Assembly: GCA_045631445.1 (NCBI GenBank) | Contig: JAZQUS010000067.1 | Span: forward strand, 9,020-73,019 | Direction: 5' to 3' | From: Eubacteriales bacterium | GTDB taxonomy: Bacteria > Bacillota > Clostridia > Oscillospirales > CAG-272 | DNA: 64,000 nt | In this document: piece by piece, positions 1 to 64,000 of the stretch | How positions within the stretch are numbered: the first letter of the stretch is position 1 | Layout of the letters: each line of letters opens with the position of its first letter | Position numbers and translations under genes: made by a program | The notes under the pieces: generated by a model | Told to the model about the DNA's origin: nothing | What the model saw: only the letters and a program-made list of their open reading frames with translations | The model's database searches: none

Positions 1-2
1 TT

Positions 3-1439
3 TATCTTGAGCTTCACCGTGGTACTTATACTACAAATCACGGTCTTAAAATGTATAATAGACGTCTTGAAGAAGCTCTTCACGACGCGGAGCTTATTTC
101 CGTGCTTTCCAATGACCAAGCGGGTAAGGAATTGACAGATAAGCTTTATGATACACTTATGCTCAATCAGTTCCACGATATTTTGCCCGGAACCTGTCTT
201 GCAGAGGCAACTGATATTGCTCTTGCAGAGCAAAAGCAGGCGCTTAAGGAGGCAAAGGCATATATTGGCGGCAAGGGAAGAAAATCCTATTTCAACACCT
301 TGCCAAACGCGAGAGTTGAGATTTTGCCAACTGTTGATAACGGTCAAACCTATGAAGCGGTTGACGGTGTGAGAACCGTTGCACCTTACAAATTTGATGC
401 ATTTTCCTATGGAAAGAAGCAGAGAAGTGAGGGTGTTCCTTTCGTGGTTGAGGGTGATGTTATTACAACTCCTCATATTAAGGCAACAATTAAAAACGGC
501 GTAATTTCCTCACTTGTTTATCAGGGCAGAGAGCTCGTTTGCGGCAGAGGATTTAACGTTATTAAGGCATATGAGGATATTCCTTATATCTACGATAACT
601 GGGACGTTGACGTTGACTATTCTATGAAGGAGAGGGACGTTCGTTTCGTTTCTCAAGAGGTTGTTTCTGTTGGCGAATATCTTCTTGTTTTGAGAGTGAA
701 GTACGATATTGCAAACGGCTCACATCTTGAAACTGATATTAAATTTAGATATGACGACCCCACAGTTGATTTTGAAAATCGACTTGTTGCGGGTGATAAG
801 CACACTCTCATTAGAGCGGAGTTCGATACAACTATGTTTGCCCAAAGCTACAAGTGTGAAACACAATTTGGTAATGTTGAACGAAATTGCTATAATAGAG
901 ATAAGAGTGATATTGCTAAATTTGAGGTTTGCTCACACAAATGGACCGACCTTTCGGAATACGGTATGGGCATTTCCTTGCTTAGTGATTGCAAGTACGG
1001 TGTTTCCTGTCAGGGTTCAAATATGGGTATAACTCTTCATAAGAGTGGTACTCACCCCGATGCTCGCGGAGACCTTGGAGAGAGCTTCTTCAGATATGCT
1101 ATTTATCCACACAAGAACGGTCTTTCTATGGATACCGTTAAAAAGTCATATGCGTTTAACTATTCTCCTGTGCGCACTGCATTTAAGTATATGAAAATGC
1201 CATTTTCTATTGAGGGGGATGAATCCGTTGTGCTTGAAACCGTTAAACACGGTGAGGACGGCGGTGTAGTTCTTCGTCTTTACGAGGCACTCGGCGCTAC
1301 TGCAAGTGTTGTACTTAATGCGGAAGGAAAGACTATTTCCGAATGCAATATTCTTGAGGATGAAAAGGGTATAATTGGAACAGGAAATGCAAATCTTTCT
1401 TTTGCTCCCTTTGAAATTAAAACTATAAAATTGTTATGA
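3..1439 (+). CDS. alpha-mannosidase, GH38 family, C-terminal part (5' end lies upstream of the window)
   Basis: Frame 3 is open from nt 3 (YLELHRGTYTTNHGLKMYNRR...), so the listed Met at 51 is internal. The LNQFHDILPGT motif and long beta-rich C-terminal region are typical of GH38 enzymes. Stop at 1437-1439. Confidence 0.8.
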   Translation, partial: YLELHRGTYTTNHGLKMYNRRLEEALHDAELISVLSNDQAGKELTDKLYDTLMLNQFHDILPGTCLAEATDIALAEQKQALKEAKAYIGGKGRKSYFNTLPNARVEILPTVDNGQTYEAVDGVRTVAPYKFDAFSYGKKQRSEGVPFVVEGDVITTPHIKATIKNGVISSLVYQGRELVCGRGFNVIKAYEDIPYIYDNWDVDVDYSMKERDVRFVSQEVVSVGEYLLVLRVKYDIANGSHLETDIKFRYDDPTVDFENRLVAGDKHTLIRAEFDTTMFAQSYKCETQFGNVERNCYNRDKSDIAKFEVCSHKWTDLSEYGMGISLLSDCKYGVSCQGSNMGITLHKSGTHPDARGDLGESFFRYAIYPHKNGLSMDTVKKSYAFNYSPVRTAFKYMKMPFSIEGDESVVLETVKHGEDGGVVLRLYEALGATASVVLNAEGKTISECNILEDEKGIIGTGNANLSFAPFEIKTIKLL

Positions 1440-1445
1440 TTTAGG

Positions 1446-1480
1446 ATTGGACCTGATGAAAATCGGGTCCAATTTTTGTT
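1446..1480 (+). terminator. putative intrinsic terminator after the mannosidase gene
   Basis: 8-bp stem ATTGGACC/GGTCCAAT (1446-1453 / 1466-1473) followed by a TTTTT run. Confidence 0.5.
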
Positions 1481-1543
1481 AAAAAATGTGAAATTAAATT
1501 TCAAAAAAATATCTTCATTGTGAAACAAAATTTTCAAAATCTA

Positions 1544-1572
1544 TTGACTTTATTTACGTTTGGGTATATAAT
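1544..1572 (+). promoter_or_regulatory. sigma-A-type promoter of the glycan locus
   Basis: TTGACT (1544-1549), 17-nt spacer, TATAAT (1567-1572), about 85 nt upstream of the nanE-like start. Confidence 0.55.
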
Positions 1573-1655
1573 ATATTGAGTAGGTATAAATTGGATTTTA
1601 TTGTGTGCAGATTGCACAATTTAGACATGACATATATGTACAGAAAGGACAAAAA

Positions 1656-2333
1656 ATGAACCATTTAAAGAGAGGATTAATAGTATCGTGTCAGGCGGTT
1701 AAGGGTGAACCCCTTTACGGATACGGTATTATGCACTTATTTGCTAAAGCAGCTAAGGAGGGTGGGGCAACAGGTATTAGAGCTCTTGTCGACGATGTAG
1801 ATAGCATTAAGGACGAGGTTGGGCTTCCAATTATCGGTCTTGTAAAAGAAATCTATGATGATAGCGAAATATACATCACACCCACCAAAAAGGAAATCGA
1901 TAGATTGCTTGCAACAAAATGCGACGTTTTGTGTATGGATGCAACTCTTCGCACTCGTCCTGAGGGTGAAACACTTGAAGGACTTTATGAATATGCTCGC
2001 GCAAATGCTAACGGCAGAGAAATCATGGCTGACGTTTCAACTCTTGAAGAGGCAATAAACGCGGACAAGCTTGGTTTCGATTACATATCAACAACAATGA
2101 GAGGATATACACCTTATACAACTCAGTACGAAATTCCCGACGTTGATTTCGTTGCTGAATGTCAAAAGCACGTTAAAAATGCAAAGGTTATTGCAGAGGG
2201 TGGCGTTTTTGAGATTTCTCATATGGAGAAAATCTCAGAGGTTAATCCTTATGCGGTTGTAGTTGGTTCTGCAATTACTCGCCCTAAGGTTATTACAGAA
2301 AGATTGCTTGGAGCATTGAAATTAGAAGACTAA
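1656..2333 (+). CDS. nanE: N-acetylmannosamine-6-phosphate 2-epimerase-like protein
   Basis: LIVSCQA...GEPL N-terminal motif and TIM-barrel length (~225 aa) are typical of NanE. ATG at 1656 is preceded by GAAAGGAC. The upstream part of the listed ORF (1605) overlaps the promoter region. Confidence 0.8.
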   Translation: MNHLKRGLIVSCQAVKGEPLYGYGIMHLFAKAAKEGGATGIRALVDDVDSIKDEVGLPIIGLVKEIYDDSEIYITPTKKEIDRLLATKCDVLCMDATLRTRPEGETLEGLYEYARANANGREIMADVSTLEEAINADKLGFDYISTTMRGYTPYTTQYEIPDVDFVAECQKHVKNAKVIAEGGVFEISHMEKISEVNPYAVVVGSAITRPKVITERLLGALKLED

Positions 2334-2334
2334 T

Positions 2335-3825
2335 ATGAAGGTTGTTTACTTACCACTTGATGAAAGACCTTGCAATTATTATTTTGCAGGCAGAATAGCC
2401 AATGGCAGCGGGGTTGAGGTTATCACTCCCGATATGAGCGTTCTTGGAACTAAAAAGAATGCGGCTTCATTTGAGCGCGTATCTGAATTTCTTATTGAAC
2501 ACGCTAATGAGGCTGATGCTTACGTACTTTCAATGGATATGCTTCTTTACGGTGGCATTATTCCTTCAAGATTGCATCATTACGGTGAAGATGAGTTGAC
2601 AAAAAGACTCTCCGTTCTTGATGAAATTAAGAGAATTAATCCCAAAGCTAAAATATATGCGTTTGCGTTGATTATGAGATGTCCTTCTTATTCAAGTGCC
2701 GACGAAGAGCCGGACTATTATGAATATTGCGGAAGAGAAATTTTCCTTTCCGGTCAGGTTAAGCATAAGCTTCAGCTTGGCGTTATTCAAAAGGACGAAG
2801 CCGATGAGCTTATTGCTTCTTATGAAAAGGTTATTAATGGAAATCTTCCTGATTTTGAGGCAAGACGCGTAACGAATAGAAATATGCTTATTAAGGTGGT
2901 TGAAAGACTTCACCACTCAATTGATTTTTTGATTATTCCTCAAGATGATTCCGCAAAATACGGATATACGTCAATGGATAGAGAGGCAATTAAGCAGGAG
3001 CTTTCTGCAAAAGGGCTTGACGAGGTTGCTATGTATCCAGGCGCAGATGAGGTTGGAATGACATTGCTTGCTCGCGCGGCTTGTGAGTATAAGGGTGTAA
3101 CTCCCAAAATTTCTTGCAAATTTGCTCACGAAAATTCACACAATGTTATTCCTCTTTATGAGGATAGACCTGTTGGCTTGACTCTTCCTTTCCAAGTGGA
3201 AAGCGCGGGTTGCGTAATTGCTGAAGATGAGGATGCGGATATTGATTTGTATTTGAATTATCCTTCAAGAGAGCCTGTTGAGGTTTGGCAAGAAAAAAGC
3301 GCAGGTTATGACGAGCGAGATCTTGATGCGTTCGTTTTGAAAATTAAGAATAGCATTGAAGGTGGCAGAGTCACCGCATTAGCCGACGGTGCTTATTGCA
3401 ATGGCGGTGACAGAGAGCTTCTTCAAATGATTGATAGAGAGGTGGATATTCTTAAGCTTTCCGCTTATGCGGGCTGGAATACTTCATCCAATACCCTTGG
3501 AACTGTAATTTGTCAAGCAGTTTTTGTTTATCTTTTTGGTGACAATTCTTCTCAAAAGAGATTTTTGGCTGAAAGAGTTTACGAGGACGTTGGCTATTGC
3601 GGTTACGTAAGGGCTTACGTTACAAATAATTTACTTTCCGATTTGGGATTTGATTACTTCAACGCTGGAGAAAAAGACGGCGTGGTTGCTGCTTTGGTAA
3701 GAAAAGAGCTTGATGCTTTTATTGAAAAGCATTTTCCTAATATCTATGAAAGATATTGTATTTCAAAGTGTGAGATGCCTTGGAAAAGAATGTTTGAGGT
3801 GTACCTCGCGTTAGCGGACAAATAA
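2335..3825 (+). CDS. DUF4127 family protein (function unknown)
   Basis: N-terminus MKVVYLPLDERPCNYYF and ...SMDMLLYGGIIPSR... match my recollection of the DUF4127 (PF13552) signature. ~496 aa. The ATG lies 1 nt after the nanE stop. Confidence 0.65.
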   Translation: MKVVYLPLDERPCNYYFAGRIANGSGVEVITPDMSVLGTKKNAASFERVSEFLIEHANEADAYVLSMDMLLYGGIIPSRLHHYGEDELTKRLSVLDEIKRINPKAKIYAFALIMRCPSYSSADEEPDYYEYCGREIFLSGQVKHKLQLGVIQKDEADELIASYEKVINGNLPDFEARRVTNRNMLIKVVERLHHSIDFLIIPQDDSAKYGYTSMDREAIKQELSAKGLDEVAMYPGADEVGMTLLARAACEYKGVTPKISCKFAHENSHNVIPLYEDRPVGLTLPFQVESAGCVIAEDEDADIDLYLNYPSREPVEVWQEKSAGYDERDLDAFVLKIKNSIEGGRVTALADGAYCNGGDRELLQMIDREVDILKLSAYAGWNTSSNTLGTVICQAVFVYLFGDNSSQKRFLAERVYEDVGYCGYVRAYVTNNLLSDLGFDYFNAGEKDGVVAALVRKELDAFIEKHFPNIYERYCISKCEMPWKRMFEVYLALADK

Positions 3826-3840
3826 AAAATGAAAAAATCG

Positions 3841-3868
3841 AAATTTGGGCTAGCCCAAATGGTTTTGT
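3841..3868 (+). terminator. weak terminator-like palindrome after DUF4127
   Basis: AAATTTGGGCTAGCCCAAAT self-complementary stretch followed by GGTTTTGT. The T tail is poor. Confidence 0.3.
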
Positions 3869-3887
3869 ATGATACAATCATACAAAA
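3863..3887. promoter_or_regulatory. 25-nt perfect palindrome (candidate operator) enclosing an extended -10 box
   Basis: TTTTGTATGAT-ACA-ATCATACAAAA. The centre reads TGATACAAT (extended -10) at 3870-3878. It lies 70 nt upstream of the first GHL10 gene. Confidence 0.35.
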
Positions 3888-3956
3888 AATCAATCTATAG
3901 ACCTATTATACGAAAAACTTTACTTGTATTTCGTTGCGATCAGAACTGGAGTTATT

Positions 3957-5105
3957 ATGCATATATATACTGGCGCCGATATGGCGCAACAATCAAACGG
4001 TGAGCTAAGTGCTTCACAAATTAGAGGAGTTTGGCACAGACCTAATTCAAGTGAAAGAGAACGCAATCTCGACGAGCTTAAAGTAGTTCTTGATGAATTT
4101 AAGGAGGCGGGAATAAATCTTGTATTCCTTGAAACGTTCTATCACGGAATGGCGGTATATAAGACCGACCTTGTTGATTATCACATTAAGCTTGAAGGTT
4201 TTGAATACGGTGAATACCCCGATTACCTTTCCGCTTTTGTAGCAGAAGCAGAAAAGAGAGGCATTTCCGTATATGCTTGGGTGCAGGACTTTTATATTGG
4301 ATTTAGAGATTATATCCGTCTTGTTACCGAGCATCCCGAATGGCTTTTGATAAATCAATCGGGTGAGATTAGACACTTGACAGAGGGTCAGGGCTTTGGA
4401 GGATATATCTTCCTCGATCCTGCCAATGAAGAGGTTAAGGATTTTCTCATTTCAATTTATAGCGAAATTCTTACAAAGCACCCTGCGATAAAGGGTCTTA
4501 ACCTCGACTATATCCGTTATCCTATTTCGGAGTTTTCTGAGGGCACGGATACAGGTTACACAAAGATTTCAATGCTTGAATTTGCAAAAAAGCAGGGAAT
4601 TGAGCTTTGCGAAAATACTTCCATTAGTGATTTTAACAAGATTATTCGTGAAAAAGGTCTTGTTGGTGCGTGGACTGCTCATAGAGCCGCTTACGTAACG
4701 GGATTTGTTGAGAGAGTACACAATATGCTTGAGGAAAAGCATACCGGCAAGCTTATATCTACCGCTGTTTTTGCAGAGATAGGACAAACCTATGAATTGA
4801 AAAAGCAAAACATTAAGGTGTGGCTTGATAGCGGATACGTTGATTTTGTTACTCCAATGGTATATTTCTACGAGGCAGATCAAATTTTTGAATCTGTATC
4901 AAAAATGAAATCTATATGCGGTGATATTCCTTGTTATACAGGACTTTATACCACATATCATAAGCAAACACAAAGCGAGCTTTTGGAACATATTGATGCG
5001 AGCAAGCGCGCAGGTGCTAACGGATTTGTTCTTTTTGATGCGGCTAAAACATTTTTTGAAGCCGAAGTGGATTATAGAAGCGTTTTAGGTCAACTAAATG
5101 ACTAA
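3957..5105 (+). CDS. GHL10 (glycosyl hydrolase-like 10, PF02638/DUF187-like) protein, no signal peptide (cytoplasmic)
   Basis: RGVWHRP..., NLVFLETFYHGMAVY, FLDPANEEV and GLNLDYIRYP motifs are shared with the two downstream paralogs. GGAG lies 5 nt before the ATG at 3957. There is no N-terminal hydrophobic segment. Confidence 0.7.
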   Translation: MHIYTGADMAQQSNGELSASQIRGVWHRPNSSERERNLDELKVVLDEFKEAGINLVFLETFYHGMAVYKTDLVDYHIKLEGFEYGEYPDYLSAFVAEAEKRGISVYAWVQDFYIGFRDYIRLVTEHPEWLLINQSGEIRHLTEGQGFGGYIFLDPANEEVKDFLISIYSEILTKHPAIKGLNLDYIRYPISEFSEGTDTGYTKISMLEFAKKQGIELCENTSISDFNKIIREKGLVGAWTAHRAAYVTGFVERVHNMLEEKHTGKLISTAVFAEIGQTYELKKQNIKVWLDSGYVDFVTPMVYFYEADQIFESVSKMKSICGDIPCYTGLYTTYHKQTQSELLEHIDASKRAGANGFVLFDAAKTFFEAEVDYRSVLGQLND

Positions 5106-5160
5106 TAACAGTTCATTAATAAAATGAAAATAAATAAAAACAATTAATTTAGGGGGAAAA

Positions 5161-8100
5161 ATGAAAAGAAAAGTTTTAAAAATCAGTCTTGTTTGCTTAA
5201 TCCTTTCTCTTGTTGCTGTAATTGGTATCGGTATTTTCGCTATTGAAGGTGAATATACGCGTGATATTACAAAATACGGGCTCGCAGTGACAGCAAACGG
5301 TCAAGTAATCACTGGTGTATATTCAGACCCTGTTGATTATTGGGAAGTTGCAAGCAGTGGTACACTTAATGACTATGAAATTCGTTACGACACTGTTAAT
5401 GAAGTGGATTCTGTTATCTACACAGGCTTCTATCCTAATACAACAACAGGACGCGTTGGTGAAAACATTGTTGAGTATGTTTGCGAAAAGCAGGACAAAG
5501 CTTACGTTGTTACAAAAATCAACGAAAGTGGTGACGGTACTACCTATATTCCTTTGAACGGATTTGTGTTCTCTGTAAACAAAACTGTTGTATCCGATTT
5601 TGCAAATATTGGTGATGAAGTAGCAATCACAGGTGAAATCAGCATTCCCACAAGAGCTGTTGAATCAACCTCAGGTAAGAGAATAGTTGTTGATGCAACT
5701 AATGCAACACGTTCACAGCCCATGGTAGTTTACTATGACTACCAGTTTGGTGAAAAAACAGGTACTAACGTATTTGGTACCGAAATGATTTGCGAATTTA
5801 ATTTTGAAAAAAATACATTTATTGTAACAGGATTCCGTCCTTTCCTTTCCGGAGATGACTCAGGTTCCTATATTCCGGACAACGGATTTGTTCTCAGTGC
5901 TTACGGTGAGGGCTACCGCGCGCTTCTTGCTGCGGGTGAGCTTTTCAAAAAAGGCGATGAAGTGAAGATGGTTGGTTTTGATTACGTTCGTTTCGGTGGC
6001 ACTGTCCACGGAACATTCGATCATATTAACCCCACTAAAGAAACTAACCCAAGCGGTATGGAAACCGCAACAGATGAATTTCCTGCGTTCAGAGGTACTG
6101 ACCAAACGATTATTTATAAGGATGGTTGGGACTATAAGGGCTCTGCAGGAACAGGTACTAACGTTTACGGTTTCGAAGCAGCAGTTAATGCTAACGGTAT
6201 CGTAGTTGAGCTTGGTGTTAACGTTTCTAAAATTCCCGAGGGTGGTTACGTAATTTCAGGACACGGTATTGGACGTGACTTTATCCGTTCAAACGTTGTT
6301 CTTGGTGCAACAATCGTTCTTGATGAGGTTAATAAGACATATTCAGTTTCAACAACCCTTAATAGCTACTATGAAAACCTTGTTACTAATGTTGAAACAG
6401 TTATCGACGTTGCAAAGTCAAGAATCAAGCAGCTTTATGATGTAAACGTTGATGTTATTAACGAATATATCGCAAAGGTTGAAGCAGAGCTTGAAACTCT
6501 TCGTGTGCTTAAGGAATCTATTGAAGAAAAGCTTGCTGATCCTGATCTTACCGAAGAAGAGCGCTTGGCATTGCTTATGAATTATAACAATAGCCAGCTT
6601 AAGATTGAAAAGCTTCGTCAGAGCATCCTTGTTTCCTCTGCAGAGAGCAAGGTGGTTTCTGCTCGTGCAGTATGGCATAGACCTATTGAAGCAAATTATA
6701 CAGAAATCAAGACAAATGTTGAGATGTATAAGAAAATTGGTATCAACCTTATCTTCGTTGAGACTCTTTATAACGGATATTCTTCATTTAGAAGTGAAGT
6801 TGAAGAATTCCCCTATCATAAGAATCTTGCTGCTACATATACCGATGAAAACGGTAATGTATATAACGATTACCTCTCCGCTTTCCTTGCATGCTGCAAA
6901 GAAAACGGAATTGAAGTACATGCATGGGTTGAAAACTTCTACGTTGGTATTGATCCCCAAGTTACAGTATTGAAAATGCATCCTGATTGGGTAATGTATA
7001 ATGAAGACGGAACAACCGTTCAGCGTAATGAGGGTGGTCCTTATTACTTCATTGACCCCGCAAATAAGGAAGTTCAGGATACACTTATTGCTTATTATAA
7101 TGATCTTCTTGCAAAGAATCCCGAATTAGCAGGTCTTAATCTTGACTATATTCGCTATCCTGTTTCAAACGAAGTGGAGGATACAGGCTTTACAATGGCT
7201 GCAATGAAGGGCTTCTATGAACTTCTTGGCAAGGAATTTACAGCAAATCAGCTTTCTGATAGAACTAAGATGTATAATAAATTCAAACAGTTGTTTGATA
7301 AAAATTATCTTCTTGGCGGTCAGGCAGAAGCAGATGCTAACTATAAGCAATGGGTTAATTACCGCATGAGCGTTATTACAGAATACGTTCGTCGCATTAA
7401 GAACGAGGTTAAGGATGCAAACGGCGTTATGCTTTCAACATCCGTATTCGCTTCTTTGACAGAATCTACAAATTCCAAGAAGCAGGACTGGAGAACCTGG
7501 TTCCTTAACGGTTGGATTGACCTTGCAACTCCTATGGCATATTACACAGATGCTACAGACGTTAACGCAAGAGTTAAGGATATGATCCTTATGGCAGGTA
7601 ATAACTGCTTGTACTATACAGGTATCGCATCCTCTTATAGCGGACTTCCCGCATGGCAGAATAAGGAGCACATTGAAGCTTCTTACAATGCAGGCGCTAA
7701 TGGTTACGTAATTTTCTGTTCAACTCAGATTATCGGTCACGAGGACGTTCAAAATGCTCTTATGAGCGGTGTAAATAGCAAATGGGCAGTATTGCCTCAC
7801 GCAGCTATTGAAGAAGTTCTTACTGCTATGTTCGAAAGCATTCTCGATAAGGCAGACAGACTTTATATTCCCGCAGGCGGTATGACAGAGGAGAATAAGG
7901 CAGAGCTTGAAGCAATTTTTGCGGAAATTCTTGCAATGCCTCATGAAAATGCGGAAGATATTTATAATATTGTTAAGGCACTTCAGAGCTTGTCAAAGAC
8001 AGACATCAAGAACTATGCAAAGGGCTATTCTCGTCAGAGAATTATCGAACAGCTTAACGAGCTTGCTGATATTCTTGATGCAAGAATTTCAATGCAGCTT

Positions 8101-8310
8101 ATCGCAGACGGTGAATGGGATCCCGAAACAGACCCCATGCGTCCTTCATTCGAGGAAGAAAACAACAATACTCCCGTTGTTCCCAATCCTCCCGTTAATG
8201 ACAATACAAACGATAACAATAACACTCAAGAACCCGAGGAGCTTGGCTTCTTCGCAAGAATTATTCAGGCAATTATCCTCTTCTTCAAGAGATTGTTTGG
8301 CTTGGTATAA
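5161..8310 (+). CDS. surface multidomain GHL10 protein (1049 aa)
   Basis: Architecture: N-terminal signal/anchor (LVCLILSLVAVIGIGIFA), triple beta-module region, coiled coil, GHL10 domain, N/D/P-rich linker, C-terminal hydrophobic tail. The catalytic region carries ARAVWHRP, INLIFVETLYNGYS and GLNLDYIRYPVSN. The tail is FFARIIQAIILFFKRLFGLV. Confidence 0.75.
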   Translation: MKRKVLKISLVCLILSLVAVIGIGIFAIEGEYTRDITKYGLAVTANGQVITGVYSDPVDYWEVASSGTLNDYEIRYDTVNEVDSVIYTGFYPNTTTGRVGENIVEYVCEKQDKAYVVTKINESGDGTTYIPLNGFVFSVNKTVVSDFANIGDEVAITGEISIPTRAVESTSGKRIVVDATNATRSQPMVVYYDYQFGEKTGTNVFGTEMICEFNFEKNTFIVTGFRPFLSGDDSGSYIPDNGFVLSAYGEGYRALLAAGELFKKGDEVKMVGFDYVRFGGTVHGTFDHINPTKETNPSGMETATDEFPAFRGTDQTIIYKDGWDYKGSAGTGTNVYGFEAAVNANGIVVELGVNVSKIPEGGYVISGHGIGRDFIRSNVVLGATIVLDEVNKTYSVSTTLNSYYENLVTNVETVIDVAKSRIKQLYDVNVDVINEYIAKVEAELETLRVLKESIEEKLADPDLTEEERLALLMNYNNSQLKIEKLRQSILVSSAESKVVSARAVWHRPIEANYTEIKTNVEMYKKIGINLIFVETLYNGYSSFRSEVEEFPYHKNLAATYTDENGNVYNDYLSAFLACCKENGIEVHAWVENFYVGIDPQVTVLKMHPDWVMYNEDGTTVQRNEGGPYYFIDPANKEVQDTLIAYYNDLLAKNPELAGLNLDYIRYPVSNEVEDTGFTMAAMKGFYELLGKEFTANQLSDRTKMYNKFKQLFDKNYLLGGQAEADANYKQWVNYRMSVITEYVRRIKNEVKDANGVMLSTSVFASLTESTNSKKQDWRTWFLNGWIDLATPMAYYTDATDVNARVKDMILMAGNNCLYYTGIASSYSGLPAWQNKEHIEASYNAGANGYVIFCSTQIIGHEDVQNALMSGVNSKWAVLPHAAIEEVLTAMFESILDKADRLYIPAGGMTEENKAELEAIFAEILAMPHENAEDIYNIVKALQSLSKTDIKNYAKGYSRQRIIEQLNELADILDARISMQLIADGEWDPETDPMRPSFEEENNNTPVVPNPPVNDNTNDNNNTQEPEELGFFARIIQAIILFFKRLFGLV

Positions 8311-8328
8311 TTAAATGCAATTCGAGAA

Positions 8329-10467
8329 ATGAAGGGAGGGGTTGTTATCAAGTGTATAACAAAAATTCTTGTTGTATTTTTAGCCGTTGCTATTTTAGGA
8401 ACTACTTTCTTGTCCGCATCTGCTATACAGATGTTGAGTAATGAATCTTCTATGATAAAAAGTGCTAACGTTACTACATCCTCTCTTAATTCTACATATA
8501 ATAGTGCATCTAATAAGGTTAGTTCAGCTGTGAAATCTGCAGAAACTAAGCTTTCACAGCTGTATGACCTTGATAAAGAGCTTATTGATTCTTATATTTC
8601 ACAAGCTAAAAGTGAGATAAAGAGGATGGAAACTCTTAAAAGTAATATTTCGAATCTTCTTAATACAAGCCCCAACAGTGCTCAAATAGATACTTTGGTT
8701 GGGCAATTCAACGAAGCAAATGCGCGTGTTAATGAGCTTTGCACTCTCATTAATGTATCATTGATTGAAAGCAAGGTTGTTTCGGCAAGATCTATGTGGT
8801 ATCGCCCCTGCGAAAAAACATATGCCGAAATAAAAGCTAATGTTGAGATGTTTAAATCCATTGGTATTAATCTTATATTCGTTGAAACCTTTTATCATGG
8901 AATGAGTGCATTCAGAAGTGATATTAGTGATATTCCTTATCACACAAGTCTTGCTGGGTCCTATATCGACAACGAAAACAAAATAATGTATGAAGATTAT
9001 CTTTCTGCTTTTGTTGCTTGTTGCGTTGAAAATGGAATTGAAGTGCATGCTTGGGTTGAAAATTTCTACGTTGGAATTAATGCAAACACCAAAATCATTG
9101 TCGAGCATCCCGATTGGATTATGTATAACGATGACGGTACTATTACCCAACGTAAAGAGGGCGGGGCATACATCTTTATTGACCCTGCTAACAAGGATGT
9201 TCAAGATTTGCTTATTGATTACTATAATGAGTTATTCGAGAAGCATCCCGAGGTAAAGGGACTCAATCTTGATTACATTCGCTATCCTGTTTCTAACAAA
9301 ACCACGGATACCGGATTTGCGATTGGGGCAATGAAGGGCTTTTATGAGCTTCTTGGCAAAGAGTTTAATGAAGAACAACTTTCTGACCGAAAGAAGATGT
9401 ATAATAAGTTCAAGCAGTTGTTTGACAAAAATTATCTTTTGGGTGGACAAACCGAAGCCGATTCAAACTACAATAAATGGTGCGAATATCGAACTCAAGT
9501 TATATCTGATTTCGTTTACCGTATTAAAACCGAGGTAAAAGAAACAAACAATATTGTTCTTTCAACCGCCGTGTTTGCTTCGCTTAGCGAATCTATAAAT
9601 TCAAAAAAAGCGGATTGGCAAACTTGGTTTAAAGAGGGATGGATAGAGATAGCTACTCCTATGGCTTATTATTCAACTGCTTCTGCAGTTTTATCCAATG
9701 TGCAATCGATGATTTCGACTGGTGGAAATAAATGTCTTTATTATACGGGTATCGCATCCTCTTATAGTGGATTGCCTGCATATCAAAACAAGGAATTTAT
9801 TGAAGCTTCCTATAAAGCGGGTACTTGCGGATATGTAATATTCTCGGGTGCTCAAATCGTAGGACACAAGGATGTTCAAGACGTGCTTGCAAGCGGAGTA
9901 AATAATAAGTGTGCGGTTTTGCCACACGCTCCTATTGATGAGATACTTAAGGCGAGCTTTGATGATATAATTGATAAGGTCGATAGAATTTACGTTCCCT
10001 CAGGTGAAATGAGTAGCTCTAATAGGGAAGAACTTAAGACAAAATTAGATACTATTTTGCAGATGCCCTATTCCACTCAAGAGGAGATTGCGGAAATATA
10101 TTCCGTTCTTCAAGAATTGAGAGGAGCCTTACAGTCATATGCAACGGGATATTCCTTGCAAAGATTGACTGAAAACGTTGATTATCTTGCAAAAATTATC
10201 AATACAAGATCACTTATGCCCATTGTTGAAGAGGAAATACTTCCTCCTGATGACAACGGAACAAATGACAATGAGGGCGGTGAAACTGATAATGAGGAAG
10301 ATAAAACCGACGACACAACAAATAATGACGGTGTTAATGATGACAACGGCAAAAATGACGAGTCACAGACACAACCGCCTGTAGAAACTCCTGTAAAGAA
10401 AAGCTTTTTTGCTAAGCTTATTGAAGCAATAATGCTTTTCTTTAAAATGCTTTTGGGTTTGGCTTAA
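8329..10467 (+). CDS. surface GHL10 protein (712 aa), tandem paralog of 5161-8310
   Basis: N-terminal hydrophobic segment and coiled coil. The GHL10 domain has long runs identical to the upstream paralog (KMYNKFKQLFDKNYLLGGQ, NGIEVHAWVENFYVGI, CLYYTGIASSYSGLPA). An acidic D/N/T-rich linker precedes the tail FFAKLIEAIMLFFKMLLGLA. The exact start is uncertain because the RBS before 8329 is weak. Confidence 0.75.
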   Translation: MKGGVVIKCITKILVVFLAVAILGTTFLSASAIQMLSNESSMIKSANVTTSSLNSTYNSASNKVSSAVKSAETKLSQLYDLDKELIDSYISQAKSEIKRMETLKSNISNLLNTSPNSAQIDTLVGQFNEANARVNELCTLINVSLIESKVVSARSMWYRPCEKTYAEIKANVEMFKSIGINLIFVETFYHGMSAFRSDISDIPYHTSLAGSYIDNENKIMYEDYLSAFVACCVENGIEVHAWVENFYVGINANTKIIVEHPDWIMYNDDGTITQRKEGGAYIFIDPANKDVQDLLIDYYNELFEKHPEVKGLNLDYIRYPVSNKTTDTGFAIGAMKGFYELLGKEFNEEQLSDRKKMYNKFKQLFDKNYLLGGQTEADSNYNKWCEYRTQVISDFVYRIKTEVKETNNIVLSTAVFASLSESINSKKADWQTWFKEGWIEIATPMAYYSTASAVLSNVQSMISTGGNKCLYYTGIASSYSGLPAYQNKEFIEASYKAGTCGYVIFSGAQIVGHKDVQDVLASGVNNKCAVLPHAPIDEILKASFDDIIDKVDRIYVPSGEMSSSNREELKTKLDTILQMPYSTQEEIAEIYSVLQELRGALQSYATGYSLQRLTENVDYLAKIINTRSLMPIVEEEILPPDDNGTNDNEGGETDNEEDKTDDTTNNDGVNDDNGKNDESQTQPPVETPVKKSFFAKLIEAIMLFFKMLLGLA

Positions 10468-10542
10468 AACCGAAATTCAAATGATTTTCAGATGCTTTGC
10501 ATCTTAAAATAAAAAATTAATTAATACTTAGGAGGTATTACT

Positions 10543-13500
10543 ATGAAGATGTCAAAATTTTTGACAGCCATTGCGTTGATCCTTGTATTGATCGTTGGAT
10601 TAACGGCTTGTAATTTCCCTGGGGTAGAAACTCCCCCAACAACAACATCTACAACCACAACTCCTACGACTACTCCCAATCAGGGTGGTGATCCCACACC
10701 TGATCACGAATGTGAGAGCGTATGTCCTACTTGTGGCTTGTGCTTGAACGCAGAGTGTGCTGAAGCAATTTGCTCAGCTAAGTGTGAAGGACATCAGTCC
10801 ACTCCCACAGAATCCACACCCGTAATCACAGTTTCTCCTGAAAATATTGAAATGAATGCAGGTGAAGAAATTGATTTGATGATTGGTGTTACTGTTTTCG
10901 ATGAACTTGATGAAGAACCTAGACTCATCATCGAAGACGATGACGGTTTTGATGCAGATGTTGAAGGTACTTACACAATCACATACCTTGCTCAGAACAA
11001 GTTTGGCAACACAGCAACAGCTACAAGAACAATCGTAGTTAATAAGGCACTCTCCGCTCTTTCTCTTGAAGTTCAAAAGAATCTTCTTGGTGAATCTAAG
11101 TGGCAGGGAACAATCCTTAGCTTTAAGAATCACGAATATGTAGTTCTTAACGCAAGCGCAACTCTTGACAAGCAGAGCGGTGTATTCTACAATGCATCTT
11201 CTTCCGAAATCACAGTTACAATTTCTAACAGTGACTATGCAGTAGTTGCTATTATCACAGCTAATGGTGTAGTAATTGAAGGTCGTGACGGTGCAAACAA
11301 TAGACTTGTAAATGCATCTAATCCTGTTCGTACTTCAAGTACAGCAAAGCTTGGTGACATTAATAAGGTTGCTGACAACATGGTAATCCCCGCAGGCGGT
11401 TATGCTATCGTAGTTCAGTCCGGTTACGCAGGTACAGGCGTTGACTTTGACGGACGTGGCTTTATGAACTATAACGTAATTGGTACATACGGCAACGTAG
11501 TACGTCTTGTTTGGGCTGATACAGCTGAAGTTCTTACTCCTTACATTGACCAGGCTCCTGTTATTTCCGGTAACGATACAGAAATCGTTGCAGGTAACGG
11601 TTTTGAGCTTTCTACTGGCATTCTTGCAGGCGTAACAGCTAAGGACGATAACGGTACATTTGATCCTTCTGATGACGTAACAGTAGAAATTACTATTGCT
11701 GATGAAGGTGGATTTGATATTTCCCAAAACGGCGTTTACACAATTACTCTTTCTGCTACAGATGGAACACACACAACAACAGCAACTCGTAAGGTTGAAG
11801 TTACAACAAGTGCAGTTGAAGTTGTTGTTAACGGTAATGTTCATACAACAGTAGATAACCTTATCGCAGTAGATAAGGACCTTACAGTTCTTGGTAAATA
11901 CACATTCGTAATTTACACACCTGACTACAAGGGTGGTCTTAACTGGTCCAACGGTTGGGGTGAAGCATTCGTCATCAACCAGTATGGTGAAGTAATCCGT
12001 ATCTACGACGGTGCTAATGGTAAGTATTATGACCTTGAAAATCCTGCAGGTATCGTTGATGCATCTAAGTGCACAGCAGCAGGCTATTTGACAGAAGCAT
12101 TCAACTCTCGTCAGGCAGGTGAATACCTTCTCGTTGCTCCTAACGGTAACGGTAACGTTACAAGATCCTTCTTGCTTGCTAACCGTGTAATCGGTGCGAA
12201 GGTAGTTCTTCCCGGTATTGCATTTGCACACAAGTGCGAAAGCGTTTGCGTTCAGTGCGGACTTTGTCTTGATGCAGAATGCACAGAGGCAGCTTGTGCT
12301 GCAAAGTGCGAAGGTCACGTTCACAACTGTGAAGATATTTGTGAAGTATGTGGAAAATGCACATCTGAATGCGACAACGAAGTTTGCGCAGCTAAATGTG
12401 ACTGTGTAACAGTTGTTGTTAATGGTAAATCTCTTAAGATCCTTGCTGGAACAATCGCTATTGACGAAGCTAAGCCTTCTCTTGGTTCTTACAACTTTGT
12501 AGTTTATACATATGCTTTCAAGGCAGAGAACGAAACTCTTTCTTGGGGCAATGGCTGGTCACAGGCATTTATCCTTAACCAGTACGGTCAGGTAGTTCGT
12601 ATTTACGACGGCGTAAGTGGTGGTAAGTACTTCGATGCTGCTAACAGATCAGGTGTAGCAGGTGTTACTGCTGCAGGCGACACATTGAAAGATGCTTATG
12701 CATCTCTTTCCGAAGGCGAAACACTTATTCTTGGTGCTAACGGTGGTATGAACGGTAACGCAGGCCGTAGCTTCCTTGGTGGTGTTCGTGTAATTGGTGC
12801 TCTTGCAACAATTCCCGGTGTAACATTTGAAGCTCTCCCTGAGCACGCTTGCGAAAGCAAATGTGCAGATTGCGGTAAGTGTATGGATGCAACCTGCATC
12901 ATGCCCGATTGTCTTGCTCAGTGCGCTTGTCACAGATGCGAAAGCGTTTGTGCTAAGTGTAACGGATGCTTGGATCCCGCTTGTACAGAAAAGGCATGTG
13001 AAACAAAGTGCTCTTGCCACGACTGTGAAAGCCTTTGCGCTATCTGCGGCGGATGCAAGGATACAGAATGTACAAATGACGTATGCGCTAAGAAGTGCGT
13101 ATGCACAGACACAAGCGCAAACAAATATTTTGCTATAAACGGTACATTCTTTATGGCAGCTGAAGGCAAGTGGTTGTATAACACACAGTGTGGTAACACA
13201 ACTGAGCCCAAGGCACAGAACTACAGAATGATTATCTTTGATAGAAATTACAAGGGTACATTTACAACAAATAGCTACGGTGTAGCAGTTGTAGTTGACG
13301 GTAACGGCAAGCTCGTTAAGGGTTATGCTTGGGACGGTTACTACACAGCTGAAGGTAAAGCAGCTATCCACTATGCAGTAGGTGACTACGCAACAACAGC
13401 TTTTGCTGAGCTTAAGGCAGGCGAAGTTCTTATTATCTTTGCTAATGACGGTGTAAACGCAGCAGATTCTGCTCGTACATTCGGTAAGTCCCTTTGCGAT

Positions 13501-14163
13501 AACTGGGCAACAACAATGGGTAAGGATGTTGTATTGACAGGTTACACATTCAGCGTTCCTGCTCACGAATGTGATCACGTATGTCCCGCTTGTGGACTTT
13601 GCCTTGATGCAGAGTGCGCAGAAGAGGTTTGCGCTTCTAAGTGCCAGGGACACGCTCACGTTTGCGACAAGGTTTGTGCAACCTGCTTCGGTTGTAAGGA
13701 TGCAGCTTGTGCAGAAGAAGTTTGCGCAACAAAGTGCGGATGCTTGGCAATGACAATCGGCTCTAAGGCATATACAGCAACATCAGGCAAATGGGCATAT
13801 AACCAAGAAATCACAACATCTACTGCTGCTAACAAAGCAATTTGGATTTTTGACAAGAATTACACAGGTAATTTCTCCACAAACGGTTACGGTGTAGCAG
13901 TAGTTCTTGACGCTGCAGGCAAGGTAATAAGAGTTTATGACGGCGCAAATGTTGGTTATTGGTTGCCCGCAGGTAAGCAGGCATCTGCTCATTTCAATGC
14001 AAATACATTTGCAACAGTAGCTTGGTCCGAACTTCAGGAAGGTGAAACACTCGTTGTATTGCCCAACGGTCCTGATGGAAACAAAGCTCGTCAGATTGGT
14101 CTTGATTCCCGTTATCTCTTCAATCAGAAGATGAATCTTGTTAGCCTTACTTATAACAAATAA
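10543..14163 (+). CDS. Cys-rich modular surface lipoprotein (1206 aa)
   Basis: AGGAGG RBS and signal peptide with lipobox LTAC (Cys23), then a T/P-rich linker. Eight copies of a 7-Cys unit lie at 10705-10794, 12229-12405, 12844-13104 and 13564-13743. Two Ig-like (DUF5011-like) segments and about five beta modules (GWGEAFVINQYGEVIRIYDG type) are also present. Confidence 0.8.
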   Translation: MKMSKFLTAIALILVLIVGLTACNFPGVETPPTTTSTTTTPTTTPNQGGDPTPDHECESVCPTCGLCLNAECAEAICSAKCEGHQSTPTESTPVITVSPENIEMNAGEEIDLMIGVTVFDELDEEPRLIIEDDDGFDADVEGTYTITYLAQNKFGNTATATRTIVVNKALSALSLEVQKNLLGESKWQGTILSFKNHEYVVLNASATLDKQSGVFYNASSSEITVTISNSDYAVVAIITANGVVIEGRDGANNRLVNASNPVRTSSTAKLGDINKVADNMVIPAGGYAIVVQSGYAGTGVDFDGRGFMNYNVIGTYGNVVRLVWADTAEVLTPYIDQAPVISGNDTEIVAGNGFELSTGILAGVTAKDDNGTFDPSDDVTVEITIADEGGFDISQNGVYTITLSATDGTHTTTATRKVEVTTSAVEVVVNGNVHTTVDNLIAVDKDLTVLGKYTFVIYTPDYKGGLNWSNGWGEAFVINQYGEVIRIYDGANGKYYDLENPAGIVDASKCTAAGYLTEAFNSRQAGEYLLVAPNGNGNVTRSFLLANRVIGAKVVLPGIAFAHKCESVCVQCGLCLDAECTEAACAAKCEGHVHNCEDICEVCGKCTSECDNEVCAAKCDCVTVVVNGKSLKILAGTIAIDEAKPSLGSYNFVVYTYAFKAENETLSWGNGWSQAFILNQYGQVVRIYDGVSGGKYFDAANRSGVAGVTAAGDTLKDAYASLSEGETLILGANGGMNGNAGRSFLGGVRVIGALATIPGVTFEALPEHACESKCADCGKCMDATCIMPDCLAQCACHRCESVCAKCNGCLDPACTEKACETKCSCHDCESLCAICGGCKDTECTNDVCAKKCVCTDTSANKYFAINGTFFMAAEGKWLYNTQCGNTTEPKAQNYRMIIFDRNYKGTFTTNSYGVAVVVDGNGKLVKGYAWDGYYTAEGKAAIHYAVGDYATTAFAELKAGEVLIIFANDGVNAADSARTFGKSLCDNWATTMGKDVVLTGYTFSVPAHECDHVCPACGLCLDAECAEEVCASKCQGHAHVCDKVCATCFGCKDAACAEEVCATKCGCLAMTIGSKAYTATSGKWAYNQEITTSTAANKAIWIFDKNYTGNFSTNGYGVAVVLDAAGKVIRVYDGANVGYWLPAGKQASAHFNANTFATVAWSELQEGETLVVLPNGPDGNKARQIGLDSRYLFNQKMNLVSLTYNK

Positions 14164-14197
14164 TTTTAAACAATAACACAAAAACAATTTAAAAATA

Positions 14198-14221
14198 TCC
14201 CCATCGCCTTCGGGCGATGGG
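14198..14221 (+). other. GC-rich stem-loop inside the locus (no U tail)
   Basis: CCCCATCGCC-TTCG-GGCGATGGGG, a 10-bp stem with a TTCG loop, lying between the lipoprotein gene and the phosphodiester glycosidase gene. Confidence 0.4.
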
Positions 14222-14241
14222 GCAACAGAGAAGAGAAAAAA

Positions 14242-15843
14242 ATGAAAAAAATATTTACTTCTTTAACAGTTGTAGTAGCATTAGTTCTTTTAATGACTAT
14301 TACAGTTTCCGCTGCTTTTTCTTCAAGCGTGCTTTCTAATCCCTCTTATTCTAAAAATATTGATGGTATTATTTACAAGGAAGCAACAGTTTCTGAGAGC
14401 GGAACACAAAAGATTTTCTACGGTGAGTATAATGCCACAACCGAAGACGCCGAATATGAATGGGTAATTCATAGCATTAGAGATGGTTCAGATACAACAC
14501 TTTCAAATGTTATGAAAATTGCTAAGGACTATGAAGCAAAAACAGGTCGCAAGGTAATGCTCGCAGTAAACGGTGACTATTTCTATAATACAGGCGCGAA
14601 CGTAGATTCCTATGTAAATAACGGTATCGTTATTTCTAAAGGAAATATGGCAAATAAAAATTGCATTGGCTTTGATAATAATGGAAAAGTTGTGATTGGC
14701 AGAATGACTGAAACAGCAATTCGCCTTGTTACTTATGATAAGAACGGTAATTCACAATTTTTCAAGGTTGATAAATTTAATGAACAACCCGCAGAAGGTG
14801 AGATAGCTATTTACAATGCTGCAGGTACATATACAGTTACTAATGCAGGTGCAATGGTGGTTAAAACAGAAGCAACTAACATGACTTCATATCCTCTTTT
14901 GGGTACCGACTCCACCTTGACAGCAACCGGTGTTCAAGAAACAAAGGAATTTACTCTTAAGAGTGGACAGTTTGCAGTTGTTTACACATCTGCTCATAAC
15001 GATGAGTTTGGTAAGCACGCTTACGGTGAAAAGGTTGACCTTGTTGAAGTTCCTGCAGGTGAATTTGCAGGATGCACTTGGGTAGTTGGTGGTTATGATG
15101 CTCTTGTAGACAACTTCGTTGCTAACACAAACTGCCATACAGATAATAGCGGTAATGCCGCAGCTCCTCGTACATTCCTTGGATTTAAGGAAGACGGCAC
15201 AGGCTTTGTTTGTGTAGTTGACGGACGCGGTGCAGGCGGTTCTACAGGTATCACAGTAAATCAGGAAGCACAGCTTGCAAAGGTTCTTGGTGCACAGTTT
15301 GCTCTTGAGCTTGACGGTGGTGGATCTTCCACTATGGTTGTTCGTATCAATGATACTCTAACACTTCGCAACGCTCCTTCCGATGGCTCTATGAGAGCAG
15401 TATCTAATGCCGTGTTGCTTGTTGAAAAGCCCAAGGCAGAGGAATCACACGAGCATAGCTTCGTTGAAGGTAAGTGCGAGTGTGGTGAGACCGACCCCAA
15501 TTATAATTCAGGTTCAAATGAAACTCACGAGCACAAGTGGAGTGCTCCAACATGTACAAGTCCTCGTACATGTGAATGTGGTGAAACACTTGGTGCGGCT
15601 CTTGGACATAAATACTTTGAGGGTGTTTGCACAAGATGTCAAGCAGAGGATCCCGAATACGTAGCTCCTCACGAGCACAGCTTCGTTGAAGGCAAGTGCG
15701 AGTGTGGGGAAGAGGATCCTAATTATCAAGTGGAAGATAATACCAACCCACAGCAGCCCGCTGGAAACCAAAATTCCTTTGCTGCGTGGATTCAAGCTAT
15801 TATCGATGCAATTATTAAGTTTTTTATGGAATTATTTTCCTAA
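14242..15843 (+). CDS. phosphodiester glycosidase family protein (NAGPA/DUF2233-like) with Cys/His repeats and C-terminal hydrophobic tail
   Basis: Signal peptide (LTVVVALVLLMTITVSA). AVNGDYF and ALELDGGGSSTMVV motifs are typical of PF09992. The C-terminal third has HEHSFVEGKCECGE(T/E)DPNY twice, plus related CxxC segments. The tail is FAAWIQAIIDAIIKFFMELFS. Confidence 0.7.
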   Translation: MKKIFTSLTVVVALVLLMTITVSAAFSSSVLSNPSYSKNIDGIIYKEATVSESGTQKIFYGEYNATTEDAEYEWVIHSIRDGSDTTLSNVMKIAKDYEAKTGRKVMLAVNGDYFYNTGANVDSYVNNGIVISKGNMANKNCIGFDNNGKVVIGRMTETAIRLVTYDKNGNSQFFKVDKFNEQPAEGEIAIYNAAGTYTVTNAGAMVVKTEATNMTSYPLLGTDSTLTATGVQETKEFTLKSGQFAVVYTSAHNDEFGKHAYGEKVDLVEVPAGEFAGCTWVVGGYDALVDNFVANTNCHTDNSGNAAAPRTFLGFKEDGTGFVCVVDGRGAGGSTGITVNQEAQLAKVLGAQFALELDGGGSSTMVVRINDTLTLRNAPSDGSMRAVSNAVLLVEKPKAEESHEHSFVEGKCECGETDPNYNSGSNETHEHKWSAPTCTSPRTCECGETLGAALGHKYFEGVCTRCQAEDPEYVAPHEHSFVEGKCECGEEDPNYQVEDNTNPQQPAGNQNSFAAWIQAIIDAIIKFFMELFS

Positions 15844-15878
15844 AAAATAAATTAAATTAACTCATAAGGAGAAACAAA

Positions 15879-17435
15879 ATGAGAAAGATTTTATCTTTAA
15901 TTCTTTTGGCAACTATGCTTCTCACAAGCGTACTTGCTACATCTTGTGGCGATGATAAGGGCGACAAGACAAATACAGACGAAATCAATTACGATATTGA
16001 TTTGTCAAACAAGCCCACACTTAACGTTTTGATGCCTAACTCCGGTAAGGATATCGCATCTGTTAACAATAACGTTAACGCACAGGTTATCCAGCAGATT
16101 ACAGGTTACACTGTAAACTACACTCAGCTTCCTGCTGATGCAACAACAACTCTTAACACAATTATGATGGATAAAGAGCAGTATGATGTTATGAAGCTCA
16201 CAAAGGATCAGTTCAGTGACCTTGTTGACCAGGATATGCTTCTTGATATCACAGATGCGCTTAAGACATTCGCTCCCGATATGCTTGCTAATATTTCTCA
16301 GGAATCTTGGGACGTTGTAACTGTTGACGGAAGAATTTACGGTATTCCCGAACGTGCTTCCAGTGACAATATCGAAAACCCCATCGTTCTTAACTATGAC
16401 CTTATACTTGAATTGGGACTTGATGTTCCCGAAACTCTTGAAGAATTCACAGCAGTTCTTAAGGCAATGACAGAGCACCTTGGTAAGCCTGCTTTGACAT
16501 TTGATAAGTTTACTCCTCTCGTACCCGCTATTTCCGCAGCTTTCGGTATCTATACATACTGGCAGGAATATGACGGTCAGGTTCTTTACTATATGAACGC
16601 TCCTAGATATAAAGATTATGTTGATTATATGCATTCTCTTTATGAAGCAGGTTACATTGATCAGGAAGTTGCAACAAATGACGCAGCAACTGCAACAAAC
16701 CGTTTCGTAAATAGCTTTGACGCTTCCGCAGGTGGCGCAAAGGCAGGCGCATACGCTTGTTCATTGTGGACAGTTTCCGCAATTACAACAGGTCTTTCTA
16801 CAAAGGGTATTGATACAACTGATACACTTGACAACCACCTTGCATACGTTCGTTCTCTTAAGGAAAACGCAGGCGATACAGAAAAGGTATATCGTTCAAG
16901 CGGTTATACATACATCACAGCTATTCCTTACTACATGGCAGACAGAGCAGGCTACGCTCTTGACTGGATGAACTCCAAGATTAAGGATACAGAAACAGAG
17001 GATAACTTCCGTACAATGGTTATCGGTGAAAAGGATGTTCACTGGACATTGACAGCAGACGGTTCATATATGCCCATCAACCCTGCATTCGCAGAAAAGG
17101 ATGATGCTTCTTACTATATGACAGGTTCTAACGAAAACAAGTACACAGAATACTGGCTTGCTCGTGTACGTAAGCAGCCCGAACTCTTCAGAGCTTGGTC
17201 CACTATGATGGAAGATGCTGATTCTGTTGGTGTTTACAACATCGTTGACTTTACTCCTCCTCTCAAGACATATACGGCTAACCGTTCTAACATTGAAACA
17301 AATGCTCAGGACTGGTTCTATATGATGCTTAAGGATGGCTCAGGTAAGCTTGCTGAATACCAGACAAAGCTTAACGGTCAGTATAAGTGTGCTGATGCAA
17401 CTGCGGAAATCAACAACTGGTACAATAACAAATAA
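15879..17435 (+). CDS. ABC transporter extracellular solute-binding lipoprotein (large LplA-like family 1 SBP)
   Basis: Signal peptide with lipobox ATSC (Cys23). The ~518-aa size and sequence character match Firmicutes oligosaccharide-binding proteins, and two sugar-type permease genes follow. Confidence 0.8.
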   Translation: MRKILSLILLATMLLTSVLATSCGDDKGDKTNTDEINYDIDLSNKPTLNVLMPNSGKDIASVNNNVNAQVIQQITGYTVNYTQLPADATTTLNTIMMDKEQYDVMKLTKDQFSDLVDQDMLLDITDALKTFAPDMLANISQESWDVVTVDGRIYGIPERASSDNIENPIVLNYDLILELGLDVPETLEEFTAVLKAMTEHLGKPALTFDKFTPLVPAISAAFGIYTYWQEYDGQVLYYMNAPRYKDYVDYMHSLYEAGYIDQEVATNDAATATNRFVNSFDASAGGAKAGAYACSLWTVSAITTGLSTKGIDTTDTLDNHLAYVRSLKENAGDTEKVYRSSGYTYITAIPYYMADRAGYALDWMNSKIKDTETEDNFRTMVIGEKDVHWTLTADGSYMPINPAFAEKDDASYYMTGSNENKYTEYWLARVRKQPELFRAWSTMMEDADSVGVYNIVDFTPPLKTYTANRSNIETNAQDWFYMMLKDGSGKLAEYQTKLNGQYKCADATAEINNWYNNK

Positions 17436-17459
17436 AACATTATCAAAGGAGTGCACAAT

Positions 17460-18401
17460 ATGAGCACCAAAAAACAAAAAATGACATTCGGAGCAAAGGT
17501 GAAAAAGTATAAATCGCTTATTCCTTTTGTTATTCCTGCAATGATGTTTGCTCTGGTTTTCTCATATTTACCTATGACGGGTATATTGATTGCCTTTAAG
17601 GACAATCCAAACTTTTTGAGATACGATGTTATAACTGCATTCCAAAAATCTGAATGGACACTTGAAAACTTTAAAATATTGTTTTCCGACCCTGAAATTT
17701 TGTCTTACATCAGAAATACTTTGATTATTTCTGTTATGAAGATAGTAATTTTGTTCCCATTGCCAATAGTTTTGGCAGTAATGATTACCGAGCTTAGAAG
17801 CAAAAAGTTTTCTAAGCTCGTGCAGGGAATAGTTTTCTTGCCACACTTCTTTTCTTGGGTAGTAATTGTTGGTATTTTCAATAGCATTTTTGGAATGTAT
17901 GGACCAATCAACAATTTAAGTGTTGCCCTTGGCGGAGAAGCAATTCACTTTATGGGTGAGCCAGGTTGGTTTAGATGGCTTGTTGTAATCCTTTCAGGTT
18001 GGAAGGAAATTGGATATAGCTCCATTGCGTATATTGCCGCAATTATGTCAATTGACCCCGCACTTTATGAAGCGGCAAAAATTGACGGTGCAGGTAAGCT
18101 CAAGCAAATTTGGAATATCACAATTCCTTCAATTATGCCTACTATCATAGTAATGCTTATCATTCGTATAGGTTATCTTATGGATGCGGGCTTTGAGCAG
18201 GTATATGCTATGCTTAACTCACTTACAAGAGAAACGGGTGAAATCATTGGTACATACGTTTACCGATTGGGCTTCTCAATGGGTAAGAGTAACTATGGTT
18301 TATCCACGGCTGTTGGTTTGTTCAATGGAGTAATATCCTTGATATTGATTCTTTCTGCAAACTACTTCAGTAAAAAGAAAACAGGAAATGGTGTGTGGTA
18401 A
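17460..18401 (+). CDS. carbohydrate ABC transporter permease (LplB/MalF-like)
   Basis: Six predicted TM segments and the EAA-type loop YEAAKIDGAGKLKQIWNITIPS. ATG at 17460 lies 9 nt after AAAGGAG. Confidence 0.85.
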   Translation: MSTKKQKMTFGAKVKKYKSLIPFVIPAMMFALVFSYLPMTGILIAFKDNPNFLRYDVITAFQKSEWTLENFKILFSDPEILSYIRNTLIISVMKIVILFPLPIVLAVMITELRSKKFSKLVQGIVFLPHFFSWVVIVGIFNSIFGMYGPINNLSVALGGEAIHFMGEPGWFRWLVVILSGWKEIGYSSIAYIAAIMSIDPALYEAAKIDGAGKLKQIWNITIPSIMPTIIVMLIIRIGYLMDAGFEQVYAMLNSLTRETGEIIGTYVYRLGFSMGKSNYGLSTAVGLFNGVISLILILSANYFSKKKTGNGVW

Positions 18402-18403
18402 TT

Positions 18404-19279
18404 ATGGCAAAGAATTTAATAGTAAAAAAGAGCAATAAAATCAAAGAAAATCGTTTGTTTAACACTATAAACGTTATAGCGTTGGCAATTATATCGATTG
18501 TCTGCTTTATACCATTTCTTAACGTATTGTCCGTAGCATTGTCAACTGCGGGAAATGATATTAACTTTACTCCCAAGGGATTTACTTGGTTTAACTTTCA
18601 GTACGTTTTAACTGACGCTGGATTTTGGAGAGCAATGGGAGTATCCTTCCTTGTGGTTGTATGTGGTACATTACTTTCAGTAACTGTAATGTTCGCGGCG
18701 GCTTACGCATTGTCTAAACCTAATTTCCCTGCAAGAAAGGGCATTATGGTATTCTTTATTATCGTAATGATCTTCTCAGGCGGTATGGTACCCAACTACC
18801 TCGTAGTTAGTACATTGGGACTTACTAAAACTCCTCTGGCTCTGATTTTGCCATCGGTTGTTCAGGTTTATAACCTTATTTTGATCAGAAGCTATCTTGA
18901 AGGACTTCCTCTCGAGCTTGAGGAATCTGCATCCATTGACGGAGCGAACAACCTTCAGATTATGTTCAAAATATTGTTGCCAATGTCAATGCCTTGCGTA
19001 GCAAGTGTAAGCTTGTTCACAGCTGTAACGCTTTGGAATAACTACACAAGCGCGTTGCTTTATCTTGGTACTGAAGAAAAATGGTACCCCTTGTCGCTTT
19101 ATATTCTTAACTACATCCAGTTGCCTCCTGATACTCTTTCAGTAGCAATGAAGGATTTGCAGAAGGATAATATTGAAGCGGCTATGATCGTTGTTAGTAT
19201 AATTCCCATCTTGTTAGTATACCCATTGGTACTTAAGTACTTTACAAAGGGTGTAACAGTTGGTGCAGTAAAGGGATAA
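18404..19279 (+). CDS. carbohydrate ABC transporter permease (LplC/MalG-like)
   Basis: TM-rich with the loop LEESASIDGANNLQIMFKILLP. ATG at 18404 lies 2 nt after the upstream stop. Confidence 0.85.
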   Translation: MAKNLIVKKSNKIKENRLFNTINVIALAIISIVCFIPFLNVLSVALSTAGNDINFTPKGFTWFNFQYVLTDAGFWRAMGVSFLVVVCGTLLSVTVMFAAAYALSKPNFPARKGIMVFFIIVMIFSGGMVPNYLVVSTLGLTKTPLALILPSVVQVYNLILIRSYLEGLPLELEESASIDGANNLQIMFKILLPMSMPCVASVSLFTAVTLWNNYTSALLYLGTEEKWYPLSLYILNYIQLPPDTLSVAMKDLQKDNIEAAMIVVSIIPILLVYPLVLKYFTKGVTVGAVKG

Positions 19280-19280
19280 T

Positions 19281-20147
19281 ATGACCATATGTATTGATAT
19301 GGGTGCAACCGAAATAAAGGTTGCACCCATTAAAAGAAGTGAAAACAAATTAATCGTTGGTGAGCTTAATAAGTTTCCCACCAACGCTTCCCTTGGAAAA
19401 GAGGGAATAGTGGATGCTTTATATAGAGCAATATCTTCATTGAATGGAGAGGATGTTGATGGCATTGCCATTGCGTCTGCAGGTGATATTGACGTTAACA
19501 CTTCAATTATCACCTATGCAACGGAAAATCTCCCTGGAATGATAGGGTTTGATTTTGCGAAGTTTTGTAAAGAAAATTTTAATCTGCCTGCCAAGGCAAT
19601 AAACGATGCTCACGCGGCTTTGCTTGGTGAAATGGTTTATGGCGCAGGAGAAAAATATCAGGACAAAAGAGTTGTAATGCTTACTCTTGGTTCAGGTGTT
19701 GGCGGCGGATATTATGCAGGCGGAGAAATCGTTTCAAACGAAGAAAATGATTTTGGCCGCTTTGGACATATCTGTCTTGAAAATGACGGAAGACTTTGCA
19801 CATGCGGTAAACGTGGATGTGTGGAGATGTATTTGTCAGGTCGTGCAATACATAGAGATGCAGACGCAATCGGTATTGATGGGGCGGACATTTTTGAAAA
19901 ATACGGAAAGGGAGAACCCAAAAACGTTGAATTTGTTAACGTTTTGAGAGCAAATCTTAAAAAATCTCTTGATTTGGTTATGCAGGTTAGCCCATTTGAC
20001 GTATGTATTATCGGCGGCGGTGTTGCCGATTGGATGGAGGAGCATTTTTACTCCATTACCGATGGTTTAGGATATAATATTATTAGAGCATCACTCGGTA
20101 ATAGCGCTGGCTTTTACGGAGCGTATGCTCACTACAACAAGCACTAA
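19281..20147 (+). CDS. ROK family sugar kinase (possibly ManNAc/GlcNAc kinase)
   Basis: N-terminal ICIDMGATEIKVA (ASKHA phosphate-1 motif) and the ROK zinc motif CTCGKRGCVEMYLSG. The start lies 1 nt after the permease stop. Confidence 0.8.
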   Translation: MTICIDMGATEIKVAPIKRSENKLIVGELNKFPTNASLGKEGIVDALYRAISSLNGEDVDGIAIASAGDIDVNTSIITYATENLPGMIGFDFAKFCKENFNLPAKAINDAHAALLGEMVYGAGEKYQDKRVVMLTLGSGVGGGYYAGGEIVSNEENDFGRFGHICLENDGRLCTCGKRGCVEMYLSGRAIHRDADAIGIDGADIFEKYGKGEPKNVEFVNVLRANLKKSLDLVMQVSPFDVCIIGGGVADWMEEHFYSITDGLGYNIIRASLGNSAGFYGAYAHYNKH

Positions 20148-20158
20148 ACATTATTACA

Positions 20159-20183
20159 AGCCGAGAATAAACTCTCGGCTTTA
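20159..20183 (+). terminator. weak terminator-like hairpin
   Basis: AGCCGAGA/TCTCGGCT 8-bp stem followed only by TT. Confidence 0.3.
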
Positions 20184-20255
20184 AGGTGGAATATTCGCAT
20201 TTTAATAATGCTTAAAATACATATAAATTTTATATTGATAAAGGTAAAATAAGAA

Positions 20256-21854
20256 ATGAAAACGCTAAACGCACAAGTAATCATTTGCGGTGCTTCACTT
20301 GGTGGCACAATCGCAGCAATTAGTGCTGCTAAAGAAGGAAAAAAGGTTATTCTTCTTGAAAAAACAAAATGGATTGGAGGTCAGCTTACCTCCCAAGCAG
20401 TTCCTCCCGATGAGCATATGTGGATAGAGGAGCAGGGCTGCACACGTTCATATCAGGAATACAGAACCAAGGTTAGAAGCTATTATAGAAATCTTGAGGG
20501 ATATTCCGAAGAAATCAAAAATAGAGACTATTTCTGCCCAGGTGCGTCCGAGGTTAGCTGGATTGCTCATCCCCCTCGTCTTGCTCTTTCTATTCTTAAC
20601 GATATGGTTGCTCCTTACGTTGAAAACGGCAATTTGACCATCTATACTGAGGTTCAGATGAAGGAATGTATCACAGAGGGTGATGAAATCAAGGGTGTTG
20701 TATATAATATTGACGGTGAAGATGTATTGCTTACAGGTGAATACTATCTTGACGGTACTGATATTGGTGATCTTATCTGTATTTCAGGTACTGAATATCG
20801 CGTTGGTGCGGAAAGTAGACACGAAACAGGTGAAGAGGACGCTCCCGAGGTGGGAGACTCTGAGGATATGCAGTCATTCATCTATTCCGCTTGTATTGAA
20901 AATAGACGCGAAGGTGATTACACTATCGAAAAGCCTGAGCTTTATGATAAATTCAGTCAGATGATGATGCCTTACGATGAGCATAAGCTTTATTCAATGT
21001 ACGGCCCCAACTCATCTACAGGTAAGGCGAAAAAGTTCGGTATGTTCCTTGAGGAATTTAACGAAGAGGGAAAAGAGCTTTTCCCATTGTTTAAATACAG
21101 AAGAATCGTTTGTGCGGATTACTTCACCGACGGAAGCCAGCCCTATGACGTAACACTTGTGAACTGGCCTCAAAACGACTTCTTCCACGGCAACCTTTTT
21201 GATTGTGAGGACGCGGAATATAACGATTATCTTGCAAAGCAATATACTCTTTGCTTCGTATATTGGCTTCAGACCGAAGCACCAAGATATGACGGTGGCA
21301 AGGGTTATCCCTATTTTAGATTAGCACCCGAATACGTTGGTACAGAGGACGGATTGTCAATGGCTCCATATATTAGAGAGTCAAGACGTATCAAAGCAAA
21401 AAAGACTATTACCGCTACTGATGTTTGCGATGCCGAAAAATGCAAATTTGAAGATAGTGTTGGTGTTGGAAGTTATCCTATTGACCTTCATATCACCACA
21501 AAAACACATACCTTCTTCTATAAACCAACACATAGATTTACAATTTCTCTTGGAGCAATGATTCCCGAGAGGATGAAGAATATTTTGCCTGCTTGTAAGA
21601 ATATTGGCTCAACCCATCTTACTAACGGTTGCTACCGCTTGCATCCTGTTGAATGGAACGTGGGTGAGGTTGCAGGACTTCTTGCTTCCTTTGCAATAGA
21701 TAAGGGTGTGCTTCCCGTTAATGTCTGGGAGAGCAAGGAATTGTTCGACGAATTCTGCTTGTTGCTTGACAAACACGGAATTCAGAGATATTGGGACGAA
21801 AATAATCTTGAAGCAGGATATGAGCGCGTTAAAAAGCTCAAAACCTTTGCTTAA
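20256..21854 (+). CDS. FAD-dependent oxidoreductase (PF12831-like)
   Basis: N-terminal dinucleotide-binding fold VIICGASLGGTIAAISAAKEGKKVILLEK..IGGQ. The ~530-aa size is typical of the FAD_oxidored family often seen in glycan loci. Confidence 0.7.
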   Translation: MKTLNAQVIICGASLGGTIAAISAAKEGKKVILLEKTKWIGGQLTSQAVPPDEHMWIEEQGCTRSYQEYRTKVRSYYRNLEGYSEEIKNRDYFCPGASEVSWIAHPPRLALSILNDMVAPYVENGNLTIYTEVQMKECITEGDEIKGVVYNIDGEDVLLTGEYYLDGTDIGDLICISGTEYRVGAESRHETGEEDAPEVGDSEDMQSFIYSACIENRREGDYTIEKPELYDKFSQMMMPYDEHKLYSMYGPNSSTGKAKKFGMFLEEFNEEGKELFPLFKYRRIVCADYFTDGSQPYDVTLVNWPQNDFFHGNLFDCEDAEYNDYLAKQYTLCFVYWLQTEAPRYDGGKGYPYFRLAPEYVGTEDGLSMAPYIRESRRIKAKKTITATDVCDAEKCKFEDSVGVGSYPIDLHITTKTHTFFYKPTHRFTISLGAMIPERMKNILPACKNIGSTHLTNGCYRLHPVEWNVGEVAGLLASFAIDKGVLPVNVWESKELFDEFCLLLDKHGIQRYWDENNLEAGYERVKKLKTFA

Positions 21855-21881
21855 TTTTAATGATGTGTTTGGAGGGTGACT

Positions 21882-23024
21882 ATGCTTGCTATAAAAAACG
21901 CAAAAATAGTTCTTGAAAATGGAATATTAGAAGGAAAAGCATTGCTTCTTTCCGACAAAATTGAGGGAATAGTAGAGGAAAACGAAATTCCCGAAGGTAT
22001 TGAAATAATCGATTGCAAGGGCGGTTACGTAACTCCCGGATTTATCGACTTGCACATTCACGGATATTTAGGCAAGGACGTTTGCGATGCTACTGCCGAA
22101 AGCATCAGAACAATCGCAGGCGGACTTGTAGAGAACGGTGTTACAGGCTTTTTGCCTACAACTATGACCGTTGATATGTCCGTTATTAACGGAGCACTCA
22201 ATGCTTGCCGAGAGGTTAAAAATAGCGGTGAGTACTATGGCTCTCAAATCCTTGGTGTGCACGCTGAAGGACCTTTCATCTCCGCATCTAAAAAGGGTGC
22301 GCAGGATGAAAGATTTATCTTGAAGCCCGATGCGGATTTCGTAAGGGCAAATGCCGATATCATTAAGATAATCACACTCGCTCCCGAAGAGGACAAGGAT
22401 TTCCTTGAAATAAAGAGAATGGCGGACGAAACCGACGTTGTTGTTTCTATGGGACATACATCTGCAGATTACAAAACTGCTATGGAAAGCGCAAAGAACG
22501 GTGTAAAGCATGCAACACATCTTTTTAATGCGATGACTCCTATGACTCATCGCGCACCCGGTGTTGTTGGTGCAGCACTTAATTCGGACGTTTCTTGCGA
22601 ACTTATTGTTGATACGTATCACGTTGATCCCGCTCTTTATGAAATGGTTTACAAGATGAAGGGAAGAAAGCTCTGCTTTATCACCGACTGTTTGCCTGCA
22701 GGAGGACTTCCCGAGGGTGAATATACACTCGGAGGCGCAAAGATTATCTATAAGAACAATCTTTGTAAGCTTGAAGATGGAACAATCGCAGGTAGTGTTC
22801 TTAAACTCAATAAGGGTGTTTGGAACGTGTTTAGTAATACAAGTATTCCTCTTTATGAGTGTGTGAACTGCGCAACTCTCAACCCTGCAACTACTATCGG
22901 TGTTGCCGATAGAAAGGGCTCTATTGAGGTTGGTAAAGATGCAGATATTGTTGTGCTTGATGATGAGTTTAACGTAAGGAAAACTATTATTGGAGGCGTT
23001 GTAAGATATGAAGCTAAAAATTGA
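21882..23024 (+). CDS. nagA: N-acetylglucosamine-6-phosphate deacetylase
   Basis: GFIDLHIHG metal-binding motif, HLFNAM, and ~380 aa. ATG at 21882 lies 6 nt after GGAGG (the listed GTG at 21876 abuts the RBS). Confidence 0.9.
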   Translation: MLAIKNAKIVLENGILEGKALLLSDKIEGIVEENEIPEGIEIIDCKGGYVTPGFIDLHIHGYLGKDVCDATAESIRTIAGGLVENGVTGFLPTTMTVDMSVINGALNACREVKNSGEYYGSQILGVHAEGPFISASKKGAQDERFILKPDADFVRANADIIKIITLAPEEDKDFLEIKRMADETDVVVSMGHTSADYKTAMESAKNGVKHATHLFNAMTPMTHRAPGVVGAALNSDVSCELIVDTYHVDPALYEMVYKMKGRKLCFITDCLPAGGLPEGEYTLGGAKIIYKNNLCKLEDGTIAGSVLKLNKGVWNVFSNTSIPLYECVNCATLNPATTIGVADRKGSIEVGKDADIVVLDDEFNVRKTIIGGVVRYEAKN

Positions 23025-24384
23025 TGCAAAGCTCGATAAGGGCTTTATGCCCATGGCTCTTGTGTGCCGTGAGATGAGAGAGAACACCGTAGATAACGGT
23101 CAAGACCTCATCGTTGCGGTTGAAAGAAATCAGGGCTATACATACGTTTATAAAACAAGAATATATAAGGATAACACAGGTCACGACGAAGAAAACTGCA
23201 AGTTTATCGATAGAATTGCTAAAACTCTTTTGTGGGTTGCAGGCGGCTATAAGGTAACTATCGCAGGTAGTGAAGTTGTTGGTGAATATATCAAAAACAC
23301 ATTCTGCTATGGTGGAACAAGAGATTTCGACGTTCGCTTTATGGAGAGAGTTTACGAGGAGAAGTTTGAAGTTATCGCAACTGACCTTGCAAATGCCCCC
23401 GAAGAAAAAAGCTCTGCTTGTCCCGTTGGTAAGCACCTTGACGGATGTCGTATCGGATTTGACGCGGGCGGCTCCGACAGAAAGGTTTCTGCCGTTGTTG
23501 ACGGTGAAACTGTTTACTCTGAAGAGGTCGTTTGGTTCCCCAAGCTCAACTCCGACCCAAGCTATCACTATGAGGGCATTTTGAATGCTATGAAAACAGC
23601 AGCATCACATATGCCAAGAGTTGATGCTATCGGTGTTTCAAGCGCAGGTGTTTACATTGACAATAAAATTATGGTCGCATCTCTCTTTATCAAGGTAAAT
23701 GATGAAGATTTTGAAAAGACAGTAAAGAATATGTATATAGACGTTGCACGCGAGATTGGTGAAAATATTCCGATTGAGGTTGCAAACGACGGTGACGTAA
23801 CTGCTCTTGCAGGTGCTATGAGCCTTGAGGATAACGGAATTCTCGGTATTGCTATGGGCACAAGTGAAGCGGCAGGCTACGTTGATATGGACGGAAACAT
23901 CACAGGTTGGCTCAATGAGTTGGCATTCGCTCCCGTTGACTACAACGAGGGGGCAATGGTTGACGAGTGGTCGGGTGACTACGGTTGTGGAGTTAAGTAT
24001 TTCTCACAGGACGGAGTTATTAAACTCGCACCATACGCAAATATCGACCTTGATGAAAACCTCTCTCCCGCAGAAAAACTTAAGGTTGTTCAGAACCTTA
24101 TGAAAGATGGCGACGAAAGAGCAAAGGCAATTTATGAAACAATCGGTGCATATTTCGGCTATTCACTTGCTTACTACGCTGAATTTTACGATATAAAGCA
24201 CGTTCTCATTATGGGACGAGTAACAAGTGGTGAGGGTGGAGAAATCCTCTTAAACAAAGCAAGAGAGATAATCGCAACTGAATTCCCCGAATTAAATAAG
24301 AAGATGACTCTCAATATCCCCGACGAAAAGGCAAGAAGAGTAGGACAGTCTGTGGCTGCTGCAAGCTTGCCCAAAATCAGATAA
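23008..24384 (+). CDS. ROK-like/ASKHA-fold sugar kinase homolog with ~140-aa N-terminal extension
   Basis: RIGFDAGGSDRKVS and VANDGDVTALAGA resemble ROK phosphate-1 and adenosine motifs. No CxCGxxGC zinc motif is seen. It overlaps the nagA stop by 17 nt. Confidence 0.6.
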   Translation: MKLKIDAKLDKGFMPMALVCREMRENTVDNGQDLIVAVERNQGYTYVYKTRIYKDNTGHDEENCKFIDRIAKTLLWVAGGYKVTIAGSEVVGEYIKNTFCYGGTRDFDVRFMERVYEEKFEVIATDLANAPEEKSSACPVGKHLDGCRIGFDAGGSDRKVSAVVDGETVYSEEVVWFPKLNSDPSYHYEGILNAMKTAASHMPRVDAIGVSSAGVYIDNKIMVASLFIKVNDEDFEKTVKNMYIDVAREIGENIPIEVANDGDVTALAGAMSLEDNGILGIAMGTSEAAGYVDMDGNITGWLNELAFAPVDYNEGAMVDEWSGDYGCGVKYFSQDGVIKLAPYANIDLDENLSPAEKLKVVQNLMKDGDERAKAIYETIGAYFGYSLAYYAEFYDIKHVLIMGRVTSGEGGEILLNKAREIIATEFPELNKKMTLNIPDEKARRVGQSVAAASLPKIR

Positions 24385-24393
24385 TTTATTAAT

Positions 24394-25239
24394 ATGATCT
24401 ATACAATTAAAAACGACAAAACCGAAGTAAAAATCAATTCCCTCGGCGCAGAGGTGCGAAGCGTAGTTCACAATGGAAAAGAACGTGCTTGGCAGAACGA
24501 AACGGGAGAGTGGTCTGGATGTGCAATCTTGCTTTTCCCATTCGCAGGCTTTAACCGACTTGTATTTGACGGAGTTGATTTCGGTATTCAAAAGCACGGA
24601 TTTTGCAGAAGTGAAGAATTTGAGCTGACAGAAGCAAAAAATGATAATATTACCTTTGTTCTTCGTGCAAACGAGAGAACCAAGGCAGTTTATCCCTATA
24701 ATTTCGAGTTTTTTGTGAAATACGCGCTCATTGAAAACGGATATGAGGTTTCATATACCATAAAAAACACAAGTGAAAAGGAAATCCCTCTCGCGTGTGG
24801 TGGACACGAGTCCTTCGCACTTGATAATGAAGTAGAAAACTACTATGTTGAATTTGAAAAGGAAGAACATTTTGACTTTCTTATTCATAATTCAGGTGGT
24901 ATGCTCACAGGTGAGAAAATAAATCACGGAGCGGGTAAAATTTTGCCTCTCGAAAAGGATTTTACTGATAATAGCGCAACTGTTATTCTCGGCAATATCA
25001 ATTCAAGAAAAGCAACACTTAAAGATAAGAAAACCGATGAAAAGGTGGTTGAAATCACATTCGACGGCTTTTCAAATCTTCTTTTGTGGCATCCACACGG
25101 CTCAAAAATGCTTTGCATTGAGCCTTGGCAGTGCTTACCCTCATACGTTGATGAAATCAAAGAATTCAAAGAAAGAGATGGCGTAGTAATTCTTGAAAAG
25201 GGCGAGCAAATCACCTTTACAAGAGCAATCAAATACTAA
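24394..25239 (+). CDS. aldose 1-epimerase family (LacX/YoxA-like mutarotase) protein
   Basis: LLFPFAGF...QKHGFCR motif and the ~280-aa beta-sandwich size are typical of the family. Confidence 0.7.
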   Translation: MIYTIKNDKTEVKINSLGAEVRSVVHNGKERAWQNETGEWSGCAILLFPFAGFNRLVFDGVDFGIQKHGFCRSEEFELTEAKNDNITFVLRANERTKAVYPYNFEFFVKYALIENGYEVSYTIKNTSEKEIPLACGGHESFALDNEVENYYVEFEKEEHFDFLIHNSGGMLTGEKINHGAGKILPLEKDFTDNSATVILGNINSRKATLKDKKTDEKVVEITFDGFSNLLLWHPHGSKMLCIEPWQCLPSYVDEIKEFKERDGVVILEKGEQITFTRAIKY

Positions 25240-25252
25240 TAAAAGGATTATT

Positions 25253-26284
25253 ATGAATATAGTTAAGCTTATACCCGCCTATAAAAGCATTATTTGGGGC
25301 GGAAATAAACTCAAAACTGAATATGGCAAGGATACCGACCTTTCTCCATTGGCAGAAACTTGGGAGCTTGCATTCCACAAAGACGGCAAAAGTATGCTCG
25401 AAGACGGCAGAGCACTTTGTGATGTTGTAACTGAAGAGGAGCTTGGTGAAAATTGCCGTGGCTTTGATTTCTTTCCCGTGCTTGTTAAATTTATTGATGC
25501 TCAGGATAAGCTTTCCGTTCAGGTGCATCCTGCCGATGAATATGCCTTAAAGCACGAAAATTCACTCGGCAAAACTGAAATGTGGTACATCGTTGATGCG
25601 GACGAGGGCGCAGGAATTTATCTTGGCTTTAAGCAGGATATTACAAAGGAGCAGTTCGTTCGAGCAATCGAGGAGAAAACTCTTACCGATTATCTTAAAT
25701 TTATCCCTGTTAAAAAGGGAGAGAGCTATTTTATCCCTTCGGGTACTATTCACGCGATTTGCTCGGGTTGTCTTATTTGTGAAATTCAGCAAAATAGCAA
25801 CATTACATACCGCGTTTACGATTATGGCAGACGCGATAAAAACGGAAACGAGCGCGAGCTCCACGTTCAAAAAGCTATTGATGTTACAAATCTCTCCGCA
25901 CTTGAACCAAAGGAATTGAACATTCAGGTTAAGGACGGAGTTTTGAAGGGAATCAATAAGTTCTTTACCGCAACCTACGTTGACATAAACGGTGAAAAGG
26001 CGTTTGCGGAAGATAAAAACTCATTCCGTTGCTTCACTTGTCTTGAGGGTGATGGAATGATAGGGGATATGCCTATTAAAAAGGGAGAGTCCGTTTTCGT
26101 TCCTGCAACCTTTGATGATTTTGTTGTGAGAGGAAATTTCACGGCAATAATGACCACAATTCGCAAGTACTATTTGAAAAATGGTAAAATCGAAAATGAC
26201 CTCGGTGAAATAATCGCGGAGGGCAACGATGAAAAAGAATTGCTCAATAGATGCGGCTTAACTGTGGCAGATATTGAAAAATAA
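25253..26284 (+). CDS. manA: mannose-6-phosphate isomerase, class I
   Basis: IWGG, LSVQVHP, GKTEMWYI and IPSGTIHAI motifs. ATG at 25253 follows AAAGGA. The listed upstream extension overlaps the previous gene. Confidence 0.85.
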   Translation: MNIVKLIPAYKSIIWGGNKLKTEYGKDTDLSPLAETWELAFHKDGKSMLEDGRALCDVVTEEELGENCRGFDFFPVLVKFIDAQDKLSVQVHPADEYALKHENSLGKTEMWYIVDADEGAGIYLGFKQDITKEQFVRAIEEKTLTDYLKFIPVKKGESYFIPSGTIHAICSGCLICEIQQNSNITYRVYDYGRRDKNGNERELHVQKAIDVTNLSALEPKELNIQVKDGVLKGINKFFTATYVDINGEKAFAEDKNSFRCFTCLEGDGMIGDMPIKKGESVFVPATFDDFVVRGNFTAIMTTIRKYYLKNGKIENDLGEIIAEGNDEKELLNRCGLTVADIEK

Positions 26285-26286
26285 CT

Positions 26287-26320
26287 AAAGCACCAAGCAA
26301 AACGCTTGGTGCTTTTTTGT
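26287..26320 (+). terminator. strong intrinsic terminator closing the glycan locus
   Basis: AAAGCACCAAGC/GCTTGGTGCTTT 12-bp stem followed by a T run. Confidence 0.85.
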
Positions 26321-26332
26321 GGGTAAATTTAT

Positions 26333-26349
26333 GCCTTCCCATTGAGGGG
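26333..26349. repeat. 17-mer GCCTTCCCATTGAGGGG (second exact copy at 29955-29971)
   Basis: Exact 17-nt match at two intergenic sites. Here it forms the hairpin GCCTTCC-cattgagg-GGAAGGC. Confidence 0.7.
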
Positions 26350-26437
26350 AAGGCTTAGATAACCCCCAATTTATCTCTACAAACTCGGTAGGTGAGCCAC
26401 TCCGTGCACCCGCTAAAAACTAAATTGCGAAAATCTA

Positions 26438-26467
26438 TTGACAAAGCTTGACAAAATGTGCTACAAT
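26438..26467 (+). promoter_or_regulatory. sigma-A promoter with extended -10
   Basis: TTGACA (26438-26443), 18-nt spacer, TGcTACAAT (26459-26467). Confidence 0.6.
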
Positions 26468-26473
26468 GGATAT

Positions 26474-26637
26474 GCCAAACTAAGTTAATATTATTTGTGA
26501 TAAAAGGGTGTATTTTATTTTATGGGATAACTATACCTGTTTTTAAGTGTCTATATTAATATTATTGAATTTGATAAAATGCAAATTCCATTAATGTTAA
26601 TATGGACTAACACCCTATCACATTAACTTAGTTTGGC
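26474..26637 (+). promoter_or_regulatory. candidate structured 5' leader RNA (164-nt imperfect long hairpin); alternative reading: small inverted-repeat element
   Basis: GCCAAACTAAGTTAA (26474-26488) pairs perfectly with TTAACTTAGTTTGGC (26623-26637). The stem is extended by TGTGAT/ATCACA and AGGGTG/CACCCT. The ~100-nt interior is AT-rich. It lies between a promoter and a terminator. Confidence 0.4.
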
Positions 26638-26659
26638 GACTATCGGAGTTTGCGTTTTT

Positions 26660-26698
26660 GTGCGGTTACTTCGGTAGCCGCACTTTTTGTTTTTTTTA
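26660..26698 (+). terminator. intrinsic terminator inside the leader, directly upstream of the RBS
   Basis: GTGCGGTTAC-TTCG-GTAGCCGCAC stem-loop followed by TTTTTGTTTTTTTT. AAGGAG and the ATG (26716) follow. Confidence 0.75.
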
Positions 26699-26715
26699 GA
26701 AAGGAGAAAAGGATT

Positions 26716-27699
26716 ATGAACAAAAAAGTGTTAATTGGTATTATAGCAGCGGTTGTTGCTATAGGTGCAGTTGTTGGAGGTGTGTTCTTGTTCAAGCACG
26801 AGCACGTTGAAGCGGTTGATGTGGCAGTAGCACCCACTTGCGAAGAAACAGGTCTTACAGAAGGTAAGCACTGCTCGGATTGTGGCGAGGTTTTGGTGGC
26901 GCAAGAGGTAGTGGCTGCTACAGGTCATACCGAAGTTGTTGATGCGGCAGTAGCTCCTACTTGCGAAGAAACGGGACTCACAGAGGGCAAGCATTGTTCG
27001 GCATGTAACAAAGTACTTGTAGCGCAGAAGACGGTAGCTGCGCTTGGACACAAGGAAGTAGTTGACAAGGCAGTTGCAGCAACCTGTGAGAAGACAGGAC
27101 TTACAGAAGGCAAGCATTGTTCGGCATGTAACAAAGTACTTGTAGCGCAGAAGACGGTAGCTGCGCTTGGACACAAGGAAGTAGTTGACAAGGCAGTTGC
27201 AGCAACCTGTGAGAAGACAGGACTTACGGAAGGCAAGCATTGTTCGGTATGTAACAAAGTACTTGTAGCACAGGAAACAGTAGAGGCTACGGGACATGAC
27301 TATGATGTTGAAAGCTTAGAAAATGAGGGTAAAGTAGGAAGCAAGGTTACATATAAGTGTAACAATTGCGAAGACACATATGATGATGTTATTGATGAAA
27401 TCAAAATATCGGTACGCAACACAAGTACATCATCTGCTACAATGAATGGATATGGTTCGTGGACTAAATATTATTCTGCTAATGCTTCAGGCGGATATGG
27501 TAAATTAAAGTATAAATTTGAAGTATATGTGAGTAAGACATCCAAAAATCCAGTTTCAAATTTGACGGAAGATTTCTCATCTAAAAATTCTTATGGTATA
27601 TCCTATAGAGGTTACGAGAATTATATTAGCGGTTGGATTTTGAGAGTAACTGTTAAGGATGAAGCAGGAAACGAATGTGTATACGACTATGAGTTCTAA
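26716..27699 (+). CDS. membrane-anchored surface protein with four 41-aa Cys/His repeats
   Basis: AAGGAG RBS and N-terminal TM ([22 protein letters not shown]). Four units follow, of the form [38 protein letters not shown], then a ~130-aa beta-rich C-terminal domain. Confidence 0.8.
26806..27297 (+). repeat. 4 x 123-bp in-frame tandem repeat (units at 26806, 26929, 27052, 27175)
   Basis: Period measured from recurring GGCAAGCATTGTTCGG at 26986, 27109 and 27232. Units 3 and 4 are nearly identical at DNA level. Units 1 and 2 are more diverged. Confidence 0.9.
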
Positions 27700-27711
27700 T
27701 TAGTTGTATAT

Positions 27712-27746
27712 AAAAAGGGCTATCTTTTTGATAGCCCTTATTTCTT
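27712..27746. terminator. bidirectional terminator between convergent genes
   Basis: AAGGGCTATC/GATAGCCCTT stem flanked by A-rich and T-rich runs. Confidence 0.7.
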
Positions 27747-27752
27747 ATCAAA

Positions 27753-29690
27753 TTATCTAACCTTATCCGCAATTTCCTTTGCGATCTTCAAGATGAATTC
27801 GTCGGCGGTCATTGTGCCGATGTCGCCGTCCTTACGAGAACGAACTGCAACTGTGCCTGCTTCAAGCTCCTTACCGCCCACAACGAGCATATAGGGAACC
27901 TTTTCCTGCTGTGCATTTCTAATCTTATAGCCGATAGTTTCATTTCTTCTATCAACCTCGTTTCTTATGCCGAGAGCTGTGAGCTTGCGGGAGAGGTCGT
28001 CACAGTAAGCAATTTGAGCATCACCCATTGGAAGCATCTTAACCTGAACGGGAGCCATCCAAGTGGGAAGCGCACCTGCATACTTTTCAAGAAGGAGTGC
28101 AAGAGTTCTCTCATAGCAACCCATTGAAGTTCTATGAATGATATAGGGAGTTTTAAGAGTATTATCGGAGTCAACGTATTCCATACCGAACTTTTTTGCA
28201 AGAAGCATATCAACCTGAATTGTAACGATTGTGTCTTCCTTACCGAAAACGTTCTTGCATTGAATGTCGAGCTTAGGACCGTAGAATGCCGCCTCGTCGA
28301 TACCGATTACGTAGTTTTCACGACCGATATTAGCATCAAGAAGCTTTTCCATAATGGACTGAGCCTCATCCCATTGCTCGGGAGTACCTTCGTACTTGTC
28401 CGTACGCTTGGGATCCCACTGTGAGAAACGGAATGTGCAGTCCTCAAGGAGACCGAGAGTTTCAAGGCAATAGAGAGCAAGGTCAAGACAACCCTTGAAT
28501 TCCTCTTCAAGCTGTTCGGGACGGAGAACAAGGTGTCCTTCGGAAATTGTGAACTGACGAACGCGAATAAGACCGTGCATTTCACCGCTATCCTCGTTTC
28601 TAAAGAGGGTGGATGTTTCACCGAGGCGCATAGGAAGATCGCGGTAGGATCTCTTCTTGTTAAGATATACTTGATACTGGAATGGGCAAGTCATGGGACG
28701 GAGCGCGAAGCATTCCTTTGTTTCGTCGTCGGGGTCGCCAAGAATGAACATACCGTCGCGGTAGTGATCCCAGTGACCGGAAATTCTATAAAGGTCGCGC
28801 TTTGCCATAAGAGGTGTCTTTGTGAGAAGGTAGCCACGTCTTTGTTCCTCGTCCTCAATCCATCTCTGGAGTGTCTGGATTACCTTTGAGCCCTTGGGAA
28901 GAAGGATGGGCAAGCCCTGACCGATAGAATCAACGGTTGTGAAGTATTCAAGCTCACGGCCAATCTTGTTGTGGTCGCGCTTTCTTGCTTCTTCAAGCAT
29001 TGCTACATAAGTGTTCAATTCATCTTTAGAGGGGAAGGCAAAGCCATAAACTCTCTGAAGCATCTTGTTCTTTTGGTCGCCCTTCCAATAAGCGCCTGTG
29101 CACTGTGTGAGCTTAACTGCCTTTACAGCGCCTGTAGAGAAGAGGTGAGGACCTGCGCAAAGGTCTGTAAATTCGCCCTGTGTATAGAAGCTGATAACTG
29201 CATCCTCGGGGAGCTCTTCAATAAGCTGAACCTTGTATGGCTCGTTCTTTTCAGTCATAAGCGCGATTGCTTCGGCTCGGGGAAGCTCACTTCTTGTAAT
29301 AAGAAGATTTTCTTTAACGATTTTCTTCATCTCGCTTTCAAGCTTTGAAAGAATTTCGGGAGTGAAGGAAACCTCGGAATCAAAGTCATAGTAGAAGCCG
29401 TTCTCGATTGCAGGGCCGATTGTAAGCTTTGTTTCGGGATAAAGACGCTTAACTGCCTGCGCTAAGATGTGAGAAGCGGTGTGGTTGAAAACGTGCTTGC
29501 CGTCTGCATCCTTGAATGTAAGGAGTTCAACCTCTGCATCATTTTCAAGAAGATGGTTAAGGGCAACAACTTCGCCATTAACCTTTGCAGCAATCACGCT
29601 GCGATCAATTTTCTCTGCAGAACGAGCCGCATCGTAAACAGTAATCGGCGCGTCAAAAGAGAGTTCAAGATCATAAAGTTTGATTTTCAT
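27753..29690 (-). CDS. thrS: threonyl-tRNA synthetase
   Basis: MKIKLYDL... TGS-type N-terminus, class II core and anticodon-binding C-terminus, ~645 aa. ATG at 29690 is preceded by AGGAGAT. The listed 52-aa N-terminal extension runs into repeat DNA. Confidence 0.95.
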   Translation of the reverse strand: MKIKLYDLELSFDAPITVYDAARSAEKIDRSVIAAKVNGEVVALNHLLENDAEVELLTFKDADGKHVFNHTASHILAQAVKRLYPETKLTIGPAIENGFYYDFDSEVSFTPEILSKLESEMKKIVKENLLITRSELPRAEAIALMTEKNEPYKVQLIEELPEDAVISFYTQGEFTDLCAGPHLFSTGAVKAVKLTQCTGAYWKGDQKNKMLQRVYGFAFPSKDELNTYVAMLEEARKRDHNKIGRELEYFTTVDSIGQGLPILLPKGSKVIQTLQRWIEDEEQRRGYLLTKTPLMAKRDLYRISGHWDHYRDGMFILGDPDDETKECFALRPMTCPFQYQVYLNKKRSYRDLPMRLGETSTLFRNEDSGEMHGLIRVRQFTISEGHLVLRPEQLEEEFKGCLDLALYCLETLGLLEDCTFRFSQWDPKRTDKYEGTPEQWDEAQSIMEKLLDANIGRENYVIGIDEAAFYGPKLDIQCKNVFGKEDTIVTIQVDMLLAKKFGMEYVDSDNTLKTPYIIHRTSMGCYERTLALLLEKYAGALPTWMAPVQVKMLPMGDAQIAYCDDLSRKLTALGIRNEVDRRNETIGYKIRNAQQEKVPYMLVVGGKELEAGTVAVRSRKDGDIGTMTADEFILKIAKEIADKVR

Positions 29691-29704
29691 AATTTTATCT
29701 CCTA

Positions 29705-30085
29705 AATATATAGTTAGTTGTATCAAGAACTTCTTTTTCGAGAAAAAGAAGCAAAAAGCTTTTTTATCGCTTGGGTTTGTGCTGATTTGACGTAAATTTT
29801 CGATAATTCGTGGGCGAATTATCGGTTTTGAAACTTCGTCACACACTTACACGCAAGCGCGACGTGTGAGCCGAATCTTCAAAACTACGAAAACCACTAT
29901 TTACATAGTGTTTTTCTAAAATTTACTTTGTTTGTGCGTTGATATATTATTTCAGCCTTCCCATTGAGGGGCATAGGGGACGGAAAATGCCTTCGGCAAT
30001 TTCATGGATGAGGGGAACGAAGTTTGTGTAAATTATCGTTCTCTTTTGTTCTTCAAGAATAATTTTTTATCTTTGTAATTATAAA
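29705..30085. repeat. composite of degenerate MITE-like repeat fragments inside the thrS 5' UTR
   Basis: Shares GGGTTTGTGCTGATTT (29773-29788 = 42657-42672), TTTTATCTTTGTAA (30065-30078 = 35151-35164) and the 17-mer at 29955-29971 (= 26333-26349). It also carries an internal palindrome AAATTTTCGATAATTCG..CGAATTATCGGTTTTGAAA. Confidence 0.6.
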
Positions 30086-30290
30086 CAAAAAACACCCCGA
30101 ATGGCAAAAGCCATTCGGGGTGCGATAAACGAATTTACGCACGGTTCCACCCGAAGTTTTAACTTCAAAATGTATTCAACGTGACGCACGGGTGGTATTA
30201 CAACTGCTCTCTTGAAGGATGTCACAGCAAATCATCCTCTCTCTGAACAAGAGGTGCAGAGGAACGTGTCCCTTGCATTTTAATTTATTA
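30086..30290 (-). promoter_or_regulatory. T-box leader (thrS), with terminator at 30086-30122
   Basis: On the minus strand, the T-box sequence GGGTGGAACCGTGCG (30138-30152) is followed by the terminator CACCCCGAATGG..CCATTCGGGGTG plus a T run. An upstream AGAGAG element is present. A Thr codon ACC (..AAUACCACC..) is a possible specifier, not verified. The 5' boundary is uncertain. Confidence 0.75.
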
Positions 30291-30722
30291 GATAAGACCG
30301 TTTCTCTTTCTATTATACTCTGAACGGGGATTATAAACCTCGCGCCAGTTAAGGTCACCGCGGTCAAGCGCCTGAACGAGAATTTCCGCAGTTGCGATAT
30401 TAGTAGCAACGGGGATGTTGTGAAGGTCACACATTCTCATCATTTCGGCTTCTTCCTCATTATAAGCAGAGGATGAACGAGTGTCCTTAAAATTCAAGAG
30501 AAGATCTATTTCATTATAAGCAAGACGGGAAGTGATCTGTTGTTCACCACCGTGCTCACCGGTAAGCAATTTTTCAATCTTAAGACCTGTAGCGTCGGAT
30601 ATATATTTCGCAGTAATGCTTGTTGCACAAAGGTTGTGCTTACTGAGAATTCCGCAATAAGCAATACAGAATTGTGTCATAAGTTCTTTTTTCATGTCGT
30701 GAGCTATAATTGCAATTTCCAT
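30288..30722 (-). CDS. mgsA: methylglyoxal synthase
   Basis: IAIIAHDMKKE active-site region and GEHGGEQQI motif. 144 aa. Confidence 0.8.
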   Translation of the reverse strand: MEIAIIAHDMKKELMTQFCIAYCGILSKHNLCATSITAKYISDATGLKIEKLLTGEHGGEQQITSRLAYNEIDLLLNFKDTRSSSAYNEEEAEMMRMCDLHNIPVATNIATAEILVQALDRGDLNWREVYNPRSEYNRKRNGLI

Positions 30723-30799
30723 CTTAAATCCTTTCTGTATATAAACGACTAAAATAACAAATTAACGAACGAATAAAAATTTACACAATTTACGAAGTC

Positions 30800-30828
30800 A
30801 TTATATCATATTAAATAAAAGTTGTCAA
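30800..30828 (-). promoter_or_regulatory. consensus sigma-A promoter for mgsA
   Basis: Minus strand: TTGACA (30828-30823), 17-nt spacer, TATAAT (30805-30800). Confidence 0.65.
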
Positions 30829-30834
30829 TAATTT

Positions 30835-31131
30835 TTACATTTTCTCATTCAAAAAATATCCATTTTTTGCAATATTTTTTATCAAAATGCGGTTTCCAAT
30901 AACTTTTGCCTTGGAATTTATGCTTGAAATGTGATAAACAATGTTTTCTTTGCTGCAATCAAGCTCGCTAAGTAGTGCAATTTGCTCGGCAGATATTGGC
31001 TTTTTTGGTTTTTTTATAAGTACTTGTAATATTTTATATTCGCTTTTAGTGAGCTTTAGACGGTAGCCGAGATATATAAATACTTCTTCTTCAATAAGGA
31101 GATATAAATGTTTATATTGTAGAAAATTCAT
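30835..31131 (-). CDS. small stand-alone OmpR/PhoB-type winged-helix DNA-binding protein (no receiver domain)
   Basis: LTKSEYKILQVL...ISAEQIA...VYHISSINSK....IKNIAKNGYFL follows the trans_reg_C pattern. The start is either ATG 31131 or TTG 31149. AT-rich with no clear RBS. Confidence 0.45.
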   Translation of the reverse strand: MNFLQYKHLYLLIEEEVFIYLGYRLKLTKSEYKILQVLIKKPKKPISAEQIALLSELDCSKENIVYHISSINSKAKVIGNRILIKNIAKNGYFLNEKM

Positions 31132-31185
31132 AATGTTATATAAATTCAATCCAAGCCCTGATGAGCTTGGATTGATATGATGTGT

Positions 31186-33831
31186 TTAGTTAATTTTAGC
31201 AAGAGCAGCAAGAACGCCATCAAGATTTTCTTGATATTTAGCCATTTTTGCCTTTTCACCTTCAACAACGGCAACGGGTGCTTTTGCAACGAAGCCCTCG
31301 TTTGAAAGCTTTTTAACAATTCTGTCAATTTCACCCTCAAGGCGTTTCTTTTCACCCTCAAGTCTTGCCTTTTCCTTTTCAAAGTCGATAATATCGGCTA
31401 AAGGAAGATAGATAGTTGCTGAGTCTGTGATGATTTGAACGGAGTTATCCGCGCTTACCTCACCATCAAACTTTTCCGCAACGCAAACTTCACTTGCGGA
31501 CGCAAGACGAACGAAGAATGCTTCACTCGACGCACCGAAAATGTCAGAATACTTTGTTTCAATGAATACCTTTGCCTTCTTTGAAGGAGGAACGTTCATT
31601 TCGCTTCTTCTTGTACGGATAGCGGTGATGGCATCGATAATCTTTGTCATCTTTTCTGCATCGTTGAAGTAGCAAAGAGAAGTGTTGTATTCGGGATAAG
31701 TGTCAATCATGATGCTTTCTGCAGAGTGGGGAAGTGACTGATAAATTTCCTCTGTGATGAAGGGCATAAAGGGATGAAGAAGCTTTAGCGTTCCGTTGAG
31801 AACGTAAGCAATAACGTTCTGGCAAACAAGATTTGCTTCAGTTTCCTTTTCATTAAATCTTGCCTTTGCAAGCTCGATGTACCAGTCGCAGAAGATATCC
31901 CAAGTGAATGAGTATATTTCTGCAAGAGCAACGCCAACCTCAAAGTTGTCAAGGTTGTTAACAACGCTCTTTGTAAGCTCGTTGAACTTGTCAAGAATCC
32001 ATTTGTCCTCAAGCGCAAGCTTGGATTCTTCTGGGAGATTGATTTCGTCGATTGTGAGGTTCATTCTAACGAAACGGGAAGCGTTCCAAAGCTTGTTAGC
32101 AAAGTTTCTTGCTGCCTCAATCTTTTCGTCGGAGAATCTCATATCGTTTCCGGGAGAGTTACCTGTTGCAAGAGCAAAACGAAGTGCGTCTGCACCGTAT
32201 TTATCAATAATTTCAAGGGGATCGATACCGTTGCCAAGGGATTTGGACATCTTTCTACCCTGAGCATCTCTAACAAGACCGTGAATGAATACTGTAGAGA
32301 AGGGCTTTTGACCCATATGCTCAAGACCTGAGAAAATCATACGAGAAACCCAGAATGTGATGATATCGTAACCTGTAACAAGAACGCTTGTGGGATAGTA
32401 TTTAGCAAGATCCTCTGTGCTTTCGGGCCAACCGAGAGTTGAGAAGGGCCAAAGAGCTGATGAGAACCAAGTATCAAGAACGTCCTCGTCCTGATGAACG
32501 GGTTTGCCACACTTAGGACAAACTGTGATATCCTCTTTAGAAACTGTCATTTCACCGCAATCGTCACAGTAGAATGCGGGAATTCTGTGTCCCCACCAAA
32601 GCTGACGGGAGATACACCAGTCAAGGATGTTGTTCATCCAGTTGAAGTAATTCTTTGAGAATCTTTCGGGAATGAAATTGATGTCACCGCTTTCAACCGC
32701 TTCGATAGCAGGCTGAGCAAGGGGCTTCATCTTAACGAACCACTGGTCGCTTGTCATGGGTTCAACAGTTGTGCCACAACGGTAGCAAACGCCAACGTTG
32801 TGATCGTGAGGAACTGTTTTAACAAGATAACCCTCTGCCTCAAGGTCGGCAACGAGTGCCTTTCTGCAAGCATATCTATCCATACCCTCATACTTGCCTG
32901 CGTATGAGTTCATTGTAGCATCGTCGTTCATAACCTTAATCTGCTCAAGGTTATGGCGCTGACCAACAAGGAAGTCGTTGGGGTCGTGCGCAGGAGTAAT
33001 TTTAACGCAACCCGTACCGAAACCGATTTCAACGTAATCGTCAGCGATTACGGGAATTTCACGGTTAACGATGGGCAAAATAAGAGTCTTGCCGATAAGG
33101 TGCTTTGTGTTTTCGTCGTCGGGGTTAACTGCAACCGCAGTATCACCGAACATTGTTTCGGGACGAGTTGTAGCAACCTCAACGTAGCCGTCCTCGCCCT
33201 TGATAGGATATTTAATGTGCCAGAAGTTACCGGGCATATCCTTGTATTCAACCTCTGCATCGGAAAGGGCAGTAAGGCAACGAGGGCACCAGTTGATAAT
33301 TCTGTAACCGCGGTAAATAAGCCCCTTGTTGTAAAGGTTTACGAAAACCTCGCGAACAGCGTGTGAGCAACCCTCGTCCATAGTAAATCTCTGACGGGAC
33401 CAGTCACAAGAAGCACCGAGCTTCTTTAACTGACTTGTGATTCTTGTTTCGTATGTGTCTTTCCAACCCCAAACGCGCTCAAGGAATTTTTCTCTACCTA
33501 AATCATAACGAGAAAGACCCTCGTCAACACGAAGACGCTCCTCAACCTTAATCTGCGTAGCAATACCTGCGTGGTCTGTGCCGGGAACCCAAAGGGTGTT
33601 AAAGCCCTGCATTCTCTTGTAACGAACAAGAATGTCCTGAAGAGTTTCGTCAAGGGCGTGACCCATGTGAAGCTGACCTGTAACGTTTGGTGGGGGAATT
33701 ACGATTGAAAATGAAGGATTAGTATTATTTTTGTCGGGTGTGAAGTAACCCTTTTCACACCAAGTTTGATATATTCTGTCCTCAAATTCCGAGGGCGAAT
33801 ATGTTTTTGGAAGCTCGTTGTAGCTGTTCAT
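31186..33831 (-). CDS. valS: valyl-tRNA synthetase
   Basis: HMGHALD (HIGH) and KMSKSLGN (KMSKS) motifs and a C-terminal coiled coil, ~881 aa. ATG at 33831 follows GAGGT. The listed 43-aa extension lies in the T-box leader. Confidence 0.95.
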
Positions 33832-33873
33832 TTTTGAACCTCGCTTTCTTAAAGTATGTAAATAAATTTTTAT

Positions 33874-34134
33874 CAAAAAACAAAAAATCCCCCATCCTGA
33901 TATCAGGACGTGGGAACGCGGTACCACCTGATTTCGCGCAGAGATAGAACTTGCGCGCACTCAAAATCTTTAACGGAGATCACCGTTTTTTGCTACTTTC
34001 TTTTGATTAAAAAGCCGTTTCACAAAAACCGCTCGGGGACTACTTCATTTTGCTCCGTCGCAAACTCACACCAACCGTTTGCTCTCTTTAGACTTGCACA
34101 AAATTACTCCTTCCCGTCAGGGCGTTTCATATCG
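33874..34134 (-). promoter_or_regulatory. T-box leader (valS), with terminator at 33874-33915
   Basis: Minus strand: AGAGAG, GGUUGGUGUGAG distal-loop-like element, GAA-GUA-G (candidate Val specifier), T-box AGGTGGTACCGCGT (33916-33930), then the terminator TCCCACGTCCTGA/TCAGGATGGGGGA plus a T run. Confidence 0.8.
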
Positions 34135-34140
34135 AGAAAT

Positions 34141-34169
34141 AGTATATCACAACTAAAATAAAAAGTCAA
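34141..34169 (-). promoter_or_regulatory. sigma-A promoter for the valS leader
   Basis: Minus strand: TTGACT (34169-34164), 17-nt spacer ending TGa, TATACT (34146-34141). Confidence 0.6.
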
Positions 34170-34276
34170 TAAAATAATGAAAAAAAGTTCATTTTGACAC
34201 AAAACTGTCGCGTATATGGTATAAAAATGTGCTACAATTATGGTGGAATAAAGAAAAACGCTTGGAAAGGATAAAT

Positions 34277-34507
34277 ATGACGTGGGAAATTGCAGTTGGA
34301 ATGTTTGGAATTGTATCCGCATTTATTGCCGTTATGAACGTGGTTGTCAAAATCAATTCCACACTTTCAAAGCTTGAGAGCGCAGTTCTTCAGCTTAAAG
34401 AAACGATGGAGCGCCAATCGGATAAAAACGCACATTTTTACACGGAGCTTTCAGAGCACGAAAAGAGAATATCCGTGCTTGAAAGGGAGATGGGGACAAG
34501 ACTGTGA
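34277..34507 (+). CDS. small membrane protein, BhlA/UviB-like architecture (N-terminal TM + coiled coil)
   Basis: 76 aa: a TM (IAVGMFGIVSAFIAVMNVVV) followed by a heptad-like helix (LSKLESAVLQLKETMERQ...ISVLEREM). The assignment rests on architecture only, not verified homology. Confidence 0.5.
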   Translation: MTWEIAVGMFGIVSAFIAVMNVVVKINSTLSKLESAVLQLKETMERQSDKNAHFYTELSEHEKRISVLEREMGTRL

Positions 34508-34698
34508 ACGATTTCAAAAGAAAGCTTTCAAGCAGAAAATTTTGGGCGGCGCTTGGCGGTTTTGTTTGCGCTATGTGTGTTTTGTTCGGTATCGACGAAA
34601 TGACAACCGAAAAGCTCCTTGCAGTTATCAGTTCAATGGGAGTCCTTGCGGTTTATATCTTCACCGAGGGCTATATTGACGCGCAAAATAAAAAATAA
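34504..34698 (+). CDS. holin-like two-TM small protein (phi LC3/LL-H holin-like)
   Basis: 64 aa. KLSSRKFWAALGGFVCAMCVLFG...KLLAVISSMGVLAVYIF resembles phage holins of the K.K.FW..L type. The GTG start overlaps the upstream TGA (GTGA). Confidence 0.5.
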   Translation: MNDFKRKLSSRKFWAALGGFVCAMCVLFGIDEMTTEKLLAVISSMGVLAVYIFTEGYIDAQNKK

Positions 34699-34702
34699 TC
34701 CA

Positions 34703-34733
34703 AAAGAGAGCAAACTTCGGTTTGCTCTTTTTG
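34703..34733 (+). terminator. intrinsic terminator
   Basis: AAAGAGAGCAAAC-ttcg-GTTTGCTCTTT stem followed by a T run. Confidence 0.8.
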
Positions 34734-34736
34734 GCT

Positions 34737-35186
34737 AAATTGAGATATATCGGGGAGAAGTTACAAAGTAAAAAAGGTCGCTTTTGAAAAAGCTCCGCAA
34801 AACTTTTTAATCGGTTTTTGAAAATAAATTTCGCGCAAATTGTTCCAACAAGTTGGAACTAATGATTTTTCTCGGTGTTGGCAGGCACCCTTCTTTCTTG
34901 CCTGACTTACGTCAGTCATTTGCTTTGCAAAATCGAAAGTGAAAAATCCAATTTGCTATTGCAAAGTGTAGCCATTTTGCTAACAAAACGGCTATGTGCA
35001 GTGTAGCAAGGCGCAGTTTCTCTGTTTTATCGAAAACGGAGAAACATTCGTGACGAGCGCGAAGAAGTGAGTCACGCGCGTTGCGCGAAATTTGTTTACC
35101 CTAATACGATTAAAAGTTTTTTGTGAGCTTTTTTTCAAAAAAGCGAAAATTTTTATCTTTGTAACTTCCCCGATAAATCAAAATTT
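34737..35186. mobile_element. 450-bp non-coding MITE-like element with ~100-bp imperfect terminal inverted repeats
   Basis: The left arm (34737-34845) aligns over ~100 nt with the reverse complement of the right arm (35081-35186). Shared blocks include ATCGGGGA(G)AAGTTACAAAG, CGCTTTTGAAAAAGCTC, ACTTTTTAATCG and AAATTTCGCGCAA. No ORF of note. Its terminus CCGATAAATCAAAATTT is identical to that of the element at 42592-42798. Confidence 0.55.
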
Positions 35187-35236
35187 GAATATTTGAAACC
35201 AAAGCCAAAAAAATCACATATATTTATTAATATATA

Positions 35237-35265
35237 TTGATTTTTATATTGAGGTGTGATAAAAT
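35237..35265 (+). promoter_or_regulatory. sigma-A promoter with extended -10 for the alr operon
   Basis: TTGATT (35237-35242), 17-nt spacer ending TGa, TAAAAT (35260-35265). Confidence 0.55.
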
Positions 35266-35298
35266 ATTATGGATAGTATTGTAAAGGAGGCAGCTGAT

Positions 35299-36510
35299 AT
35301 GAAGGACAAATATATTTCCAAAAGAAAACGCTTCTGGGCAGAGATTGACATTAATGCTGCCGAGAAGAATTTTAACCTGATTAAGAGTAAATTGTGTGTG
35401 GGAACAAAGCTCTGTTGTGTGGTTAAAGCAAATGCTTACGGACACGGTGCGGTGTATCTTTCAAAGCTTTATGAAAATTTGGGCGCGGACTTTTTTGCTG
35501 TTTCTAACATTGAAGAAGCAATGCAGCTCCGCAATAACGGAATAAAAACTCCAATTCTTATTTTGGGCTATACACCCACGTCCTGCGCGTCAATTCTTGC
35601 AGAAAATAACATTTCGCAAAGCGTGTTTTCATATTCCTATGCGAAAGAACTTTCTGCATCCGCAAAGGCAGACGGAGTGAACGTTAAAATACATATAAAG
35701 CTCGACTCCGGAATGGGAAGAATAGGTTTTGATTCTATCCACGATACCGACAAAACCGTTGAAACTATTGCCGACGTTTGCAATATGGAAGGCCTTCTTA
35801 GGGAGGGCATTTTCACCCACTTTGCACTTGCCGACGATGGTACTGATGGTGCGGAATTTACCCGCATTCAATACGAAAGATTTACTGATATAACAAATAA
35901 ACTTGCTTTCCAAAATATAGAATTCGAAATCAAGCATTGTGCCAATAGTGCTACAACCTTTGAATATCCCGAATATCATCTTGATATGGTGCGTGTGGGC
36001 ATTGTCCTTTACGGAGTTGCTCCCTCAAACAAGGTGCGCGGATGCGAGGAACTTACTCCTGTTATGAGTTTGAAATCGGTCATTTCAATGATAAAAGAAA
36101 TAGAGCAGGGTGATACCGTAAGCTACGGTTGTACCTTCAAGGCGGAAAAGAAAACCAAGATAGCCACCGCTCCCGTTGGCTATGCGGACGGATTTTGGCG
36201 CTCCAATGCCCAAAACGGTACGCAAATGCTCATTCGCGGTCAAAGAGTTAATATCGTTGGCAGGGTTTGTATGGATCAGCTTATGCTCGACGTTACCGAT
36301 GTCAAGGGCGTTCGAGAGGGTGATTATATCACACTGATTGGCACCGATAAGAACGAAACCATAACAGCCGACGAGCTTGCAAAAAATAACGGCACTATCG
36401 GTTATGAAATGATTTGTGCCATCGGTGAGCGCGTTCCAAGATTTTATATCAAGGACCACGATATCGTTTTCGTTAAGGATAACATTGTGTCCTATGAGAT
36501 TGGAGAATAA
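35299..36510 (+). CDS. alr: alanine racemase
   Basis: VVKANAYGHG PLP-lysine motif and ~400 aa. ATG at 35299 lies 8 nt after GGAGG. Confidence 0.9.
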   Translation: MKDKYISKRKRFWAEIDINAAEKNFNLIKSKLCVGTKLCCVVKANAYGHGAVYLSKLYENLGADFFAVSNIEEAMQLRNNGIKTPILILGYTPTSCASILAENNISQSVFSYSYAKELSASAKADGVNVKIHIKLDSGMGRIGFDSIHDTDKTVETIADVCNMEGLLREGIFTHFALADDGTDGAEFTRIQYERFTDITNKLAFQNIEFEIKHCANSATTFEYPEYHLDMVRVGIVLYGVAPSNKVRGCEELTPVMSLKSVISMIKEIEQGDTVSYGCTFKAEKKTKIATAPVGYADGFWRSNAQNGTQMLIRGQRVNIVGRVCMDQLMLDVTDVKGVREGDYITLIGTDKNETITADELAKNNGTIGYEMICAIGERVPRFYIKDHDIVFVKDNIVSYEIGE

Positions 36511-36512
36511 TT

Positions 36513-37577
36513 ATGATTAAACAAAGTAAAGCAAAATATACTTCTTTGATGAATAGAATAGCAATTATGTTACTCGTTAGCTGCTTGCTCATATATTTTT
36601 GTGGTAGAGTTCTTAATTTCACACGAGCGTTGATAATTATGGCGGAAGGATATGGTATTATAGCTGACGTAATATTCCTATTGCTCGGATGTTTTTTGAA
36701 TTTTTTGGTTATTTATTTTGTTCCCGTGAAGATTTTTAAATACTTTCAGGGCAATTCATTTAAAGAAAAAAATATGCCTGTTGAGAAGAAAATTATTAGT
36801 GACAATATGATTGCCCCAATCTTTTTGTTGGGACTTACCTTGACTTATGTAGGGTATTTTGTTAATGCTATCGCAGTGAATTCATTAACGGATTACATAG
36901 GTATGGGCGATGATTATCTTTTCCTCAGTGGAATGAAATATGGATATCAGATTATTATTTATTTGATTAGTCTTGCTGTAATTCCCGCAGTTTTTGAAGA
37001 GCTTGTATTTAGAAAAACACTTTGCGATGCTTTATCACCATACGGTCCTAAAACTGCAATTATTGTAACTGCGATTTTGTTTTCTCTTATGCACACGAAT
37101 TTTTCAAGAATCTTGCATACCTTTATTGGCGGAATATTTTGTGCTTGGCTCTATGTTGGTACTAAAAACATAAAATGGTCGATGCTTTTGCACTTTCTTA
37201 ATAACTTGTTTGCTGGCGTTGAAACTGTAATTGCATATAGAATTTCAACCGAAGCGGCTAGTAAGATTATGGCGATTAGATTATTAGTGTCTATTATTAT
37301 ATCTATCATCTGCTTTATAAAATTAAGAAAAGCAAGACAAACACAGTGCTCCTTAGAGGTTAGAGAAGCGCGTGAACGTGACGAATATGAAGTATACATT
37401 GAGAGAAAAAGAAAATATGCAAATCATATAGAAATGCTTCCCGGTGAAAATGGAGAAGAGGTGCTTTCACTTTCAAAGCAAGATAAAATCAAGGGATTTT
37501 TCTCGCCTTTGATGATTGTTTTCGTTGTTGCGGTCATTATACAAATGTACTATTATCTTACGTTTTTGTTAGTGTAA
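36513..37577 (+). CDS. CPBP family intramembrane glutamic endopeptidase (CAAX protease/Abi-like)
   Basis: FEELVFRKT (EExxxR), SLMHTN (FxxxH-type) and HFLNNLF (HxxxN) motifs. Multi-TM. Confidence 0.8.
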   Translation: MIKQSKAKYTSLMNRIAIMLLVSCLLIYFCGRVLNFTRALIIMAEGYGIIADVIFLLLGCFLNFLVIYFVPVKIFKYFQGNSFKEKNMPVEKKIISDNMIAPIFLLGLTLTYVGYFVNAIAVNSLTDYIGMGDDYLFLSGMKYGYQIIIYLISLAVIPAVFEELVFRKTLCDALSPYGPKTAIIVTAILFSLMHTNFSRILHTFIGGIFCAWLYVGTKNIKWSMLLHFLNNLFAGVETVIAYRISTEAASKIMAIRLLVSIIISIICFIKLRKARQTQCSLEVREARERDEYEVYIERKRKYANHIEMLPGENGEEVLSLSKQDKIKGFFSPLMIVFVVAVIIQMYYYLTFLLV

Positions 37578-37578
37578 T

Positions 37579-38553
37579 ATGGCAAAGCAAAATAAAGAAA
37601 TTTACGTTTCTCTTATAAATCGCATTGCATTTGTGTTACTCGTTAACCAAGGATTACTTTTGTTATTTTCAAAGGCATTGAATACCTTGAAAGACACACA
37701 CAATATGGCATATCTTCTGCTTGAATGTGTAGTTTACTTTTTATCTTTTATCTTACCCGTGGTTTTATTCAACAAAATGAATAAATATTCACAAAGAGAA
37801 ATCTACGAACCCCAAAATAGCGACAAAAAAACGCCCCTATACGTTGCGATTTTGTTTGGTATGGGACTTGTGTTCATATATTGTTCATCATTCATTAATT
37901 ATTTTTTGGTCAATTTGGTAACAGATTATTCAGAATTTTCAAGTGAAATGTTGTGGTTTGTGGAGTTAAAGTCCCCCTATCAAATAGTAATTTACTTTAT
38001 TTCTTATGCAATAATTCCCGCGCTTGTTGAGGAAATTTTATTTAGAGGTACGGTTTGCCGTTCACTTACCGTTTATGGAAAATGCACAGCCGTTGTAATA
38101 AGCGCGACTCTTTTTGCACTTATGCACACCAATATTGAGCAGATGCTCTATACCTTCGTGGCAGGACTTTTCTTTGGATTACTATATGTTGAAACAAAAA
38201 GCGTTTTAGTTCCGATTTTACTTCATTTTGTTAATAATTCCATATCGGTTGTGGGTGAAATTTTATATCAAAATTGCTCGCCAATCGTTTATGAAGCCTA
38301 TATTTCAATAACCGATATCCTAACTTTTCTTGTCGGATTGCTTTCGTTAATAGGTTTTCTTTGGTATGTTAAAAAGAACAAAATTACCTTTAAAAAGGAA
38401 ATCGAAATGAAGCCCGATGAGAACGGAAACAAGGTGCTTCCTTTAAGCGTTAGCGAACGAATTTCAGGATTTTTCTCGATTGGAATGTCGATTTTTGTTG
38501 TTTACTGTATAGCAATTATGTCTTATTACGTTTATTTGAGTGTGATTTTATGA
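37579..38553 (+). CDS. CPBP family intramembrane glutamic endopeptidase, tandem paralog
   Basis: VEEILFRGT, ALMHTN and HFVNNSI motifs. The N- and C-terminal segments parallel the upstream gene (SLINRIAFVLLV vs SLMNRIAIMLLV; ISGFFSIGMSIFVV vs IKGFFSPLMIVFVV). Confidence 0.8.
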   Translation: MAKQNKEIYVSLINRIAFVLLVNQGLLLLFSKALNTLKDTHNMAYLLLECVVYFLSFILPVVLFNKMNKYSQREIYEPQNSDKKTPLYVAILFGMGLVFIYCSSFINYFLVNLVTDYSEFSSEMLWFVELKSPYQIVIYFISYAIIPALVEEILFRGTVCRSLTVYGKCTAVVISATLFALMHTNIEQMLYTFVAGLFFGLLYVETKSVLVPILLHFVNNSISVVGEILYQNCSPIVYEAYISITDILTFLVGLLSLIGFLWYVKKNKITFKKEIEMKPDENGNKVLPLSVSERISGFFSIGMSIFVVYCIAIMSYYVYLSVIL

Positions 38554-39005
38554 AAGAAAAATTTATGTTAAAAGCCCTTGAAAACGCTAAGATTGCCTAT
38601 CAAAATGGGGATGTTCCCGTTGGGGCGGTTGTAGTTAGAGATGGTGAAATTATAGCGGAAGCGTATAACGAGAGGGAGCTTACGGGCAGAGCAACGGCGC
38701 ATGCAGAGATTCTTGCCATTGAGCGCGCCTCCCAAAAGCTTGGTAGATGGAGACTTTCCGACTGCGAGATGTATGTTACCCTTGAGCCATGCTCAATGTG
38801 TGCGGGAGCGATTTTGAATGCTCGCATTGGCAAGGTTACTTTTGCCTTGCGAGATTTACGCTCTGGCGCGCTTGGTAGCATCTTGGACTTGAATGCCTAT
38901 CCGCTTTTATATAAGGTTGCAACTGAGGAAGGACCGTTTGCCGATGAAAGTCGCGAGCTTCTTTCAAGCTTTTTCAAGGAGAGAAGGGCAAAGAAGGAAA
39001 AATAG
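38550..39005 (+). CDS. tadA: tRNA adenosine(34) deaminase
   Basis: HAEILAIE and LEPCSMCAGA zinc-binding motifs, 151 aa. ATGA overlap with the upstream gene. Confidence 0.9.
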   Translation: MKEKFMLKALENAKIAYQNGDVPVGAVVVRDGEIIAEAYNERELTGRATAHAEILAIERASQKLGRWRLSDCEMYVTLEPCSMCAGAILNARIGKVTFALRDLRSGALGSILDLNAYPLLYKVATEEGPFADESRELLSSFFKERRAKKEK

Positions 39006-39010
39006 AAAAA

Positions 39011-39049
39011 CAAAACGGTCTGATTCACATTAAAGTATCAGACCGTTTT
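39011..39049. terminator. bidirectional terminator
   Basis: AAAACGGTCTGAT...ATCAGACCGTTTT stem flanked by A and T runs, between convergent tadA and the ACP gene. Confidence 0.75.
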
Positions 39050-39069
39050 GTTTAAATATTTAGTTTTGA

Positions 39070-39291
39070 TTAAAGTGTTTCAAGATAGTTAACAACGTCA
39101 CGAATTGTAACGAACTGACCGATATTTTCGTCATCGATTTCGATATCGAATTTGTCTTCGCAAATCATAACGAGGTCAGCAAGCTCAATAGAGTTAATAC
39201 CAAGGTCATTGGTAAGTTCAGCATCAAGAGTAATGAGGCTTTCCTCAACTCCGAGCTCTTCCATAAGAATCTGTTTTACTTTTTCAAACAT
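39070..39291 (-). CDS. stand-alone acyl carrier protein-like protein
   Basis: 73 aa. LTNDLGINSIELADLV matches the ACP helix II attachment region, with Asn in place of the usual Asp before the Ser. ATG at 39291 is preceded by AGGAGAT. Confidence 0.7.
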   Translation of the reverse strand: MFEKVKQILMEELGVEESLITLDAELTNDLGINSIELADLVMICEDKFDIEIDDENIGQFVTIRDVVNYLETL

Positions 39292-39452
39292 AATAATCTC
39301 CTTAAATTCTGTGTCATAATCGAGTTGTGAGCTTAAATATTTATGCAAAAATATGCATTTTGCAAGCTCTTACTCACTCATTATACATAGTTTTATTGCT
39401 TTTGTCAACAATTTATTTAAAAAATTTTTCAGGATTTTTTCAGGAGAGAAAA

Positions 39453-41738
39453 ATGTTATTGTTTTCCAAACGATATTTTGTGTGGTTTTCCTTGATTTTT
39501 CTTGCTTTTTCGGGGATTTCCTTTGATTTTAAAAATTTAATATTTTTATTCATATTTTTGTTTTTTCTTGCGTTAATTGTTGCAGTTTTGCGAAAAAATG
39601 GGAAAATGACGCAAAATCTTAATGTGATTGCACTTGGTTTGCTTGTTTCGGCACTTCTTGGTGCTTTTGGCTCAAGCGCTTTGATGATTTCAAACAATCA
39701 AAGAATAAAAGATTTTAGCGGTGAGCATTATTTAGAGGGATATGTACTTGATGTGACCTCATGTGAGGAATATGCAAGTGAATATGTATTAAGAGTGGAA
39801 AATATTGATGGTGAAAATAAAAAAATAGACTTAATTCTTGTTGCCGAATATAATCCCGAGCTTGAGCGCGGTGATTTTATTGCATTTGAGGGTGAAATTA
39901 TAAAAACCGAAAGCTATCGTAAAGCTATTTATTTGAGAAATAATAATAAATACGATTATCCTTTAGCTTGTGTTATAAAATCAAATCAGGAAATCGAATT
40001 TTTGGAAAAGGAATTTCGTTTTCCGCTTGTTTTTTCAAATTTAAATTCAAGATTATCTGCTACTCTAAAGGCAACTCTTGGTACGAAAAACGGATCACTT
40101 GCAAGTGCGCTTTTGCTCGGTAACCGTGATTTGCTCTCGGACAGTACGCTCCGCGATTTTAAACGCGCGGGGGTATATCATCTTTTGGCTCTTAGTGGTT
40201 TACACGTTGCGATTTTAATTGGTGTTTTAGAGTGGATTTTGAAGAAATTTTTTGTTCCCGTAAAATTCAGAATAATTTTACTCGGCTCAATTTCACTATT
40301 TTATATTACTTTAACTGGCTTTGCACTTTCTGCTTGCCGATCGATGCTAATGCTTTGGGTGATGTATTTATCCTTGCTTTTGCAAAGAAAACGCGATGTT
40401 TTAACATCACTTTTTGTAGCGGTAACGGCAATTGTTTTGTTAAAGCCGAGCGCGGTTCTTGATGTTGGACTTCAGCTTTCGTTTCTTTCAACATTCGGTG
40501 TTATTTCTTCAACCGTAATTTGCCAAAAGCTCAAGCTTTTGGGATTGAAATTCGATAAAGATTTTGTTGGATTTATAAAATCAATATTATATAAATGTTT
40601 AATAATTTGTATATCGTCACTTTGTGTATTTATTTGCACGTTGCCTGTGGTTATGATATGCTTTGGTGAGGTTTCGCTTGCCACATTTGTGAGCAATCTT
40701 TTTATAGGTATTGTGTGCGAAATATTTATGATACTTGCGCTTTTGACACTTGTATTTGCGAGAGTGATTTTCATATATCCAATATTTAGCTTTCTTGCAG
40801 GACTTTTGGGAAATACGATGGCATTTATAGTGTCACTTATTGCCGATGCTAAGAACGTTATGCTCTCGCTTAATTATCCCGGAGCGCAAGCTTTGGTGTG
40901 GGGACTTTTTATCGCATTTATCATTATGCTTGTGATTAGACTTGGCAGAAAATGGACGATATTTGTTCCGAGTGCGATTTTTGGAATTTTGATGTGTGTT
41001 AGTATTTTGCTTTATAATGTGGCGCGTGCCGATTTCGTTCGTGCGGAGTATTATTTAGGTGACGGTATAGTGATTTCCTCAAGCGATGGTGTTTATATCT
41101 GCGATATGTCCGATGGCTCTTTTGGTAATCTCTATGAGGGCGTTGTTTTAGCAAAGGAAAATTGCTTCACTGAGATTGATGGAGTTATTCTTACTCACTA
41201 TCATTCAGAGCATATTGTTTCTCTTAAACGGTTTGCAAGAGAATTGAAGCTTCGCGCGGTTTTTCTTCCGATGCCTCAAAACGATAAAGAGGATTTGAAC
41301 ATGCGAAGCATTGTTCGAGTTCTTTCGGGGGAGGGAGTTAATGCGTACATTTATAATTCAAATGAGAAATTGAATATTCTTTCGGGTGAGCTTGTTCTGA
41401 GCAACAGGGCTTATACCGAAAATTATGCACACCCGAGCTATGCTTTGAGTTATAAAAATGGAGAGAGAAGAGTAACCTACATTGGTAAGCCATATTTTAA
41501 TACTTATCTTGAGGAATCTTGTGAATTCTTTGAATATATTAACGAGAGTAATTATTTGATTATTGGCGCAGATGGACGAAAAATCACGGAGAATTATGAA
41601 ATATTCACATATCTTAAGGATGAGTGCGAAGTTTCCTTTTCAGAGGTAGAAGCATTTCTTTTATCCGACTATGAGGATTATATGAATTGGATGGAAATAT
41701 ATTTTAACGTAGATTACAAAATATATGATTTAAAATAG
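39453..41738 (+). CDS. comEC: DNA internalization competence protein ComEC/Rec2
   Basis: Multi-TM competence domain with LALSGLHVAIL and a C-terminal metallo-beta-lactamase-like region (ILTHYHSEH). ATG at 39453 follows CAGGAGAG. Confidence 0.85.
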   Translation: MLLFSKRYFVWFSLIFLAFSGISFDFKNLIFLFIFLFFLALIVAVLRKNGKMTQNLNVIALGLLVSALLGAFGSSALMISNNQRIKDFSGEHYLEGYVLDVTSCEEYASEYVLRVENIDGENKKIDLILVAEYNPELERGDFIAFEGEIIKTESYRKAIYLRNNNKYDYPLACVIKSNQEIEFLEKEFRFPLVFSNLNSRLSATLKATLGTKNGSLASALLLGNRDLLSDSTLRDFKRAGVYHLLALSGLHVAILIGVLEWILKKFFVPVKFRIILLGSISLFYITLTGFALSACRSMLMLWVMYLSLLLQRKRDVLTSLFVAVTAIVLLKPSAVLDVGLQLSFLSTFGVISSTVICQKLKLLGLKFDKDFVGFIKSILYKCLIICISSLCVFICTLPVVMICFGEVSLATFVSNLFIGIVCEIFMILALLTLVFARVIFIYPIFSFLAGLLGNTMAFIVSLIADAKNVMLSLNYPGAQALVWGLFIAFIIMLVIRLGRKWTIFVPSAIFGILMCVSILLYNVARADFVRAEYYLGDGIVISSSDGVYICDMSDGSFGNLYEGVVLAKENCFTEIDGVILTHYHSEHIVSLKRFARELKLRAVFLPMPQNDKEDLNMRSIVRVLSGEGVNAYIYNSNEKLNILSGELVLSNRAYTENYAHPSYALSYKNGERRVTYIGKPYFNTYLEESCEFFEYINESNYLIIGADGRKITENYEIFTYLKDECEVSFSEVEAFLLSDYEDYMNWMEIYFNVDYKIYDLK

Positions 41739-41758
41739 AAGAAAAATGTAAAATCCTA

Positions 41759-41787
41759 TTGAAAAAAGTAAAGATTTGTGATATTAT
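41759..41787 (+). promoter_or_regulatory. sigma-A promoter with extended -10
   Basis: TTGAAA (41759-41764), 17-nt spacer ending TGa, TATTAT (41782-41787). Confidence 0.5.
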
Positions 41788-41829
41788 ATACTTTGTTATT
41801 TAATTGATATTGTGGAGATGTATTGTATT

Positions 41830-42525
41830 ATGAAAACAGATAAAATATTAAATGTTCTTTTGTGGTCGGTTTCGGGTGTTTCCATCGTGCTTGTTGTACT
41901 TTCAACTATATTTGCATTTAGAACTACCACTCCATTAACCAGAGTGATTCTTATTTTGGTTGCAATTTTGTTCCTTGTTCTTGCGGGGCTTGTCGCATAC
42001 CTTGCTTATATGGATACCTTTAAGGTTACTCCAAGTCAATATGGTTCAAGCAAAAAGCCGCTTAACTATTTCCTTAATGCAAACGGAAAGAGAAACGGAA
42101 TCGCGCTCGATGATCTTACTTTCGATGTTATCGATAAGCAGATGAACCATTTCATTATTGATGCATTCGGTTCACCTATTGCACTTTGGAAGAATAATGT
42201 TTTCTCAGGTGAGCAGGAGGTTTTTGGTAAGGAAGGTGCTTTCAAGGTGCTTCTTGCTTACAAGATGATTTCTGACCTTCAGGTTCAGCATAGTAAAAAG
42301 GTTTGGAAGATGTTTTTTGAGCTTCCCGACGTTGATTTTGCAGATATCCAGGAATGCTTGGTAAGAAACGGTGACGATGAGCTTGCGAAAACACTCAATA
42401 TGTACCGTTTGACAGGTGAAAGTTGTGTTGGACAAGCGGCTGCATTCCTTGATGAAAACGCAAACTACATTCAACGTAGAATGCTTAACTACGTTACAAG
42501 AAAAATTCATAATTTTGATATGTAA
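41830..42525 (+). CDS. hypothetical membrane protein (two N-terminal TM segments + ~160-aa soluble domain)
   Basis: Clean ORF with two hydrophobic segments (LLWSVSGVSIVLVVLSTIFAF; VILILVAILFLVLAGLVAYLAY). No family recognised. The start is uncertain (41818 or 41830). Confidence 0.55.
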   Translation: MKTDKILNVLLWSVSGVSIVLVVLSTIFAFRTTTPLTRVILILVAILFLVLAGLVAYLAYMDTFKVTPSQYGSSKKPLNYFLNANGKRNGIALDDLTFDVIDKQMNHFIIDAFGSPIALWKNNVFSGEQEVFGKEGAFKVLLAYKMISDLQVQHSKKVWKMFFELPDVDFADIQECLVRNGDDELAKTLNMYRLTGESCVGQAAAFLDENANYIQRRMLNYVTRKIHNFDM

Positions 42526-42591
42526 AAATACGCAGAGCAGGGTGAAATTACCTTGCTCTACATTTTTATGTGCTATTGAAATTTTCTCTAT

Positions 42592-42798
42592 AAATTGGGA
42601 TTTATCGGGATGTTGATATTTGTTGGTGGCGGGACGTCGAGGTCGCCGACCCCTACGGGTTTGTGCTGATTTTATTGGGATTGCCGCGAAGCTGATTAAA
42701 GCTTTTTTGGTGTCAGGGGTTCCCCGAAGCGAGTAAGCGTAGCTTTGGGGGTTCACGGGGCTTTTTTCTCGAAAAAAGTGACCGATAAATCAAAATTT
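42592..42798. mobile_element. ~207-bp MITE-like element, same family as 34737-35186
   Basis: Ends AAATTGGGATTTATCGGG (42592-42609) and CCGATAAATCAAAATTT (42782-42798) are inverted repeats. The right terminus is identical over 17 nt to 35170-35186. The interior is GC-rich and shares GGGTTTGTGCTGATTT with 29773-29788. Confidence 0.5.
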
Positions 42799-42811
42799 AT
42801 TAACAAACAGG

Positions 42812-42838
42812 AAAAGCCCGACTTAATATCGGGCTTTT
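42812..42838. terminator. terminator hairpin downstream of pcrA (usable from both strands)
   Basis: AAAAGCCCGA-cttaatat-CGGGCTTTT. Confidence 0.6.
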
Positions 42839-42844
42839 GTTTTA

Positions 42845-45232
42845 TTATATTTTCTTCAATCTCGCATAGGTTGCCATCAGTTTTTTAGTGCCAACCTTAT
42901 CGAAGATTACCTCGTAAAGCCAGTCTGCGCCCATTCGTTTAACACTAATGATTTCACCCTCGCCAAAGGTTGCGTGGAACACTCTATCACCTGCTTCAAA
43001 GGTTTCTTTTGAGGCGGTGGAAGTTGGCTTTTTAGGTATTGCATTAATGGAAAGAGTATCGTAATGGGGCTTTTCGTCTGAATAGGAATAAATCGGCTTT
43101 TTGGGTTTATCGTAGGGGGATTTTTCCTTATCAATGAGTTCTTCGGGTATCTCTTTTAAAAAGCGCGATTCGGGATTGAATTGTGTTCTTCCATAGAGCA
43201 TTCTTTGGTTTGCGTGGACGATGAAAAGCTCTTTTTTAGCGCGCGTGATTGCAACGTAAGCTAGGCGGCGCTCCTCTTCAATTTCCGCGCTCGTTGCCGT
43301 GATGGATTGCATAGAGGGGAACATACCCTCTTCCATGCCGGGCAGGAAAACGTAAGGGAATTCAAGTCCCTTTGCACTGTGTGCAGTCATAAGAACAACC
43401 GCGTCCGCGGTTTCGTCATAGCGGTCAACGTCGGCAACGAGGGCGGTTTCTTCCATAAGGCCCTCAAGTGCACTTGCGTATGAGCCATCATCAACGTAAT
43501 TGTTTTCGTATTCAATAGCACCCGTCAAGAATTCCTCAAGGTTTTCAAGACGGTCGCGCTCAACCTCACCTGCCACAATCAACATTTGACGGTAGCCCGA
43601 CTTGTCCATTACCTGATTGATAAGAGTTTCGAGTGAAACTTCTTTTACAAGTGACGTGAGATAATTGATGAGATTTGCAAATTCTATCAACTTGTCCGCG
43701 CTCTTTGAGAGGGCAACGTACTTATCCGAATTTTCGAGAATTTTGAACATTGAGCAACCCTGCTCGTGCGCTATTGCTCGAACACCCTCGATGGTTTTGT
43801 CACCGATTTTGCGCTTGGGTTCATTGATGATTCGAACAAGTCTTTCATCATCATTGTGATTTTGAATGAGCTGCAAATATGCAACGATGTCCTTGATTTC
43901 TTTTCTATCGGAGAATCGAACGCCGCCGATGATTCGGTAGGGAATACCGCTCTTTGCAAATGTACGTTCAATGGTGCTTGATTGCGCGTTATTTCGATAA
44001 AGAAGCGCAAAATCGCGGAACTCTTTGCCGTCTTGAACCATTTTTTGAATTTTATCTGCAATATAACGAGCTTCTTCGTTGTGGTCAAATACCTTTTTAA
44101 GATGAATTTTCTCACCCTCACCTGCGTCTGTCCAAAGGGTTTTGCCCTTGCGTCCTGTGTTGTTCTTGATAACGGCGTTTGCGGCATCGAGAATATTCTG
44201 CGTTGAGCGGTAATTCTGTTCAAGACGGATTACCTTTGCAGTTGGGAAGGTCTTGTCGAAGTTGAGGATATTCTCAATCGGCGGGCCGCGGAATTTATAA
44301 ATACTTTGGTCGTCGTCACCAACTACCATTATATTATTGTAGCCACCCGAAAGGAGCGCTGTGAGTGCAAATTGCGCCTCGTTCGTGTCCTGATACTCGT
44401 CAACGCAAACGTAACGGAAGCGGTTTTGATAATATTCAAGCACATCGGGAAACTTGCGAAGAAGAATAACGGTCTGCATAATGATATCGTCAAAGTCGAG
44501 CGCGTTTGATGTGCGAAGCTTTGTTTGATAAGCACTGTAAATGCGACCGATTTGTTTAAGTCGATAATCATTTCCTGCTTCAAGCATAAATTCGTCAGGA
44601 CCAATCATTCTGTCCTTGGCGCGCGAAATCATGTGCTGAACGCTCTTGACAGGGAGTGACTTTGTGTCAATGTCAAGGTCCTTCATGCAAGCGGTGATTG
44701 CTTTTTTGCTATCGTCTTGGTCATAGATGGAAAATCCGCTCGCATAACCGATTTTATCTCCGTGTGAACGAAGAATACGAAGGCAGATTGAGTGGAACGT
44801 GCCGCTCCAAATTTCATTTGCAACGTCGGCATCTCCGAGTTGTTTGTTAATTCTTGATTTAATTTCACCTGCCGCCTTGTTTGTGAAGGTGATGGCAAGC
44901 ATGCGCCAAGGCGCACAAGGGTTTTCTGCAAATCTATCGAGAATTGGAAGAATTTCTTCCTTTGGAAGATTTGCCGCGTTTTCAAGTCGTAAAACGGTTT
45001 GCTCGTCAACGTCAAAGGGAACGTAGGTGCTTGCGTATGCGTTTCCGTATTTGATTATGAATGCAATTCTCTTAACCAAAACCGTGGTTTTTCCACTTCC
45101 TGCGCCTGCAAGAATGAGGAGTGGGCCGTCCACGGTGAAAACCGCCCTCATCTGCTCTTTGTTTAGCTCACCATACGCCTTAACAAACAAAACTCGCTTT
45201 GCTCTTATGTATCTATCGTGTAAATTTTGCAT
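42845..45232 (-). CDS. pcrA: ATP-dependent DNA helicase PcrA (UvrD family)
   Basis: Walker A AGAGSGKT, motif II VDEYQDTN, and ~795 aa with a C-terminal Tudor-like tail. Confidence 0.9.
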   Translation of the reverse strand: MQNLHDRYIRAKRVLFVKAYGELNKEQMRAVFTVDGPLLILAGAGSGKTTVLVKRIAFIIKYGNAYASTYVPFDVDEQTVLRLENAANLPKEEILPILDRFAENPCAPWRMLAITFTNKAAGEIKSRINKQLGDADVANEIWSGTFHSICLRILRSHGDKIGYASGFSIYDQDDSKKAITACMKDLDIDTKSLPVKSVQHMISRAKDRMIGPDEFMLEAGNDYRLKQIGRIYSAYQTKLRTSNALDFDDIIMQTVILLRKFPDVLEYYQNRFRYVCVDEYQDTNEAQFALTALLSGGYNNIMVVGDDDQSIYKFRGPPIENILNFDKTFPTAKVIRLEQNYRSTQNILDAANAVIKNNTGRKGKTLWTDAGEGEKIHLKKVFDHNEEARYIADKIQKMVQDGKEFRDFALLYRNNAQSSTIERTFAKSGIPYRIIGGVRFSDRKEIKDIVAYLQLIQNHNDDERLVRIINEPKRKIGDKTIEGVRAIAHEQGCSMFKILENSDKYVALSKSADKLIEFANLINYLTSLVKEVSLETLINQVMDKSGYRQMLIVAGEVERDRLENLEEFLTGAIEYENNYVDDGSYASALEGLMEETALVADVDRYDETADAVVLMTAHSAKGLEFPYVFLPGMEEGMFPSMQSITATSAEIEEERRLAYVAITRAKKELFIVHANQRMLYGRTQFNPESRFLKEIPEELIDKEKSPYDKPKKPIYSYSDEKPHYDTLSINAIPKKPTSTASKETFEAGDRVFHATFGEGEIISVKRMGADWLYEVIFDKVGTKKLMATYARLKKI

Positions 45233-45271
45233 TTTTTCTCCATTTAATTAATATATTAATTACTGCAAATA

Positions 45272-45300
45272 ATTCTACCACAAAAACGAACTTTTTTCAA
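45272..45300 (-). promoter_or_regulatory. sigma-A promoter for pcrA
   Basis: Minus strand: TTGAAA (45300-45295), 17-nt spacer ending TGg, TAGAAT (45277-45272). Confidence 0.55.
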
Positions 45301-45342
45301 GATGCGATGGGTAAAAATTATCAAAAATATTTTTGAAAACCT

Positions 45343-45371
45343 ATTGACAAAAGGAAAAGTATGTGGTAAAA
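45343..45371 (+). promoter_or_regulatory. sigma-A promoter for infC-rpmI-rplT
   Basis: TTGACA (45343-45348), 17-nt spacer ending TGg, TAAAAT (45366-45371). Confidence 0.65.
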
Positions 45372-45377
45372 TACATC

Positions 45378-45506
45378 AGTAATGAAGCAGAACACCCCGT
45401 TCTCACCCTGCCACTTAAGTGCGCTTGTGTTGATATTTTTGATATAAAAGCCATAGTGGGCTTTAGGTGTCGTACGGGAAATTTCTGCGTACGACTTTAT
45501 TTTTTT
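45378..45506 (+). promoter_or_regulatory. probable L20-responsive leader with terminator (45469-45506)
   Basis: A ~130-nt untranslated leader between the promoter and infC. It ends in GTCGTACG...CGTACGAC plus TTTATTTTTTT, immediately before GGAGG. The position matches the Firmicutes L20 attenuation leader, but structural homology was not checked. Confidence 0.5.
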
Positions 45507-45518
45507 GGAGGTGTTACC

Positions 45519-46037
45519 ATAGCTAACGCAAAAGACATGCTGATCAACGAGCAGATTGACGCAAAGGAAATCAGAGTTATCGGCGCAGACGGAGAACAAC
45601 TTGGAATTATGAGCACAGAACAGGCGCTCAGAATGGCGTATAACGACGGTCTTGACCTTGTTATGATGACAGGAAATTCAACTCCCCCCGTTTGCAAAAT
45701 TATGAATTTTGGAAAATTCCGTTTTGAACGTGAAAAGAAAGAAAAGGAAGCTAAAAAGAAACAACAGGTTGTTGAACTTAAAGAAATCCAACTTTCTTGT
45801 AGAATTGAAAATCACGATTTCGAAACAAAGCTTAAGCACGCTCACAAGTTCTTGTCGAGCGGAAACAAGGTTCGTGTGGTTCTTCGATTTAAGGGAAGAG
45901 AAATGTCACACCAGGATCTTGGCGCAGAAATTATGGAGAGATTCCGTGTTGCTTGTGAAGAGCTTGGAACGGTTGATAAAAAGCCCGTTCTTGATGGCAG
46001 AATGCTAAGCATGGTTATTTCACCTAACAAGAAATAA
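45519..46037 (+). CDS. infC: translation initiation factor IF-3 (probable non-AUG ATA start; alternative ATG 45537)
   Basis: LINEQIDAKEIRVIGADGEQLGI is a typical IF3 N-terminus. GGAGG (45507-45511) lies 7 nt before the in-frame ATA at 45519. The listed start at 45363 sits in the promoter/leader. Confidence 0.85.
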   Translation: MANAKDMLINEQIDAKEIRVIGADGEQLGIMSTEQALRMAYNDGLDLVMMTGNSTPPVCKIMNFGKFRFEREKKEKEAKKKQQVVELKEIQLSCRIENHDFETKLKHAHKFLSSGNKVRVVLRFKGREMSHQDLGAEIMERFRVACEELGTVDKKPVLDGRMLSMVISPNKK

Positions 46038-46118
46038 ACAGTACACAATAGGTCTTTGACCTGAAGATAAAAAAATATGTTTCGGGCAACCGAAATAAAT
46101 ATCAAAGGAGATAAAACA

Positions 46119-46313
46119 ATGGGAAAAATCAAAACACATAAGGCTTCATCCAAGAGATTTTCTGTAACAGGTACAGGTAAGGTTAAGCTCAACCACTGCT
46201 TCCGTCGTCATAAGACAGGTAAGAAGACAGGTAAGGCACTTAGACAGGGTAGAGAAAATGCATACCTTAGCGACGCTATGGCAGCAAACTACAGAGCACT
46301 TATTCAGAAATAA
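46119..46313 (+). CDS. rpmI: 50S ribosomal protein L35
   Basis: MGKIKTHKASSKRF..., 64 aa. GGAG RBS. Confidence 0.95.
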   Translation: MGKIKTHKASSKRFSVTGTGKVKLNHCFRRHKTGKKTGKALRQGRENAYLSDAMAANYRALIQK

Positions 46314-46344
46314 TCTAAAGAGAATTTATTAGGAGGATAGAAAA

Positions 46345-46698
46345 ATGGCAAGAGTTAAAGGCGCGATGATGACGCGTAAGAGAAGAAATAAAGTACTTAA
46401 GGCAGCTAAGGGTTACTGGGGTGCAAAATCCAAGCACTTCAAGATGGCTAAGCAAGCTGTAATGAAGAGCGGTAACTATGCATTTGCTGGTAGAAAGATG
46501 AAGAAGAGAGACTTCCGCTCTCTTTGGATCGCTCGTATCAATGCACAGGCAAAGGTAAACGGCATCAACTATTCACAGTTTATGCACGGCCTTAAAAAAG
46601 CTGGTATTGACCTTAACAGAAAGATGCTTGCAGAGCTTGCAGTTAACGACAAGGCAGCTTTCGCAGCACTCGTAGAGCAGGCTAAGGCAGCTCTTTAA
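46345..46698 (+). CDS. rplT: 50S ribosomal protein L20
   Basis: [19 protein letters not shown]..., 117 aa. AGGAGG RBS. Confidence 0.95.
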
Positions 46699-46705
46699 TC
46701 AGATT

Positions 46706-46732
46706 AAAAAACCCGGTCTGCCGGGTTTTTTG
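46706..46732 (+). terminator. intrinsic terminator after rplT
   Basis: CCCGG-tctg-CCGGG stem flanked by AAAAAA and TTTTTT. Confidence 0.75.
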
Positions 46733-46878
46733 TCATATTTATAGGTGCAGTTAATGGCTTGATTTTGAGCCAAACTGCGCCAATAAATGACTTTATGAGC
46801 GTTGAAAAATCATAGAAATCGACAAAAATTCAATGGTTTTTCAATTTTTATAATTATTGAAAGGAGCTTATTTTCGCT

Positions 46879-47691
46879 ATGGAATGGCAGTATATTTCAT
46901 CAAAAAGCAACGCGCTTGTTATAAGACTTGCAAAGCTTAAAGATAAAAAATATAGAAAAGCCGAGGGGCTTTTCCGCTTTGACGGAATTAAGCTCTTTTG
47001 CGAGGCGGCAAAAATAGGCGCGCCAATAGAATACGTTCTTGTAAGTGAGAGCGCAAGGGATAAGTATTGTGATATCGTTGAGGAAAATTGCACTTGTGAT
47101 AAGCTTTATGTTTTGTCAGAAGATGCTTTTATGAAGCTTACTGACGAGCAATCCCCTGAGGGTATAATTACGGTGTGCTCAAATCTTGAAAACATCACGC
47201 TTGAAGGCGATATGAATGCACTTGCCACTTCACTTGTGGGAAAACGCGTGCTTTTGCTTGAAAGCGTGCGAGACGTTGGAAATATGGGTACGATAATCAG
47301 AACTGCGAGAGCGTTTGGAATAGATGCGCTTGTTATGTCAAGTGATTGTGCGGATCTCTATAATCCCAAAACCGTTAGGGCCGCTATGGGAGCTCTTTTT
47401 ACACAACGAATTGCTATTGTTGATTCTATTTCATCAATCGTACTTGCTATGCGAAGTGAAGGCGCAAGGATTTTGGCGGCTGCTTTGCAGAGAGATGCTA
47501 AAAGGCTTGGTGAAATTGAGCTCAAAAAGGGTGATGCAATCATTATCGGTAACGAGGGACACGGTCTTTCAGAAAAAGCAATTTTAGCTTGTGATGAATG
47601 TGTTTATATTCCTATGGAGGAGGGCAGTGAGTCCTTAAATGCAGGTGTTGCCGCATCCGTTTGTATGTGGGAGCTTTATAAGACGAAATAA
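46879..47691 (+). CDS. TrmH/SpoU family RNA 2'-O-methyltransferase
   Basis: SpoU methylase C-terminal motifs (GNMGTIIRTA, IIGNEGHGLS, SLNAGVAASV). Its position after rplT is as in many Firmicutes. Confidence 0.8.
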   Translation: MEWQYISSKSNALVIRLAKLKDKKYRKAEGLFRFDGIKLFCEAAKIGAPIEYVLVSESARDKYCDIVEENCTCDKLYVLSEDAFMKLTDEQSPEGIITVCSNLENITLEGDMNALATSLVGKRVLLLESVRDVGNMGTIIRTARAFGIDALVMSSDCADLYNPKTVRAAMGALFTQRIAIVDSISSIVLAMRSEGARILAAALQRDAKRLGEIELKKGDAIIIGNEGHGLSEKAILACDECVYIPMEEGSESLNAGVAASVCMWELYKTK

Positions 47692-47702
47692 AGGAATTAA
47701 TT

Positions 47703-49070
47703 ATGGAAATCAGTTTGTTTAAAAAATCTGAGCAGGTTTATTGGATTTGGCTTGCCTTAAAATTGAATAATCAAAATTCGGTATTTCAGCGATTGCTCGA
47801 TATTTTTAACAACTCGCCATATGAAATCTATCGTGCAGATGAAAAAGTGTTGAAGCGCGCTGATTATTTATCCGAATTTCAAAGAAAATCCCTGCTTGAC
47901 AAGAATATTGACGAAGCGGTTTCGATATATAATTATTGCAAGTGGAATAGGGTTGGCGTTCTTAACTATTGTGACGCTATGTATCCCGATTCACTTAAGA
48001 CAATGAAAAATCCGCCGATAATACTTTATTATCTTGGCAATTTACCTAATTTGAATAACAAGCTCTGCGTTTCTGTGGTTGGCACCCGAAAGATGACGGA
48101 ATACGGAATGCGTTCATGCTATAAATTAGCTTATGAGCTTGCATCTGCAGGTGCGGTTGTTATAAGCGGAATGGCACTCGGTATTGACAGTATTGCGCAC
48201 GTTGGTGCTATTGCAGCCCGTGGCACGACTATTGCTGTGCTTGGATGCGGAATAGATGTTATTTATCCGAAGCAACACAGAACTTTAAGAAAATATATTT
48301 GTCAATACGGTGCGGTGATAACGGCTTATCATCCATCTTCGCCTGCATATAAAAATCATTTTCCTGAGAGAAATGCAATTATCAGTGCTCTTAGTGAGGG
48401 AACGCTCGTTGTTGAAGCACCTAAAAATAGCGGTGCACTTATTACGGCGGATCATGCTGCTGAACAGTCAAGAACTGTTTACGCTCTTCCCGGTAGCATT
48501 GAAGAACCGATGAGTGAAGGACCGAACTATCTAATAAAAAATGGCGCGGTTGCGATAACTGAAGCACGTGATATTCTTCACTATTATTTTGAAAATCACT
48601 CGCGTCTTGTTGATCCCGTAAAGCTTCGTCAAGGTGAGCTTAGCTCAGATTTTGATAACGACATTCTCGACAAAATGGGTATTTCTGCAGATTGCGTAAG
48701 TAAGGGGCCAAAGGGTACTCCCAAGGCATTGCTTGAAAAACTCAATTATGAGATTAATAATAATGCAGAGCAGAATAGTGACTATTATTCAGCTCCTGCT
48801 ATTAAAAAAATAAACGGTGATGAATCGATCACTCCTCCCAAAGAGGAGAAAATAAAAAAAGAGCCGGCTTTTGTTGATGAGAGTGTGTTAAGCACTCTTT
48901 CTGAAACTGAAAGAAAAATATTTAATGAGCTACCTTGCGATAAGCCAACGTCAGTTGATGAGCTTGCAAGGGTGGGCTATCCCATCGGAACATTGATGGC
49001 AACGCTTACAGTCCTTGAAATTAAAGGGCTTATAAGCTCATTACCCGGTGGAATGTATATAAGAAAATAA
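47703..49070 (+). CDS. dprA: DNA-processing protein DprA (Smf), long form with C-terminal extension
   Basis: Rossmann-like core with VVGTRKMT.YG and SGMALGIDSIAH. C-terminal winged-helix-like end. Confidence 0.85.
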   Translation: MEISLFKKSEQVYWIWLALKLNNQNSVFQRLLDIFNNSPYEIYRADEKVLKRADYLSEFQRKSLLDKNIDEAVSIYNYCKWNRVGVLNYCDAMYPDSLKTMKNPPIILYYLGNLPNLNNKLCVSVVGTRKMTEYGMRSCYKLAYELASAGAVVISGMALGIDSIAHVGAIAARGTTIAVLGCGIDVIYPKQHRTLRKYICQYGAVITAYHPSSPAYKNHFPERNAIISALSEGTLVVEAPKNSGALITADHAAEQSRTVYALPGSIEEPMSEGPNYLIKNGAVAITEARDILHYYFENHSRLVDPVKLRQGELSSDFDNDILDKMGISADCVSKGPKGTPKALLEKLNYEINNNAEQNSDYYSAPAIKKINGDESITPPKEEKIKKEPAFVDESVLSTLSETERKIFNELPCDKPTSVDELARVGYPIGTLMATLTVLEIKGLISSLPGGMYIRK

Positions 49071-49090
49071 TCGTTGTGAAAGGAATATAT

Positions 49091-51379
49091 ATGGCAAATC
49101 TTGTTATTGTTGAGTCACCTACAAAGGTGGGGGCTATAAAAAAATATCTTGGTTCAAACTATAAGGTTATTGCGTCAAAGGGACATTTGCGCGACCTTCC
49201 CAAAAGCACACTTGGTGTTGATATTGAAAATGGATTTGAACCACATTATATAAATATTAGAGGTAAGGGTGACCTTATTAAAGAAATCAAAAAAGAGGCA
49301 AAGAGTGCTAAAAAAGTATTTCTTGCAACTGACCCTGACCGTGAGGGTGAGGCAATTGCTTGGCATCTTGCAAACGTGCTTGGAATTCCTGTTGAAAAGA
49401 CCTTGCGTGTAAGCTTTAATGAAATTACACCAACAGTTGTAAAAGCATCTATCAAAGAGCCAAGAAATATTGATATGAATCTTGTTAACGCACAGCAGAC
49501 AAGACGTCTTCTTGACAGAATTGTGGGCTATAAGATTAGTCCTCTTCTCTGGAAAACCGTTAAGAGCGGTCTTTCTGCAGGACGAGTTCAGTCCGTTGCA
49601 ACAAGAATTCTTGTTGAAAGAGAAAATGAAATTGCGGCATTTGTTCCCGTTGAATATTGGACCATTGAAGCAGAGCTTCAAAATGCAGATAGAAAGAGCT
49701 TTACAGTTCGTTTCTACGGAGATGAAAATGGTAAGGTTAAGCTTACAAATGAAGCGGATGCACATGCGGTGCTTGATGCAATAAACAAAGGTGAATTTAC
49801 TGTTCAGTCCGTTAAAAGAGCTGAAAAACAGAAGCTTCCTGCACCTCCATTCACAACATCAACACTTCAACAGGAGGCATCCTATAAGCTTGGCTTTCAA
49901 TCTGCACGTACAATGCGTGTAGCACAGGAACTTTACGAAGGTATTAACGTTGGCTCCGAATACGGTGGAGTTCAAGGTCTTATCACTTATATGAGAACTG
50001 ACTCTCTTCGCATTTCCGACGAAGCGCAGAGCGCGGCAAAGGAATTTATCGTTGAGAAATACGGTGAGGAATATGCTCCCAAAGCACCTAGAAAGTTTAA
50101 GGCGGCTAAGAGTGCTCAGGATGCTCACGAAGCAATCAGACCGTCAAAGGTTGAACTTACTCCTGCACTTATAAGAAAGGCGCTTACTCCCGATCAGTAT
50201 AAGCTCTATAAATTGATTTGGGAAAGATTTGTTGCTTCTCAAATGCAATCCGCAAAGCTCAATACTGTTACTGCCGACTTCGTTAATAACGGATACGTTT
50301 TCCGTGCAAGTGGATATAGTGTTGCATTCCCAGGTTATATGGTGGTTTATGAAGCAACTGAAGAGGTAAGAGCATCATCGGATGATGTTGCAATTGTAAA
50401 GGATATTCGTATTCCCACCCTCAAGGATGGCGAGGTACTCGAAATGCTTTCCGTTGCACCTGAACAGCATTTTACCGAAGCACCTCCGAGATATACAGAA
50501 GCTTCTCTTATTAAGTTCCTTGAGGAAAAGGGAATTGGTAGACCAAGTACCTATACTCCTATTATTACAACCATTCTTGCAAGAAATTACGTTCATAGAG
50601 AGGGCAAGGCACTTGTACCCACTCAGCTTGGTACTCTTACTACAAAGCTTATGGAAGAGAATTTCAGCGATGTAGTTGATTATAAATTTACTGCAAACAT
50701 GGAAACCGACCTCGACAAGATTGAAGCAGGTGAGCTTGAATATATCGATATGCTTGCGGATTTCTGGAAGGATTTTAAGATTGATCTTGCAAAGGCAGAG
50801 GAAAAGATTGGCTCTGAGGATATAAAGGTTCCCGTTGAAGAAACTGATATTATCTGCGATAAATGTGGATCAAAGATGGTGGTAAGAATGAGTAAATTCG
50901 GAAAATTTGCCGCTTGTCCTAACTTTCCCAAGTGCAGAAATACAAAGCCACTTACTCCTCCTGAGGAGCAAAAGATTGAGGAAAATAAAGAGCTTAAAAA
51001 GGAGATAGTTGCAGATTTCAAATGTGAAAAATGTGGTTCCGATATGGTTCTTCGTACCAGTAGATTTGGTTCATTTTACGCTTGTTCCAAATATCCTGCT
51101 TGTAAATTTATCAAACCCATCACGAAGGAAATAGATGTTCCTTGTCCCAAGTGTGCAGGCAAGGTGATTACAAAATACGGTAAGAAAAAGACTGTTTTCT
51201 ATAGCTGCGAAAATTATCCTAAATGTGATTTCTCAAGCTGGGATATGCCAACTGCAGAAAACTGTCCGGATTGCGGAAAAATGCTTTTTAGAAAGAAGGG
51301 CAAGGATCTTCTTATTTGTGCCGATAAGGATTGCGGATATAAGGTTGCTTGTGAGCCACTTAAGGAGCAGGACGAATAA
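49091..51379 (+). CDS. topA: DNA topoisomerase I
   Basis: [15 protein letters not shown] and [14 protein letters not shown], with several C-terminal Cys4 zinc ribbons (CDKCGSKM...CPNFPKC). Confidence 0.95.
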
Positions 51380-52719
51380 TGAGTGAAAATAAATTTGTAA
51401 ACGTATATGGAGCAGGTCTTGCAGGATGTGAGGCAGCTTGGCAGATAGCACAGCGCGGTGTAAGGGTTAAGCTTTATGAAATGAAGCCCCATAAATTTAC
51501 ACCTGCCCATCATTCAAATGGGTTTGCGGAGCTTGTTTGCTCAAACTCCTTGCGCTCCGATAGTGTTATCAATGCGGTTGGACTTCTTAAGGAAGAAATG
51601 CGCCGCATAGGTTCACTTATAATGGAAGCGGCAGAAAATACCAAAGTGCCTGCAGGCTCGGCTCTTGCTGTGGATAGAGAGCTTTTCTCTGCATTTATAA
51701 CAGAAAGAATTAAAAATCATCCGCTTATTGAGGTGATTGAGGGGGAGGTTTCATCGGTTAATCCTGATGAGATTACTGTTATTGCAACAGGGCCTCTTAC
51801 AAGTGATAAAATGGCGGAATATATTGAAAATGAGCTTGGTTGCTCGGGACTTCATTTCTTTGATGCCGCAGCTCCCATAGTTGATTTTTCAAGCATTAAT
51901 ATGGACGTTGCATTCTTTGCTTCGCGCTATGATAAGGGTGATGCGGACTATATCAACTGTCCTATGACAAAGGAGCAATACGACGCCTTTTATACCGAGC
52001 TTGTTGGTGCAAAAGAGGCGGAAATTAAGGAATTTGACCGCGAGGAGCAGAAGAAAAAGCTCCAAGTTTTTGAGGGTTGTATGCCTGTTGAGGTAATGGC
52101 GAAGCGCGGATATGATACCCTTTGCTATGGACCTCTTAAGCCCGTTGGACTCGTTGACCCAAGAACTCAAAAGGAGTCCTTTGCGGTTGTTCAACTTCGT
52201 AAGGAAAATAAAGAGGGAACTATGTATAACCTCGTTGGTTTCCAAACTCACCTTACTTTCCCTGAGCAGAGAAGAGTGTTTAGAATGATACCGGGTCTTG
52301 AAAATGCAGAGTTTTTGAGATATGGAATTATGCATAGAAATACCTATCTTAACTCACCCGGACTTCTTAAAAACGATTACTCAATGATTAAAAATCCCAA
52401 TATCTTCTTTGCAGGTCAGATGACGGGTGTTGAAGGTTATATCGAGAGTGCGGGAAGCGGTCTTGTTGCAGGTATAAATGCTGCTGCGAGAGCTTTGGGA
52501 GAAGATGGAGTTGAATTTCCCGAAACTACAATGATTGGCTCAATGGCTAATTACGTTCAAAATGGTTCTATGGGTAAATTCGTGCCTATGAACGCAAACT
52601 TTGGAATTATCAAACCCCTTGAATATAGAGTAAAGGGTGGAAAGAGTGCAAAGAATGAGGTAATCTCAAATCGCGCACTTGAAGCGATTGATGCGGTAAT
52701 TTCAAAAATGAAAAAATAA
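51379..52719 (+). CDS. trmFO: methylenetetrahydrofolate--tRNA-(uracil-5-)-methyltransferase TrmFO
   Basis: [22 protein letters not shown] fold, ~446 aa. It follows topA as in Bacillus and Clostridia. TAATG overlap. Confidence 0.9.
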
Positions 52720-52735
52720 GGGAGGAGTGTTAGTA

Positions 52736-53449
52736 ATGCAGAATACCAATCTTTGTGAGCTTGAAGAAAAGCTCGGATATAAATTTAAAAATATTCAATA
52801 CTTGGAAACTGCGCTTACACATTCCTCGTATTCTAATGAATTGAAGCTCAAGGGCAAGATTGTTGAATGTAACGAGCGTCTTGAATTTCTTGGTGACAGT
52901 GTGCTTTCAATTATTGCCGCTAACTATCTTTTTAATAAATATCCTACCTCTCCCGAGGGAGAGCTTACGCGTCGTCGCGCGGTAATCGTTTGCCGTGATG
53001 CGCTTTCGTCGTATGCCAAAAGCTTGAATCTTGGTGACTTCCTTTTCCTTGGAAACGGTGAAGAGAAGAATAACGCAAGGGAGCGTAAATCTTTGCTTGA
53101 AAATACCTTTGAAGCGCTTATGGGTGCCATTTATCTTGACGGACAAGCAAATAGAATGGAGATTATTTTCAATCTCGTTTATCCATTTTTTGAAGCAGAG
53201 CTTCATGCATGGGAAGAGGGCAAGATTGTTAAGGATTATAAATCCGAGCTTCAGCAGATGATTCAGCAATCTGGTGTTGATACACTTTCTTATGCTATCG
53301 TTGGGTCAAGCGGACCTGACCACGAAAAAATTTTTGAGGTTGAGGCGCGCCTTAACTCTAACATCGTTGGTAGAGGAACAGGAAAAACCAAGCGCGAGGC
53401 AGAGCAGAATGCCGCCAAAGAAGCATTGGCTCTTTTTGGTGAAATATAA
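52736..53449 (+). CDS. rnc: ribonuclease III
   Basis: ERLEFLGDSVL signature and a C-terminal dsRBD (KTKREAEQNAAKEAL). Confidence 0.9.
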   Translation: MQNTNLCELEEKLGYKFKNIQYLETALTHSSYSNELKLKGKIVECNERLEFLGDSVLSIIAANYLFNKYPTSPEGELTRRRAVIVCRDALSSYAKSLNLGDFLFLGNGEEKNNARERKSLLENTFEALMGAIYLDGQANRMEIIFNLVYPFFEAELHAWEEGKIVKDYKSELQQMIQQSGVDTLSYAIVGSSGPDHEKIFEVEARLNSNIVGRGTGKTKREAEQNAAKEALALFGEI

Positions 53450-53545
53450 TTGAATTTGAAGAATTGGAATCGTGTTTTTTACCCGATTCCCTTTCTTGCT
53501 TTTTAAAGAACATAAAAAATGGCAAAGAAAGGAGAAAAAAGTCGA

Positions 53546-54559
53546 ATGAGACACATAAATATACCGATTTTTATACCCCATTTGGGTTGCCCAAATATGT
53601 GCGTTTTTTGTAATCAGCGCTCTATTTCTGGCAAGATAAATTTTGATATTTCAAGGGTTGAAAACGAGATTGAAGAATCACTTTCAACTACAAATGGTGA
53701 AGATTTTGTTGAGATTGCATTCTTTGGTGGCTCTTTTACGGGCATTGATAGAAAATTGATGTGTGACTTGCTCTCCATTGCTCAAAAATATATTGATGAG
53801 GGCAGGGCTTCGTCAATTCGTCTTTCCACTCGTCCCGATTATATTGACGATGAAATTCTGGATATTTTATCATCATATTCGGTTGGTACCATTGAGCTTG
53901 GACTTCAAAGTATGGATGATGAAGTCCTTCAAAAAACCAAGCGTGGACATACCGCTAAATGTGCTGAAAATGCTTGTAAAATGATAAAGGAACGCGGATT
54001 TTCACTCATTGGTCAGATGATGATTGGACTTCCAAGCTCCACAGTTGAAAAGGAAATTTACACCGCAAAAAAACTTTGTGAAATGGGGGCGGACGGAGCA
54101 AGAATTTATCCAACGGTTGTGTTTTATCAAACAGAACTTTGCGATATGATGCAAAGTGGAGTTTACGCAGCACTTTCTAACGAAGATGCAGTCGAAAGAA
54201 CAAAAGAAGCACTTAAAATATTTGTTGAAAACGATGTCCCGTGTATAAGAGTCGGACTTCAATCGGGTGAAAATTTATCCGATGAAACTCACGTTGCAGG
54301 TGGAGCAAATCATTCTGCTATTGGTGAGATGGCAATGAGTGCTCTTTATTTTGACAAAATTTGCGAAGAGCTTGACAAAATTGATATAGAGAAAATGCCA
54401 CAAAATATAAATATTTTGTGCGCAAAAGGTGAAATTTCAAAAATTGTTGGTCAAAAACGCAAAAATATTGAAAAAATTTGCCAAAAATATGCAATAAAGA
54501 GAGCAAAAGTTCTTGAAAAAAATGAACTTTTGAGTTATAATATAATAATAGATTTTTAG
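53546..54559 (+). CDS. radical SAM protein (ELP3-like N-terminal domain family)
   Basis: CPNMCVFCNQ (CxxxCxxC) near the N-terminus. The conserved position between rnc and smc is seen in Clostridia. Confidence 0.75.
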   Translation: MRHINIPIFIPHLGCPNMCVFCNQRSISGKINFDISRVENEIEESLSTTNGEDFVEIAFFGGSFTGIDRKLMCDLLSIAQKYIDEGRASSIRLSTRPDYIDDEILDILSSYSVGTIELGLQSMDDEVLQKTKRGHTAKCAENACKMIKERGFSLIGQMMIGLPSSTVEKEIYTAKKLCEMGADGARIYPTVVFYQTELCDMMQSGVYAALSNEDAVERTKEALKIFVENDVPCIRVGLQSGENLSDETHVAGGANHSAIGEMAMSALYFDKICEELDKIDIEKMPQNINILCAKGEISKIVGQKRKNIEKICQKYAIKRAKVLEKNELLSYNIIIDF

Positions 54560-54596
54560 TTTTATTAATATATCCTGAAAAAAGGAGGATATTGCT

Positions 54597-57500
54597 TTGT
54601 ATTTAAAGAGTCTTGAAATGCAGGGATTTAAGTCTTTCCCCGATAAAACCAAGCTTACGTTTGAACACGGCGCAACTGTAATCGTTGGTCCTAACGGAAG
54701 CGGAAAATCAAATATTTCCGACGCTATGCGATGGGTACTTGGTGAGATTTCATCAAAGAGCTTGCGTGGTAGCAAGATGGAGGACGTTATCTTTGGCGGT
54801 GCGGATTCCCGTAAGCCAATGGGCTTTGCTGAGGTTTCTGTTACTTTTGATAACACAGATCCCGAAAATCGTCTTGACGCGCCCTATGATGAGGTTATCG
54901 TAACAAGAAGATATTATCGCTCGGGTGAGAGTGAATACTTTATAAACAAAAGAGCAGTTCGTCTTCGTGACATTTACGAGTTATTTATGAATACAGGTAT
55001 CGGACGCGAAGGCTATTCAATTATCGGTCAGGGTAAGATTGCGGAAATTATTTCTCGTAAGAGTGAAGATCGAAGAAGCATTTTCGAGGATGCTTCGGGT
55101 ATTGCCAAATTCCGTCATAAGAAGACCGAGAGTGAAAGAAAGCTCGCACAGACCGAGGACAATATGACTCGTATCAACGATATTTTAGTTGAGATAAGCT
55201 CGCAGGTTGGACCTCTTGAAAAGGAAGCAGAAAAGGCAAAACGCGCAATTGAGCTTCTCGAAACAAAGAAGAAGGTTGACGTTCAGCTTTGGTTTTTTGA
55301 TACCGAAAAATACAGAAACGATATCGCACGAGTTGAGGCACTTTATAAGCAGTCCTCATTTGAGCTTGCAACAGCTGAAGAAGCTATCGCTAACTTTGAA
55401 GCGCAAAGAGATCATCTTATGGAGGTTTCTCAAAGCAATAGATATGAGTCGGAGAAATTGCTCACTCAAATTCACGCACAAACTGATATAAACCATAAAC
55501 TCGAAAGCACATATCGTGTAAATGAAAATGATGCTTTGCATATTCAAGCGCTCATTGATGCAACCGGTGAAACAAAAGCACAAATTCGTGCATCCATCGA
55601 GGCGGAGAATAAGCAGATTGAAAATCACCTTGCAAAAATTGAGCAGATAAAGGCAGAGGCAAAATTAAAATTCAAGGAGCACGATGAAGCTGAAGACGAA
55701 ATTGACCGTCTTGAAAAAGAAATTGCTCAGCTTGAAAAAGAAATTGCAACCGCTTTTGAGGATATGCGTTCACTTGAAGCGGAGGAAATGCAACTTAAGG
55801 TTCGTCTTTCCGTTATCGAAAATGCAAAGAGCACCGATAGTGACAAGAATAATACACTTGTTGCCGAAATGCAGGAGTACGCACGCATTGACGATGAGCT
55901 TACAAAGAGCCAAAAGCAAGTTCAACGAACAGTTGACGATTATAATGCAGATATAGAAAAGAGTGATGAAAAGATTTCGGAGCTTGACGATAATTTGCAA
56001 AGAATTATTCAGCAGAAGGAAGGCGTTGACGATGAACTTACACAAAAGAAGTTCGCGTTGCAGTCCACAAAGCAGAGAATTGATACATATAAGGCTATGG
56101 ATGATCAGTTTGAAGGGTACAATAATAGCGTGCGCTTCATTATGAAGTCTTATAGTGAGGGTAAGCTTACAAATCCTGATGGCACAAGCATTGGCAAAAT
56201 CCACGGTCCTATCTCTAAACTTATTTCTGTTGACGAAAAGTATGTAATTGCGGTTGAAACGTCACTTGGCGCGTCAATTCAGAATATCGTTGTTGAAAAC
56301 GAAAACGTTGCAAAGGCGGCTATGCTCTCTCTTAAAAAGAACGAGCAGGGTCGAGCAACCTTTATGCCAATCACGGCTATCAAAGCACCCACTATTTCGC
56401 AGGAGATGAAGGATGCTTCGGGCTTCAAAGGATTTATTGCATTCGCGGATGATCTTGTAAGCACAAAGAGTGAATATATGAATATCGTTTCATATATGCT
56501 TGGTCGAATTGCAGTTTTTGATAATATCGATAACGCGACCGAAATGGCAAAGGCACTTAAATATAAGGTTCGTGCAATCACTCTTGACGGTCAGCAGATT
56601 AATGTCGGCGGTTCGTTTACGGGTGGTTCAGTTAAGCACGGACAGAGCATTTTGTCCCGCGCAGGTGAGATTAAAAAGCTTGAAGATGAGTGCGTAAAGC
56701 TTGAAGCAAACGTAAATAAGATTGCACAAACTCAAAAGGAACTTGGCTCTGAAGTTGAAAAAATCGAACGCGAAATCAAAGCACTTGAGGATAGAAAAAA
56801 GATTATCGCACTTATGGCGGGAAGTGAAAACACTAAGCTTCAGCAGATAAATGCGAAAATCGATGCTAATAAAACTCTTATGGATAAGCTCCAGGAGGAT
56901 TATGACAACATCGTTAAGATGCGTGAGCGCTATGAGGAGGATTTTGCAACTCTTACAGAGCAGATTGCTTCTTATGATGAAAAGATTTCTGCGATTTCTG
57001 AAATCAGAAGTGATAAGGATGTTAAGAAGAACGAGCTTATCGACAAAAAGGAAGAGCTTTCCGCTAATTTGACTGCAATTTATATTCGTATCAATGAACT
57101 TCAAAAGGATATTGAAACCGAAAATATTCTTATCGAAAAGAGCAGAGAGCATATCGATGCACTTAAGGAAGATATTGAAGGTCAGGACGAAAGAGTTAAA
57201 GAATATCGCGAAAATCTTATTTCTCTTGAAGAAGCAAGAAAAGAAAATCGCGAAAAGCTTGCAGAAGGTGAAAAGGCACTTGCAGAGCTTAATTCCGAGC
57301 GAGCTCGTCTTGAAGAAAATGGTACTGAATACGAAAGAAGAATTAATGCAATTAATGCGAAAATTAAAGAAAAGACGTCTTATAAGGACGATATTTTCAG
57401 AGAAAATTCCGTTAATGAGCATAAGCTTGAAAATCTTAAAAATGAATATGATAAGCTTTCTTCAAAGCTTTGGGATGATCACGAGCTTACAAGAAATCAG

Positions 57501-58229
57501 GCAATGGAGCTTGGTTATGAGGCAATTACTGCAGAGGAGCGTCCCGCTCTTGCTAAACTTCAAACCGAGTGCAAGAATAAACTCCGCGCGATTGGTCACG
57601 TTGACCTTGATGCCGTGAATAAATATAAAGAGGTTAAGGAACGCTACGATTATATGGATAAGCAAATCCGCGACCTTACCGCATCAAAGGCAGAGCTTGA
57701 AAAGATTATTTCTCAGCTTGATGGTGAAATGAAGGCATCGTTTATTGAGTCGTTCAATAAAATCAACGAAAACTTCAATCGTGTATTTGTTGAGCTTTTC
57801 GGTGGTGGATATGCAGAGCTTCAACTTACAGACCCCGAGGACGTGCTTAATTGCGGTATTGAAATTAAAGCCGCACCTCCCGGAAAGATTATCAAAAATC
57901 TTATGCAGCTTTCAGGTGGTGAGCAGGCATTTATTGCTATCGCACTCTTCTTTGCGGTTCTTCAGGTTAATCCCTCGCCGTTCTGTATCCTTGACGAAAT
58001 TGAGGCAGCCCTTGACGAAGCAAACGTTTCAAGATTTTCTGAATACATCAAAAAATATACGGGCGGAACACAGTTCATTCTTATCACGCATAGACGTGGT
58101 ACTATGGAAAGTGCAAACCGTCTTTACGGTGTTACAATGCCCGAACACGGCATTTCAAAGATACTTTCTTTGAATGTTGCCGATATTGCTAAAAAGAAAG
58201 AAGGAGATTGGGATGGGATTTTTGGATAA
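54597..58229 (+). CDS. smc: chromosome segregation protein SMC
   Basis: TTG start 10 nt after GGAGG. Walker A GPNGSGKSN, long coiled coils with a hinge, signature LSGGEQA and Walker B FCILDEIEAALD. Confidence 0.95.
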   Translation: MYLKSLEMQGFKSFPDKTKLTFEHGATVIVGPNGSGKSNISDAMRWVLGEISSKSLRGSKMEDVIFGGADSRKPMGFAEVSVTFDNTDPENRLDAPYDEVIVTRRYYRSGESEYFINKRAVRLRDIYELFMNTGIGREGYSIIGQGKIAEIISRKSEDRRSIFEDASGIAKFRHKKTESERKLAQTEDNMTRINDILVEISSQVGPLEKEAEKAKRAIELLETKKKVDVQLWFFDTEKYRNDIARVEALYKQSSFELATAEEAIANFEAQRDHLMEVSQSNRYESEKLLTQIHAQTDINHKLESTYRVNENDALHIQALIDATGETKAQIRASIEAENKQIENHLAKIEQIKAEAKLKFKEHDEAEDEIDRLEKEIAQLEKEIATAFEDMRSLEAEEMQLKVRLSVIENAKSTDSDKNNTLVAEMQEYARIDDELTKSQKQVQRTVDDYNADIEKSDEKISELDDNLQRIIQQKEGVDDELTQKKFALQSTKQRIDTYKAMDDQFEGYNNSVRFIMKSYSEGKLTNPDGTSIGKIHGPISKLISVDEKYVIAVETSLGASIQNIVVENENVAKAAMLSLKKNEQGRATFMPITAIKAPTISQEMKDASGFKGFIAFADDLVSTKSEYMNIVSYMLGRIAVFDNIDNATEMAKALKYKVRAITLDGQQINVGGSFTGGSVKHGQSILSRAGEIKKLEDECVKLEANVNKIAQTQKELGSEVEKIEREIKALEDRKKIIALMAGSENTKLQQINAKIDANKTLMDKLQEDYDNIVKMRERYEEDFATLTEQIASYDEKISAISEIRSDKDVKKNELIDKKEELSANLTAIYIRINELQKDIETENILIEKSREHIDALKEDIEGQDERVKEYRENLISLEEARKENREKLAEGEKALAELNSERARLEENGTEYERRINAINAKIKEKTSYKDDIFRENSVNEHKLENLKNEYDKLSSKLWDDHELTRNQAMELGYEAITAEERPALAKLQTECKNKLRAIGHVDLDAVNKYKEVKERYDYMDKQIRDLTASKAELEKIISQLDGEMKASFIESFNKINENFNRVFVELFGGGYAELQLTDPEDVLNCGIEIKAAPPGKIIKNLMQLSGGEQAFIAIALFFAVLQVNPSPFCILDEIEAALDEANVSRFSEYIKKYTGGTQFILITHRRGTMESANRLYGVTMPEHGISKILSLNVADIAKKKEGDWDGIFG

Positions 58230-59118
58230 ATTGAAATCAGGTCTTCAAAAAACCAAAGATGCGCTTTTCAAACCGATTGACCAAATGCTTAAGGCGTTTA
58301 CAAAGGTTGATGAGGAGCTTCTTGAGGAGCTTGAAGAAATGCTTATCTGTGCCGACGTTGGTGCAGGTGCAACTGATGAAATAATTGAAAAACTCCGCGA
58401 TGACATCAAGGAGGAAAAAATTAAGGATGCGGACGAGGTTCGTGCATTCCTTAAAAATACACTTCAAGAGATGATTGGAGAGGGAGGACCACTTGTACTT
58501 AATACAAAGCCCTCAGTTATCCTCGTTATTGGTGTAAATGGTGCGGGTAAAACCACATCCATTGGTAAAATTTCTAATAAGCTTCGTCAAGATGGCAAAA
58601 AGGTTGTTGTTGCGGCGGCGGATACATTCCGTGCTGCTGCTATCGATCAGCTTGCCGTTTGGTGCGAAAGAAGTAAGGTTGACCTTGTTAAGCAGAGCGA
58701 GGGAAGTGACCCTGCGGCAGTAGTTTACGATGCTATAAGCTATGCAAAAAACAAGGGTGCAGACGTTCTTATTGTTGATACTGCAGGACGTCTTCATAAT
58801 AAGAAGAACCTTATGAACGAGCTTGAAAAAATCAATCGCGTAATTGATAGAGAATTACCCGGTGCATCTCGCGAAAATCTTTTGGTGCTTGATGCTACAA
58901 CAGGTCAGAACGCGGTTCTTCAGGCAAAGGAATTTAAAAATGCGGCTAATATCACAGGTCTTGTTCTCAATAAGCTTGACGGAACTGCAAAGGGTGGAAT
59001 CGTGCTTTCAATCAAGCGAGAGCTTGGAATTCCTGTTAAGTTTATCGGTGTTGGTGAAAAGATTGACGATATGCAGCCCTTTAACGCAGAGGAATTTATT
59101 TCTGCACTTTTTGAATAA
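58213..59118 (+). CDS. ftsY: signal recognition particle receptor FtsY
   Basis: GVNGAGKTT, DTAGRL and LNKLDGTAKGG motifs. ATG at 58213 follows GAAGGAG. It overlaps the smc 3' end by 17 nt. Confidence 0.95.
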   Translation: MGFLDKLKSGLQKTKDALFKPIDQMLKAFTKVDEELLEELEEMLICADVGAGATDEIIEKLRDDIKEEKIKDADEVRAFLKNTLQEMIGEGGPLVLNTKPSVILVIGVNGAGKTTSIGKISNKLRQDGKKVVVAAADTFRAAAIDQLAVWCERSKVDLVKQSEGSDPAAVVYDAISYAKNKGADVLIVDTAGRLHNKKNLMNELEKINRVIDRELPGASRENLLVLDATTGQNAVLQAKEFKNAANITGLVLNKLDGTAKGGIVLSIKRELGIPVKFIGVGEKIDDMQPFNAEEFISALFE

Positions 59119-59129
59119 TTGGAGAAGAT

Positions 59130-59738
59130 ATGAAGATAGTTTTTGCATCGGGTAACAAGCATAAAATTGAAGAATTTGGTGCTATTTTAAGAAAATATAT
59201 CCCCGATATTGAGCTTGTTTCAATGAAGGATGCGGGAATTTTTGACGATATAGTCGAAAATGGAGCAACCTTTGAGGAAAACGCGATGATTAAGGCAAGA
59301 GCGGTTGCAAAATACGGTTATATCGGTGTTGCTGACGATTCAGGTCTTACTGTCGATGCGCTTGGCGGCGCACCGGGTATTTATTCTGCAAGATATGCAG
59401 GTGAGCACGGAAATGATAAAAAGAATAATCAAAAGCTTATTCTTGATATGCAGGAAATTGAAAACCGCGCAGGCGCGTTTGTCTGCACTATCGCGTGCGC
59501 TTTCCCCAAAAATAGTAGCCATATTGATTTTTGTGTTCGCGGGGAATGTCCGGGTATTATTCTTCGCGAGGAAAAGGGTGAGGGCGGATTTGGTTATGAC
59601 CCATTGTTCTATGTTGAAAAATGTCAAAAGACCTATGCAGAACTTTCTTCGGACGAAAAAAATGAAATAAGCCACAGAGCAGTGGCAACGAAGCTTTTTG
59701 CAGAGAAATTTGTCAACGAGCTTCAGGATAAGGAGTAA
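59130..59738 (+). CDS. rdgB: XTP/dITP diphosphatase (RdgB/HAM1 family)
   Basis: FASGNKHK, DDSGL and GFGYDP motifs. Confidence 0.9.
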   Translation: MKIVFASGNKHKIEEFGAILRKYIPDIELVSMKDAGIFDDIVENGATFEENAMIKARAVAKYGYIGVADDSGLTVDALGGAPGIYSARYAGEHGNDKKNNQKLILDMQEIENRAGAFVCTIACAFPKNSSHIDFCVRGECPGIILREEKGEGGFGYDPLFYVEKCQKTYAELSSDEKNEISHRAVATKLFAEKFVNELQDKE

Positions 59739-59739
59739 A

Positions 59740-60216
59740 ATGTTAAGATATTACACATCATCGCTCTTTATCTTTAGTATATTGGGTGGTGTGGTTACAT
59801 TTTGGCTGATATCTGGTATGGCAGACGTGCCGACTTCGGTTTTGTTTGCGGCTCTAACCACATTGGGAATTTCACTTGTTATTCCTGCTATGTTTGCACA
59901 TTCTGATAAAAAATTTAACCCACTTAGAAAAGAGATTACTGAACCCATTGTTATTGACGAGAGAGTTAATTACCTCGTTGGTAAAGAAATAAAGCAGGGC
60001 TTTATGCTAACAACAAAGGATAGCATTTTTGTGCTTTCTATGGATGATCAAAAGCCCGTTAAATTTGAGATAAAGAAAAGCGATATTAAAAAAATTTCCG
60101 TAACTGACGACGTTTATCTTAACATATTTCTTGATTATGATAAATGTATTCGTGTTTTTGCTATGAATTGCGAGGAGCTTTCCTCAAGACTTCAGGCAGA
60201 AGGTTTTGGAAAATAA
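59740..60216 (+). CDS. hypothetical membrane protein (two TM + small soluble domain)
   Basis: ATG at 59740 follows AAGGAG. Two N-terminal hydrophobic segments. No family recognised. Confidence 0.5.
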   Translation: MLRYYTSSLFIFSILGGVVTFWLISGMADVPTSVLFAALTTLGISLVIPAMFAHSDKKFNPLRKEITEPIVIDERVNYLVGKEIKQGFMLTTKDSIFVLSMDDQKPVKFEIKKSDIKKISVTDDVYLNIFLDYDKCIRVFAMNCEELSSRLQAEGFGK

Positions 60217-60231
60217 GATTTGGAGAAAAAT

Positions 60232-60519
60232 ATGTTGAATTCAAAACAAAGGGCGGCATTGCGTTCAATGGCGGCGCAAATTCAGCCCATTATGCAGATT
60301 GGCAAGGGAGGCATTACCGAAAACCTTGTTAAAACAGTTTCAGATGCACTTGAAGCAAGAGAGCTTATCAAGCTTACCGTGCTTGAAAACTGTGACTACG
60401 GTACACGTGACATAGCAGAAGAGCTTGCAGAGGCAACTAATTCTGAGGTTGTTGCGGTGATTGGTAGAAAAGTCGTTCTTTATAGAGAGAGCGAAAATAA
60501 AAAGAGAATTGAGATTTGA
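60232..60519 (+). CDS. yhbY: ribosome assembly RNA-binding protein YhbY (CRM domain)
   Basis: LNSKQRAALRS....IMQIGKGGIT is typical of YhbY. ~95 aa. Confidence 0.85.
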   Translation: MLNSKQRAALRSMAAQIQPIMQIGKGGITENLVKTVSDALEARELIKLTVLENCDYGTRDIAEELAEATNSEVVAVIGRKVVLYRESENKKRIEI

Positions 60520-60521
60520 TT

Positions 60522-61136
60522 ATGAACGAAGAAATTACTCGAATTGGTATATATAGCGGAACATTTGCGCCCATTCATAACGGACATATAAATGCCGCAA
60601 AGGCATTTATGGATCAGATGCAGTTGCACTATCTTTTCGTGATACCTACTGCACTTTCCCCTTGGAAAATTCGTGACGAGGGTGACGATGCTAAGCACAG
60701 AATGAAAATGTGCGAGCTTGCCTTTGAGGGTGAGGTTGGTGTGATAGTGAGCGATATGGAGATTGAAAAGGGCGGAGCAACTAATACAATTGACACACTT
60801 CGAGCACTTGCAAGAGAAGACCGTAGATTGTTTATGTTGCTTGGCACGGACATGGCGCTTAAAATTGATTCTTGGCGTGAGCCTGATGAGATTTTTAAGC
60901 TCTGCTATCCTACTTATGTTCGTCGTGAGAGTGATAAGCTTCTCGAAAAGCAGATTATCGAAAAAAATAATACCTATCTTAAGAAATACGGTAAAATTTG
61001 CCGTAGAATTATGACGAATGAAATTGAACTTTCATCCTCTGAAATTCGAAAAAGGGTTAGAGAGGGAAAGGATATTTCACATCTTGTTCCCCAAAAGGTT
61101 GCAGAATATATTAAAGAAAACAACCTTTATTTGTAA
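60522..61136 (+). CDS. nadD: nicotinate-nucleotide adenylyltransferase
   Basis: GIYSGTFAPIHNGH nucleotidyltransferase motif and SSSEIR near the C-terminus. Confidence 0.9.
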   Translation: MNEEITRIGIYSGTFAPIHNGHINAAKAFMDQMQLHYLFVIPTALSPWKIRDEGDDAKHRMKMCELAFEGEVGVIVSDMEIEKGGATNTIDTLRALAREDRRLFMLLGTDMALKIDSWREPDEIFKLCYPTYVRRESDKLLEKQIIEKNNTYLKKYGKICRRIMTNEIELSSSEIRKRVREGKDISHLVPQKVAEYIKENNLYL

Positions 61137-61197
61137 AATTTTATTTTCTTGACAAAATTTAGCCGATTGATTTCGGTGCATATAGAGTGAGGCATTT

Positions 61198-61827
61198 ATG
61201 AATAATAAATTTAGTGAAGAAATGCTTTCTTATTTGCGAGAGAGCGTAAAAAATGAGATGGGAGAAAAACGCTATTTTCATACACTTGAGGTGGAAAAAA
61301 TGGCGGCAAGACTTGGGGAGATTTATGCTCCTGAGCATATATCTATGCTTCGTGCGGCTGCGCTTTTGCACGATATAACAAAGGAGCGCACAACTGAGGA
61401 GCATATTGTAATTTGCGAAAATGCAGGTGAGATTGTATCTATTGGAGATAGAAAAGCACCTAAAATGTTCCATTCGAGAACTGCGGCACTTGTTATTCCA
61501 ACGAAGTATCCCGACTTTAATACGCCTGAAATTATTTCTGCCGTACGTTATCATACAACGGGCAAGGAAAATATGACACTTGCCGAAAAGATTATTTATC
61601 TTGCCGACTATATTGATATGTCAAGAAAATACGGTGATTGCGTTGCACTTCGCGAGTTCTTTTTCGATTTTGATTTTGAAAATGCGGATGAGCAAAGCAA
61701 AATTTGTCACCTGAACGATACCCTAATTATGTCCTATAACCTCACAATAAAGGGACTTTTAGATGAAAATAAACACATAGCGCAAACAACGTTTGAGGCG
61801 CGAAATTATTTAATTTTGGAAAAATAA
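61198..61827 (+). CDS. yqeK: HD-domain protein YqeK (bis(5'-nucleosyl)-tetraphosphatase family)
   Basis: HD motif AALLHDITK. The position directly after nadD is as in Firmicutes. Confidence 0.8.
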   Translation: MNNKFSEEMLSYLRESVKNEMGEKRYFHTLEVEKMAARLGEIYAPEHISMLRAAALLHDITKERTTEEHIVICENAGEIVSIGDRKAPKMFHSRTAALVIPTKYPDFNTPEIISAVRYHTTGKENMTLAEKIIYLADYIDMSRKYGDCVALREFFFDFDFENADEQSKICHLNDTLIMSYNLTIKGLLDENKHIAQTTFEARNYLILEK

Positions 61828-61875
61828 ATTTTCGCATTGGACTTCTTTACATAAAAAATAAAAGAGAGGTCCAAT

Positions 61876-62889
61876 ATGAAAAATATTTTTCAAATTGATT
61901 TAAAAATTGTTTTATTTGTGTTAACGGTAATGGTATGCCTTGTAGTTGTTTTGTTTGCTCAAGGTAATAGCTATAGTGATACGGCAGATACAGCTATTCG
62001 TACAAGCGAGCAGCAGATTTGTAATTTTTTGCTTCTTGGCACCGATAAGGCAGCAGGTCTTTCGGATGTGATTATGCTTGTTTCCGTTAATTTGGATAGT
62101 GGAGCAATCAATTTTATGCAGATTCCGCGCGACACCTATTTTGAGTGCGGTTCGACATATAAAAAACTCAACGGAGCGCCCAAAACTATTGGAAGCGTTG
62201 AAGTATTTGCAAAATCACTTTCAGAGGCATTGGGGATAAATATAAACTATTACCTTTCTCTTGGGCTTGAAACCGTTGTAAAAATGGTCGATTTTGTTTC
62301 GGGAATTGAGGTTGATGTTCCTTTTGATATGGATTACGATGATAATTCTCAAAGCCTGTCCATTCATTTAAAAGCTGGTAAGCAAGTGCTTGATGGCAAG
62401 AGCGCGGTTGAGTTTTTGCGATATCGAGCAGGATATATCACGGGAGATCTTGGCAGAATTAACGCGCAAAAGCTCTTTATGAATGCTTTTGTAAAAAGGA
62501 TTGGAGAAATGGGCAATCCACTTGCTTTATTCAATCTTTGTAAGTTGGTTTTGAGCAATTCTGAAACGAATATTAAGGAATCGGATGTTTTTTCACTCTG
62601 CTTAAAATATGCAAGGCTTAAAGATAAATCCGCTTCTTATATGACAGCACCCGGTGAAGCAATAAAGGATAGTAATAGTGGTACTTGGTACTATATTTTG
62701 TCCAATTCATCAATGGCTAATTTGTTGGACGAACGCTTTGGGTTGTATACCGATAAAAAAGATTTTGATAAAAATAATAAATTTGTTGACATAAACGAGA
62801 AATCGTTTTATGATATATACAATAAATCCTGCGAGGTGAAAATTTACTCCGCAGATGACGTTGAAAATAATGAAGTCAATATAAATTAG
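61876..62889 (+). CDS. LytR-CpsA-Psr (LCP) family cell-wall glycopolymer transferase
   Basis: N-terminal TM and the LLLGTD....SDVIMLVS....MQIPRDTY core. Confidence 0.85.
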   Translation: MKNIFQIDLKIVLFVLTVMVCLVVVLFAQGNSYSDTADTAIRTSEQQICNFLLLGTDKAAGLSDVIMLVSVNLDSGAINFMQIPRDTYFECGSTYKKLNGAPKTIGSVEVFAKSLSEALGININYYLSLGLETVVKMVDFVSGIEVDVPFDMDYDDNSQSLSIHLKAGKQVLDGKSAVEFLRYRAGYITGDLGRINAQKLFMNAFVKRIGEMGNPLALFNLCKLVLSNSETNIKESDVFSLCLKYARLKDKSASYMTAPGEAIKDSNSGTWYYILSNSSMANLLDERFGLYTDKKDFDKNNKFVDINEKSFYDIYNKSCEVKIYSADDVENNEVNIN

Positions 62890-62899
62890 GAGAAACAAT

Positions 62900-63286
62900 A
62901 TGGAAGAAATGACAAATTTTAGTGAAGAGATAGTATCTCTTGAAAATGCATCTCCCCTTGAAGTAGCGAAGGCAATCGAAACCTTTCTCGACAATAAAAA
63001 GGGTAGGGATATTAAGGTTCTTCACGTTGAAGACGTAAGTAATATTGCGGACTATTTTGTAGTTTGCACTGCAACAAGCAACACACATGTTAAGGCACTT
63101 TCGGGTGAAGTTGAATATCAGCTTGAAAGAAGAGGAGTTACACCCTATCACATCGAAGGCAGAGATAACAACTCTTGGGTAGTTCTTGACTACTGCAACG
63201 TTTTGGTGCACATCTTTAATAGAGAAGCAAGAGATTTTTATAATCTTGATAAATTATATGAAAATACTACACCGATAGAGGAATAA
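62900..63286 (+). CDS. rsfS: ribosome silencing factor RsfS
   Basis: DYFVVCTATSNTHVKAL and VVLDYCNVLVHIF are typical of the iojap/RsfS family. Confidence 0.9.
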   Translation: MEEMTNFSEEIVSLENASPLEVAKAIETFLDNKKGRDIKVLHVEDVSNIADYFVVCTATSNTHVKALSGEVEYQLERRGVTPYHIEGRDNNSWVVLDYCNVLVHIFNREARDFYNLDKLYENTTPIEE

Positions 63287-63289
63287 GAT

Positions 63290-64000
63290 ATGAAATACGA
63301 ACATTTAGAGATAGAAAAGAAATGGCAAGAATATTGGGAGAAGAACCACACGTTTAAAACTGACGTTTGGGATTTTTCAAAGCCCAAATATTACGTGCTC
63401 GATATGTTTCCATATCCATCAGGCGTAGGACTTCACGCAGGTCACCCAGAAGGATATACAGCAACTGATATTGTGTCAAGAATGAAGAGAATGCAGGGCT
63501 ACAATGTGCTTCATCCAATGGGATATGACTCATTTGGTCTTCCTGCAGAGCAGTATGCCGTAAGCACAGGTAACCACCCCAACGGATTTACTCAGGCAAA
63601 TATTAAAACATTCTCAAATCAGCTTCGTGAGCTTGGTTTTGACTATGACTGGGATAAGATGATTGCCACAAGTGATCCCGATTTCTATAAGTGGACACAG
63701 TGGATTTTCAAGCAGCTCTACCTTGACGGATATGCACAGTACATTGATATGCCTGTTAACTGGTGTGAGGAGCTTGGAACAGTTCTTTCAAACGACGAGG
63801 TTATTGACGGCAAGAGTGAGCGTGGCGGTTTCCCCGTAGTAAGAAAGAATATGAAGCAGTGGGTAATCAATCAGCCCGCTTTTGCAGAAAAGCTTCTTGA
63901 GGGACTTGAGGAAATTGATTGGCCCGAATCCACAAAGCTTATGCAGAAGAACTGGATTGGCAAATCCACAGGTGTTGAAGTTAAGTTCCAAATCGTTGGC
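63290..64000 (+). CDS. leuS: leucyl-tRNA synthetase, N-terminal part (3' end beyond the window)
   Basis: My own translation from ATG 63290 gives [23 protein letters not shown]...[18 protein letters not shown] (HIGH-type motif). The frame is open to the window end and is not in the supplied ORF track because no stop is reached. Confidence 0.95.

Follow-up and report, generated by a model that had tools for sequence, protein, structure and literature searches.

Among the GHL10 proteins we count DigH, a membership that we assume, and a further GHL10-related paper reportedly concerns DogH, its topic being starch according to the title. Peptidoglycan is the target both of Cwp19, a lytic transglycosylase of solved structure (PMC6016235, PMC5765458), and of DigH, which degrades denuded peptidoglycan glycans (PMC12288456); this contradicts the original prediction that GHL10 was without an experimentally defined substrate. 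SLH domains bind SCWP via pyruvylated beta-ManNAc, and the SCWP repeat of B. anthracis and B. cereus is ->4)-beta-ManNAc-(1->4)-beta-GlcNAc-(1->6)-alpha-GlcNAc (PMC6030368, PMC6081394, PMC5568421). For the NAGPA family, the invariant catalytic motif DGGGS has been defined (PMC13474241). No paper on the DUF4127 family was found in the literature.

The window, a 64,000-nucleotide stretch from a Eubacteriales bacterium, carries sixteen co-directional genes, all on the + strand between 1605 and 26284, with junctions of -47 to +108 nt and framed by a strong promoter at one end and a strong terminator at the other; the head-to-tail unit proposed earlier is thus borne out in its positions, strands and both signals. 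The sigma-70-type promoter-like site (1544..1572, + strand; TTGACT-17-TATAAT) matches at 11/12 positions, the top score in 1-20000, tied with one other site. The intrinsic terminator closing the unit (26287..26320, + strand) is comprised of a 13-bp stem AAAGCACCAAGC...GCTTGGTGCTTT followed by a T-tract (TTTTTT / TTTTTG). The overlap of -47 nt vanishes when ManA (g16) starts at ATG 25253, its likely start, and for NanE (g01) the more likely start is ATG 1657, which is preceded by an AAAGGA ribosome-binding site.

Upstream of the promoter-like site lies the 3' part of a GH38 alpha-mannosidase gene (1..1439, + strand; Pfam Glyco_hydro_38C 8.5e-40, Alpha-mann_mid and 38C2), which has a terminator-like hairpin of its own at about 1444-1475. 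The reading frame is open as early as base 3 and the gene extends past the 5' end of the window; orthologues in relatives are about 973 aa long, have no signal peptide (cytoplasmic) and stand in the order RpiR-GH38-NanE. GH38 is a member of the conserved locus, and the rest of the gene, together with an RpiR regulator, would lie beyond the window's 5' end. The original prediction had correctly placed GH38 just upstream, but it is truncated by the window edge and preceded by RpiR in relatives. The order GH38-NanE-DUF4127-GHL10s-lipoprotein-NAGPA-SBP-permeases-ROK-FADox is conserved in relatives, with genes 1-12 retained at identities down to about 40-57%. The predicted sixteen-gene unit holds for this part, but NagA, g14, g15 and ManA differ between relatives: two relatives (L081 and L161) have the g13-g16 tail and two (L162 and L163) do not.

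Family assignments made from the sequence all stood. Pfam confirms NanE, DUF4127, three GHL10, NAGPA, two BPD_transp_1, ROK and FAD_oxidored PF12831, as well as Amidohydro_1 (NagA), a weak ROK (g14), Aldose_epim and PMI, and NanE, NagA and ManA pass curated NCBIfam cut-offs. The SBP g08 has no Pfam match at E<=0.01 and is recognized through solved sugar SBPs.

The hub of the system is DUF4127, with its coupling to NanE, ROK and FADox, rather than the three GHL10 proteins. NanE, the ManNAc-6-phosphate 2-epimerase (g01, 1605..2333, + strand; PF04131 5.8e-47; NCBIfam PRK01130 250.8 bits, cut-off 189), is followed by the cytoplasmic DUF4127 protein (g02, 2335..3825, + strand; PF13552 490.8 bits, full length). 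Of 80 DUF4127 loci from different species, 53 contain NanE by tblastn, about 41 have ABC permeases and about 31 a GHL10. ORF clustering of these loci yielded RpiR in 45, ROK in 25, FADox in 21, CE2/SGNH esterases in 18, GH20C in 19 and GH84 in 8; a GHL10-type protein occurs in 29 loci and a distinct GHL10-DUF4985 type in 21, which without overlap would make up to 50 loci. Natural fusions join DUF4127 to NanE (L052, L056, P0282), ROK (six representative proteins), GHL10 (P0109, P0117, P0241), FADox (PF12831; P0383) and an SGNH esterase (P0259), and ROK to FADox (P0173). Two non-homologous ManNAc epimerases accompany DUF4127, since NanE is found in most loci and an AGE-family epimerase adjoins DUF4127 in L028 and L031; the latter reaches 384 bits against the model of N-acyl-glucosamine 2-epimerase, short of the curated cut-off (600), and 96 bits against that of cellobiose 2-epimerase. 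Such fusions and neighbourhoods indicate functional coupling, not the order of reactions.

Based on this network, DUF4127 probably releases ManNAc, and g02 is a candidate ManNAc-releasing hydrolase. Across 102 DUF4127 sequences, the invariant residues (at most one exception) include six Asp/Glu and six Arg, which would be compatible with a glycosidase whose substrate is anionic. The signal-peptide and lipoprotein forms in which DUF4127 also occurs likewise suggest a hydrolase-like nature. Against a hydrolase stands the lack of a structural relative marking a glycosidase: no PDB relative was found by sequence or by fold for the confident AF2 model (pLDDT 93.8). No beta-N-acetylmannosaminidase is described in the literature.

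The surface part of the locus comprises large proteins whose location was read from their N-termini. A signal peptide or TM segment is present in g04, g05 and g07, lipoboxes are found in g06 (LTAC) and the SBP g08 (ATSC), and g02 and g03 lack a signal at the N-terminus. The C-termini of g04, g05 and g07 orthologues are of two kinds, the shared tail and a TM helix with a KKRK-type tail behind it, which suggests that the three proteins are tethered at the surface, in agreement with the location originally proposed for the large enzymes. The cytoplasmic GHL10 g03, a glycosidase-like TIM barrel (3924..5105, + strand; PF02638 1.6e-21; Cwp19, 5oq2, 1.5e-8), is 38% identical to g04 (1049 aa; 5161..8310, + strand) and 40% to its paralogue g05 (712 aa; 8329..10467, + strand). 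In g04, the TM/signal segment is followed by three unannotated repeats (about residues 35-400), a coiled region, the GHL10 domain and a C-terminal hydrophobic tail, which g05 shares. A point against a cell-wall substrate is the distance of these GHL10s from Cwp19: the family model gives them 55-77 bits, and the proposed catalytic Asp196 of Cwp19 is replaced in them. The lipoprotein g06 (1206 aa; 10543..14163, + strand), a putative surface glycan-binding protein, keeps its locus position in relatives and displays Ig-like domains (Bact_surface_Ig-like 7.2e-13), 65 Cys arranged in 8-Cys modules, and an unannotated repeat of about 140 aa in four clear copies, perhaps with a fifth at 170-335 (27-46% mutual identity; Pfam search without match). 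The phosphodiester glycosidase g07 (NAGPA/DUF2233; 14242..15843, + strand; PF09992 88.1 bits, cut-off 25) is secreted and anchored at its C-terminus, with a Cys-rich stalk; it matches 3ohg (8.6e-13) and vertebrate NAGPA chains, and carries DGGGS at residues 358-362.

The oligosaccharide importer (15879..19279, + strand) consists of the SBP lipoprotein g08 and the permeases g09 and g10; an ATPase gene is absent from the locus. It is followed by g11, a NanK-like ROK sugar kinase and candidate ManNAc kinase (19281..20147, + strand; PF00480 3.5e-40), whose top NCBIfam models are ManNAc kinases with scores under their cut-offs, and by g12, a PF12831 FAD-dependent oxidoreductase-like protein of the conserved core (20256..21854, + strand; 1.8e-91), for which the Foldseek matches of the AF2 model (pLDDT 91.8) are confined to the FAD-binding fold (FrdA/SdhA, KstD, hydroxylases; TM about 0.3). 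The variable tail (21876..26284, + strand; NCBIfam/Pfam) encodes NagA (g13; TIGR00221 378 bits, over cut-off), the ROK-like g14 (458 aa), widespread chiefly outside loci of the present type, the aldose-1-epimerase-like g15 (281 aa) and ManA (g16; TIGR00218 133.7 bits, over cut-off). The nearest solved relative of g08 is the S. pneumoniae N-glycan SBP NgtS (5swa/5swb, E 7e-8). Together with GH38 and ManA this suggests mannose-rich glycans, for which typical SCWP/WTA linkage units do not account, and fungal phosphomannan or phosphorylated N-glycans are a possible substrate of these clade-specific parts; they leave the conserved core unexplained. GHL10, PF09992, DUF4127 and nanE do co-occur in relatives, as had been anticipated, but NAGPA, like g06 and GH38, is restricted to the window's own clade, and because of this confinement front end and core could differ in history. 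In the common DUF4127 locus type, the SBP is closest to MsBP (E 7.5e-45), a binder that favours phospho-sugars and whose cleft carries positive charge, and this likeness points to a possible anionic cargo.

Several observations connect DUF4127 and GHL10 with the cell wall, among them the activity of the characterised GHL10 enzymes on peptidoglycan. DUF4127 is fused to SLH domains in the B. cereus phages PBC6 and BC01, which indicates wall targeting, not which bond is cut. The Paenibacillus locus L061 encodes an SLH-anchored GHL10 of 1553 aa and differs from the window in having a calcineurin-like phosphoesterase at the position held by NAGPA. The genes for secreted DUF4127 forms adjoin a G5-3D protein, MurJ and NlpC/P60, or NamZ. 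The SLH fusions, L061 and these neighbours favour one of the candidates originally named, a teichoic-acid-like, sugar-1-phosphate-linked wall polymer.

What is observed directly is the order of the genes, their families, the signals for localisation, the conservation in relatives and the network of fusions and neighbours; we infer every substrate, as well as the reactions of DUF4127, GHL10, g06, g07 and FADox. Candidate polymers, which are often O-acetylated or otherwise anionic, would be of the SCWP type, or teichoic-acid linkage units, with beta-ManNAc-(1->4)-GlcNAc; their attachment would be through a GlcNAc-1-phosphate diester. The polymer would be held at the cell surface by g06, its backbone cut by g04 and g05, and the sugar-1-phosphate anchor or repeat linkage cleaved by g07. 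After import of oligosaccharides via g08-g10, g03 and DUF4127 would complete depolymerization, with DUF4127 yielding ManNAc, which would be phosphorylated by g11, converted by NanE to GlcNAc-6-P and deacetylated by NagA. GH38 and ManA may handle mannose side groups or repeats, the PF12831 flavoprotein may act somewhere on the ManNAc branch, and the RpiR regulator would control the unit. This agrees with the general scheme of outside depolymerization, ABC import and cytoplasmic finishing proposed before. There is about an even chance that this gut Clostridia cluster represents a Gram-positive ABC-transporter glycan locus, which has a cytoplasmic ManNAc core around DUF4127 and whose most likely substrate would be a peptidoglycan-anchored secondary wall glycopolymer of other bacteria.

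The + strand carries sixteen ORFs head to tail between positions 1605 and 26284 of the window, with junctions of -47 to +108 nt, which bears out the original prediction of a single co-directional unit. The unit is preceded by a promoter-like site (1544-1572, + strand, 11/12 consensus positions, a top score tied with one other site in the first 20 kb), upstream of which a terminator-like hairpin stands behind a GH38 gene truncated at the window edge, and it is closed by a + strand terminator at 26287-26320 (13-bp stem followed by a T-run). The true starts of the first gene, encoding NanE, and of the last, encoding ManA, are likely the ATG codons at 1657 and 25253. Downstream of the unit are housekeeping genes for ThrRS, ValRS (with a T-box), Alr, ComEC, PcrA, DprA, TopA and SMC.

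The family assignments proposed for these genes all passed HMM tests. Pfam matches were obtained for NanE (g01), DUF4127 (g02), three GHL10 proteins (g03-g05), NAGPA (g07), two permeases (g09, g10), a ROK kinase (g11), a PF12831 FAD_oxidored flavoprotein (g12, hereafter FADox), NagA (g13), an Aldose_epim protein (g15) and PMI (ManA, g16); g14 gives a weak ROK-like match. NanE (NF002231, 250.8 bits, cut-off 189), NagA (TIGR00221, 378.3 bits, equivalog cut-off 225.65) and ManA (TIGR00218, 133.7 bits, equivalog cut-off 116.2) also exceed their NCBIfam cut-offs. For g11 the top NCBIfam models are ManNAc kinases, at 110.8 and 109 bits under cut-offs of 283 and 450, and its membership is that of the ROK family in general (PF00480, 3.5e-40) rather than of NanK. 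Export signals are absent from g02 and g03, N-terminal signals are present in g04, g05 and g07, and lipoboxes are found in the Cys-rich lipoprotein g06 and in the SBP g08. The locus has the composition of a Gram-positive PUL, in that glycoside hydrolases share a single co-directional unit with an SBP and permeases, and that relatives have a regulator, which falls outside the window; the architecture is already known, being that of a Gram-positive ABC-type PUL with a nan-like lower pathway.

The sole Rfam match in the whole window is the T-box leader (33901-34129, - strand, 147.7 bits) upstream of the ValRS gene (31186-33960), and neither the leader spanning 26320-26650 nor the hairpin of 14199-14222 gave one. 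This GC-rich 10-bp hairpin (CCCCATCGCC-TTCG-GGCGATGGGG), located between g06 and g07 and without a T-tract on the + strand, could serve in mRNA processing or stabilisation, or act as a partial attenuator. Behind the unit, a strong promoter-like site at 26438-26467 (11/12 and an extended -10 TG) precedes an AT-rich leader of ~180 nt, and a terminator-like hairpin (26660-26683) overlaps the earliest possible start of g17 (26650-27699), which encodes a separate membrane protein with four 41-aa repeats.

The window belongs to a lineage of uncultured Clostridia from the ruminant hindgut, with 86% identity to MAGs from yak and sheep colon. A scan for DUF4127, using one genome per species, yielded 259 loci, the best 80 of which were retained. 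Twenty-six loci (L001-L025, L029) keep the order GH38-NanE-DUF4127-GHL10-GHL10(-GHL10)-lipoprotein-NAGPA-SBP-permease down to ~40-48% identity, and GHL10, NAGPA, DUF4127 and NanE are thus found together in relatives, as the original prediction had anticipated. An RpiR regulator lies immediately 5' of GH38 in at least seven mapped loci (L002, L004, L006, L007, L012, L015 and L021), and clustering finds one in 15 of the window-clade loci. For the downstream half, a metagenome scan with g14 had been meant as the conservation test and FADox homologues were used instead: the order GHL10-lipoprotein-NAGPA-SBP-permease-permease-ROK-FADox is kept around homologues with 82%, 70% and 57% identity. NagA, g14, the mutarotase-like g15 and ManA are present, partial or absent in relatives, ManA being absent in close ones, so that the core of the proposed sixteen-gene unit is conserved and its last four genes are an add-on. 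Distant loci from Firmicutes and Mollicutes (Lachnospiraceae, Paenibacillus, Solobacterium, Haloplasma, Acholeplasmatales) lack GH38, the lipoprotein and NAGPA, and DUF4127 is retained there with the partners counted below. DUF4127 is the key uncharacterised component of the system, and the regulator and part of GH38 fall outside the window. We hold with high confidence that the locus is a conserved system for glycan utilisation which runs from the surface to the cytoplasm and consists largely of uncharacterised families. This supports the original interpretation in part, with the correction that GHL10 is not wholly uncharacterised.

The g14 scan found this gene (23008-24384, a 458-aa ROK-like protein) to be widespread and mostly unlinked to the locus. 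Its homologues at 50-70% identity occur on many gut metagenome contigs without the remainder of the locus, almost always outside it and sometimes beside NagA; g14 is a conserved, unnamed sugar-kinase-like family of its own.

DUF4127 is a large family, with 2369 clusters at 50% identity among 1.84 billion representative proteins. Protein g02 matches PF13552 with 490.8 bits (cut-off 27), its residues 3-491 spanning profile positions 1-488 of 489. Searches of the full-text literature by name or accession codes returned no paper on DUF4127/PF13552, and literature searches for DUF4985 and PF12831 gave no functional paper. The AlphaFold model (pLDDT 93.8, pTM 0.93) has no significant fold match, aldolases included, among 350,542 PDB chains (best E 1.3e-3, TM <=0.26), and single-protein and profile searches against PDB sequences gave nothing significant; weak matches to pyridoxal kinase, DJ-1, sugar SBPs and SIS domains were set aside as not significant. 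Some members carry a signal peptide or a lipobox, which implies that the reaction needs no cytoplasmic cofactor, and because of these secreted and lipoprotein forms a function as kinase or as an enzyme of phospho-sugars only was dropped. A catalytic Cys13 was also dropped, as this position is Val, Leu or Phe in secreted and other divergent forms, including the phage protein. Across 102 diverse DUF4127 proteins, D9, D204, D205, D238, E276 and D418, as well as R11, R79, R115, R178, R426 and R485, are invariant with at most one exception, and D351 is kept in 101. Such a set of Asp/Glu and Arg residues would fit a glycosidase binding an anionic sugar.

The partners of DUF4127 indicate which sugar this may be. 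Among the 80 loci, tblastn finds NanE in 53 and ABC permeases in ~41, and ORF clustering finds an RpiR regulator in 45, GHL10 of the window type in 29, a ROK kinase in 25, cytoplasmic GHL10-DUF4985 and FADox in 21 each, GH20C hexosaminidase in 19, CE2/SGNH O-acetyl esterases in 18 and GH84 hexosaminidase in eight. The two GHL10 types are separate clusters that would together reach up to 50 loci if non-overlapping; signal peptides are absent from the GHL10-DUF4985 proteins. Less regular partners are NagA, NagB and an AgaS-like isomerase, the last being, with the RpiR regulators, the only SIS-domain protein among the annotated neighbours. Natural fusions join DUF4127 to ROK (six representative proteins), to NanE (three) and to GHL10 (three), and there is one each of DUF4127-FADox, DUF4127-SGNH esterase, DUF4127-alpha/beta-hydrolase and ROK-FADox. 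In two loci of a different type (L028, L031), with GH78, a GH2 beta-mannosidase-like protein and DUF4838 nearby, DUF4127 adjoins an AGE-family epimerase, which scores 384 bits against the N-acyl-glucosamine 2-epimerase model (cut-off 600) and 96 bits against the cellobiose 2-epimerase model. With NanE-type and AGE-type neighbours, two unrelated ManNAc epimerases accompany DUF4127. In the simplest reading, DUF4127 would yield ManNAc, the ROK kinase would phosphorylate it and NanE would convert the product. That DUF4127 releases ManNAc is held with moderate confidence; a literature search for beta-N-acetylmannosaminidase found nothing.

Several further features of DUF4127 loci were recorded. Three paralogues stand in tandem beside GHL10 and GH84 genes in an Acholeplasmatales MAG (L055) and two occur in Haloplasma contractile (L039), the family being locally expanded in these Mollicutes-like lineages, which are wall-less or reduced. 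An Eis-like GNAT acetyltransferase (Acetyltransf_9 + Acetyltransf_17 + SCP2_2) lies near DUF4127 in four unrelated loci (L061:15713-16924, L057, L078 and L165:4142-5305), and some Paenibacillus-type loci encode a Gfo/Idh/MocA oxidoreductase and a xylose-isomerase-like TIM barrel. The 766-aa DUF4127 protein P0368 has a C-terminal extension (~490-766), matched by none of the window proteins, that by eye appears to resemble aminoglycoside 3-N-acetyltransferase-type proteins.

Firmicute nan clusters comprise an RpiR-type NanR, a SatABC-type importer, NanA, NanK (ROK), NanE and an esterase. The DUF4127 loci are like them in having RpiR, a NanK-like ROK, NanE, NagA, an SBP with two permeases and O-acetyl esterases, and have in common with them the lower pathway from ManNAc through ManNAc-6-P to GlcNAc-6-P. 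A variant sialic or nonulosonic acid pathway, with DUF4127 replacing the NanA lyase and making ManNAc or an analogue from a nine-carbon sugar, would accord with this likeness and with the absence of any NanA-type lyase family in Pfam scans of the sixteen window proteins and among annotated recurrent neighbour clusters. However, these same scans and clusters contain no sialidase, the loci carry GH20C, GH84 and GHL10 instead, the DUF4127 model matches no aldolase or other solved fold significantly, and secreted or SLH-fused phage forms would make no sense for a cytoplasmic lyase, all of which renders this pathway very improbable. We favour a release of ManNAc from a glycoside by DUF4127 over its formation by Neu5Ac cleavage.

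The nature of that glycoside was approached through the surface enzymes. The GHL10 proteins g03, g04 and g05 score 77.2, 62.2 and 55.6 bits against PF02638 (gathering score 27.9), and g03 matches the structure of Cwp19 at E 1.5e-8. A second characterised enzyme, DigH, we take to be a GHL10 member. The original statement that GHL10 has no defined substrate does not hold, since both act on peptidoglycan: Cwp19 of C. difficile is a GHL10 peptidoglycan lytic transglycosylase of solved structure (PMC6016235, PMC5765458), and E. coli DigH breaks down denuded glycans of peptidoglycan (PMC12288456). Like Cwp19, g04 and g05 are surface-displayed and all three window proteins pass the family threshold; unlike Cwp19 and DigH, they are distant members (55-77 bits), one paralogue is cytoplasmic and the setting is catabolic, not autolytic. 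The active site proposed for Cwp19 includes notably Asp196 in the D195-D196-Y197 motif on beta4 (PMC5765458). In the HMMER alignment to 5oq2 (Cwp19), g03 has L-D-Y-I-R-Y-P against F-D-D-Y-F-Y-P: Asp195 is retained, a Tyr or Arg stands in place of Asp196 in six of six GHL10 proteins from DUF4127 loci, and an invariant Arg follows two residues further on. With this different beta4 motif, the proposed catalytic Asp196 of Cwp19 is not conserved in the window GHL10 proteins. A marginal PDB match (E 0.0018) of the extracellular GHL10 catalytic domain to an alpha-galactosidase was not used.

Peptidoglycan strands themselves might be scavenged, with GHL10 cutting MurNAc-GlcNAc like Cwp19 and DigH, and DUF4127, NanE and FADox replacing the MurQ etherase, e.g. 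by taking the lactyl ether off MurNAc-6-P to leave ManNAc-6-P. The preference of both enzymes for peptide-free strands would agree with this, as would the RpiR regulators in 45/80 loci, which presumably resemble the MurNAc-6-P sensor MurR, the many O-acetyl esterases, the NamZ gene adjoining a secreted DUF4127, and the absence of MurQ from the window locus and from annotated neighbours; the Arg-rich invariant set would suit a substrate with carboxylate and phosphate. We nevertheless consider peptidoglycan an unlikely substrate: a MurNAc-L-Ala amidase is likewise absent from the window locus and, as are muropeptide peptidases, from the annotated neighbours, the proposed chemistry is without precedent, the AGE-type epimerases beside DUF4127 act on unphosphorylated ManNAc, a cytoplasmic 6-phosphate substrate is out of reach for secreted DUF4127, and the GHL10 proteins differ from Cwp19 at Asp196. 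The bacterium could also act on its own wall, by autolysis or turnover, given that Cwp19 and DigH are autolytic or remodelling enzymes and that some secreted DUF4127 genes lie amid cell-wall housekeeping genes. Such a role is scarcely probable, as the operon couples its surface enzymes to an SBP importer, kinases, NanE, NagA and ManA in a catabolic layout, and is preceded in relatives by an RpiR-type sugar-phosphate regulator; self-wall recycling would use the same pathway, and would differ from nutrient acquisition mainly in the origin of the substrate.

The second surface enzyme, g07, matches PF09992 with 88.1 bits (cut-off 25) and 3ohg at 8.6e-13, and has low sequence identity to vertebrate NAGPA (E ~1e-3). 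It is like NAGPA/DUF2233 proteins (3ohg, 6pki; PMC13474241) in its PF09992 domain, its DGGGS loop and its succession of catalytic domain, Cys-rich stalk and membrane anchor. The DGGGS occupies residues 358-362, within ...FALELDGGGSSTMVV..., and a 2026 structural study describes this loop and its catalytic Asp (human D286) as invariant from bacteria to man (PMC13474241). In human NAGPA, R316 is the phosphate-binding Arg, and E226 and T227 contact the N-acetyl group of GlcNAc; judged by eye and from sequence only, Arg385 of g07, 27 residues past the Asp, has a spacing similar to D286-R316. A literature search for the substrate of any bacterial NAGPA found none, and we know of none. The target proposed for g07 is a sugar-1-phosphate diester of a wall polymer, unlike the GlcNAc-1-P-6-Man on lysosomal enzymes.

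A common hydrophobic/amphipathic tail is present at the C-termini of g04 (8230-8310, ...GFFARIIQAIILFFKRLFGLV), g05 (10390-10467, ...SFFAKLIEAIMLFFKMLLGLA) and g07 (15760-15843, ...SFAAWIQAIIDAIIKFFMELFS), and their orthologues have at that position a TM helix followed by a KKRK-type tail; both arrangements indicate that the three proteins are held at the cell surface, and the common tail may represent a so far undescribed C-terminal motif for surface anchoring or sorting. The lipoprotein g06 (10543-14163) has Ig-like domains, 65 Cys and a ~140-aa repeat in four clear copies and perhaps a fifth, between which lie 8-Cys modules (HxCESVCPxCGLCLxxxCxxxxCxxKCxGH); g04 has three weaker repeats. Searched in isolation, the g06 and g04 repeats have no Pfam match at E<=1, and we infer that they are glycan-binding modules. 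Cys motifs of a shorter kind are found again in the g07 stalk (C-terminal region, 15440-15710).

The cytoplasmic GH38, ManA and the SBP g08, whose nearest solved relatives are NgtS, the N-glycan binder of S. pneumoniae (a weak match, E 7e-8), suggest that the substrate of this clade also carries mannose. This is poorly explained by a wall polymer and gives the main support to the phosphomannan or phosphorylated N-glycan put forward in the original prediction. The S. pneumoniae N-glycan system reportedly combines NgtS-P1-P2 with cytoplasmic GH38, GH125, GH20C and ROK. The window locus is like it in cutting at the surface, importing oligosaccharides through an SBP-dependent ABC system and finishing them with cytoplasmic exo-glycosidases and a ROK kinase; GH38 and ROK are common to both, GH20C is common in the wider DUF4127 loci, and g08 is distantly related to NgtS. 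Were the target a mannose-rich phosphoglycan of eukaryotes, namely a phosphomannan from fungi or protozoa or an N-glycan of the phosphorylated or high-mannose kind, NAGPA would uncover sugar-1-P-6-Man, GH38 trim alpha-mannose, ManA take Man-6-P and the HexNAc enzymes take the chitobiose core, an arrangement with GH38 upstream and ManA last, and with g07 keeping the DGGGS of the eukaryotic NAGPA that cleaves GlcNAc-1-P-6-Man. We give such a target little chance. ManNAc is absent from N-glycans and mannans, and neither it nor NanE is needed in N-glycan catabolism, yet no partner of DUF4127 is tighter than NanE or AGE; Pfam finds no GH18 or GH85 endoglycosidase, GH92, GH125 or GH130 among the sixteen window proteins, which include no endo-beta-N-acetylglucosaminidase and whose depolymerising enzymes are GHL10, NAGPA and DUF4127; and the core is found in soil Paenibacillus and in B. 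cereus phage. The weakness of the NgtS match and the absence of ManA from close relatives also count against it.

The link to wall polymers comes from DUF4127 proteins elsewhere. In a viral structure library, the one significant match of DUF4127 (E 1.3e-30, TM 0.80) leads to Bacillus cereus phages PBC6 and BC01, in which SLH repeats come after DUF4127 in an 'S-layer domain-containing protein'. For PBC6_092 (L167, KT187252.1, 5992-8073), the annotated start drops 25 in-frame upstream codons (MAKQIVVIPLDNRPVS...), which hold the conserved N-terminal PLDxRP motif of DUF4127. SLH domains bind SCWP via pyruvylated beta-ManNAc, and the SCWP of B. anthracis/cereus has the repeat ->4)-beta-ManNAc-(1->4)-beta-GlcNAc-(1->6)-alpha-GlcNAc-(1-> (PMC6030368, PMC6081394, PMC5568421). 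In Paenibacillus selenitireducens (L061), the first gene of a DUF4127-NanE-ROK-FADox operon encodes a 1553-aa GHL10 protein with three SLH domains, and a calcineurin-like phosphoesterase stands beside it at the position of NAGPA in the window. Secreted DUF4127 genes adjoin either a G5-3D protein, MurJ and an NlpC/P60 peptidase, or else the exo-muramidase NamZ. The SBP of the common DUF4127 locus type is closest to MsBP, which has a positively charged cleft and prefers phosphorylated sugars. When the peptidoglycan activity of characterised GHL10 enzymes is added, these observations suggest that the substrates are ManNAc/GlcNAc polymers anchored to peptidoglycan, a class that comprises SCWPs as well as the teichoic acid linkage unit, ManNAc-beta-1,4-GlcNAc-1-P. 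The full wall-polymer model, in which surface enzymes cut the polymer, the ABC system imports the fragments and DUF4127 frees ManNAc, we judge to have an even chance of being correct.

The fusions of FADox to ROK and to DUF4127 put it on the ManNAc branch. Foldseek comparison of its model (pLDDT 91.8) recovers only the FAD-binding fold at TM ~0.3 (fumarate reductase/succinate dehydrogenase flavoproteins, 3-ketosteroid dehydrogenase, urocanate reductase, aromatic hydroxylases). That FADox removes a pyruvate ketal or another masking group is pure speculation; in a 2019 review on the pyruvylation of sugars, no enzyme that takes off pyruvate ketals is described.

The theme of the model, turnover or scavenging of Gram-positive wall polymers, is that of the recycling enzymes NagZ, NamZ, MurQ, GlpQ, PhoD and ShfP-like proteins, none of which is encoded in the window locus. 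To our knowledge the ManNAc-GlcNAc linkage unit and the SCWP backbone are dealt with by none of the recycling routes described so far, and we know of no catabolic route for the ManNAc-GlcNAc units of WTA or SCWP. Calcineurin phosphoesterases of the ShfP family are sometimes fused to NAGPA domains (bioRxiv 10.1101/2024.03.27.587046). What would be new, within an architecture of known type, is the substrate proposed here together with three or more of the enzyme activities. Taken jointly, and only tentatively, DUF4127 would found a GH family as the missing exo-beta-N-acetylmannosaminidase, possibly specific for anionic or pyruvylated ManNAc, NAGPA would detach polymers from peptidoglycan, the distant GHL10 proteins would be backbone depolymerases, PF12831 would perform a new ManNAc unmasking step, and the whole would be the first described case of gut Clostridia feeding on the SCWP and teichoic linkage units of other Gram-positives.

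The DUF4127 family thereby gains a concrete, testable function, and bacterial NAGPA and a divergent GHL10 subfamily would gain their first physiological setting. Two B. cereus phages carry DUF4127-SLH proteins, and the model, if true, would yield enzymes for removing the polymers that anchor SLH proteins on B. cereus/anthracis group pathogens. WTA and SCWPs make up a large share of Gram-positive biomass, and the system, if true, would account for the recycling of bacterial wall debris by Firmicutes of gut and soil.

Follow-up and report, generated by a model that had tools for sequence, protein, structure and literature searches.

Anchoring by an amphipathic segment has been known as a principle for low-molecular-weight PBPs since the 1980s. 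Predictions of Gram-positive secretomes usually sort exported proteins into lipoproteins, LPXTG proteins, proteins with wall-binding repeats, transmembrane (TM) proteins and “released” proteins. C-terminal amphipathic anchors find no place in a review of protein trafficking in Gram-positive bacteria from 2025. Experiments on Escherichia coli PBP5 have shown that its last 18 residues form an amphipathic anchor on the outer side of the inner membrane (PMC2909392). The class C low-molecular-weight PBPs, i.e. PBP5 (DacA), PBP6 (DacC) and PBP3 of Streptococcus pneumoniae, combine a signal peptide with an amphipathic stretch of the last ~18–20 residues (PMC2909392), a layout also found in the three enzymes described here, and the tails of the kind described here have in common with these anchors the pattern FF-x-[KR]-[IV]-[IW]-[DQ]-x-[IV]-...-F-x-x-[LW]-F-G. 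Short C-terminal amphipathic helices placed at the bilayer interface are likewise a property of the MinD/FtsA-type sequences; the membrane-targeting sequence (MTS) of MinD has been reviewed (PMC6803595).

Within the whole 64,000-nucleotide stretch of DNA that was analysed (the window), a glycan-related locus encodes three exported enzymes, designated P1, P2 and P3, that end in related tails. The locus comprises the following features:

5161..8310, + strand: P1, a 1049-aa exported GHL10-family glycosidase-like enzyme with tail (ORF, translation, PF02638)
8119..8241, + strand: linker of P1, low-complexity, ~41 aa, DPETDPMRPSFEEENNNTPVVPNPPVNDNTNDNNNTQEPEE (translation)
8242..8307, + strand: tail of P1, LGFFARIIQAIILFFKRLFGLV, C-terminal amphipathic helix, canonical copy of the motif (profile match, hydrophobic moment)
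8329..10467, + strand: P2, a 712-aa exported GHL10 paralogue with tail (ORF, translation, Pfam)
10228..10401, + strand: linker of P2, low-complexity, ~58 aa, rich in D/N/E/T/G (translation)
10402..10464, + strand: tail of P2, SFFAKLIEAIMLFFKMLLGLA, the same helix in a more hydrophobic variant (profile match, orthologue series)
10543..14163, + strand: lipoprotein without tail, lipobox LTAC, anchored by another device (sequence)
14242..15843, + strand: P3, a 533-aa exported NAGPA-family phosphodiester glycosidase with tail (PF09992, 1e-24)
15715..15774, + strand: linker of P3, DPNYQVEDNTNPQQPAGNQN (AF2 pLDDT below 50 at residues 499–511, without secondary structure)
15775..15840, + strand: tail of P3, SFAAWIQAIIDAIIKFFMELFS, C-terminal amphipathic helix (AF2, profile match, orthologues)
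15879-17435, + strand: SBP-like lipoprotein, lipobox ATSC, without tail (sequence)
15879..19279, + strand: the SBP-like lipoprotein and two ABC permeases, together an importer (lipobox; PF00528 twice)

The ORFs and translations agree exactly with the coordinates and sequences of the tails given in a preliminary description of this DNA. The proteins end in ..EELGFFARIIQAIILFFKRLFGLV (P1), ..KKSFFAKLIEAIMLFFKMLLGLA (P2) and ..NQNSFAAWIQAIIDAIIKFFMELFS (P3); each tail is ~21 residues long, with 0 residues between it and the stop codon. The low-complexity linkers described ahead of the tails, all rich in N/D/T/P/E, are present in the translations, as are the hydrophobic, signal-type N-termini: MKRKVLKISLVCLILSLVAVIGIGIFA in P1, a sequence that looks like a cleavable signal peptide in P2 (..AVAILGTTFLSASA ahead of IQ), and a signal peptide-like sequence in P3 (..LLMTITVSA ahead of AF). 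It had also been stated that the tails lack both LPXTG and a TM segment with a basic cluster, which holds for all three, and that the lipoprotein and the SBP lack the tail, which was confirmed for both; each carries a lipobox. The motif read by eye needs a slight shift of register, the best one for P1, P2 and P3 being IIQAIILFFKRLF / LIEAIMLFFKMLL / IIDAIIKFFMELF. P1 and P2 are GHL10 paralogues (residues 515–804 of P1 match PF02638 GHL10 with 5.6e-17 in the Pfam scan), and P3, a NAGPA protein, belongs to an unrelated family. Whereas the exported proteins of the locus have either a lipobox or a tail, the cytoplasmic GHL10 protein encoded at 3924-5105, without signal and without tail, has neither. 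P1 (P0221) also occurs on a related contig that carries the same locus. For P3, no record with the exact sequence was found in public assemblies.

A profile was built from 32 tails of other protein families, with GHL10 and NAGPA left out, and used to search the six-frame ORFs of the window, 326 in total. Its best three matches are exactly the C-termini of P1 (27.0 bits, E 5e-8), P3 (10.6 bits, E 0.007) and P2 (5.8 bits, E 0.22), the last being weak alone albeit third-best in the window; P1, P2 and P3 are the only tail carriers among these 326 ORFs. Tails of the P2 type grade continuously into P1-like ones in the orthologues P0192-P0211, from the P2 sequence to LGFFARIIQAIINFFKKLFGLA. Judged by these profile matches, the resemblance of the tails is greater than chance would give.

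The tail also turns out, as far as profile and pattern searches tell, to be a widespread add-on of many secreted proteins in gut Clostridia and other Firmicutes. The motif reads FF-x-x-I-[WIF]-x-A-I-x-x-FF-x-x-LF-[GS]. A search with the tail profile against 1.84 billion representatives (cut-off E<=1e-3) gave 71 matches with a best E of 8e-9, and in 55 of the 70 newly returned proteins the match ended <=8 residues from the C-terminus. The cargo includes pectate lyase with CBM77, X25/CBM26, metallophosphoesterase, GH3, rhamnosidase-like proteins with CBM35, polysaccharide deacetylase and Ig-like surface proteins; starch-binding and DUF1002 proteins also end in the motif, carriers of the DUF1002 type including Butyribacter intestini and Streptococcus sanguinis, although in DUF1002 proteins it is sometimes internal, with more sequence behind it. 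Some small proteins (P0137, P0140, P0165, P0176, P0180 and P0183) have a lipobox and the tail together, so that anchoring by the tail would be redundant there. A scan of GTDB species genomes with a degenerate DNA pattern (ORFs >=100 aa), which represents a sample rather than a census, placed the motif at the extreme C-terminus of ORFs in 48 of 119 cases among the matches listed. By record title, again among the matches listed, C-terminal matches were found in 38/62 Firmicutes records and in 5/50 records that were neither Firmicutes nor spirochaete. In seven spirochaete loci among the matches listed, the same motif terminates signal-less, cytoplasmic ParB_N proteins. Such a scan had been proposed in the preliminary description, with confinement to the three proteins and behaviour as a plain TM helix as the outcome that would speak against an anchoring or sorting signal; what was found is a tail that occurs on many unrelated exported proteins beyond the locus and is amphipathic. 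Applied to viral contigs, the same DNA pattern was uninformative, the matches being dominated by a TM segment in a small protein of phages that resembles holins. When homologues of the three tails with their linkers were sought by a word index, which requires shared 5-mers and is too insensitive, one fragment only was returned.

The tail is an amphipathic helix of the alpha type, which has its hydrophobic residues gathered on one face and is too polar to cross the bilayer. In 67 aligned tails, the column-averaged hydrophobicity has a sharp maximum at 100 degrees per residue, a value equalled by none of 10000 shuffles. The mean hydrophobic moment of the tail family is 0.63, the tails of the window ranging from 0.46 to 0.60 (0.60 for P1). 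The AF2 model of P3 (mean pLDDT 84) shows one helix at residues 512–532 after a disordered linker.

The orthologues of both enzyme families carry either this helix or a TM anchor. Among 120 NAGPA orthologues, 94 have the tail, and the other 26 have a classical TM helix with KKRKK after a linker of the same type; among 120 GHL10 orthologues, the tail is present in ~101 and a TM helix with KKK in at least 17. A tail or a TM anchor was thus recognised in 238/240 orthologues, P0273 and P0275 being unclassified. More distant orthologues of both families show a TM helix and a KKRK stop-transfer sequence at the position of the tail, and a linker like that of P1 precedes either device. Since the TM anchor occupies the same position after the same linker, it is presumably the functional equivalent of the tail. 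The TM-type tails of the orthologues differ in character, with a hydrophobic moment of 0.23 as compared to 0.63 for the tail family, and a maximal 18-residue hydrophobicity of 0.89 as compared to 0.48.

A connection to the PBP5 anchors is suggested by a DacA protein of the Lactobacillaceae together with the independent profile. The strict motif terminates a Peptidase_S11+PBP5_C protein of Holzapfeliella saturejae (L036); in BLASTP, this protein aligns over its whole length with that of E. coli PBP5 (2e-23), the tails being in register, VDEMNFFEKIWHAISSFFSSLFG. Against the independent profile, E. coli DacA reaches 10.4 bits (p 2.6e-5) and DacC 5.8 bits. An earlier profile (A3) gave 2–3 bits for E. 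coli DacA, and 2–3 bits or nothing over DacA, DacC and DacD, with DacD undetected, for which reason homology with the anchor of E. coli is not regarded as demonstrated. In register, the P1 tail has the same residue as the E. coli PBP5 anchor at 9/20 positions, and its in-register BLOSUM62 score against the PBP5 and PBP6 anchors (36) was equalled by 0 of 100000 shuffles, a test that also rewards shared helical periodicity and hence does not prove common descent.

The tail is therefore probably a membrane anchor that lies in the plane of the bilayer (monotopic), as in PBP5/DacA, and retains the enzymes at the cell surface. The N-terminal signal sequences would export the enzymes via Sec, the catalytic domains would fold outside the cell, and the last ~20 residues would fold as a single helix, while the low-complexity linker of 20–58 residues could allow the enzyme to extend into the wall or across it. 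The predicted outcome is non-covalent surface retention of glycan-degrading enzymes, and enzymes anchored beside the binding lipoprotein and the ABC permeases of the locus might allow released sugars to be captured. We infer cleavage of the signal peptides, binding to lipid, the depth and orientation of the helix in the bilayer, and a physiological benefit. Of the possibilities raised in the preliminary description, amphipathic retention or membrane insertion is thus the one well supported, by the periodicity, the alternation with TM anchors, the wide range of cargo and the presence of the motif at the PBP5 position in DacA. Because the motif also occurs on signal-less ParB_N proteins and its second half is MinD-like, the data suggest that the tail binds lipid in a generic manner instead of being a tag specific to export: the E. 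coli MinD MTS (..KKGFLKRLFGG) matches the second half of the tail, F[FL]KRLFG, although it scores only 2.8 bits against the independent profile, and the sequence identity is local (FxKRLFG).

Whether the spread of the tail marks a specific recognition system beyond passive lipid binding, for example a membrane receptor or a lipid microdomain in which surface enzymes would be co-localised, or a step of regulated shedding or processing, appears doubtful. It would be in line with the near-invariant motif FF-x-x-I-W-x-A-I-x-x-FF-x-x-LFG on dozens of unrelated exported Clostridia proteins and, likewise, on DUF1002 and DacA of Bacilli and cytoplasmic ParB-like proteins of spirochaetes. If so, the tail would represent a new Gram-positive surface-display pathway beside sortase, lipoprotein and SLH/LysM retention. 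The invariant A-I, FF and LF exceed what simple amphipathicity needs, which makes a protein partner possible. A protein–protein module, mediating coiled-coil oligomerisation or dockerin-like docking to a membrane or scaffold receptor, is nevertheless considered unlikely. The heptad-like pattern (hhpphhp) with an invariant small residue (Ala), conservation beyond the needs of lipid binding, the presence of the same module on many carbohydrate-active enzymes of Clostridia and the packing of helices with similar repeats in tape-measure proteins would all suit such a module. However, plain TM anchors replace the tail in two families, which argues that the target is the membrane; moreover, the motif is found on exported and cytoplasmic proteins as well as PBPs, no conserved partner gene was seen nearby in 48 loci, and a helix of 20 residues is short for a stable coiled coil. 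No similarity of the tail to dockerins was detectable, and no partner protein was identified.

An ordinary single-pass TM helix, oriented N-out/C-in like a stop-transfer anchor, is quite unlikely, even though the orthologues with true TM anchors indicate that such a device works at the C-terminus of these enzymes. The tails of P1 and P2 form the hydrophobic end of the family, with Kyte-Doolittle means of 1.7–1.8 over 20 residues, so that deeper or transmembrane insertion is conceivable for these two. Yet all three tails contain charged or polar residues (R, Q, K, R in P1; K, E, K in P2; Q, D, K, E in P3), which leaves ~9–10 residues as the longest stretch without charge, and none has the at least 17 unbroken apolar residues, followed by cytoplasmic K/R, of a stop-transfer sequence. 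A TM helix would be far less polar than the family consensus, NFFQRIWQAIVNFFKKLFG, as the 18-residue maximum given above also indicates, no cytoplasmic basic cluster follows the tails, and the 100-degree period is that of a surface helix.

The preliminary description had alternatively proposed a recognition tag for a dedicated processing enzyme. A signal read by a sortase-, exosortase-, rhombosortase- or CPBP-like membrane enzyme, which would remove the tail and/or link the protein covalently to the wall or to a lipid, is, in our view, very improbable. In favour of such a signal are the strong conservation and the strictly C-terminal position of the motif, the encoding of several cargo proteins in one locus, and two tandem Rce1-like CPBP genes in the window (36513-38553). 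These genes, however, lie 21 kb from the tail genes and outside the glycan operon, with tRNA-synthetase genes on the opposite strand in between, and no link between them and the tails was found. The tripartite layout of motif, TM helix and basic cluster typical of sortase and exosortase substrates is absent, and no LPXTG, PEP or GlyGly signature is seen in the three tails; the helix, after which only 0–5 residues follow, is too polar to cross the membrane. The motif is also internal in some DUF1002 proteins, and it occurs on cytoplasmic ParB_N proteins and on an orthologue of PBP5, a protein with an anchor that works without being processed. When the ORFs flanking 48 tail genes (loci of up to 8 kb) were clustered, synteny was seen within DUF1002 loci only and no family was common to the cargo classes. 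A co-occurring processing enzyme, whose presence was to be checked, did not emerge from these loci, and the proposed tag found no support. Finally, chance or local paralogy, by which hydrophobic C-termini merely look alike, is practically excluded and can be regarded as refuted: P1 and P2 are paralogues, and their tails are hence related by descent, but P3 comes from an unrelated family, the independent profile singles out exactly these three tails in the window, and the matches in 1.84 billion proteins, down to E 8e-9, are almost all C-terminal.

Full-length and tail-only scans with NCBIfam yielded no model for the tail and, even at E<=10, none for sorting signals, and no Pfam model covers the C-terminal 20–33 residues except for chance matches to SelK_SelG (E 0.16–0.21). 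A profile search of the PDB gave only chance internal matches and no significant one, the crystal constructs of PBPs being devoid of the tail. Literature searches with tail peptide words (e.g. NFFKNLF, FFQRIW) found nothing relevant, those on amphipathic anchors of Clostridial glycosidases nothing specific and no paper describing the tail, and the papers on DUF1002/YpuA do not discuss the C-terminus. The tail had been called unrecognised, which is appropriate in so far as neither a Pfam or NCBIfam model nor a paper on the glycosidase tail was found, but not with respect to the anchoring principle, which is long known.

If the tail is indeed a membrane anchor, Clostridia of the gut and rumen would have many cell-associated carbohydrate-active enzymes that are at present scored as freely secreted, which would shift the view of polysaccharide degradation in terms of public versus private goods. 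Localisation could then be assigned to uncharacterised families such as DUF1002/YpuA, and the tail, being compact (~20 aa), would be a candidate surface-display tag for Firmicutes. A curated tail profile would be easy to build and useful at once in annotation.

Among the known systems, the signals for sortase, exosortase, archaeosortase and rhombosortase resemble the tail in their C-terminal position, their occurrence on many exported proteins per genome and their low-complexity linkers; in contrast to them, the tail lacks the signature–TM–basic structure, has no enzyme gene that could be found, and is also present on cytoplasmic proteins. Dockerins, like the tail, are a common C-terminal add-on of carbohydrate-active enzymes of Clostridia, and they serve surface retention, as the tail would, but they are Ca-binding domains of ~70 residues that bind cohesins, whereas the tail is a single 20-residue helix. 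C-terminal TM stop-transfer anchors share the position and the linker in orthologues of both enzyme families; unlike these, the tail is amphipathic, too little hydrophobic to span the membrane and without basic cytoplasmic cluster. The MinD/FtsA-type sequences are, like the tail, short C-terminal amphipathic helices, and the spirochaete ParB_N proteins carry the full tail on the cytoplasmic side, as MinD does its MTS. The latter, however, is about half as long (8–12 residues) and acts at the inner leaflet in a reversible, dimerisation-dependent manner, while the tail is found on Sec-exported proteins and would occupy the outer leaflet; as the proteins of the window have export signals, their topology is not of the MinD type. 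With the PBP5-type anchors, the three tails share the C-terminal position on an exported protein, an amphipathic helix of ~18–20 residues and a sequence relationship, and the DacA of Lactobacillaceae has a canonical copy at the orthologous position. The differences concern the cargo, which here consists of glycosidases and many unrelated exported proteins instead of PBPs, the attachment of the helix to a long low-complexity linker rather than directly to the PBP5_C domain, and a Firmicutes consensus with invariant A-I, FF and LF-G/S, the E. coli tails being weakly detected by the profiles (2–10 bits). The tail is most likely an anchor of the kind long known from PBP5, which here occurs, uncatalogued, on glycosidases and many other exported proteins.

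The enzymes P1, P2 and P3, which carry the C-terminal tail, a candidate PBP5-type in-plane membrane anchor, are encoded in a glycan-utilisation operon on the + strand:

+ strand, operon members: GH38 alpha-mannosidase, NanE, DUF4127 protein
3924-5105, + strand: signal-less GHL10 protein
5161-8310, + strand: P1, exported GHL10 paralogue
8329-10467, + strand: P2, exported GHL10 paralogue
10543-14163, + strand: Cys-rich lipoprotein of 1206 aa
14242-15843, + strand: P3, exported NAGPA phosphodiester glycosidase
+ strand, operon members: SBP-like lipoprotein and two ABC permeases
+ strand, operon members: ROK kinases, FAD oxidoreductase, NagA, aldose epimerase, mannose-6-P isomerase

A related metagenome contig shows the identical gene order from GH38 to the first ABC permease, and an RpiR-type regulator is encoded upstream of the locus on that contig. 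The gene set of locus 51-26284 (GH38, NanE, DUF4127, three GHL10, NAGPA, ROK kinases, NagA, PMI and an ABC importer; cf. L124) suggests that it may serve the breakdown of a phosphodiester-linked HexNAc/mannose glycan. A 518-aa lipoprotein (15879-17435), without a Pfam match at E<=1e-3, occupies the slot of the ABC substrate-binding protein. In the 1206-aa lipoprotein (10543-14163), a Cys-rich module, e.g. HECESVCPTCGLCLNAECAEAICSAKCEGH, recurs about eight times between beta-rich domains, and three HEHSFVEGKCECGExDPNY repeats separate the catalytic domain of P3 from its linker (15430-15715). Cys-rich repeats outside the cell are uncommon in an anaerobe. The ORF at 26650-27699 showed only weak matches, to EGF-like or zinc-ribbon-like models.

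The C-terminal sequences and coordinates reported for P1, P2 and P3 in the preliminary description proved exact, and each tail is preceded by an N/D/T/P/E-rich linker. MAFFT aligned the three tails without gaps, as IIQAIILFFKRLF (P1), LIEAIMLFFKMLL (P2) and IIDAIIKFFMELF (P3); such a C-terminus is absent from all other ORFs of the window. When a profile built from 32 tails exclusively of other protein families (the independent profile) was searched against the 326 six-frame ORFs of the window that are >=60 aa long, the highest scores went to the tails of P1 (27.0 bits, E 5e-8), P3 (10.6 bits, E 0.007) and P2 (5.8 bits, E 0.22), each match being C-terminal, while the remaining ORFs scored <=3.4 bits, confirming the earlier claim of related tails on three exported enzymes. 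The P2 tail is weak by itself; the tails of P2 orthologues form a continuous gradation to P1-like tails. Chance likeness is excluded by this result together with a search of 1.84 billion proteins. The stretch IQAII-DAII of the P3 tail (15790-15822) resembles a small internal repeat, and partial tandem duplications of the tail occur in the GHL10 orthologues P0250, P0222, P0246, P0235 and P0267, e.g. ..FQRIQQAIQSFFQRVRQAISDFFKKLFGKK and ..FFKKLFGGLFGRSK.

The exhaustive HMMER search of 1.84 billion cluster representatives with a 25-position tail profile returned 71 proteins at E<=1e-3 (best E 8e-9). Seventy of them were new, and for 55 of these the match ended <=8 residues from the C-terminus. 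Their consensus is EE(K)LNFFQ[RK]IWxAI[VL][ND]FF[KR][KN]LFG, followed by 0-5 charged residues and preceded by P/E/T/D linkers. Full-length matches have an N-terminal signal peptide or lipobox and belong to unrelated families: pectate lyases with CBM77, X25/CBM26 starch-binding proteins, metallophosphoesterases, GH3, rhamnosidase-like proteins with CBM35, polysaccharide deacetylases, and Ig-like and Listeria-Bacteroides-repeat surface proteins. A degenerate DNA pattern, I-[I/W..]-x-A-I-x-x-F-F-x-x-[L/F]-F-G, scanned against one genome per GTDB species, gave at least 119 loci; 48 of the 119 matches listed end <=6 codons from the stop of an ORF of >=100 aa. Grouped by record titles, the C-terminal matches among those listed comprise 38 of 62 records from Firmicutes, 5 of 7 from Spirochaetes and 5 of 50 from other groups. 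These matches sort into large exported proteins of Clostridia, Oscillospiraceae and Eubacteriales, such as L107, a close relative of P1 and P2 ending in ..LGFFARIIQAIILFFKKLFGLA; signal-peptide-bearing DUF1002 (YpuA-like) proteins, encoded in Lachnospiraceae, Bacillaceae, Streptococcus and Tissierellia; one DD-carboxypeptidase of the DacA type, in Holzapfeliella saturejae; and small spirochaete ParB_N proteins without signal peptide.

The DUF1002 tail reads ..FFxNIFxAIxDFFSGLFG*, with the signal peptide at the other end of the protein (L009, L014, L024, L030, L067, L103 and about 20 further loci; P0132 and P0135); an acidic extension follows the helix in L007 and L073 (Ruminococcus/Oscillospiraceae) and L043 (Lachnospiraceae). 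For this family of unknown function, the tail provides a localisation hypothesis. The spirochaete proteins (L012, L034, L051, L065, L099, L108, L111) are about 130 aa long, contain ParB_N, lack a signal peptide and end in ..NPGFFRRIWNAIVAFFRRLFGRS; they would be membrane-tethered ParB-like or nuclease-like proteins. Several tandem internal FF-x-x-[IL]-W-x-x-I-x-x-FF-like copies occur in the phage tape-measure proteins P0159 and P0184 (PF10145) and also in P0186 and P0191, probably reflecting convergent amphipathic helix packing. On viral contigs (L125 and about 40 similar loci), the DNA pattern mostly matches the TM segment of a holin-like protein of about 76 aa; among L133, L149, L168 and L174, two contigs encode a protein beginning with the motif (MKKIFMAIINFFKSLFGKKEEP..), and two contain short ORFs ending with it.

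Sixty-seven non-redundant tails align without gaps to the consensus F-x-x-F-F-p-p-I-[IW]-p-A-I-h-p-F-F-p-p-L-F-[SG], in which I and F are invariant and A, F, L and F nearly so. The spectrum of their column-averaged hydrophobicity has just one peak, sharp and centred on 100 degrees per residue, the alpha-helical value; none of 10000 shuffles equalled it. The mean hydrophobic moment is high (0.63), and the best 18-residue hydrophobicity is only 0.48. The AlphaFold2 model of P3 (59-sequence alignment, mean pLDDT 84) has residues 499-511 disordered (pLDDT below 50) and 512-532 as a lone terminal helix. The layout of P1, P2 and P3 is thus a signal sequence, the catalytic part, a flexible linker and a single amphipathic helix that runs up to the stop codon. 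Pfam and NCBIfam yielded no model matching the tail.

Among the 120 best NAGPA homologues, 94 have the amphipathic tail; the other 26, more distant, carry a classical hydrophobic helix and then KKRKK after the same type of linker. The GHL10 family independently behaves alike (about 101 with tail, at least 17 with TM plus KKK). Hydrophobicity and hydrophobic moment separate the two classes cleanly into two modes, and one or the other device was recognised in 238 of 240 orthologues, P0273 and P0275 being unclassified. The simplest reading is that tail and TM helix would be alternative devices for attachment to the cytoplasmic membrane. We consider it improbable that the tail is a protein-docking or oligomerisation helix; its conservation exceeds the needs of lipid binding alone, but its exchange with TM anchors points to the membrane as the target. 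Less probable again is a plain TM helix: the tails of P1 and P2 are the most hydrophobic variants, yet charges interrupt the tails, the basic cluster is missing and the periodicity is 100 degrees. Least probable is a dedicated sorting or processing signal, which lacks the tripartite architecture, is contradicted by the motif's occurrence on cytoplasmic proteins and on a PBP, and had no neighbouring gene conserved across cargo classes at 48 loci. The preliminary description had also suggested looking for a CPBP-type protease; the window holds two CPBP genes, 21 kb off and outside the glycan operon, and no link to the tails was found. These Rce1-like intramembrane protease genes lie in tandem after alanine racemase (36513-37577 and 37579-38553).

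As a membrane anchor, the tail would act after Sec export of the enzymes. The terminal helix would partition into the outer-leaflet interface, its F/I/L/W/A face in lipid and its Q/R/K/E/N face outwards; the linker would give the enzyme its reach through the wall, and the enzymes would be held beside the binding lipoprotein and permeases of the locus. The sequence features and comparisons are observed; that the helix binds lipid, its depth and topology, and cleavage of the signal peptides are inferred. Exported proteins of the locus have one of two devices, lipobox or tail; the cytoplasmic GHL10 lacks both. This complementarity is not universal, because small proteins of 90-165 aa from outside the locus (P0137, P0140, P0165, P0176, P0180, P0183, P0128) begin with a lipobox and, after a short linker, end in the tail; they would be attached to the membrane at both ends, and make a simple rule of one anchor for each protein less tenable.

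The anchoring principle is already known for low-molecular-weight PBPs. We found no description of the well-defined motif in Pfam, NCBIfam or the literature, nor in the literature of its modular use on many unrelated exported enzymes and Firmicutes DUF1002 proteins or its alternation with TM anchors. The tail should be useful for annotation and for telling cell-bound from released Clostridial carbohydrate-active enzymes.

The last 18 residues of E. coli PBP5 form an amphipathic helix by which this enzyme, exported with a signal peptide, is attached to the inner membrane at its outer face (PMC2909392). Lined up at the terminal F-G, the tail of P1 is identical to the anchors of E. coli PBP5 and PBP6 at 9 and 7 of 20 positions, respectively. 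Both comparisons score 36 with BLOSUM62, a value that was not reached in 100000 composition-preserving shuffles, although part of this signal is the common amphipathic register, since shuffling also destroys helical periodicity. On E. coli, the independent profile scored DacA with 10.4 bits (p 2.6e-5) and DacC with 5.8 bits and did not detect DacD; A3, an earlier tail profile, gave DacA only 2-3 bits. The Holzapfeliella DacA-type protein (L036) is a stronger bridge to the PBP5 anchor than these scores. It consists of Peptidase_S11 and PBP5_C with a canonical copy of the motif at the C-terminus, S. pneumoniae PBP3 (1XP4) is its best relative of solved structure, and in BLASTP its alignment with E. 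coli PBP5 covers both proteins from end to end (2e-23), tails in register; the glycosidase tail is thus the same sequence element that a PBP5 orthologue carries where the anchor lies. The core of the membrane-targeting sequence of E. coli MinD, ..KKGFLKRLFGG (reviewed in PMC6803595), equals the second half of the tail, FFKRLFG, and the presence of the entire motif on ParB_N proteins that lack a signal peptide indicates that it serves on the cytoplasmic face too.

Follow-up and report, generated by a model that had tools for sequence, protein, structure and literature searches.

The window, that is, the whole stretch of 64,000 nucleotides that we analyzed, carries at positions 10543..14163 (+ strand) an open reading frame that starts with ATG and translates into a protein of 1206 amino acids, 65 of them Cys and 17 His. 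Lipoproteins were recognized by a positive n-region, a hydrophobic h-region, and a lipobox of the form [LVI][ASTVI][GAS]C ~15–35 residues from the start, and inspection of the N-terminus, MKMSKFLTAIALILVLIVGLTAC, found all of these; the signal peptide contains no twin-arginine motif and is of the Sec lipoprotein (Sec/SPII) type. The LTAC lipobox with Cys23 and the T/P-rich linker behind it (aa 24–54), both named in an initial annotation of this DNA, are seen in the translation. The gene is real; its product, exported by the Sec route, anchored by lipid, and built of several domains, belongs to the surface of an uncultured gut Clostridia bacterium. At least 185 homologous lipoproteins were recovered, none of them named. 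Its features are listed in Table 1.

Table 1 Features of the lipoprotein gene and of two other genes of its locus.
Feature	Position	Strand	Basis or remark
GHL10-family protein, upstream gene of the locus	8329..10467	+	PF02638, E 6e-15; synteny
Shine-Dalgarno AGGAGG	10530..10535	+	7 nt 5′ of the ATG; read from the sequence
Sec/SPII signal peptide, aa 1–23, lipobox L-T-A-C	10543..10611	+	Cys23 is the lipid-modified residue
Thr/Pro-rich linker, aa 24–54	10612..10704	+	Translation
His/Cys unit 1, aa 55–84, C-x2-H end	10705..10794	+	Motif positions
Ig-like domain 1, ~aa 90–167, PF16403 Bact_surface_Ig-like	10810..11043	+	Pfam; boundaries approximate
Domain X, aa 168–342, divergent fifth ~140-aa module	11044..11568	+	hhalign
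Ig-like domain 2, ~aa 343–424	11569..11814	+	Second PF16403 stretch; boundaries approximate
Module A, aa 425–562	11815..12228	+	Module homology; domain E 9e-53
His/Cys units 2 and 3, aa 563–621	12229..12405	+	Unit 3 is the C-x3-C variant
Module B, aa 622–767	12406..12843	+	Module homology; AF2 model
His/Cys units 4, 5, and 6, aa 768–854	12844..13104	+	Tandem, 29-aa period
Module C, aa 855–1007	13105..13563	+	Module homology
His/Cys units 7 and 8, aa 1008–1067	13564..13743	+	Motif positions
Module D, aa 1068–1206, and stop codon	13744..14163	+	Module homology
NAGPA-type phosphodiester glycosidase, downstream gene of the locus	14242..15843	+	PF09992, E 1e-24

Seven segments, at aa 55, 563, 768, 797, 826, 1008, and 1039, match the strict pattern H-x-C-[ED]-x2-C-x2-C-x2-C-x4-C-x4-C-x3-C, and an eighth, at aa 594, differs by a one-residue deletion that replaces one C-x4-C with C-x3-C. 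The eight 7-cysteine units first proposed thus stand, one of them in this variant form, and the nucleotide coordinates originally given for their clusters are correct. The seven strict matches compare with a chance expectation of ~1.6e-6 for the 7-Cys spacing ((65/1206)^7 × ~1180 start positions), and no such unit was found in the other frames of the window. Every one of the eight contains a further ligand-type residue, with a C-x-C end in five and a C-x2-H end in three, which brings the ligand-type residues to nine per unit: one His, seven Cys, then Cys27 or His28. Mean identity among the units is 53% at the amino acid and 60% at the nucleotide level, with the same codon at only 57% of identical residues, so they are old duplications; the recurrence of the same architecture in independent MAGs at 70–91% identity excludes an assembly artefact. 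Both points agree with the initial annotation. Its statement that each cluster of units precedes a module holds for clusters 2–4, whereas unit 1 precedes an Ig-like domain.

The two Ig-like segments it had described are of the PF16403 type (E 7.2e-13, 48.8 bits against a gathering threshold of 27, in two stretches, the best being aa 115–166), and the second also gave sub-threshold matches to Big_3 (aa 345–414) and InlK_D3. The modules A–D are homologous to one another (A/B 47% identity, C/D 42%, A/D 31% with E 5e-16). Domain X, which lies between the two Ig-like domains, aligned with the module profile at an hhalign probability of 93.9% (E 1.5e-7) and is a fifth, divergent module. Within the family, conservation is highest in this domain, with a mean column identity of 69% over 26 homologues and the invariant motifs EGRDG, PAGG, and D-x-DGR; a Tyr, an Asp, and an Arg that are nearly invariant over 88 diverse module copies align with the invariant RDG and DGR of domain X. 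An AF2 model of aa 594–796, covering module B with a unit on either side, reached a mean pLDDT of 90.7 (~95 in the module B region) and a pTM of 0.86.

The module resembled nothing described in the collections searched. Across the 88 copies, no Pfam family matched more than three, all matches being weak; the module profile found nothing in the PDB; and Foldseek returned best E-values of 0.088 (PDB) and 0.037 (BFVD) at a TM of ~0.3, so that by Pfam, PDB profiles, and Foldseek the module has no sequence or structural similarity to any CBM family. An origin from the NAGPA/DUF2233 fold was also considered and rejected, as the hhalign probability against the NAGPA of the locus was 1.7% for the module and 1.0% for domain X.

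The gene order around the lipoprotein is GH38-NanE-DUF4127-GHL10-GHL10-[lipoprotein family]-NAGPA-SBP-2 permeases-ROK-FAD oxidoreductase, which places the family among glycosidase genes and a sugar importer. The genes of the locus comprise GH38, three GHL10 proteins, DUF4127, NAGPA, NanE, NagA, and mannose-6-P isomerase, and synteny is kept where the lipoproteins are only 42–43% identical, including homologues free of units. The lipoprotein is thus a constant member of a conserved locus for the utilization of a mannose/amino-sugar polymer, and the genes of this locus point to an uncharacterized substrate glycan of dietary, microbial, or host origin. The position of the family in such a locus makes glycan binding by the modules plausible, but they may instead serve catalysis or protein-protein contact; the invariant acidic and basic side chains in domain X would suit an enzyme equally well.

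The initial annotation had suggested scanning genomes with a profile built from the units, and this led far beyond the present protein. At E <= 1e-3, the profile recovered 559 proteins or protein clusters among 1.84e9 representatives, single proteins carrying as many as 15 units, and a scan of reference genomes with the exact DNA pattern found at least 119 stretches, almost all in gut Clostridia MAGs; the sampled carriers are likewise nearly all uncultured gut Clostridia. The consensus unit, of ~29 aa, reads H-x-C-E-S-x-C-x2-C-G-K-C-x-D-x2-C-x4-C-x2-K-C-x-(G-H or C), and the partners fused to it include CBM6/35/77/26, pectate lyase, GH3, GDSL, EEP, Endonuclease_1, CotH, SLH, and LRR_5. A lipobox-like start is present in 284 of the 333 unit-bearing proteins with an intact N-terminus (85%), and in 145 of these 284 the first unit begins within 15 aa of the lipid-modified Cys. 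The ~140-aa module occurs in only 2 of the 145 other unit-bearing cluster representatives, and most unit-bearing ORFs of the reference genomes lack it. The unit is an independent, mobile, general-purpose mini-domain, found most often directly after the lipobox.

No match to the unit was found in Pfam-A, NCBIfam, PHROGs, or PDB sequence profiles, and a model of three units gave no Foldseek match with E below 5, in keeping with the earlier statement that it is not a named domain. Named Cys-rich repeats were sought as Pfam-A/NCBIfam matches (E <= 1) shared by many units; for 117 single units and 45 triple arrays, no family reached threshold and none recurred in more than five members. The best PDB matches of the unit profile (E 0.97–1.7; ZNF57, TFIIS) covered only the CxxCGKC knuckle.

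The conservation of the unit bears on its chemistry. The His at position −1 is 99% conserved, and E2, G9, D13, and K24 are 79–95% conserved, in a count where the 7 Cys were fixed by the search pattern. In an independent profile alignment, all eight core ligands were kept in 1071 of 1088 unique units; the exceptions were single changes only (H to Y or D, C to D, C to H), and paired losses of Cys did not occur. The ninth ligand, counted in 1115 units, was His28 in 717, Cys27 in 227, and both in 89, while 50 units had none. As His28 thus stands without Cys27 in 717 units, the commonest form has seven Cys and two His, an odd number of Cys. The nine ligands cannot be divided into two classical 4-ligand sites. 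Modeled by AF2 with no metal present, the unit was ordered (pLDDT 69–86), with two beta-bridges and one helical turn. For three tandem units (units 4–6, aa 768–854), the mean pLDDT was 77.4 and the pTM only 0.43, a value that does not predict a rigid arrangement of one unit against the next.

The odd Cys count, the exchange of Cys and His, the absence of paired Cys losses, the Sec export, and the anaerobic hosts lead us to favor a metal, probably Zn, over disulfides or an iron-sulfur cluster in the unit. The Cys/His swap at the ninth ligand and the invariant His would also suit a tetrahedral Zn site made of Cys and His, as in zinc ribbons and knuckles. Disulfide-knotted beads of the EGF or knottin kind, in which extracellular disulfides would give the rigidity, would suit an extracellular protein with strictly kept Cys spacing, and the C-x-C end gives five of the eight units here an even eight Cys; yet the commonest form would leave one unpaired thiol per unit, no Cys is lost in pairs, the His at −1 is as good as invariant, the last ligand may be either Cys or His, the host bacteria (gut Clostridia) come from reducing habitats, and the His2Cys2 or Cys3His repeats that take the equivalent slots in orthologues (see below) are inexplicable by disulfides. 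We therefore consider this explanation unlikely. A metallothionein-like role, in which the sites would buffer or sequester Zn, Cu, or Cd at the cell surface and metal handling would be the selected function, draws on the nine thiolate/imidazole ligands in ~29 residues (Cys being 24–28% of the unit), a density comparable to that of the metallothionein beta-domain, and on the up to 15 units per protein. It is nonetheless improbable, since non-ligand positions (E2, S3, G9, D13, and K24) are highly conserved in a unit for which AF2 predicts order, the units keep to set architectural places (behind the lipobox or between two domains) that simple 4-ligand knuckles can also fill, the partner domains are hydrolases and CBMs rather than metal transporters, and no metallothionein family model in Pfam/NCBIfam matched. 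Iron-sulfur clusters or rubredoxin-type iron forming an extracellular electron conduit appear least credible of all. The C-x2-C-x2-C of the unit is similar to ferredoxin motifs, and weak matches were obtained to Fer4 (5 of 117 units, best E 0.045) and to ferredoxin-like PDB chains (E 0.013–0.9), but all were below threshold, the whole protein did not match the Fer4 clan, and the spacing C-x2-C-x2-C-x4-C without Cys-Pro differs from CxxCxxCxxxCP. A ferredoxin-type cofactor is loaded in the cytoplasm, and exported members use the Tat pathway; with a Sec/SPII signal peptide that has no Tat motif, a cofactor so assembled could not be exported. Moreover, the partners are glycan- or nucleic-acid-degrading enzymes and binding modules, and the locus holds no cytochrome or redox partner.

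Homologues have from 0 to 12 units, and their module-module junctions lack a unit in 230 cases against 151 with one to three units. In the orthologues P0100, P0083, P0077, P0055, P0058, and P0115, the unit slots are taken by a 4-ligand repeat (C/H-x-H...C-x1-2-C-G), and the NAGPA-type protein of the window carries a 4-ligand His/Cys mini-repeat matching these inter-module slots in its C-terminal region (aa ~403–497), over which Pfam detects no domain. That modules abut in unit-free orthologues, or are separated by another repeat in the same slots, supports the spacer role first suggested for the unit, and a metal-stabilized spacer between domains is its most likely nature. Each unit cluster could instead form one composite with the module behind it, serving as its integral lid, hinge, or co-binding site; the direct succession of clusters 2–4 and modules and the high pTM of the unit-module-unit model would allow this. 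Such a composite is very improbable and largely refuted already by the architecture survey: the unit-free tandem junctions, whole orthologues without units, the absence of the module from most unit-bearing proteins, and the Ig-like domain behind unit 1 all oppose it. Of the original interpretation, the unnamed unit and the spacer are retained, and the functional coupling of units and beta modules is not.

On balance, we think it rather likely that the protein is a glycan-capturing, lipid-anchored component of its locus in which the His/Cys units act as metal-stabilized mobile spacers outside that function. Its working parts would be the two Ig-like domains and the five family-specific ~140-aa alpha/beta modules (X and A–D), which would serve the neighboring glycosidases and the ABC importer by capturing a polymeric glycan on the cell surface. 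Each unit would fold around metal, probably two or three Zn2+ on the nine His/Cys ligands, into a small rigid bead insensitive to redox conditions, and several beads in a row may space the domains and carry them outward from the membrane across the cell wall. The lineage inserts this mini-domain into many secreted proteins that are otherwise unrelated, behind the lipobox and between domains. Cys is generally scarce in the exported proteins of Firmicutes, as reported for aerobic Firmicutes (Daniels et al. 2009, PMC2823432), which makes it unexpected to find 65 Cys in one surface protein and a Cys-rich element reused across hundreds of secreted ones. Metal-stabilized beads, if that is what the units are, would give anaerobes a disulfide-free route to rigid extracellular linkers and might serve protein engineering as compact, modular spacers. 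If the unit and the ~140-aa module were given names, the surface proteins of gut Clostridia, abundant though uncultured, could be annotated better. A bolder proposal, drawn by analogy and in our opinion doubtful, is that the unit is a new extracellular polynuclear metal-cluster (Zn3) domain serving as a redox-proof stalk block and the module a new glycan-binding fold. In that case, the nine ligands (His, 7 Cys, and Cys/His) would bind Zn3 through bridging thiolates, like metallothionein or pre-SET domains, the unit would take the place of disulfide-rich domains in the rigid stalks of surface enzymes in strictly anaerobic gut Clostridia, and the ~140-aa module would be dedicated to an uncharacterized mannose/amino-sugar-phosphate polymer.

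Among known systems, zinc knuckles and ribbons (the TFIIS zinc ribbon, C2H2 fingers) share with the unit a small size, short beta-bridges and one helical turn, the interchange of His and Cys ligands, a stability that would not depend on redox, and the motif C-x2-C-G-K-C, a classical knuckle (CPxCG-type); the unit differs in packing nine ligands, not four, into 29 residues, in its extracellular, tandem use as a linker in bacterial lipoproteins, and in matching none of them by profile or fold. The metallothionein beta-domain binds three metals on nine Cys (M3Cys9), and Zn3Cys9 clusters occur in pre-SET/CXC domains. Nine ligands in ~30 residues would by analogy only suit such a trinuclear cluster with three bridging thiolates; sequence similarity is lacking, one or two ligands of the unit are His, and, unlike metallothionein, it keeps E, S, G, D, and K at set positions and is predicted to have an ordered backbone. 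The protein as a whole resembles the surface glycan-binding and multi-CBM lipoproteins of PULs, which are likewise lipid-anchored, multi-repeat, and non-catalytic-looking, with genes that lie, in conserved synteny, between those for glycosidases and for an ABC sugar importer; the module here, however, matches no CBM family, no Pfam model, and no PDB fold. A further comparison is with the 4-ligand His/Cys mini-repeats of the same bacteria, H-x-H-S-F-V-E-G-K-C-E-C-G-E-x-D-P-N-Y and D-P-C-x-D-G-H-x-F-x2-G-x-C-x2-C-G. They have no sequence similarity to the 7-Cys unit and only four ligands in ~22–25 residues, one metal site's worth, but they occupy the same post-lipobox and inter-module slots in orthologues as well as the C-terminus of the neighboring NAGPA enzyme, and their taxonomic range equals that of the unit.

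The gene of the target lipoprotein starts 7 nt downstream of a canonical AGGAGG, and its product has an N-terminal Sec-type lipoprotein signal, MKMSKFLTAIALILVLIVGLTAC, in which LTAC (Cys23) is the lipobox; a Thr/Pro-rich linker comes directly after it. The protein contains 65 cysteines. The strict His/Cys pattern H-x-C-[ED]-x2-C-x2-C-x2-C-x4-C-x4-C-x3-C occurs seven times (starting at residues 55, 563, 768, 797, 826, 1008, and 1039), and an eighth unit, at residue 594, differs from these in having C-x3-C in place of one C-x4-C. The observation of the initial annotation is confirmed with minor corrections. From composition alone, ~1.6e-6 occurrences of the 7-Cys spacing would be expected by chance ((65/1206)^7 x ~1180 positions), and the unit is absent from all other reading frames of the 64-kb window. 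Each of the eight units is closed by a ninth ligand-type residue, as C-x-C in five and as C-x2-H in three. The two Ig-like segments noted previously correspond to Pfam PF16403, and the Ig-like domain was the only one detected in this protein in the Pfam, NCBIfam, and PHROGs searches. The description of each unit cluster as preceding a module fails for unit 1, which precedes an Ig-like domain.

The eight units share on average 53% amino-acid and 60% nucleotide identity, with the same codon at only 57% of the identical residues, and the 8-unit architecture was also found in independent metagenome-assembled genomes (70-91% identity). This divergence, the codon differences, and the independent recurrence argue, as had been proposed, that the repeats are ancient and not an assembly artefact. 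Two long antisense ORFs inside the gene overlap a coding ORF with many conserved homologues and are therefore probably shadow ORFs of the Cys/Ala/Thr-rich composition of the coding strand.

Features of the lipoprotein locus and their positions in the window.
Feature	Position (nt)	Strand	Details	Basis
Conserved locus	51-27699		also in loci L123 and L124	
Target lipoprotein ORF	10543-14163	+	1206 aa	translation
Domain X	11044-11568		aa 168-342; invariant charged residues E79, R81, D82, D134, D136, R138	
Antisense ORFs	11335-12324, 12649-13659	-	329 and 336 aa	
Hairpin	14199-14222		perfect 10-bp GC-rich stem, TTCG loop: CCCCATCGCC-TTCG-GGCGATGGGG	
Three His/Cys mini-repeats of the NAGPA protein	15448-15732		aa ~403-497 of gene 14242-15843	sequence
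Common C-terminal tails	8239-8307, 10396-10464, 15775-15840		GFFARIIQAIILFFKRLFGLV, SFFAKLIEAIMLFFKMLLGLA, SFAAWIQAIIDAIIKFFMELFS	
Protein with third type of His/Cys repeat	26650-27699	+	four tandem ~37-aa repeats	

The consensus of 389 unique copies from the homologous family, in which the seven Cys are fixed by the search pattern, is H(-1)-x-C1-E-S-x-C5-x2-C8-G-K-C11-x-D-x2-C16-x4-C21-x2-K-C25, then x-C27 or G-H28, with His(-1) conserved in 99% of the copies, E2 in 84%, G9 in 79%, D13 in 82% (Asn in another 15%), and K24 in 95%. In a profile alignment that did not presuppose the cysteines (1088 unique full-length units from 395 proteins), all eight core ligands were intact in 1071 units; the 17 exceptions were single substitutions (e.g., H to Y or D, C to D, C to H), and none showed a paired loss of Cys. 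Among 1115 unique units, the ninth ligand was His28 only in 717, Cys27 only in 227, and both in 89, the latter being tandems with a 29-residue period where His28 doubles as the first His of the next unit; 50 units had neither, and 32 had another His or Cys within five residues. Hence, the commonest form of the unit has seven Cys and two His.

A search of 1.84 billion representative proteins with the 35-column unit profile matched 559 proteins at E<=1e-3, 236 at E<=1e-10, and 69 at E<=1e-30, with up to 15 copies per protein, and an exact degenerate-DNA pattern scan of species-representative genomes found at least 119 stretches with the unit. The unit is a genuine domain family. Nearly all of the stretches listed come from uncultured gut Clostridia, and the carriers among the matches listed include Christensenellaceae, Oscillospiraceae, Acutalibacteraceae, and Eubacteriales from the guts of ruminants, rabbit, chicken, and humans. 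One unit-bearing locus (L006) lies in a record titled Corallococcus sp.; its N-terminus resembles those of Clostridia lipoproteins, making binning contamination likely. A locus of the lipoprotein family (L142) lies in an Akkermansia muciniphila record.

The other domains of the unit carriers are those of secreted enzymes and binding proteins, such as Flg_new, SLH, CotH, GH3, PL4 CBM-like, LRR_5, Endonuclease_1, Exo_endo_phos, GHL10, CBM6/26/35/77, pectate lyase, GDSL esterase, and DUF4886. A specific partnership between the unit and the ~140-aa module was not supported, as the module is present in only 2 of 145 additional unit-bearing cluster representatives and missing from most of the 127 unit-bearing ORFs in the stretches listed. 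A lipobox-like signal was found in 284 of the 333 unit-bearing proteins with an intact N-terminus. Of these 284, 145 have their first unit no more than 15 residues from the lipid-modified Cys, and 199 no more than 40. Cysteine exclusion in exported proteins of Firmicutes has been described previously (PMC2823432).

The initial annotation did not recognize the unit as a named domain, and our searches agree with this. Nothing rose above noise in Pfam-A, NCBIfam, or PHROGs with the whole protein, 117 single units, and 45 three-unit arrays as queries, and PDB sequence and profile searches gave noise only. The sole resemblances were to C2H2 fingers and TFIIS at E about 1, through the generic zinc knuckle C-x2-C-G-K-C, and to a ferredoxin motif, the latter below threshold and in 5 of the 117 single units. 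AlphaFold2, suggested earlier as a check, predicted the units to fold into ordered beads, each made up of two short beta-bridges and a single helical turn; where they flank a module, unit 3 has a block pLDDT of 82-86 and unit 4 one of 69-84. The three-unit array had a mean pLDDT of 77.4 and a pTM of only 0.43, leaving the relative orientation of the units undefined, and a Foldseek search of this model against the PDB gave no match for the unit; no hit in any of the Foldseek searches, of the units or of the module, reached an E below 0.03.

The four ~140-aa modules A-D are homologous (47% identity between A and B, 42% between C and D, and 31% between A and D at E 5e-16), and domain X, located between the Ig-like domains, is a divergent fifth copy of the module (hhalign probability 93.9%, E 1.5e-7). 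Two to eight modules are present in each of the 120 homologues listed (600 matches in total), and none was found in other genes of the window. The AlphaFold2 model of a unit-module-unit segment, built with the module alignment (88 diverse copies), had a mean pLDDT of 90.7 and a pTM of 0.86, the module part being predicted as a mixed alpha/beta fold at a pLDDT of ~95. No relative was found by PDB profile search, the best Foldseek hits had E 0.088 (PDB) and 0.037 (BFVD) with TM scores of about 0.3 (at most 0.32), and no Pfam family matched more than 3 of the 88 copies. A relationship to the adjacent NAGPA enzyme was rejected (hhalign probability 1-2%). The module is a second unannotated domain family in the target lipoprotein. 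Domain X is the most conserved part of the family (mean column identity 69%), far more so than modules A-D, and homologues are 53-87% identical in this domain. Its invariant residues lie in the motifs EGRDG, PAGG, and D-x-DGRGF, and the near-invariant Tyr, Asp, and Arg of the modules align with its invariant RDG and DGR motifs. The function of the family, perhaps even a catalytic one, could be centered on domain X.

The lipoprotein is encoded in a locus ordered as GH38 alpha-mannosidase, NanE, DUF4127, two or three GHL10 proteins (three paralogues in the window), target lipoprotein, NAGPA phosphodiester glycosidase, solute-binding lipoprotein, two ABC permeases, ROK kinase, and FAD oxidoreductase. 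Only in the window are these genes followed by a NagA-like amidohydrolase, another ROK-like protein, an aldose epimerase, and a mannose-6-P isomerase. The order is kept in close relatives and with 42-43%-identity homologues entirely without units, and a search with the domain X alignment placed the family in at least 32 species-level genomes, essentially all of gut Clostridia. The literature searched held no description of the unit, the module, or the locus, nor of a substrate for the latter. Read most economically, the target lipoprotein would capture, at the cell surface, a mannose- and amino-sugar-(phosphate)-containing polymer, glycan binding by the modules being suggested by the genomic context. 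An uncharacterized module and locus accompany the unit.

The secreted neighbours GHL10b, GHL10c, and NAGPA end with the same hydrophobic/amphipathic tail after an Asn/Asp/Thr/Pro-rich linker; the tail matched none of the families searched and might serve the locus as a shared C-terminal signal for sorting or membrane anchoring. A hairpin lies in the 78 nt that separate the lipoprotein gene from the NAGPA gene. A T-run follows it only on the minus strand, so on the coding strand the hairpin may be an RNA stabilizer or partial terminator, not a canonical terminator.

The spacer role proposed in the initial annotation is well supported by comparison of homologous sequences. Homologues with otherwise the same architecture carry 0 to 12 units, and 230 of the 480 module-module junctions in the 120 homologues listed have no intervening sequence (151 have one to three units), so the modules do not require the units. 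Six orthologues (P0100, P0083, P0077, P0055, P0058, and P0115) lack the 7-Cys unit and carry instead, at the equivalent post-lipobox and inter-module positions, a smaller, different His/Cys mini-repeat (e.g., DPCADGHDFVDGKCADCGEADPDF, HTHSFVEGKCECGETDPNY). Its four ligands (Cys3His or His2Cys2) match in composition those of one zinc knuckle. The NAGPA enzyme, whose gene directly follows in the window, has this smaller repeat as its C-terminal region, in the forms HEHSFVEGKCECGETDPNY, a longer HEHKWSAPTCTSPRTCECGE...GHKYFEGVCTRCQAEDPEY, and HEHSFVEGKCECGEEDPNY, and in NAGPA orthologues of other genomes (e.g., the L091 and L105 ORFs), the 7-Cys unit replaces it. The use of two unrelated Cys/His mini-domains in equivalent positions suggests that the slot needs a compact, stable bead, not a specific activity. 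The preference for the site next to the lipid anchor would suit a stalk that raises the domains from the membrane and takes them across the wall.

A third type of extracellular His/Cys mini-repeat (H, C, C-x2-C) was observed in the same genome, in a protein with an N-terminal transmembrane segment and tandem repeats (GH...VLVAQ). Pfam gave only weak EGF_LMN_ATRN and zf-Vps39_C matches for it, and a similar repeat is present in the protein P0164.

For the cysteines of the unit, either metal-binding knuckles or disulfide knots had been suggested. We favor metal, most simply Zn2+, over disulfides, for the following reasons: the Cys count of the commonest form is odd, one His is invariant and Cys and His alternate as the last ligand, replacements by Asp or His are single and Cys is never lost in pairs, and the hosts live as strict anaerobes in reducing habitats of the gut. 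Iron-sulfur clusters, to which the ferredoxin-motif resemblance could point, are unlikely, and this reading was rejected: the spacing differs from the ferredoxin-type CxxCxxCxxxCP, the matches are sub-threshold, and a Sec/SPII signal without a twin-arginine motif does not permit the export of cofactors that are assembled in the cytoplasm.

In its working, the unit would resemble zinc knuckles and ribbons, or small domains built on a metal-thiolate cluster, and it fell outside the named families in all membership tests run. Cys/His-rich metal beads are a known idea. As far as the databases and searchable literature covered show, a 9-ligand, 29-residue extracellular version is undescribed, as are its use in Gram-positive lipoproteins as an all-purpose linker and its restriction to uncultured gut Clostridia. 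The unit is a solid, previously unnamed mini-domain with a testable structural-metal hypothesis, and it overturns no principle unless it does hold a polynuclear cluster. Its nine ligands are not divisible into two classical four-ligand sites, and exactly nine ligands are used by the trinuclear M3(Cys)9 clusters of metallothionein beta-domains and of pre-SET/CXC domains. By analogy with these, the unit might be a trinuclear metal-cluster domain.
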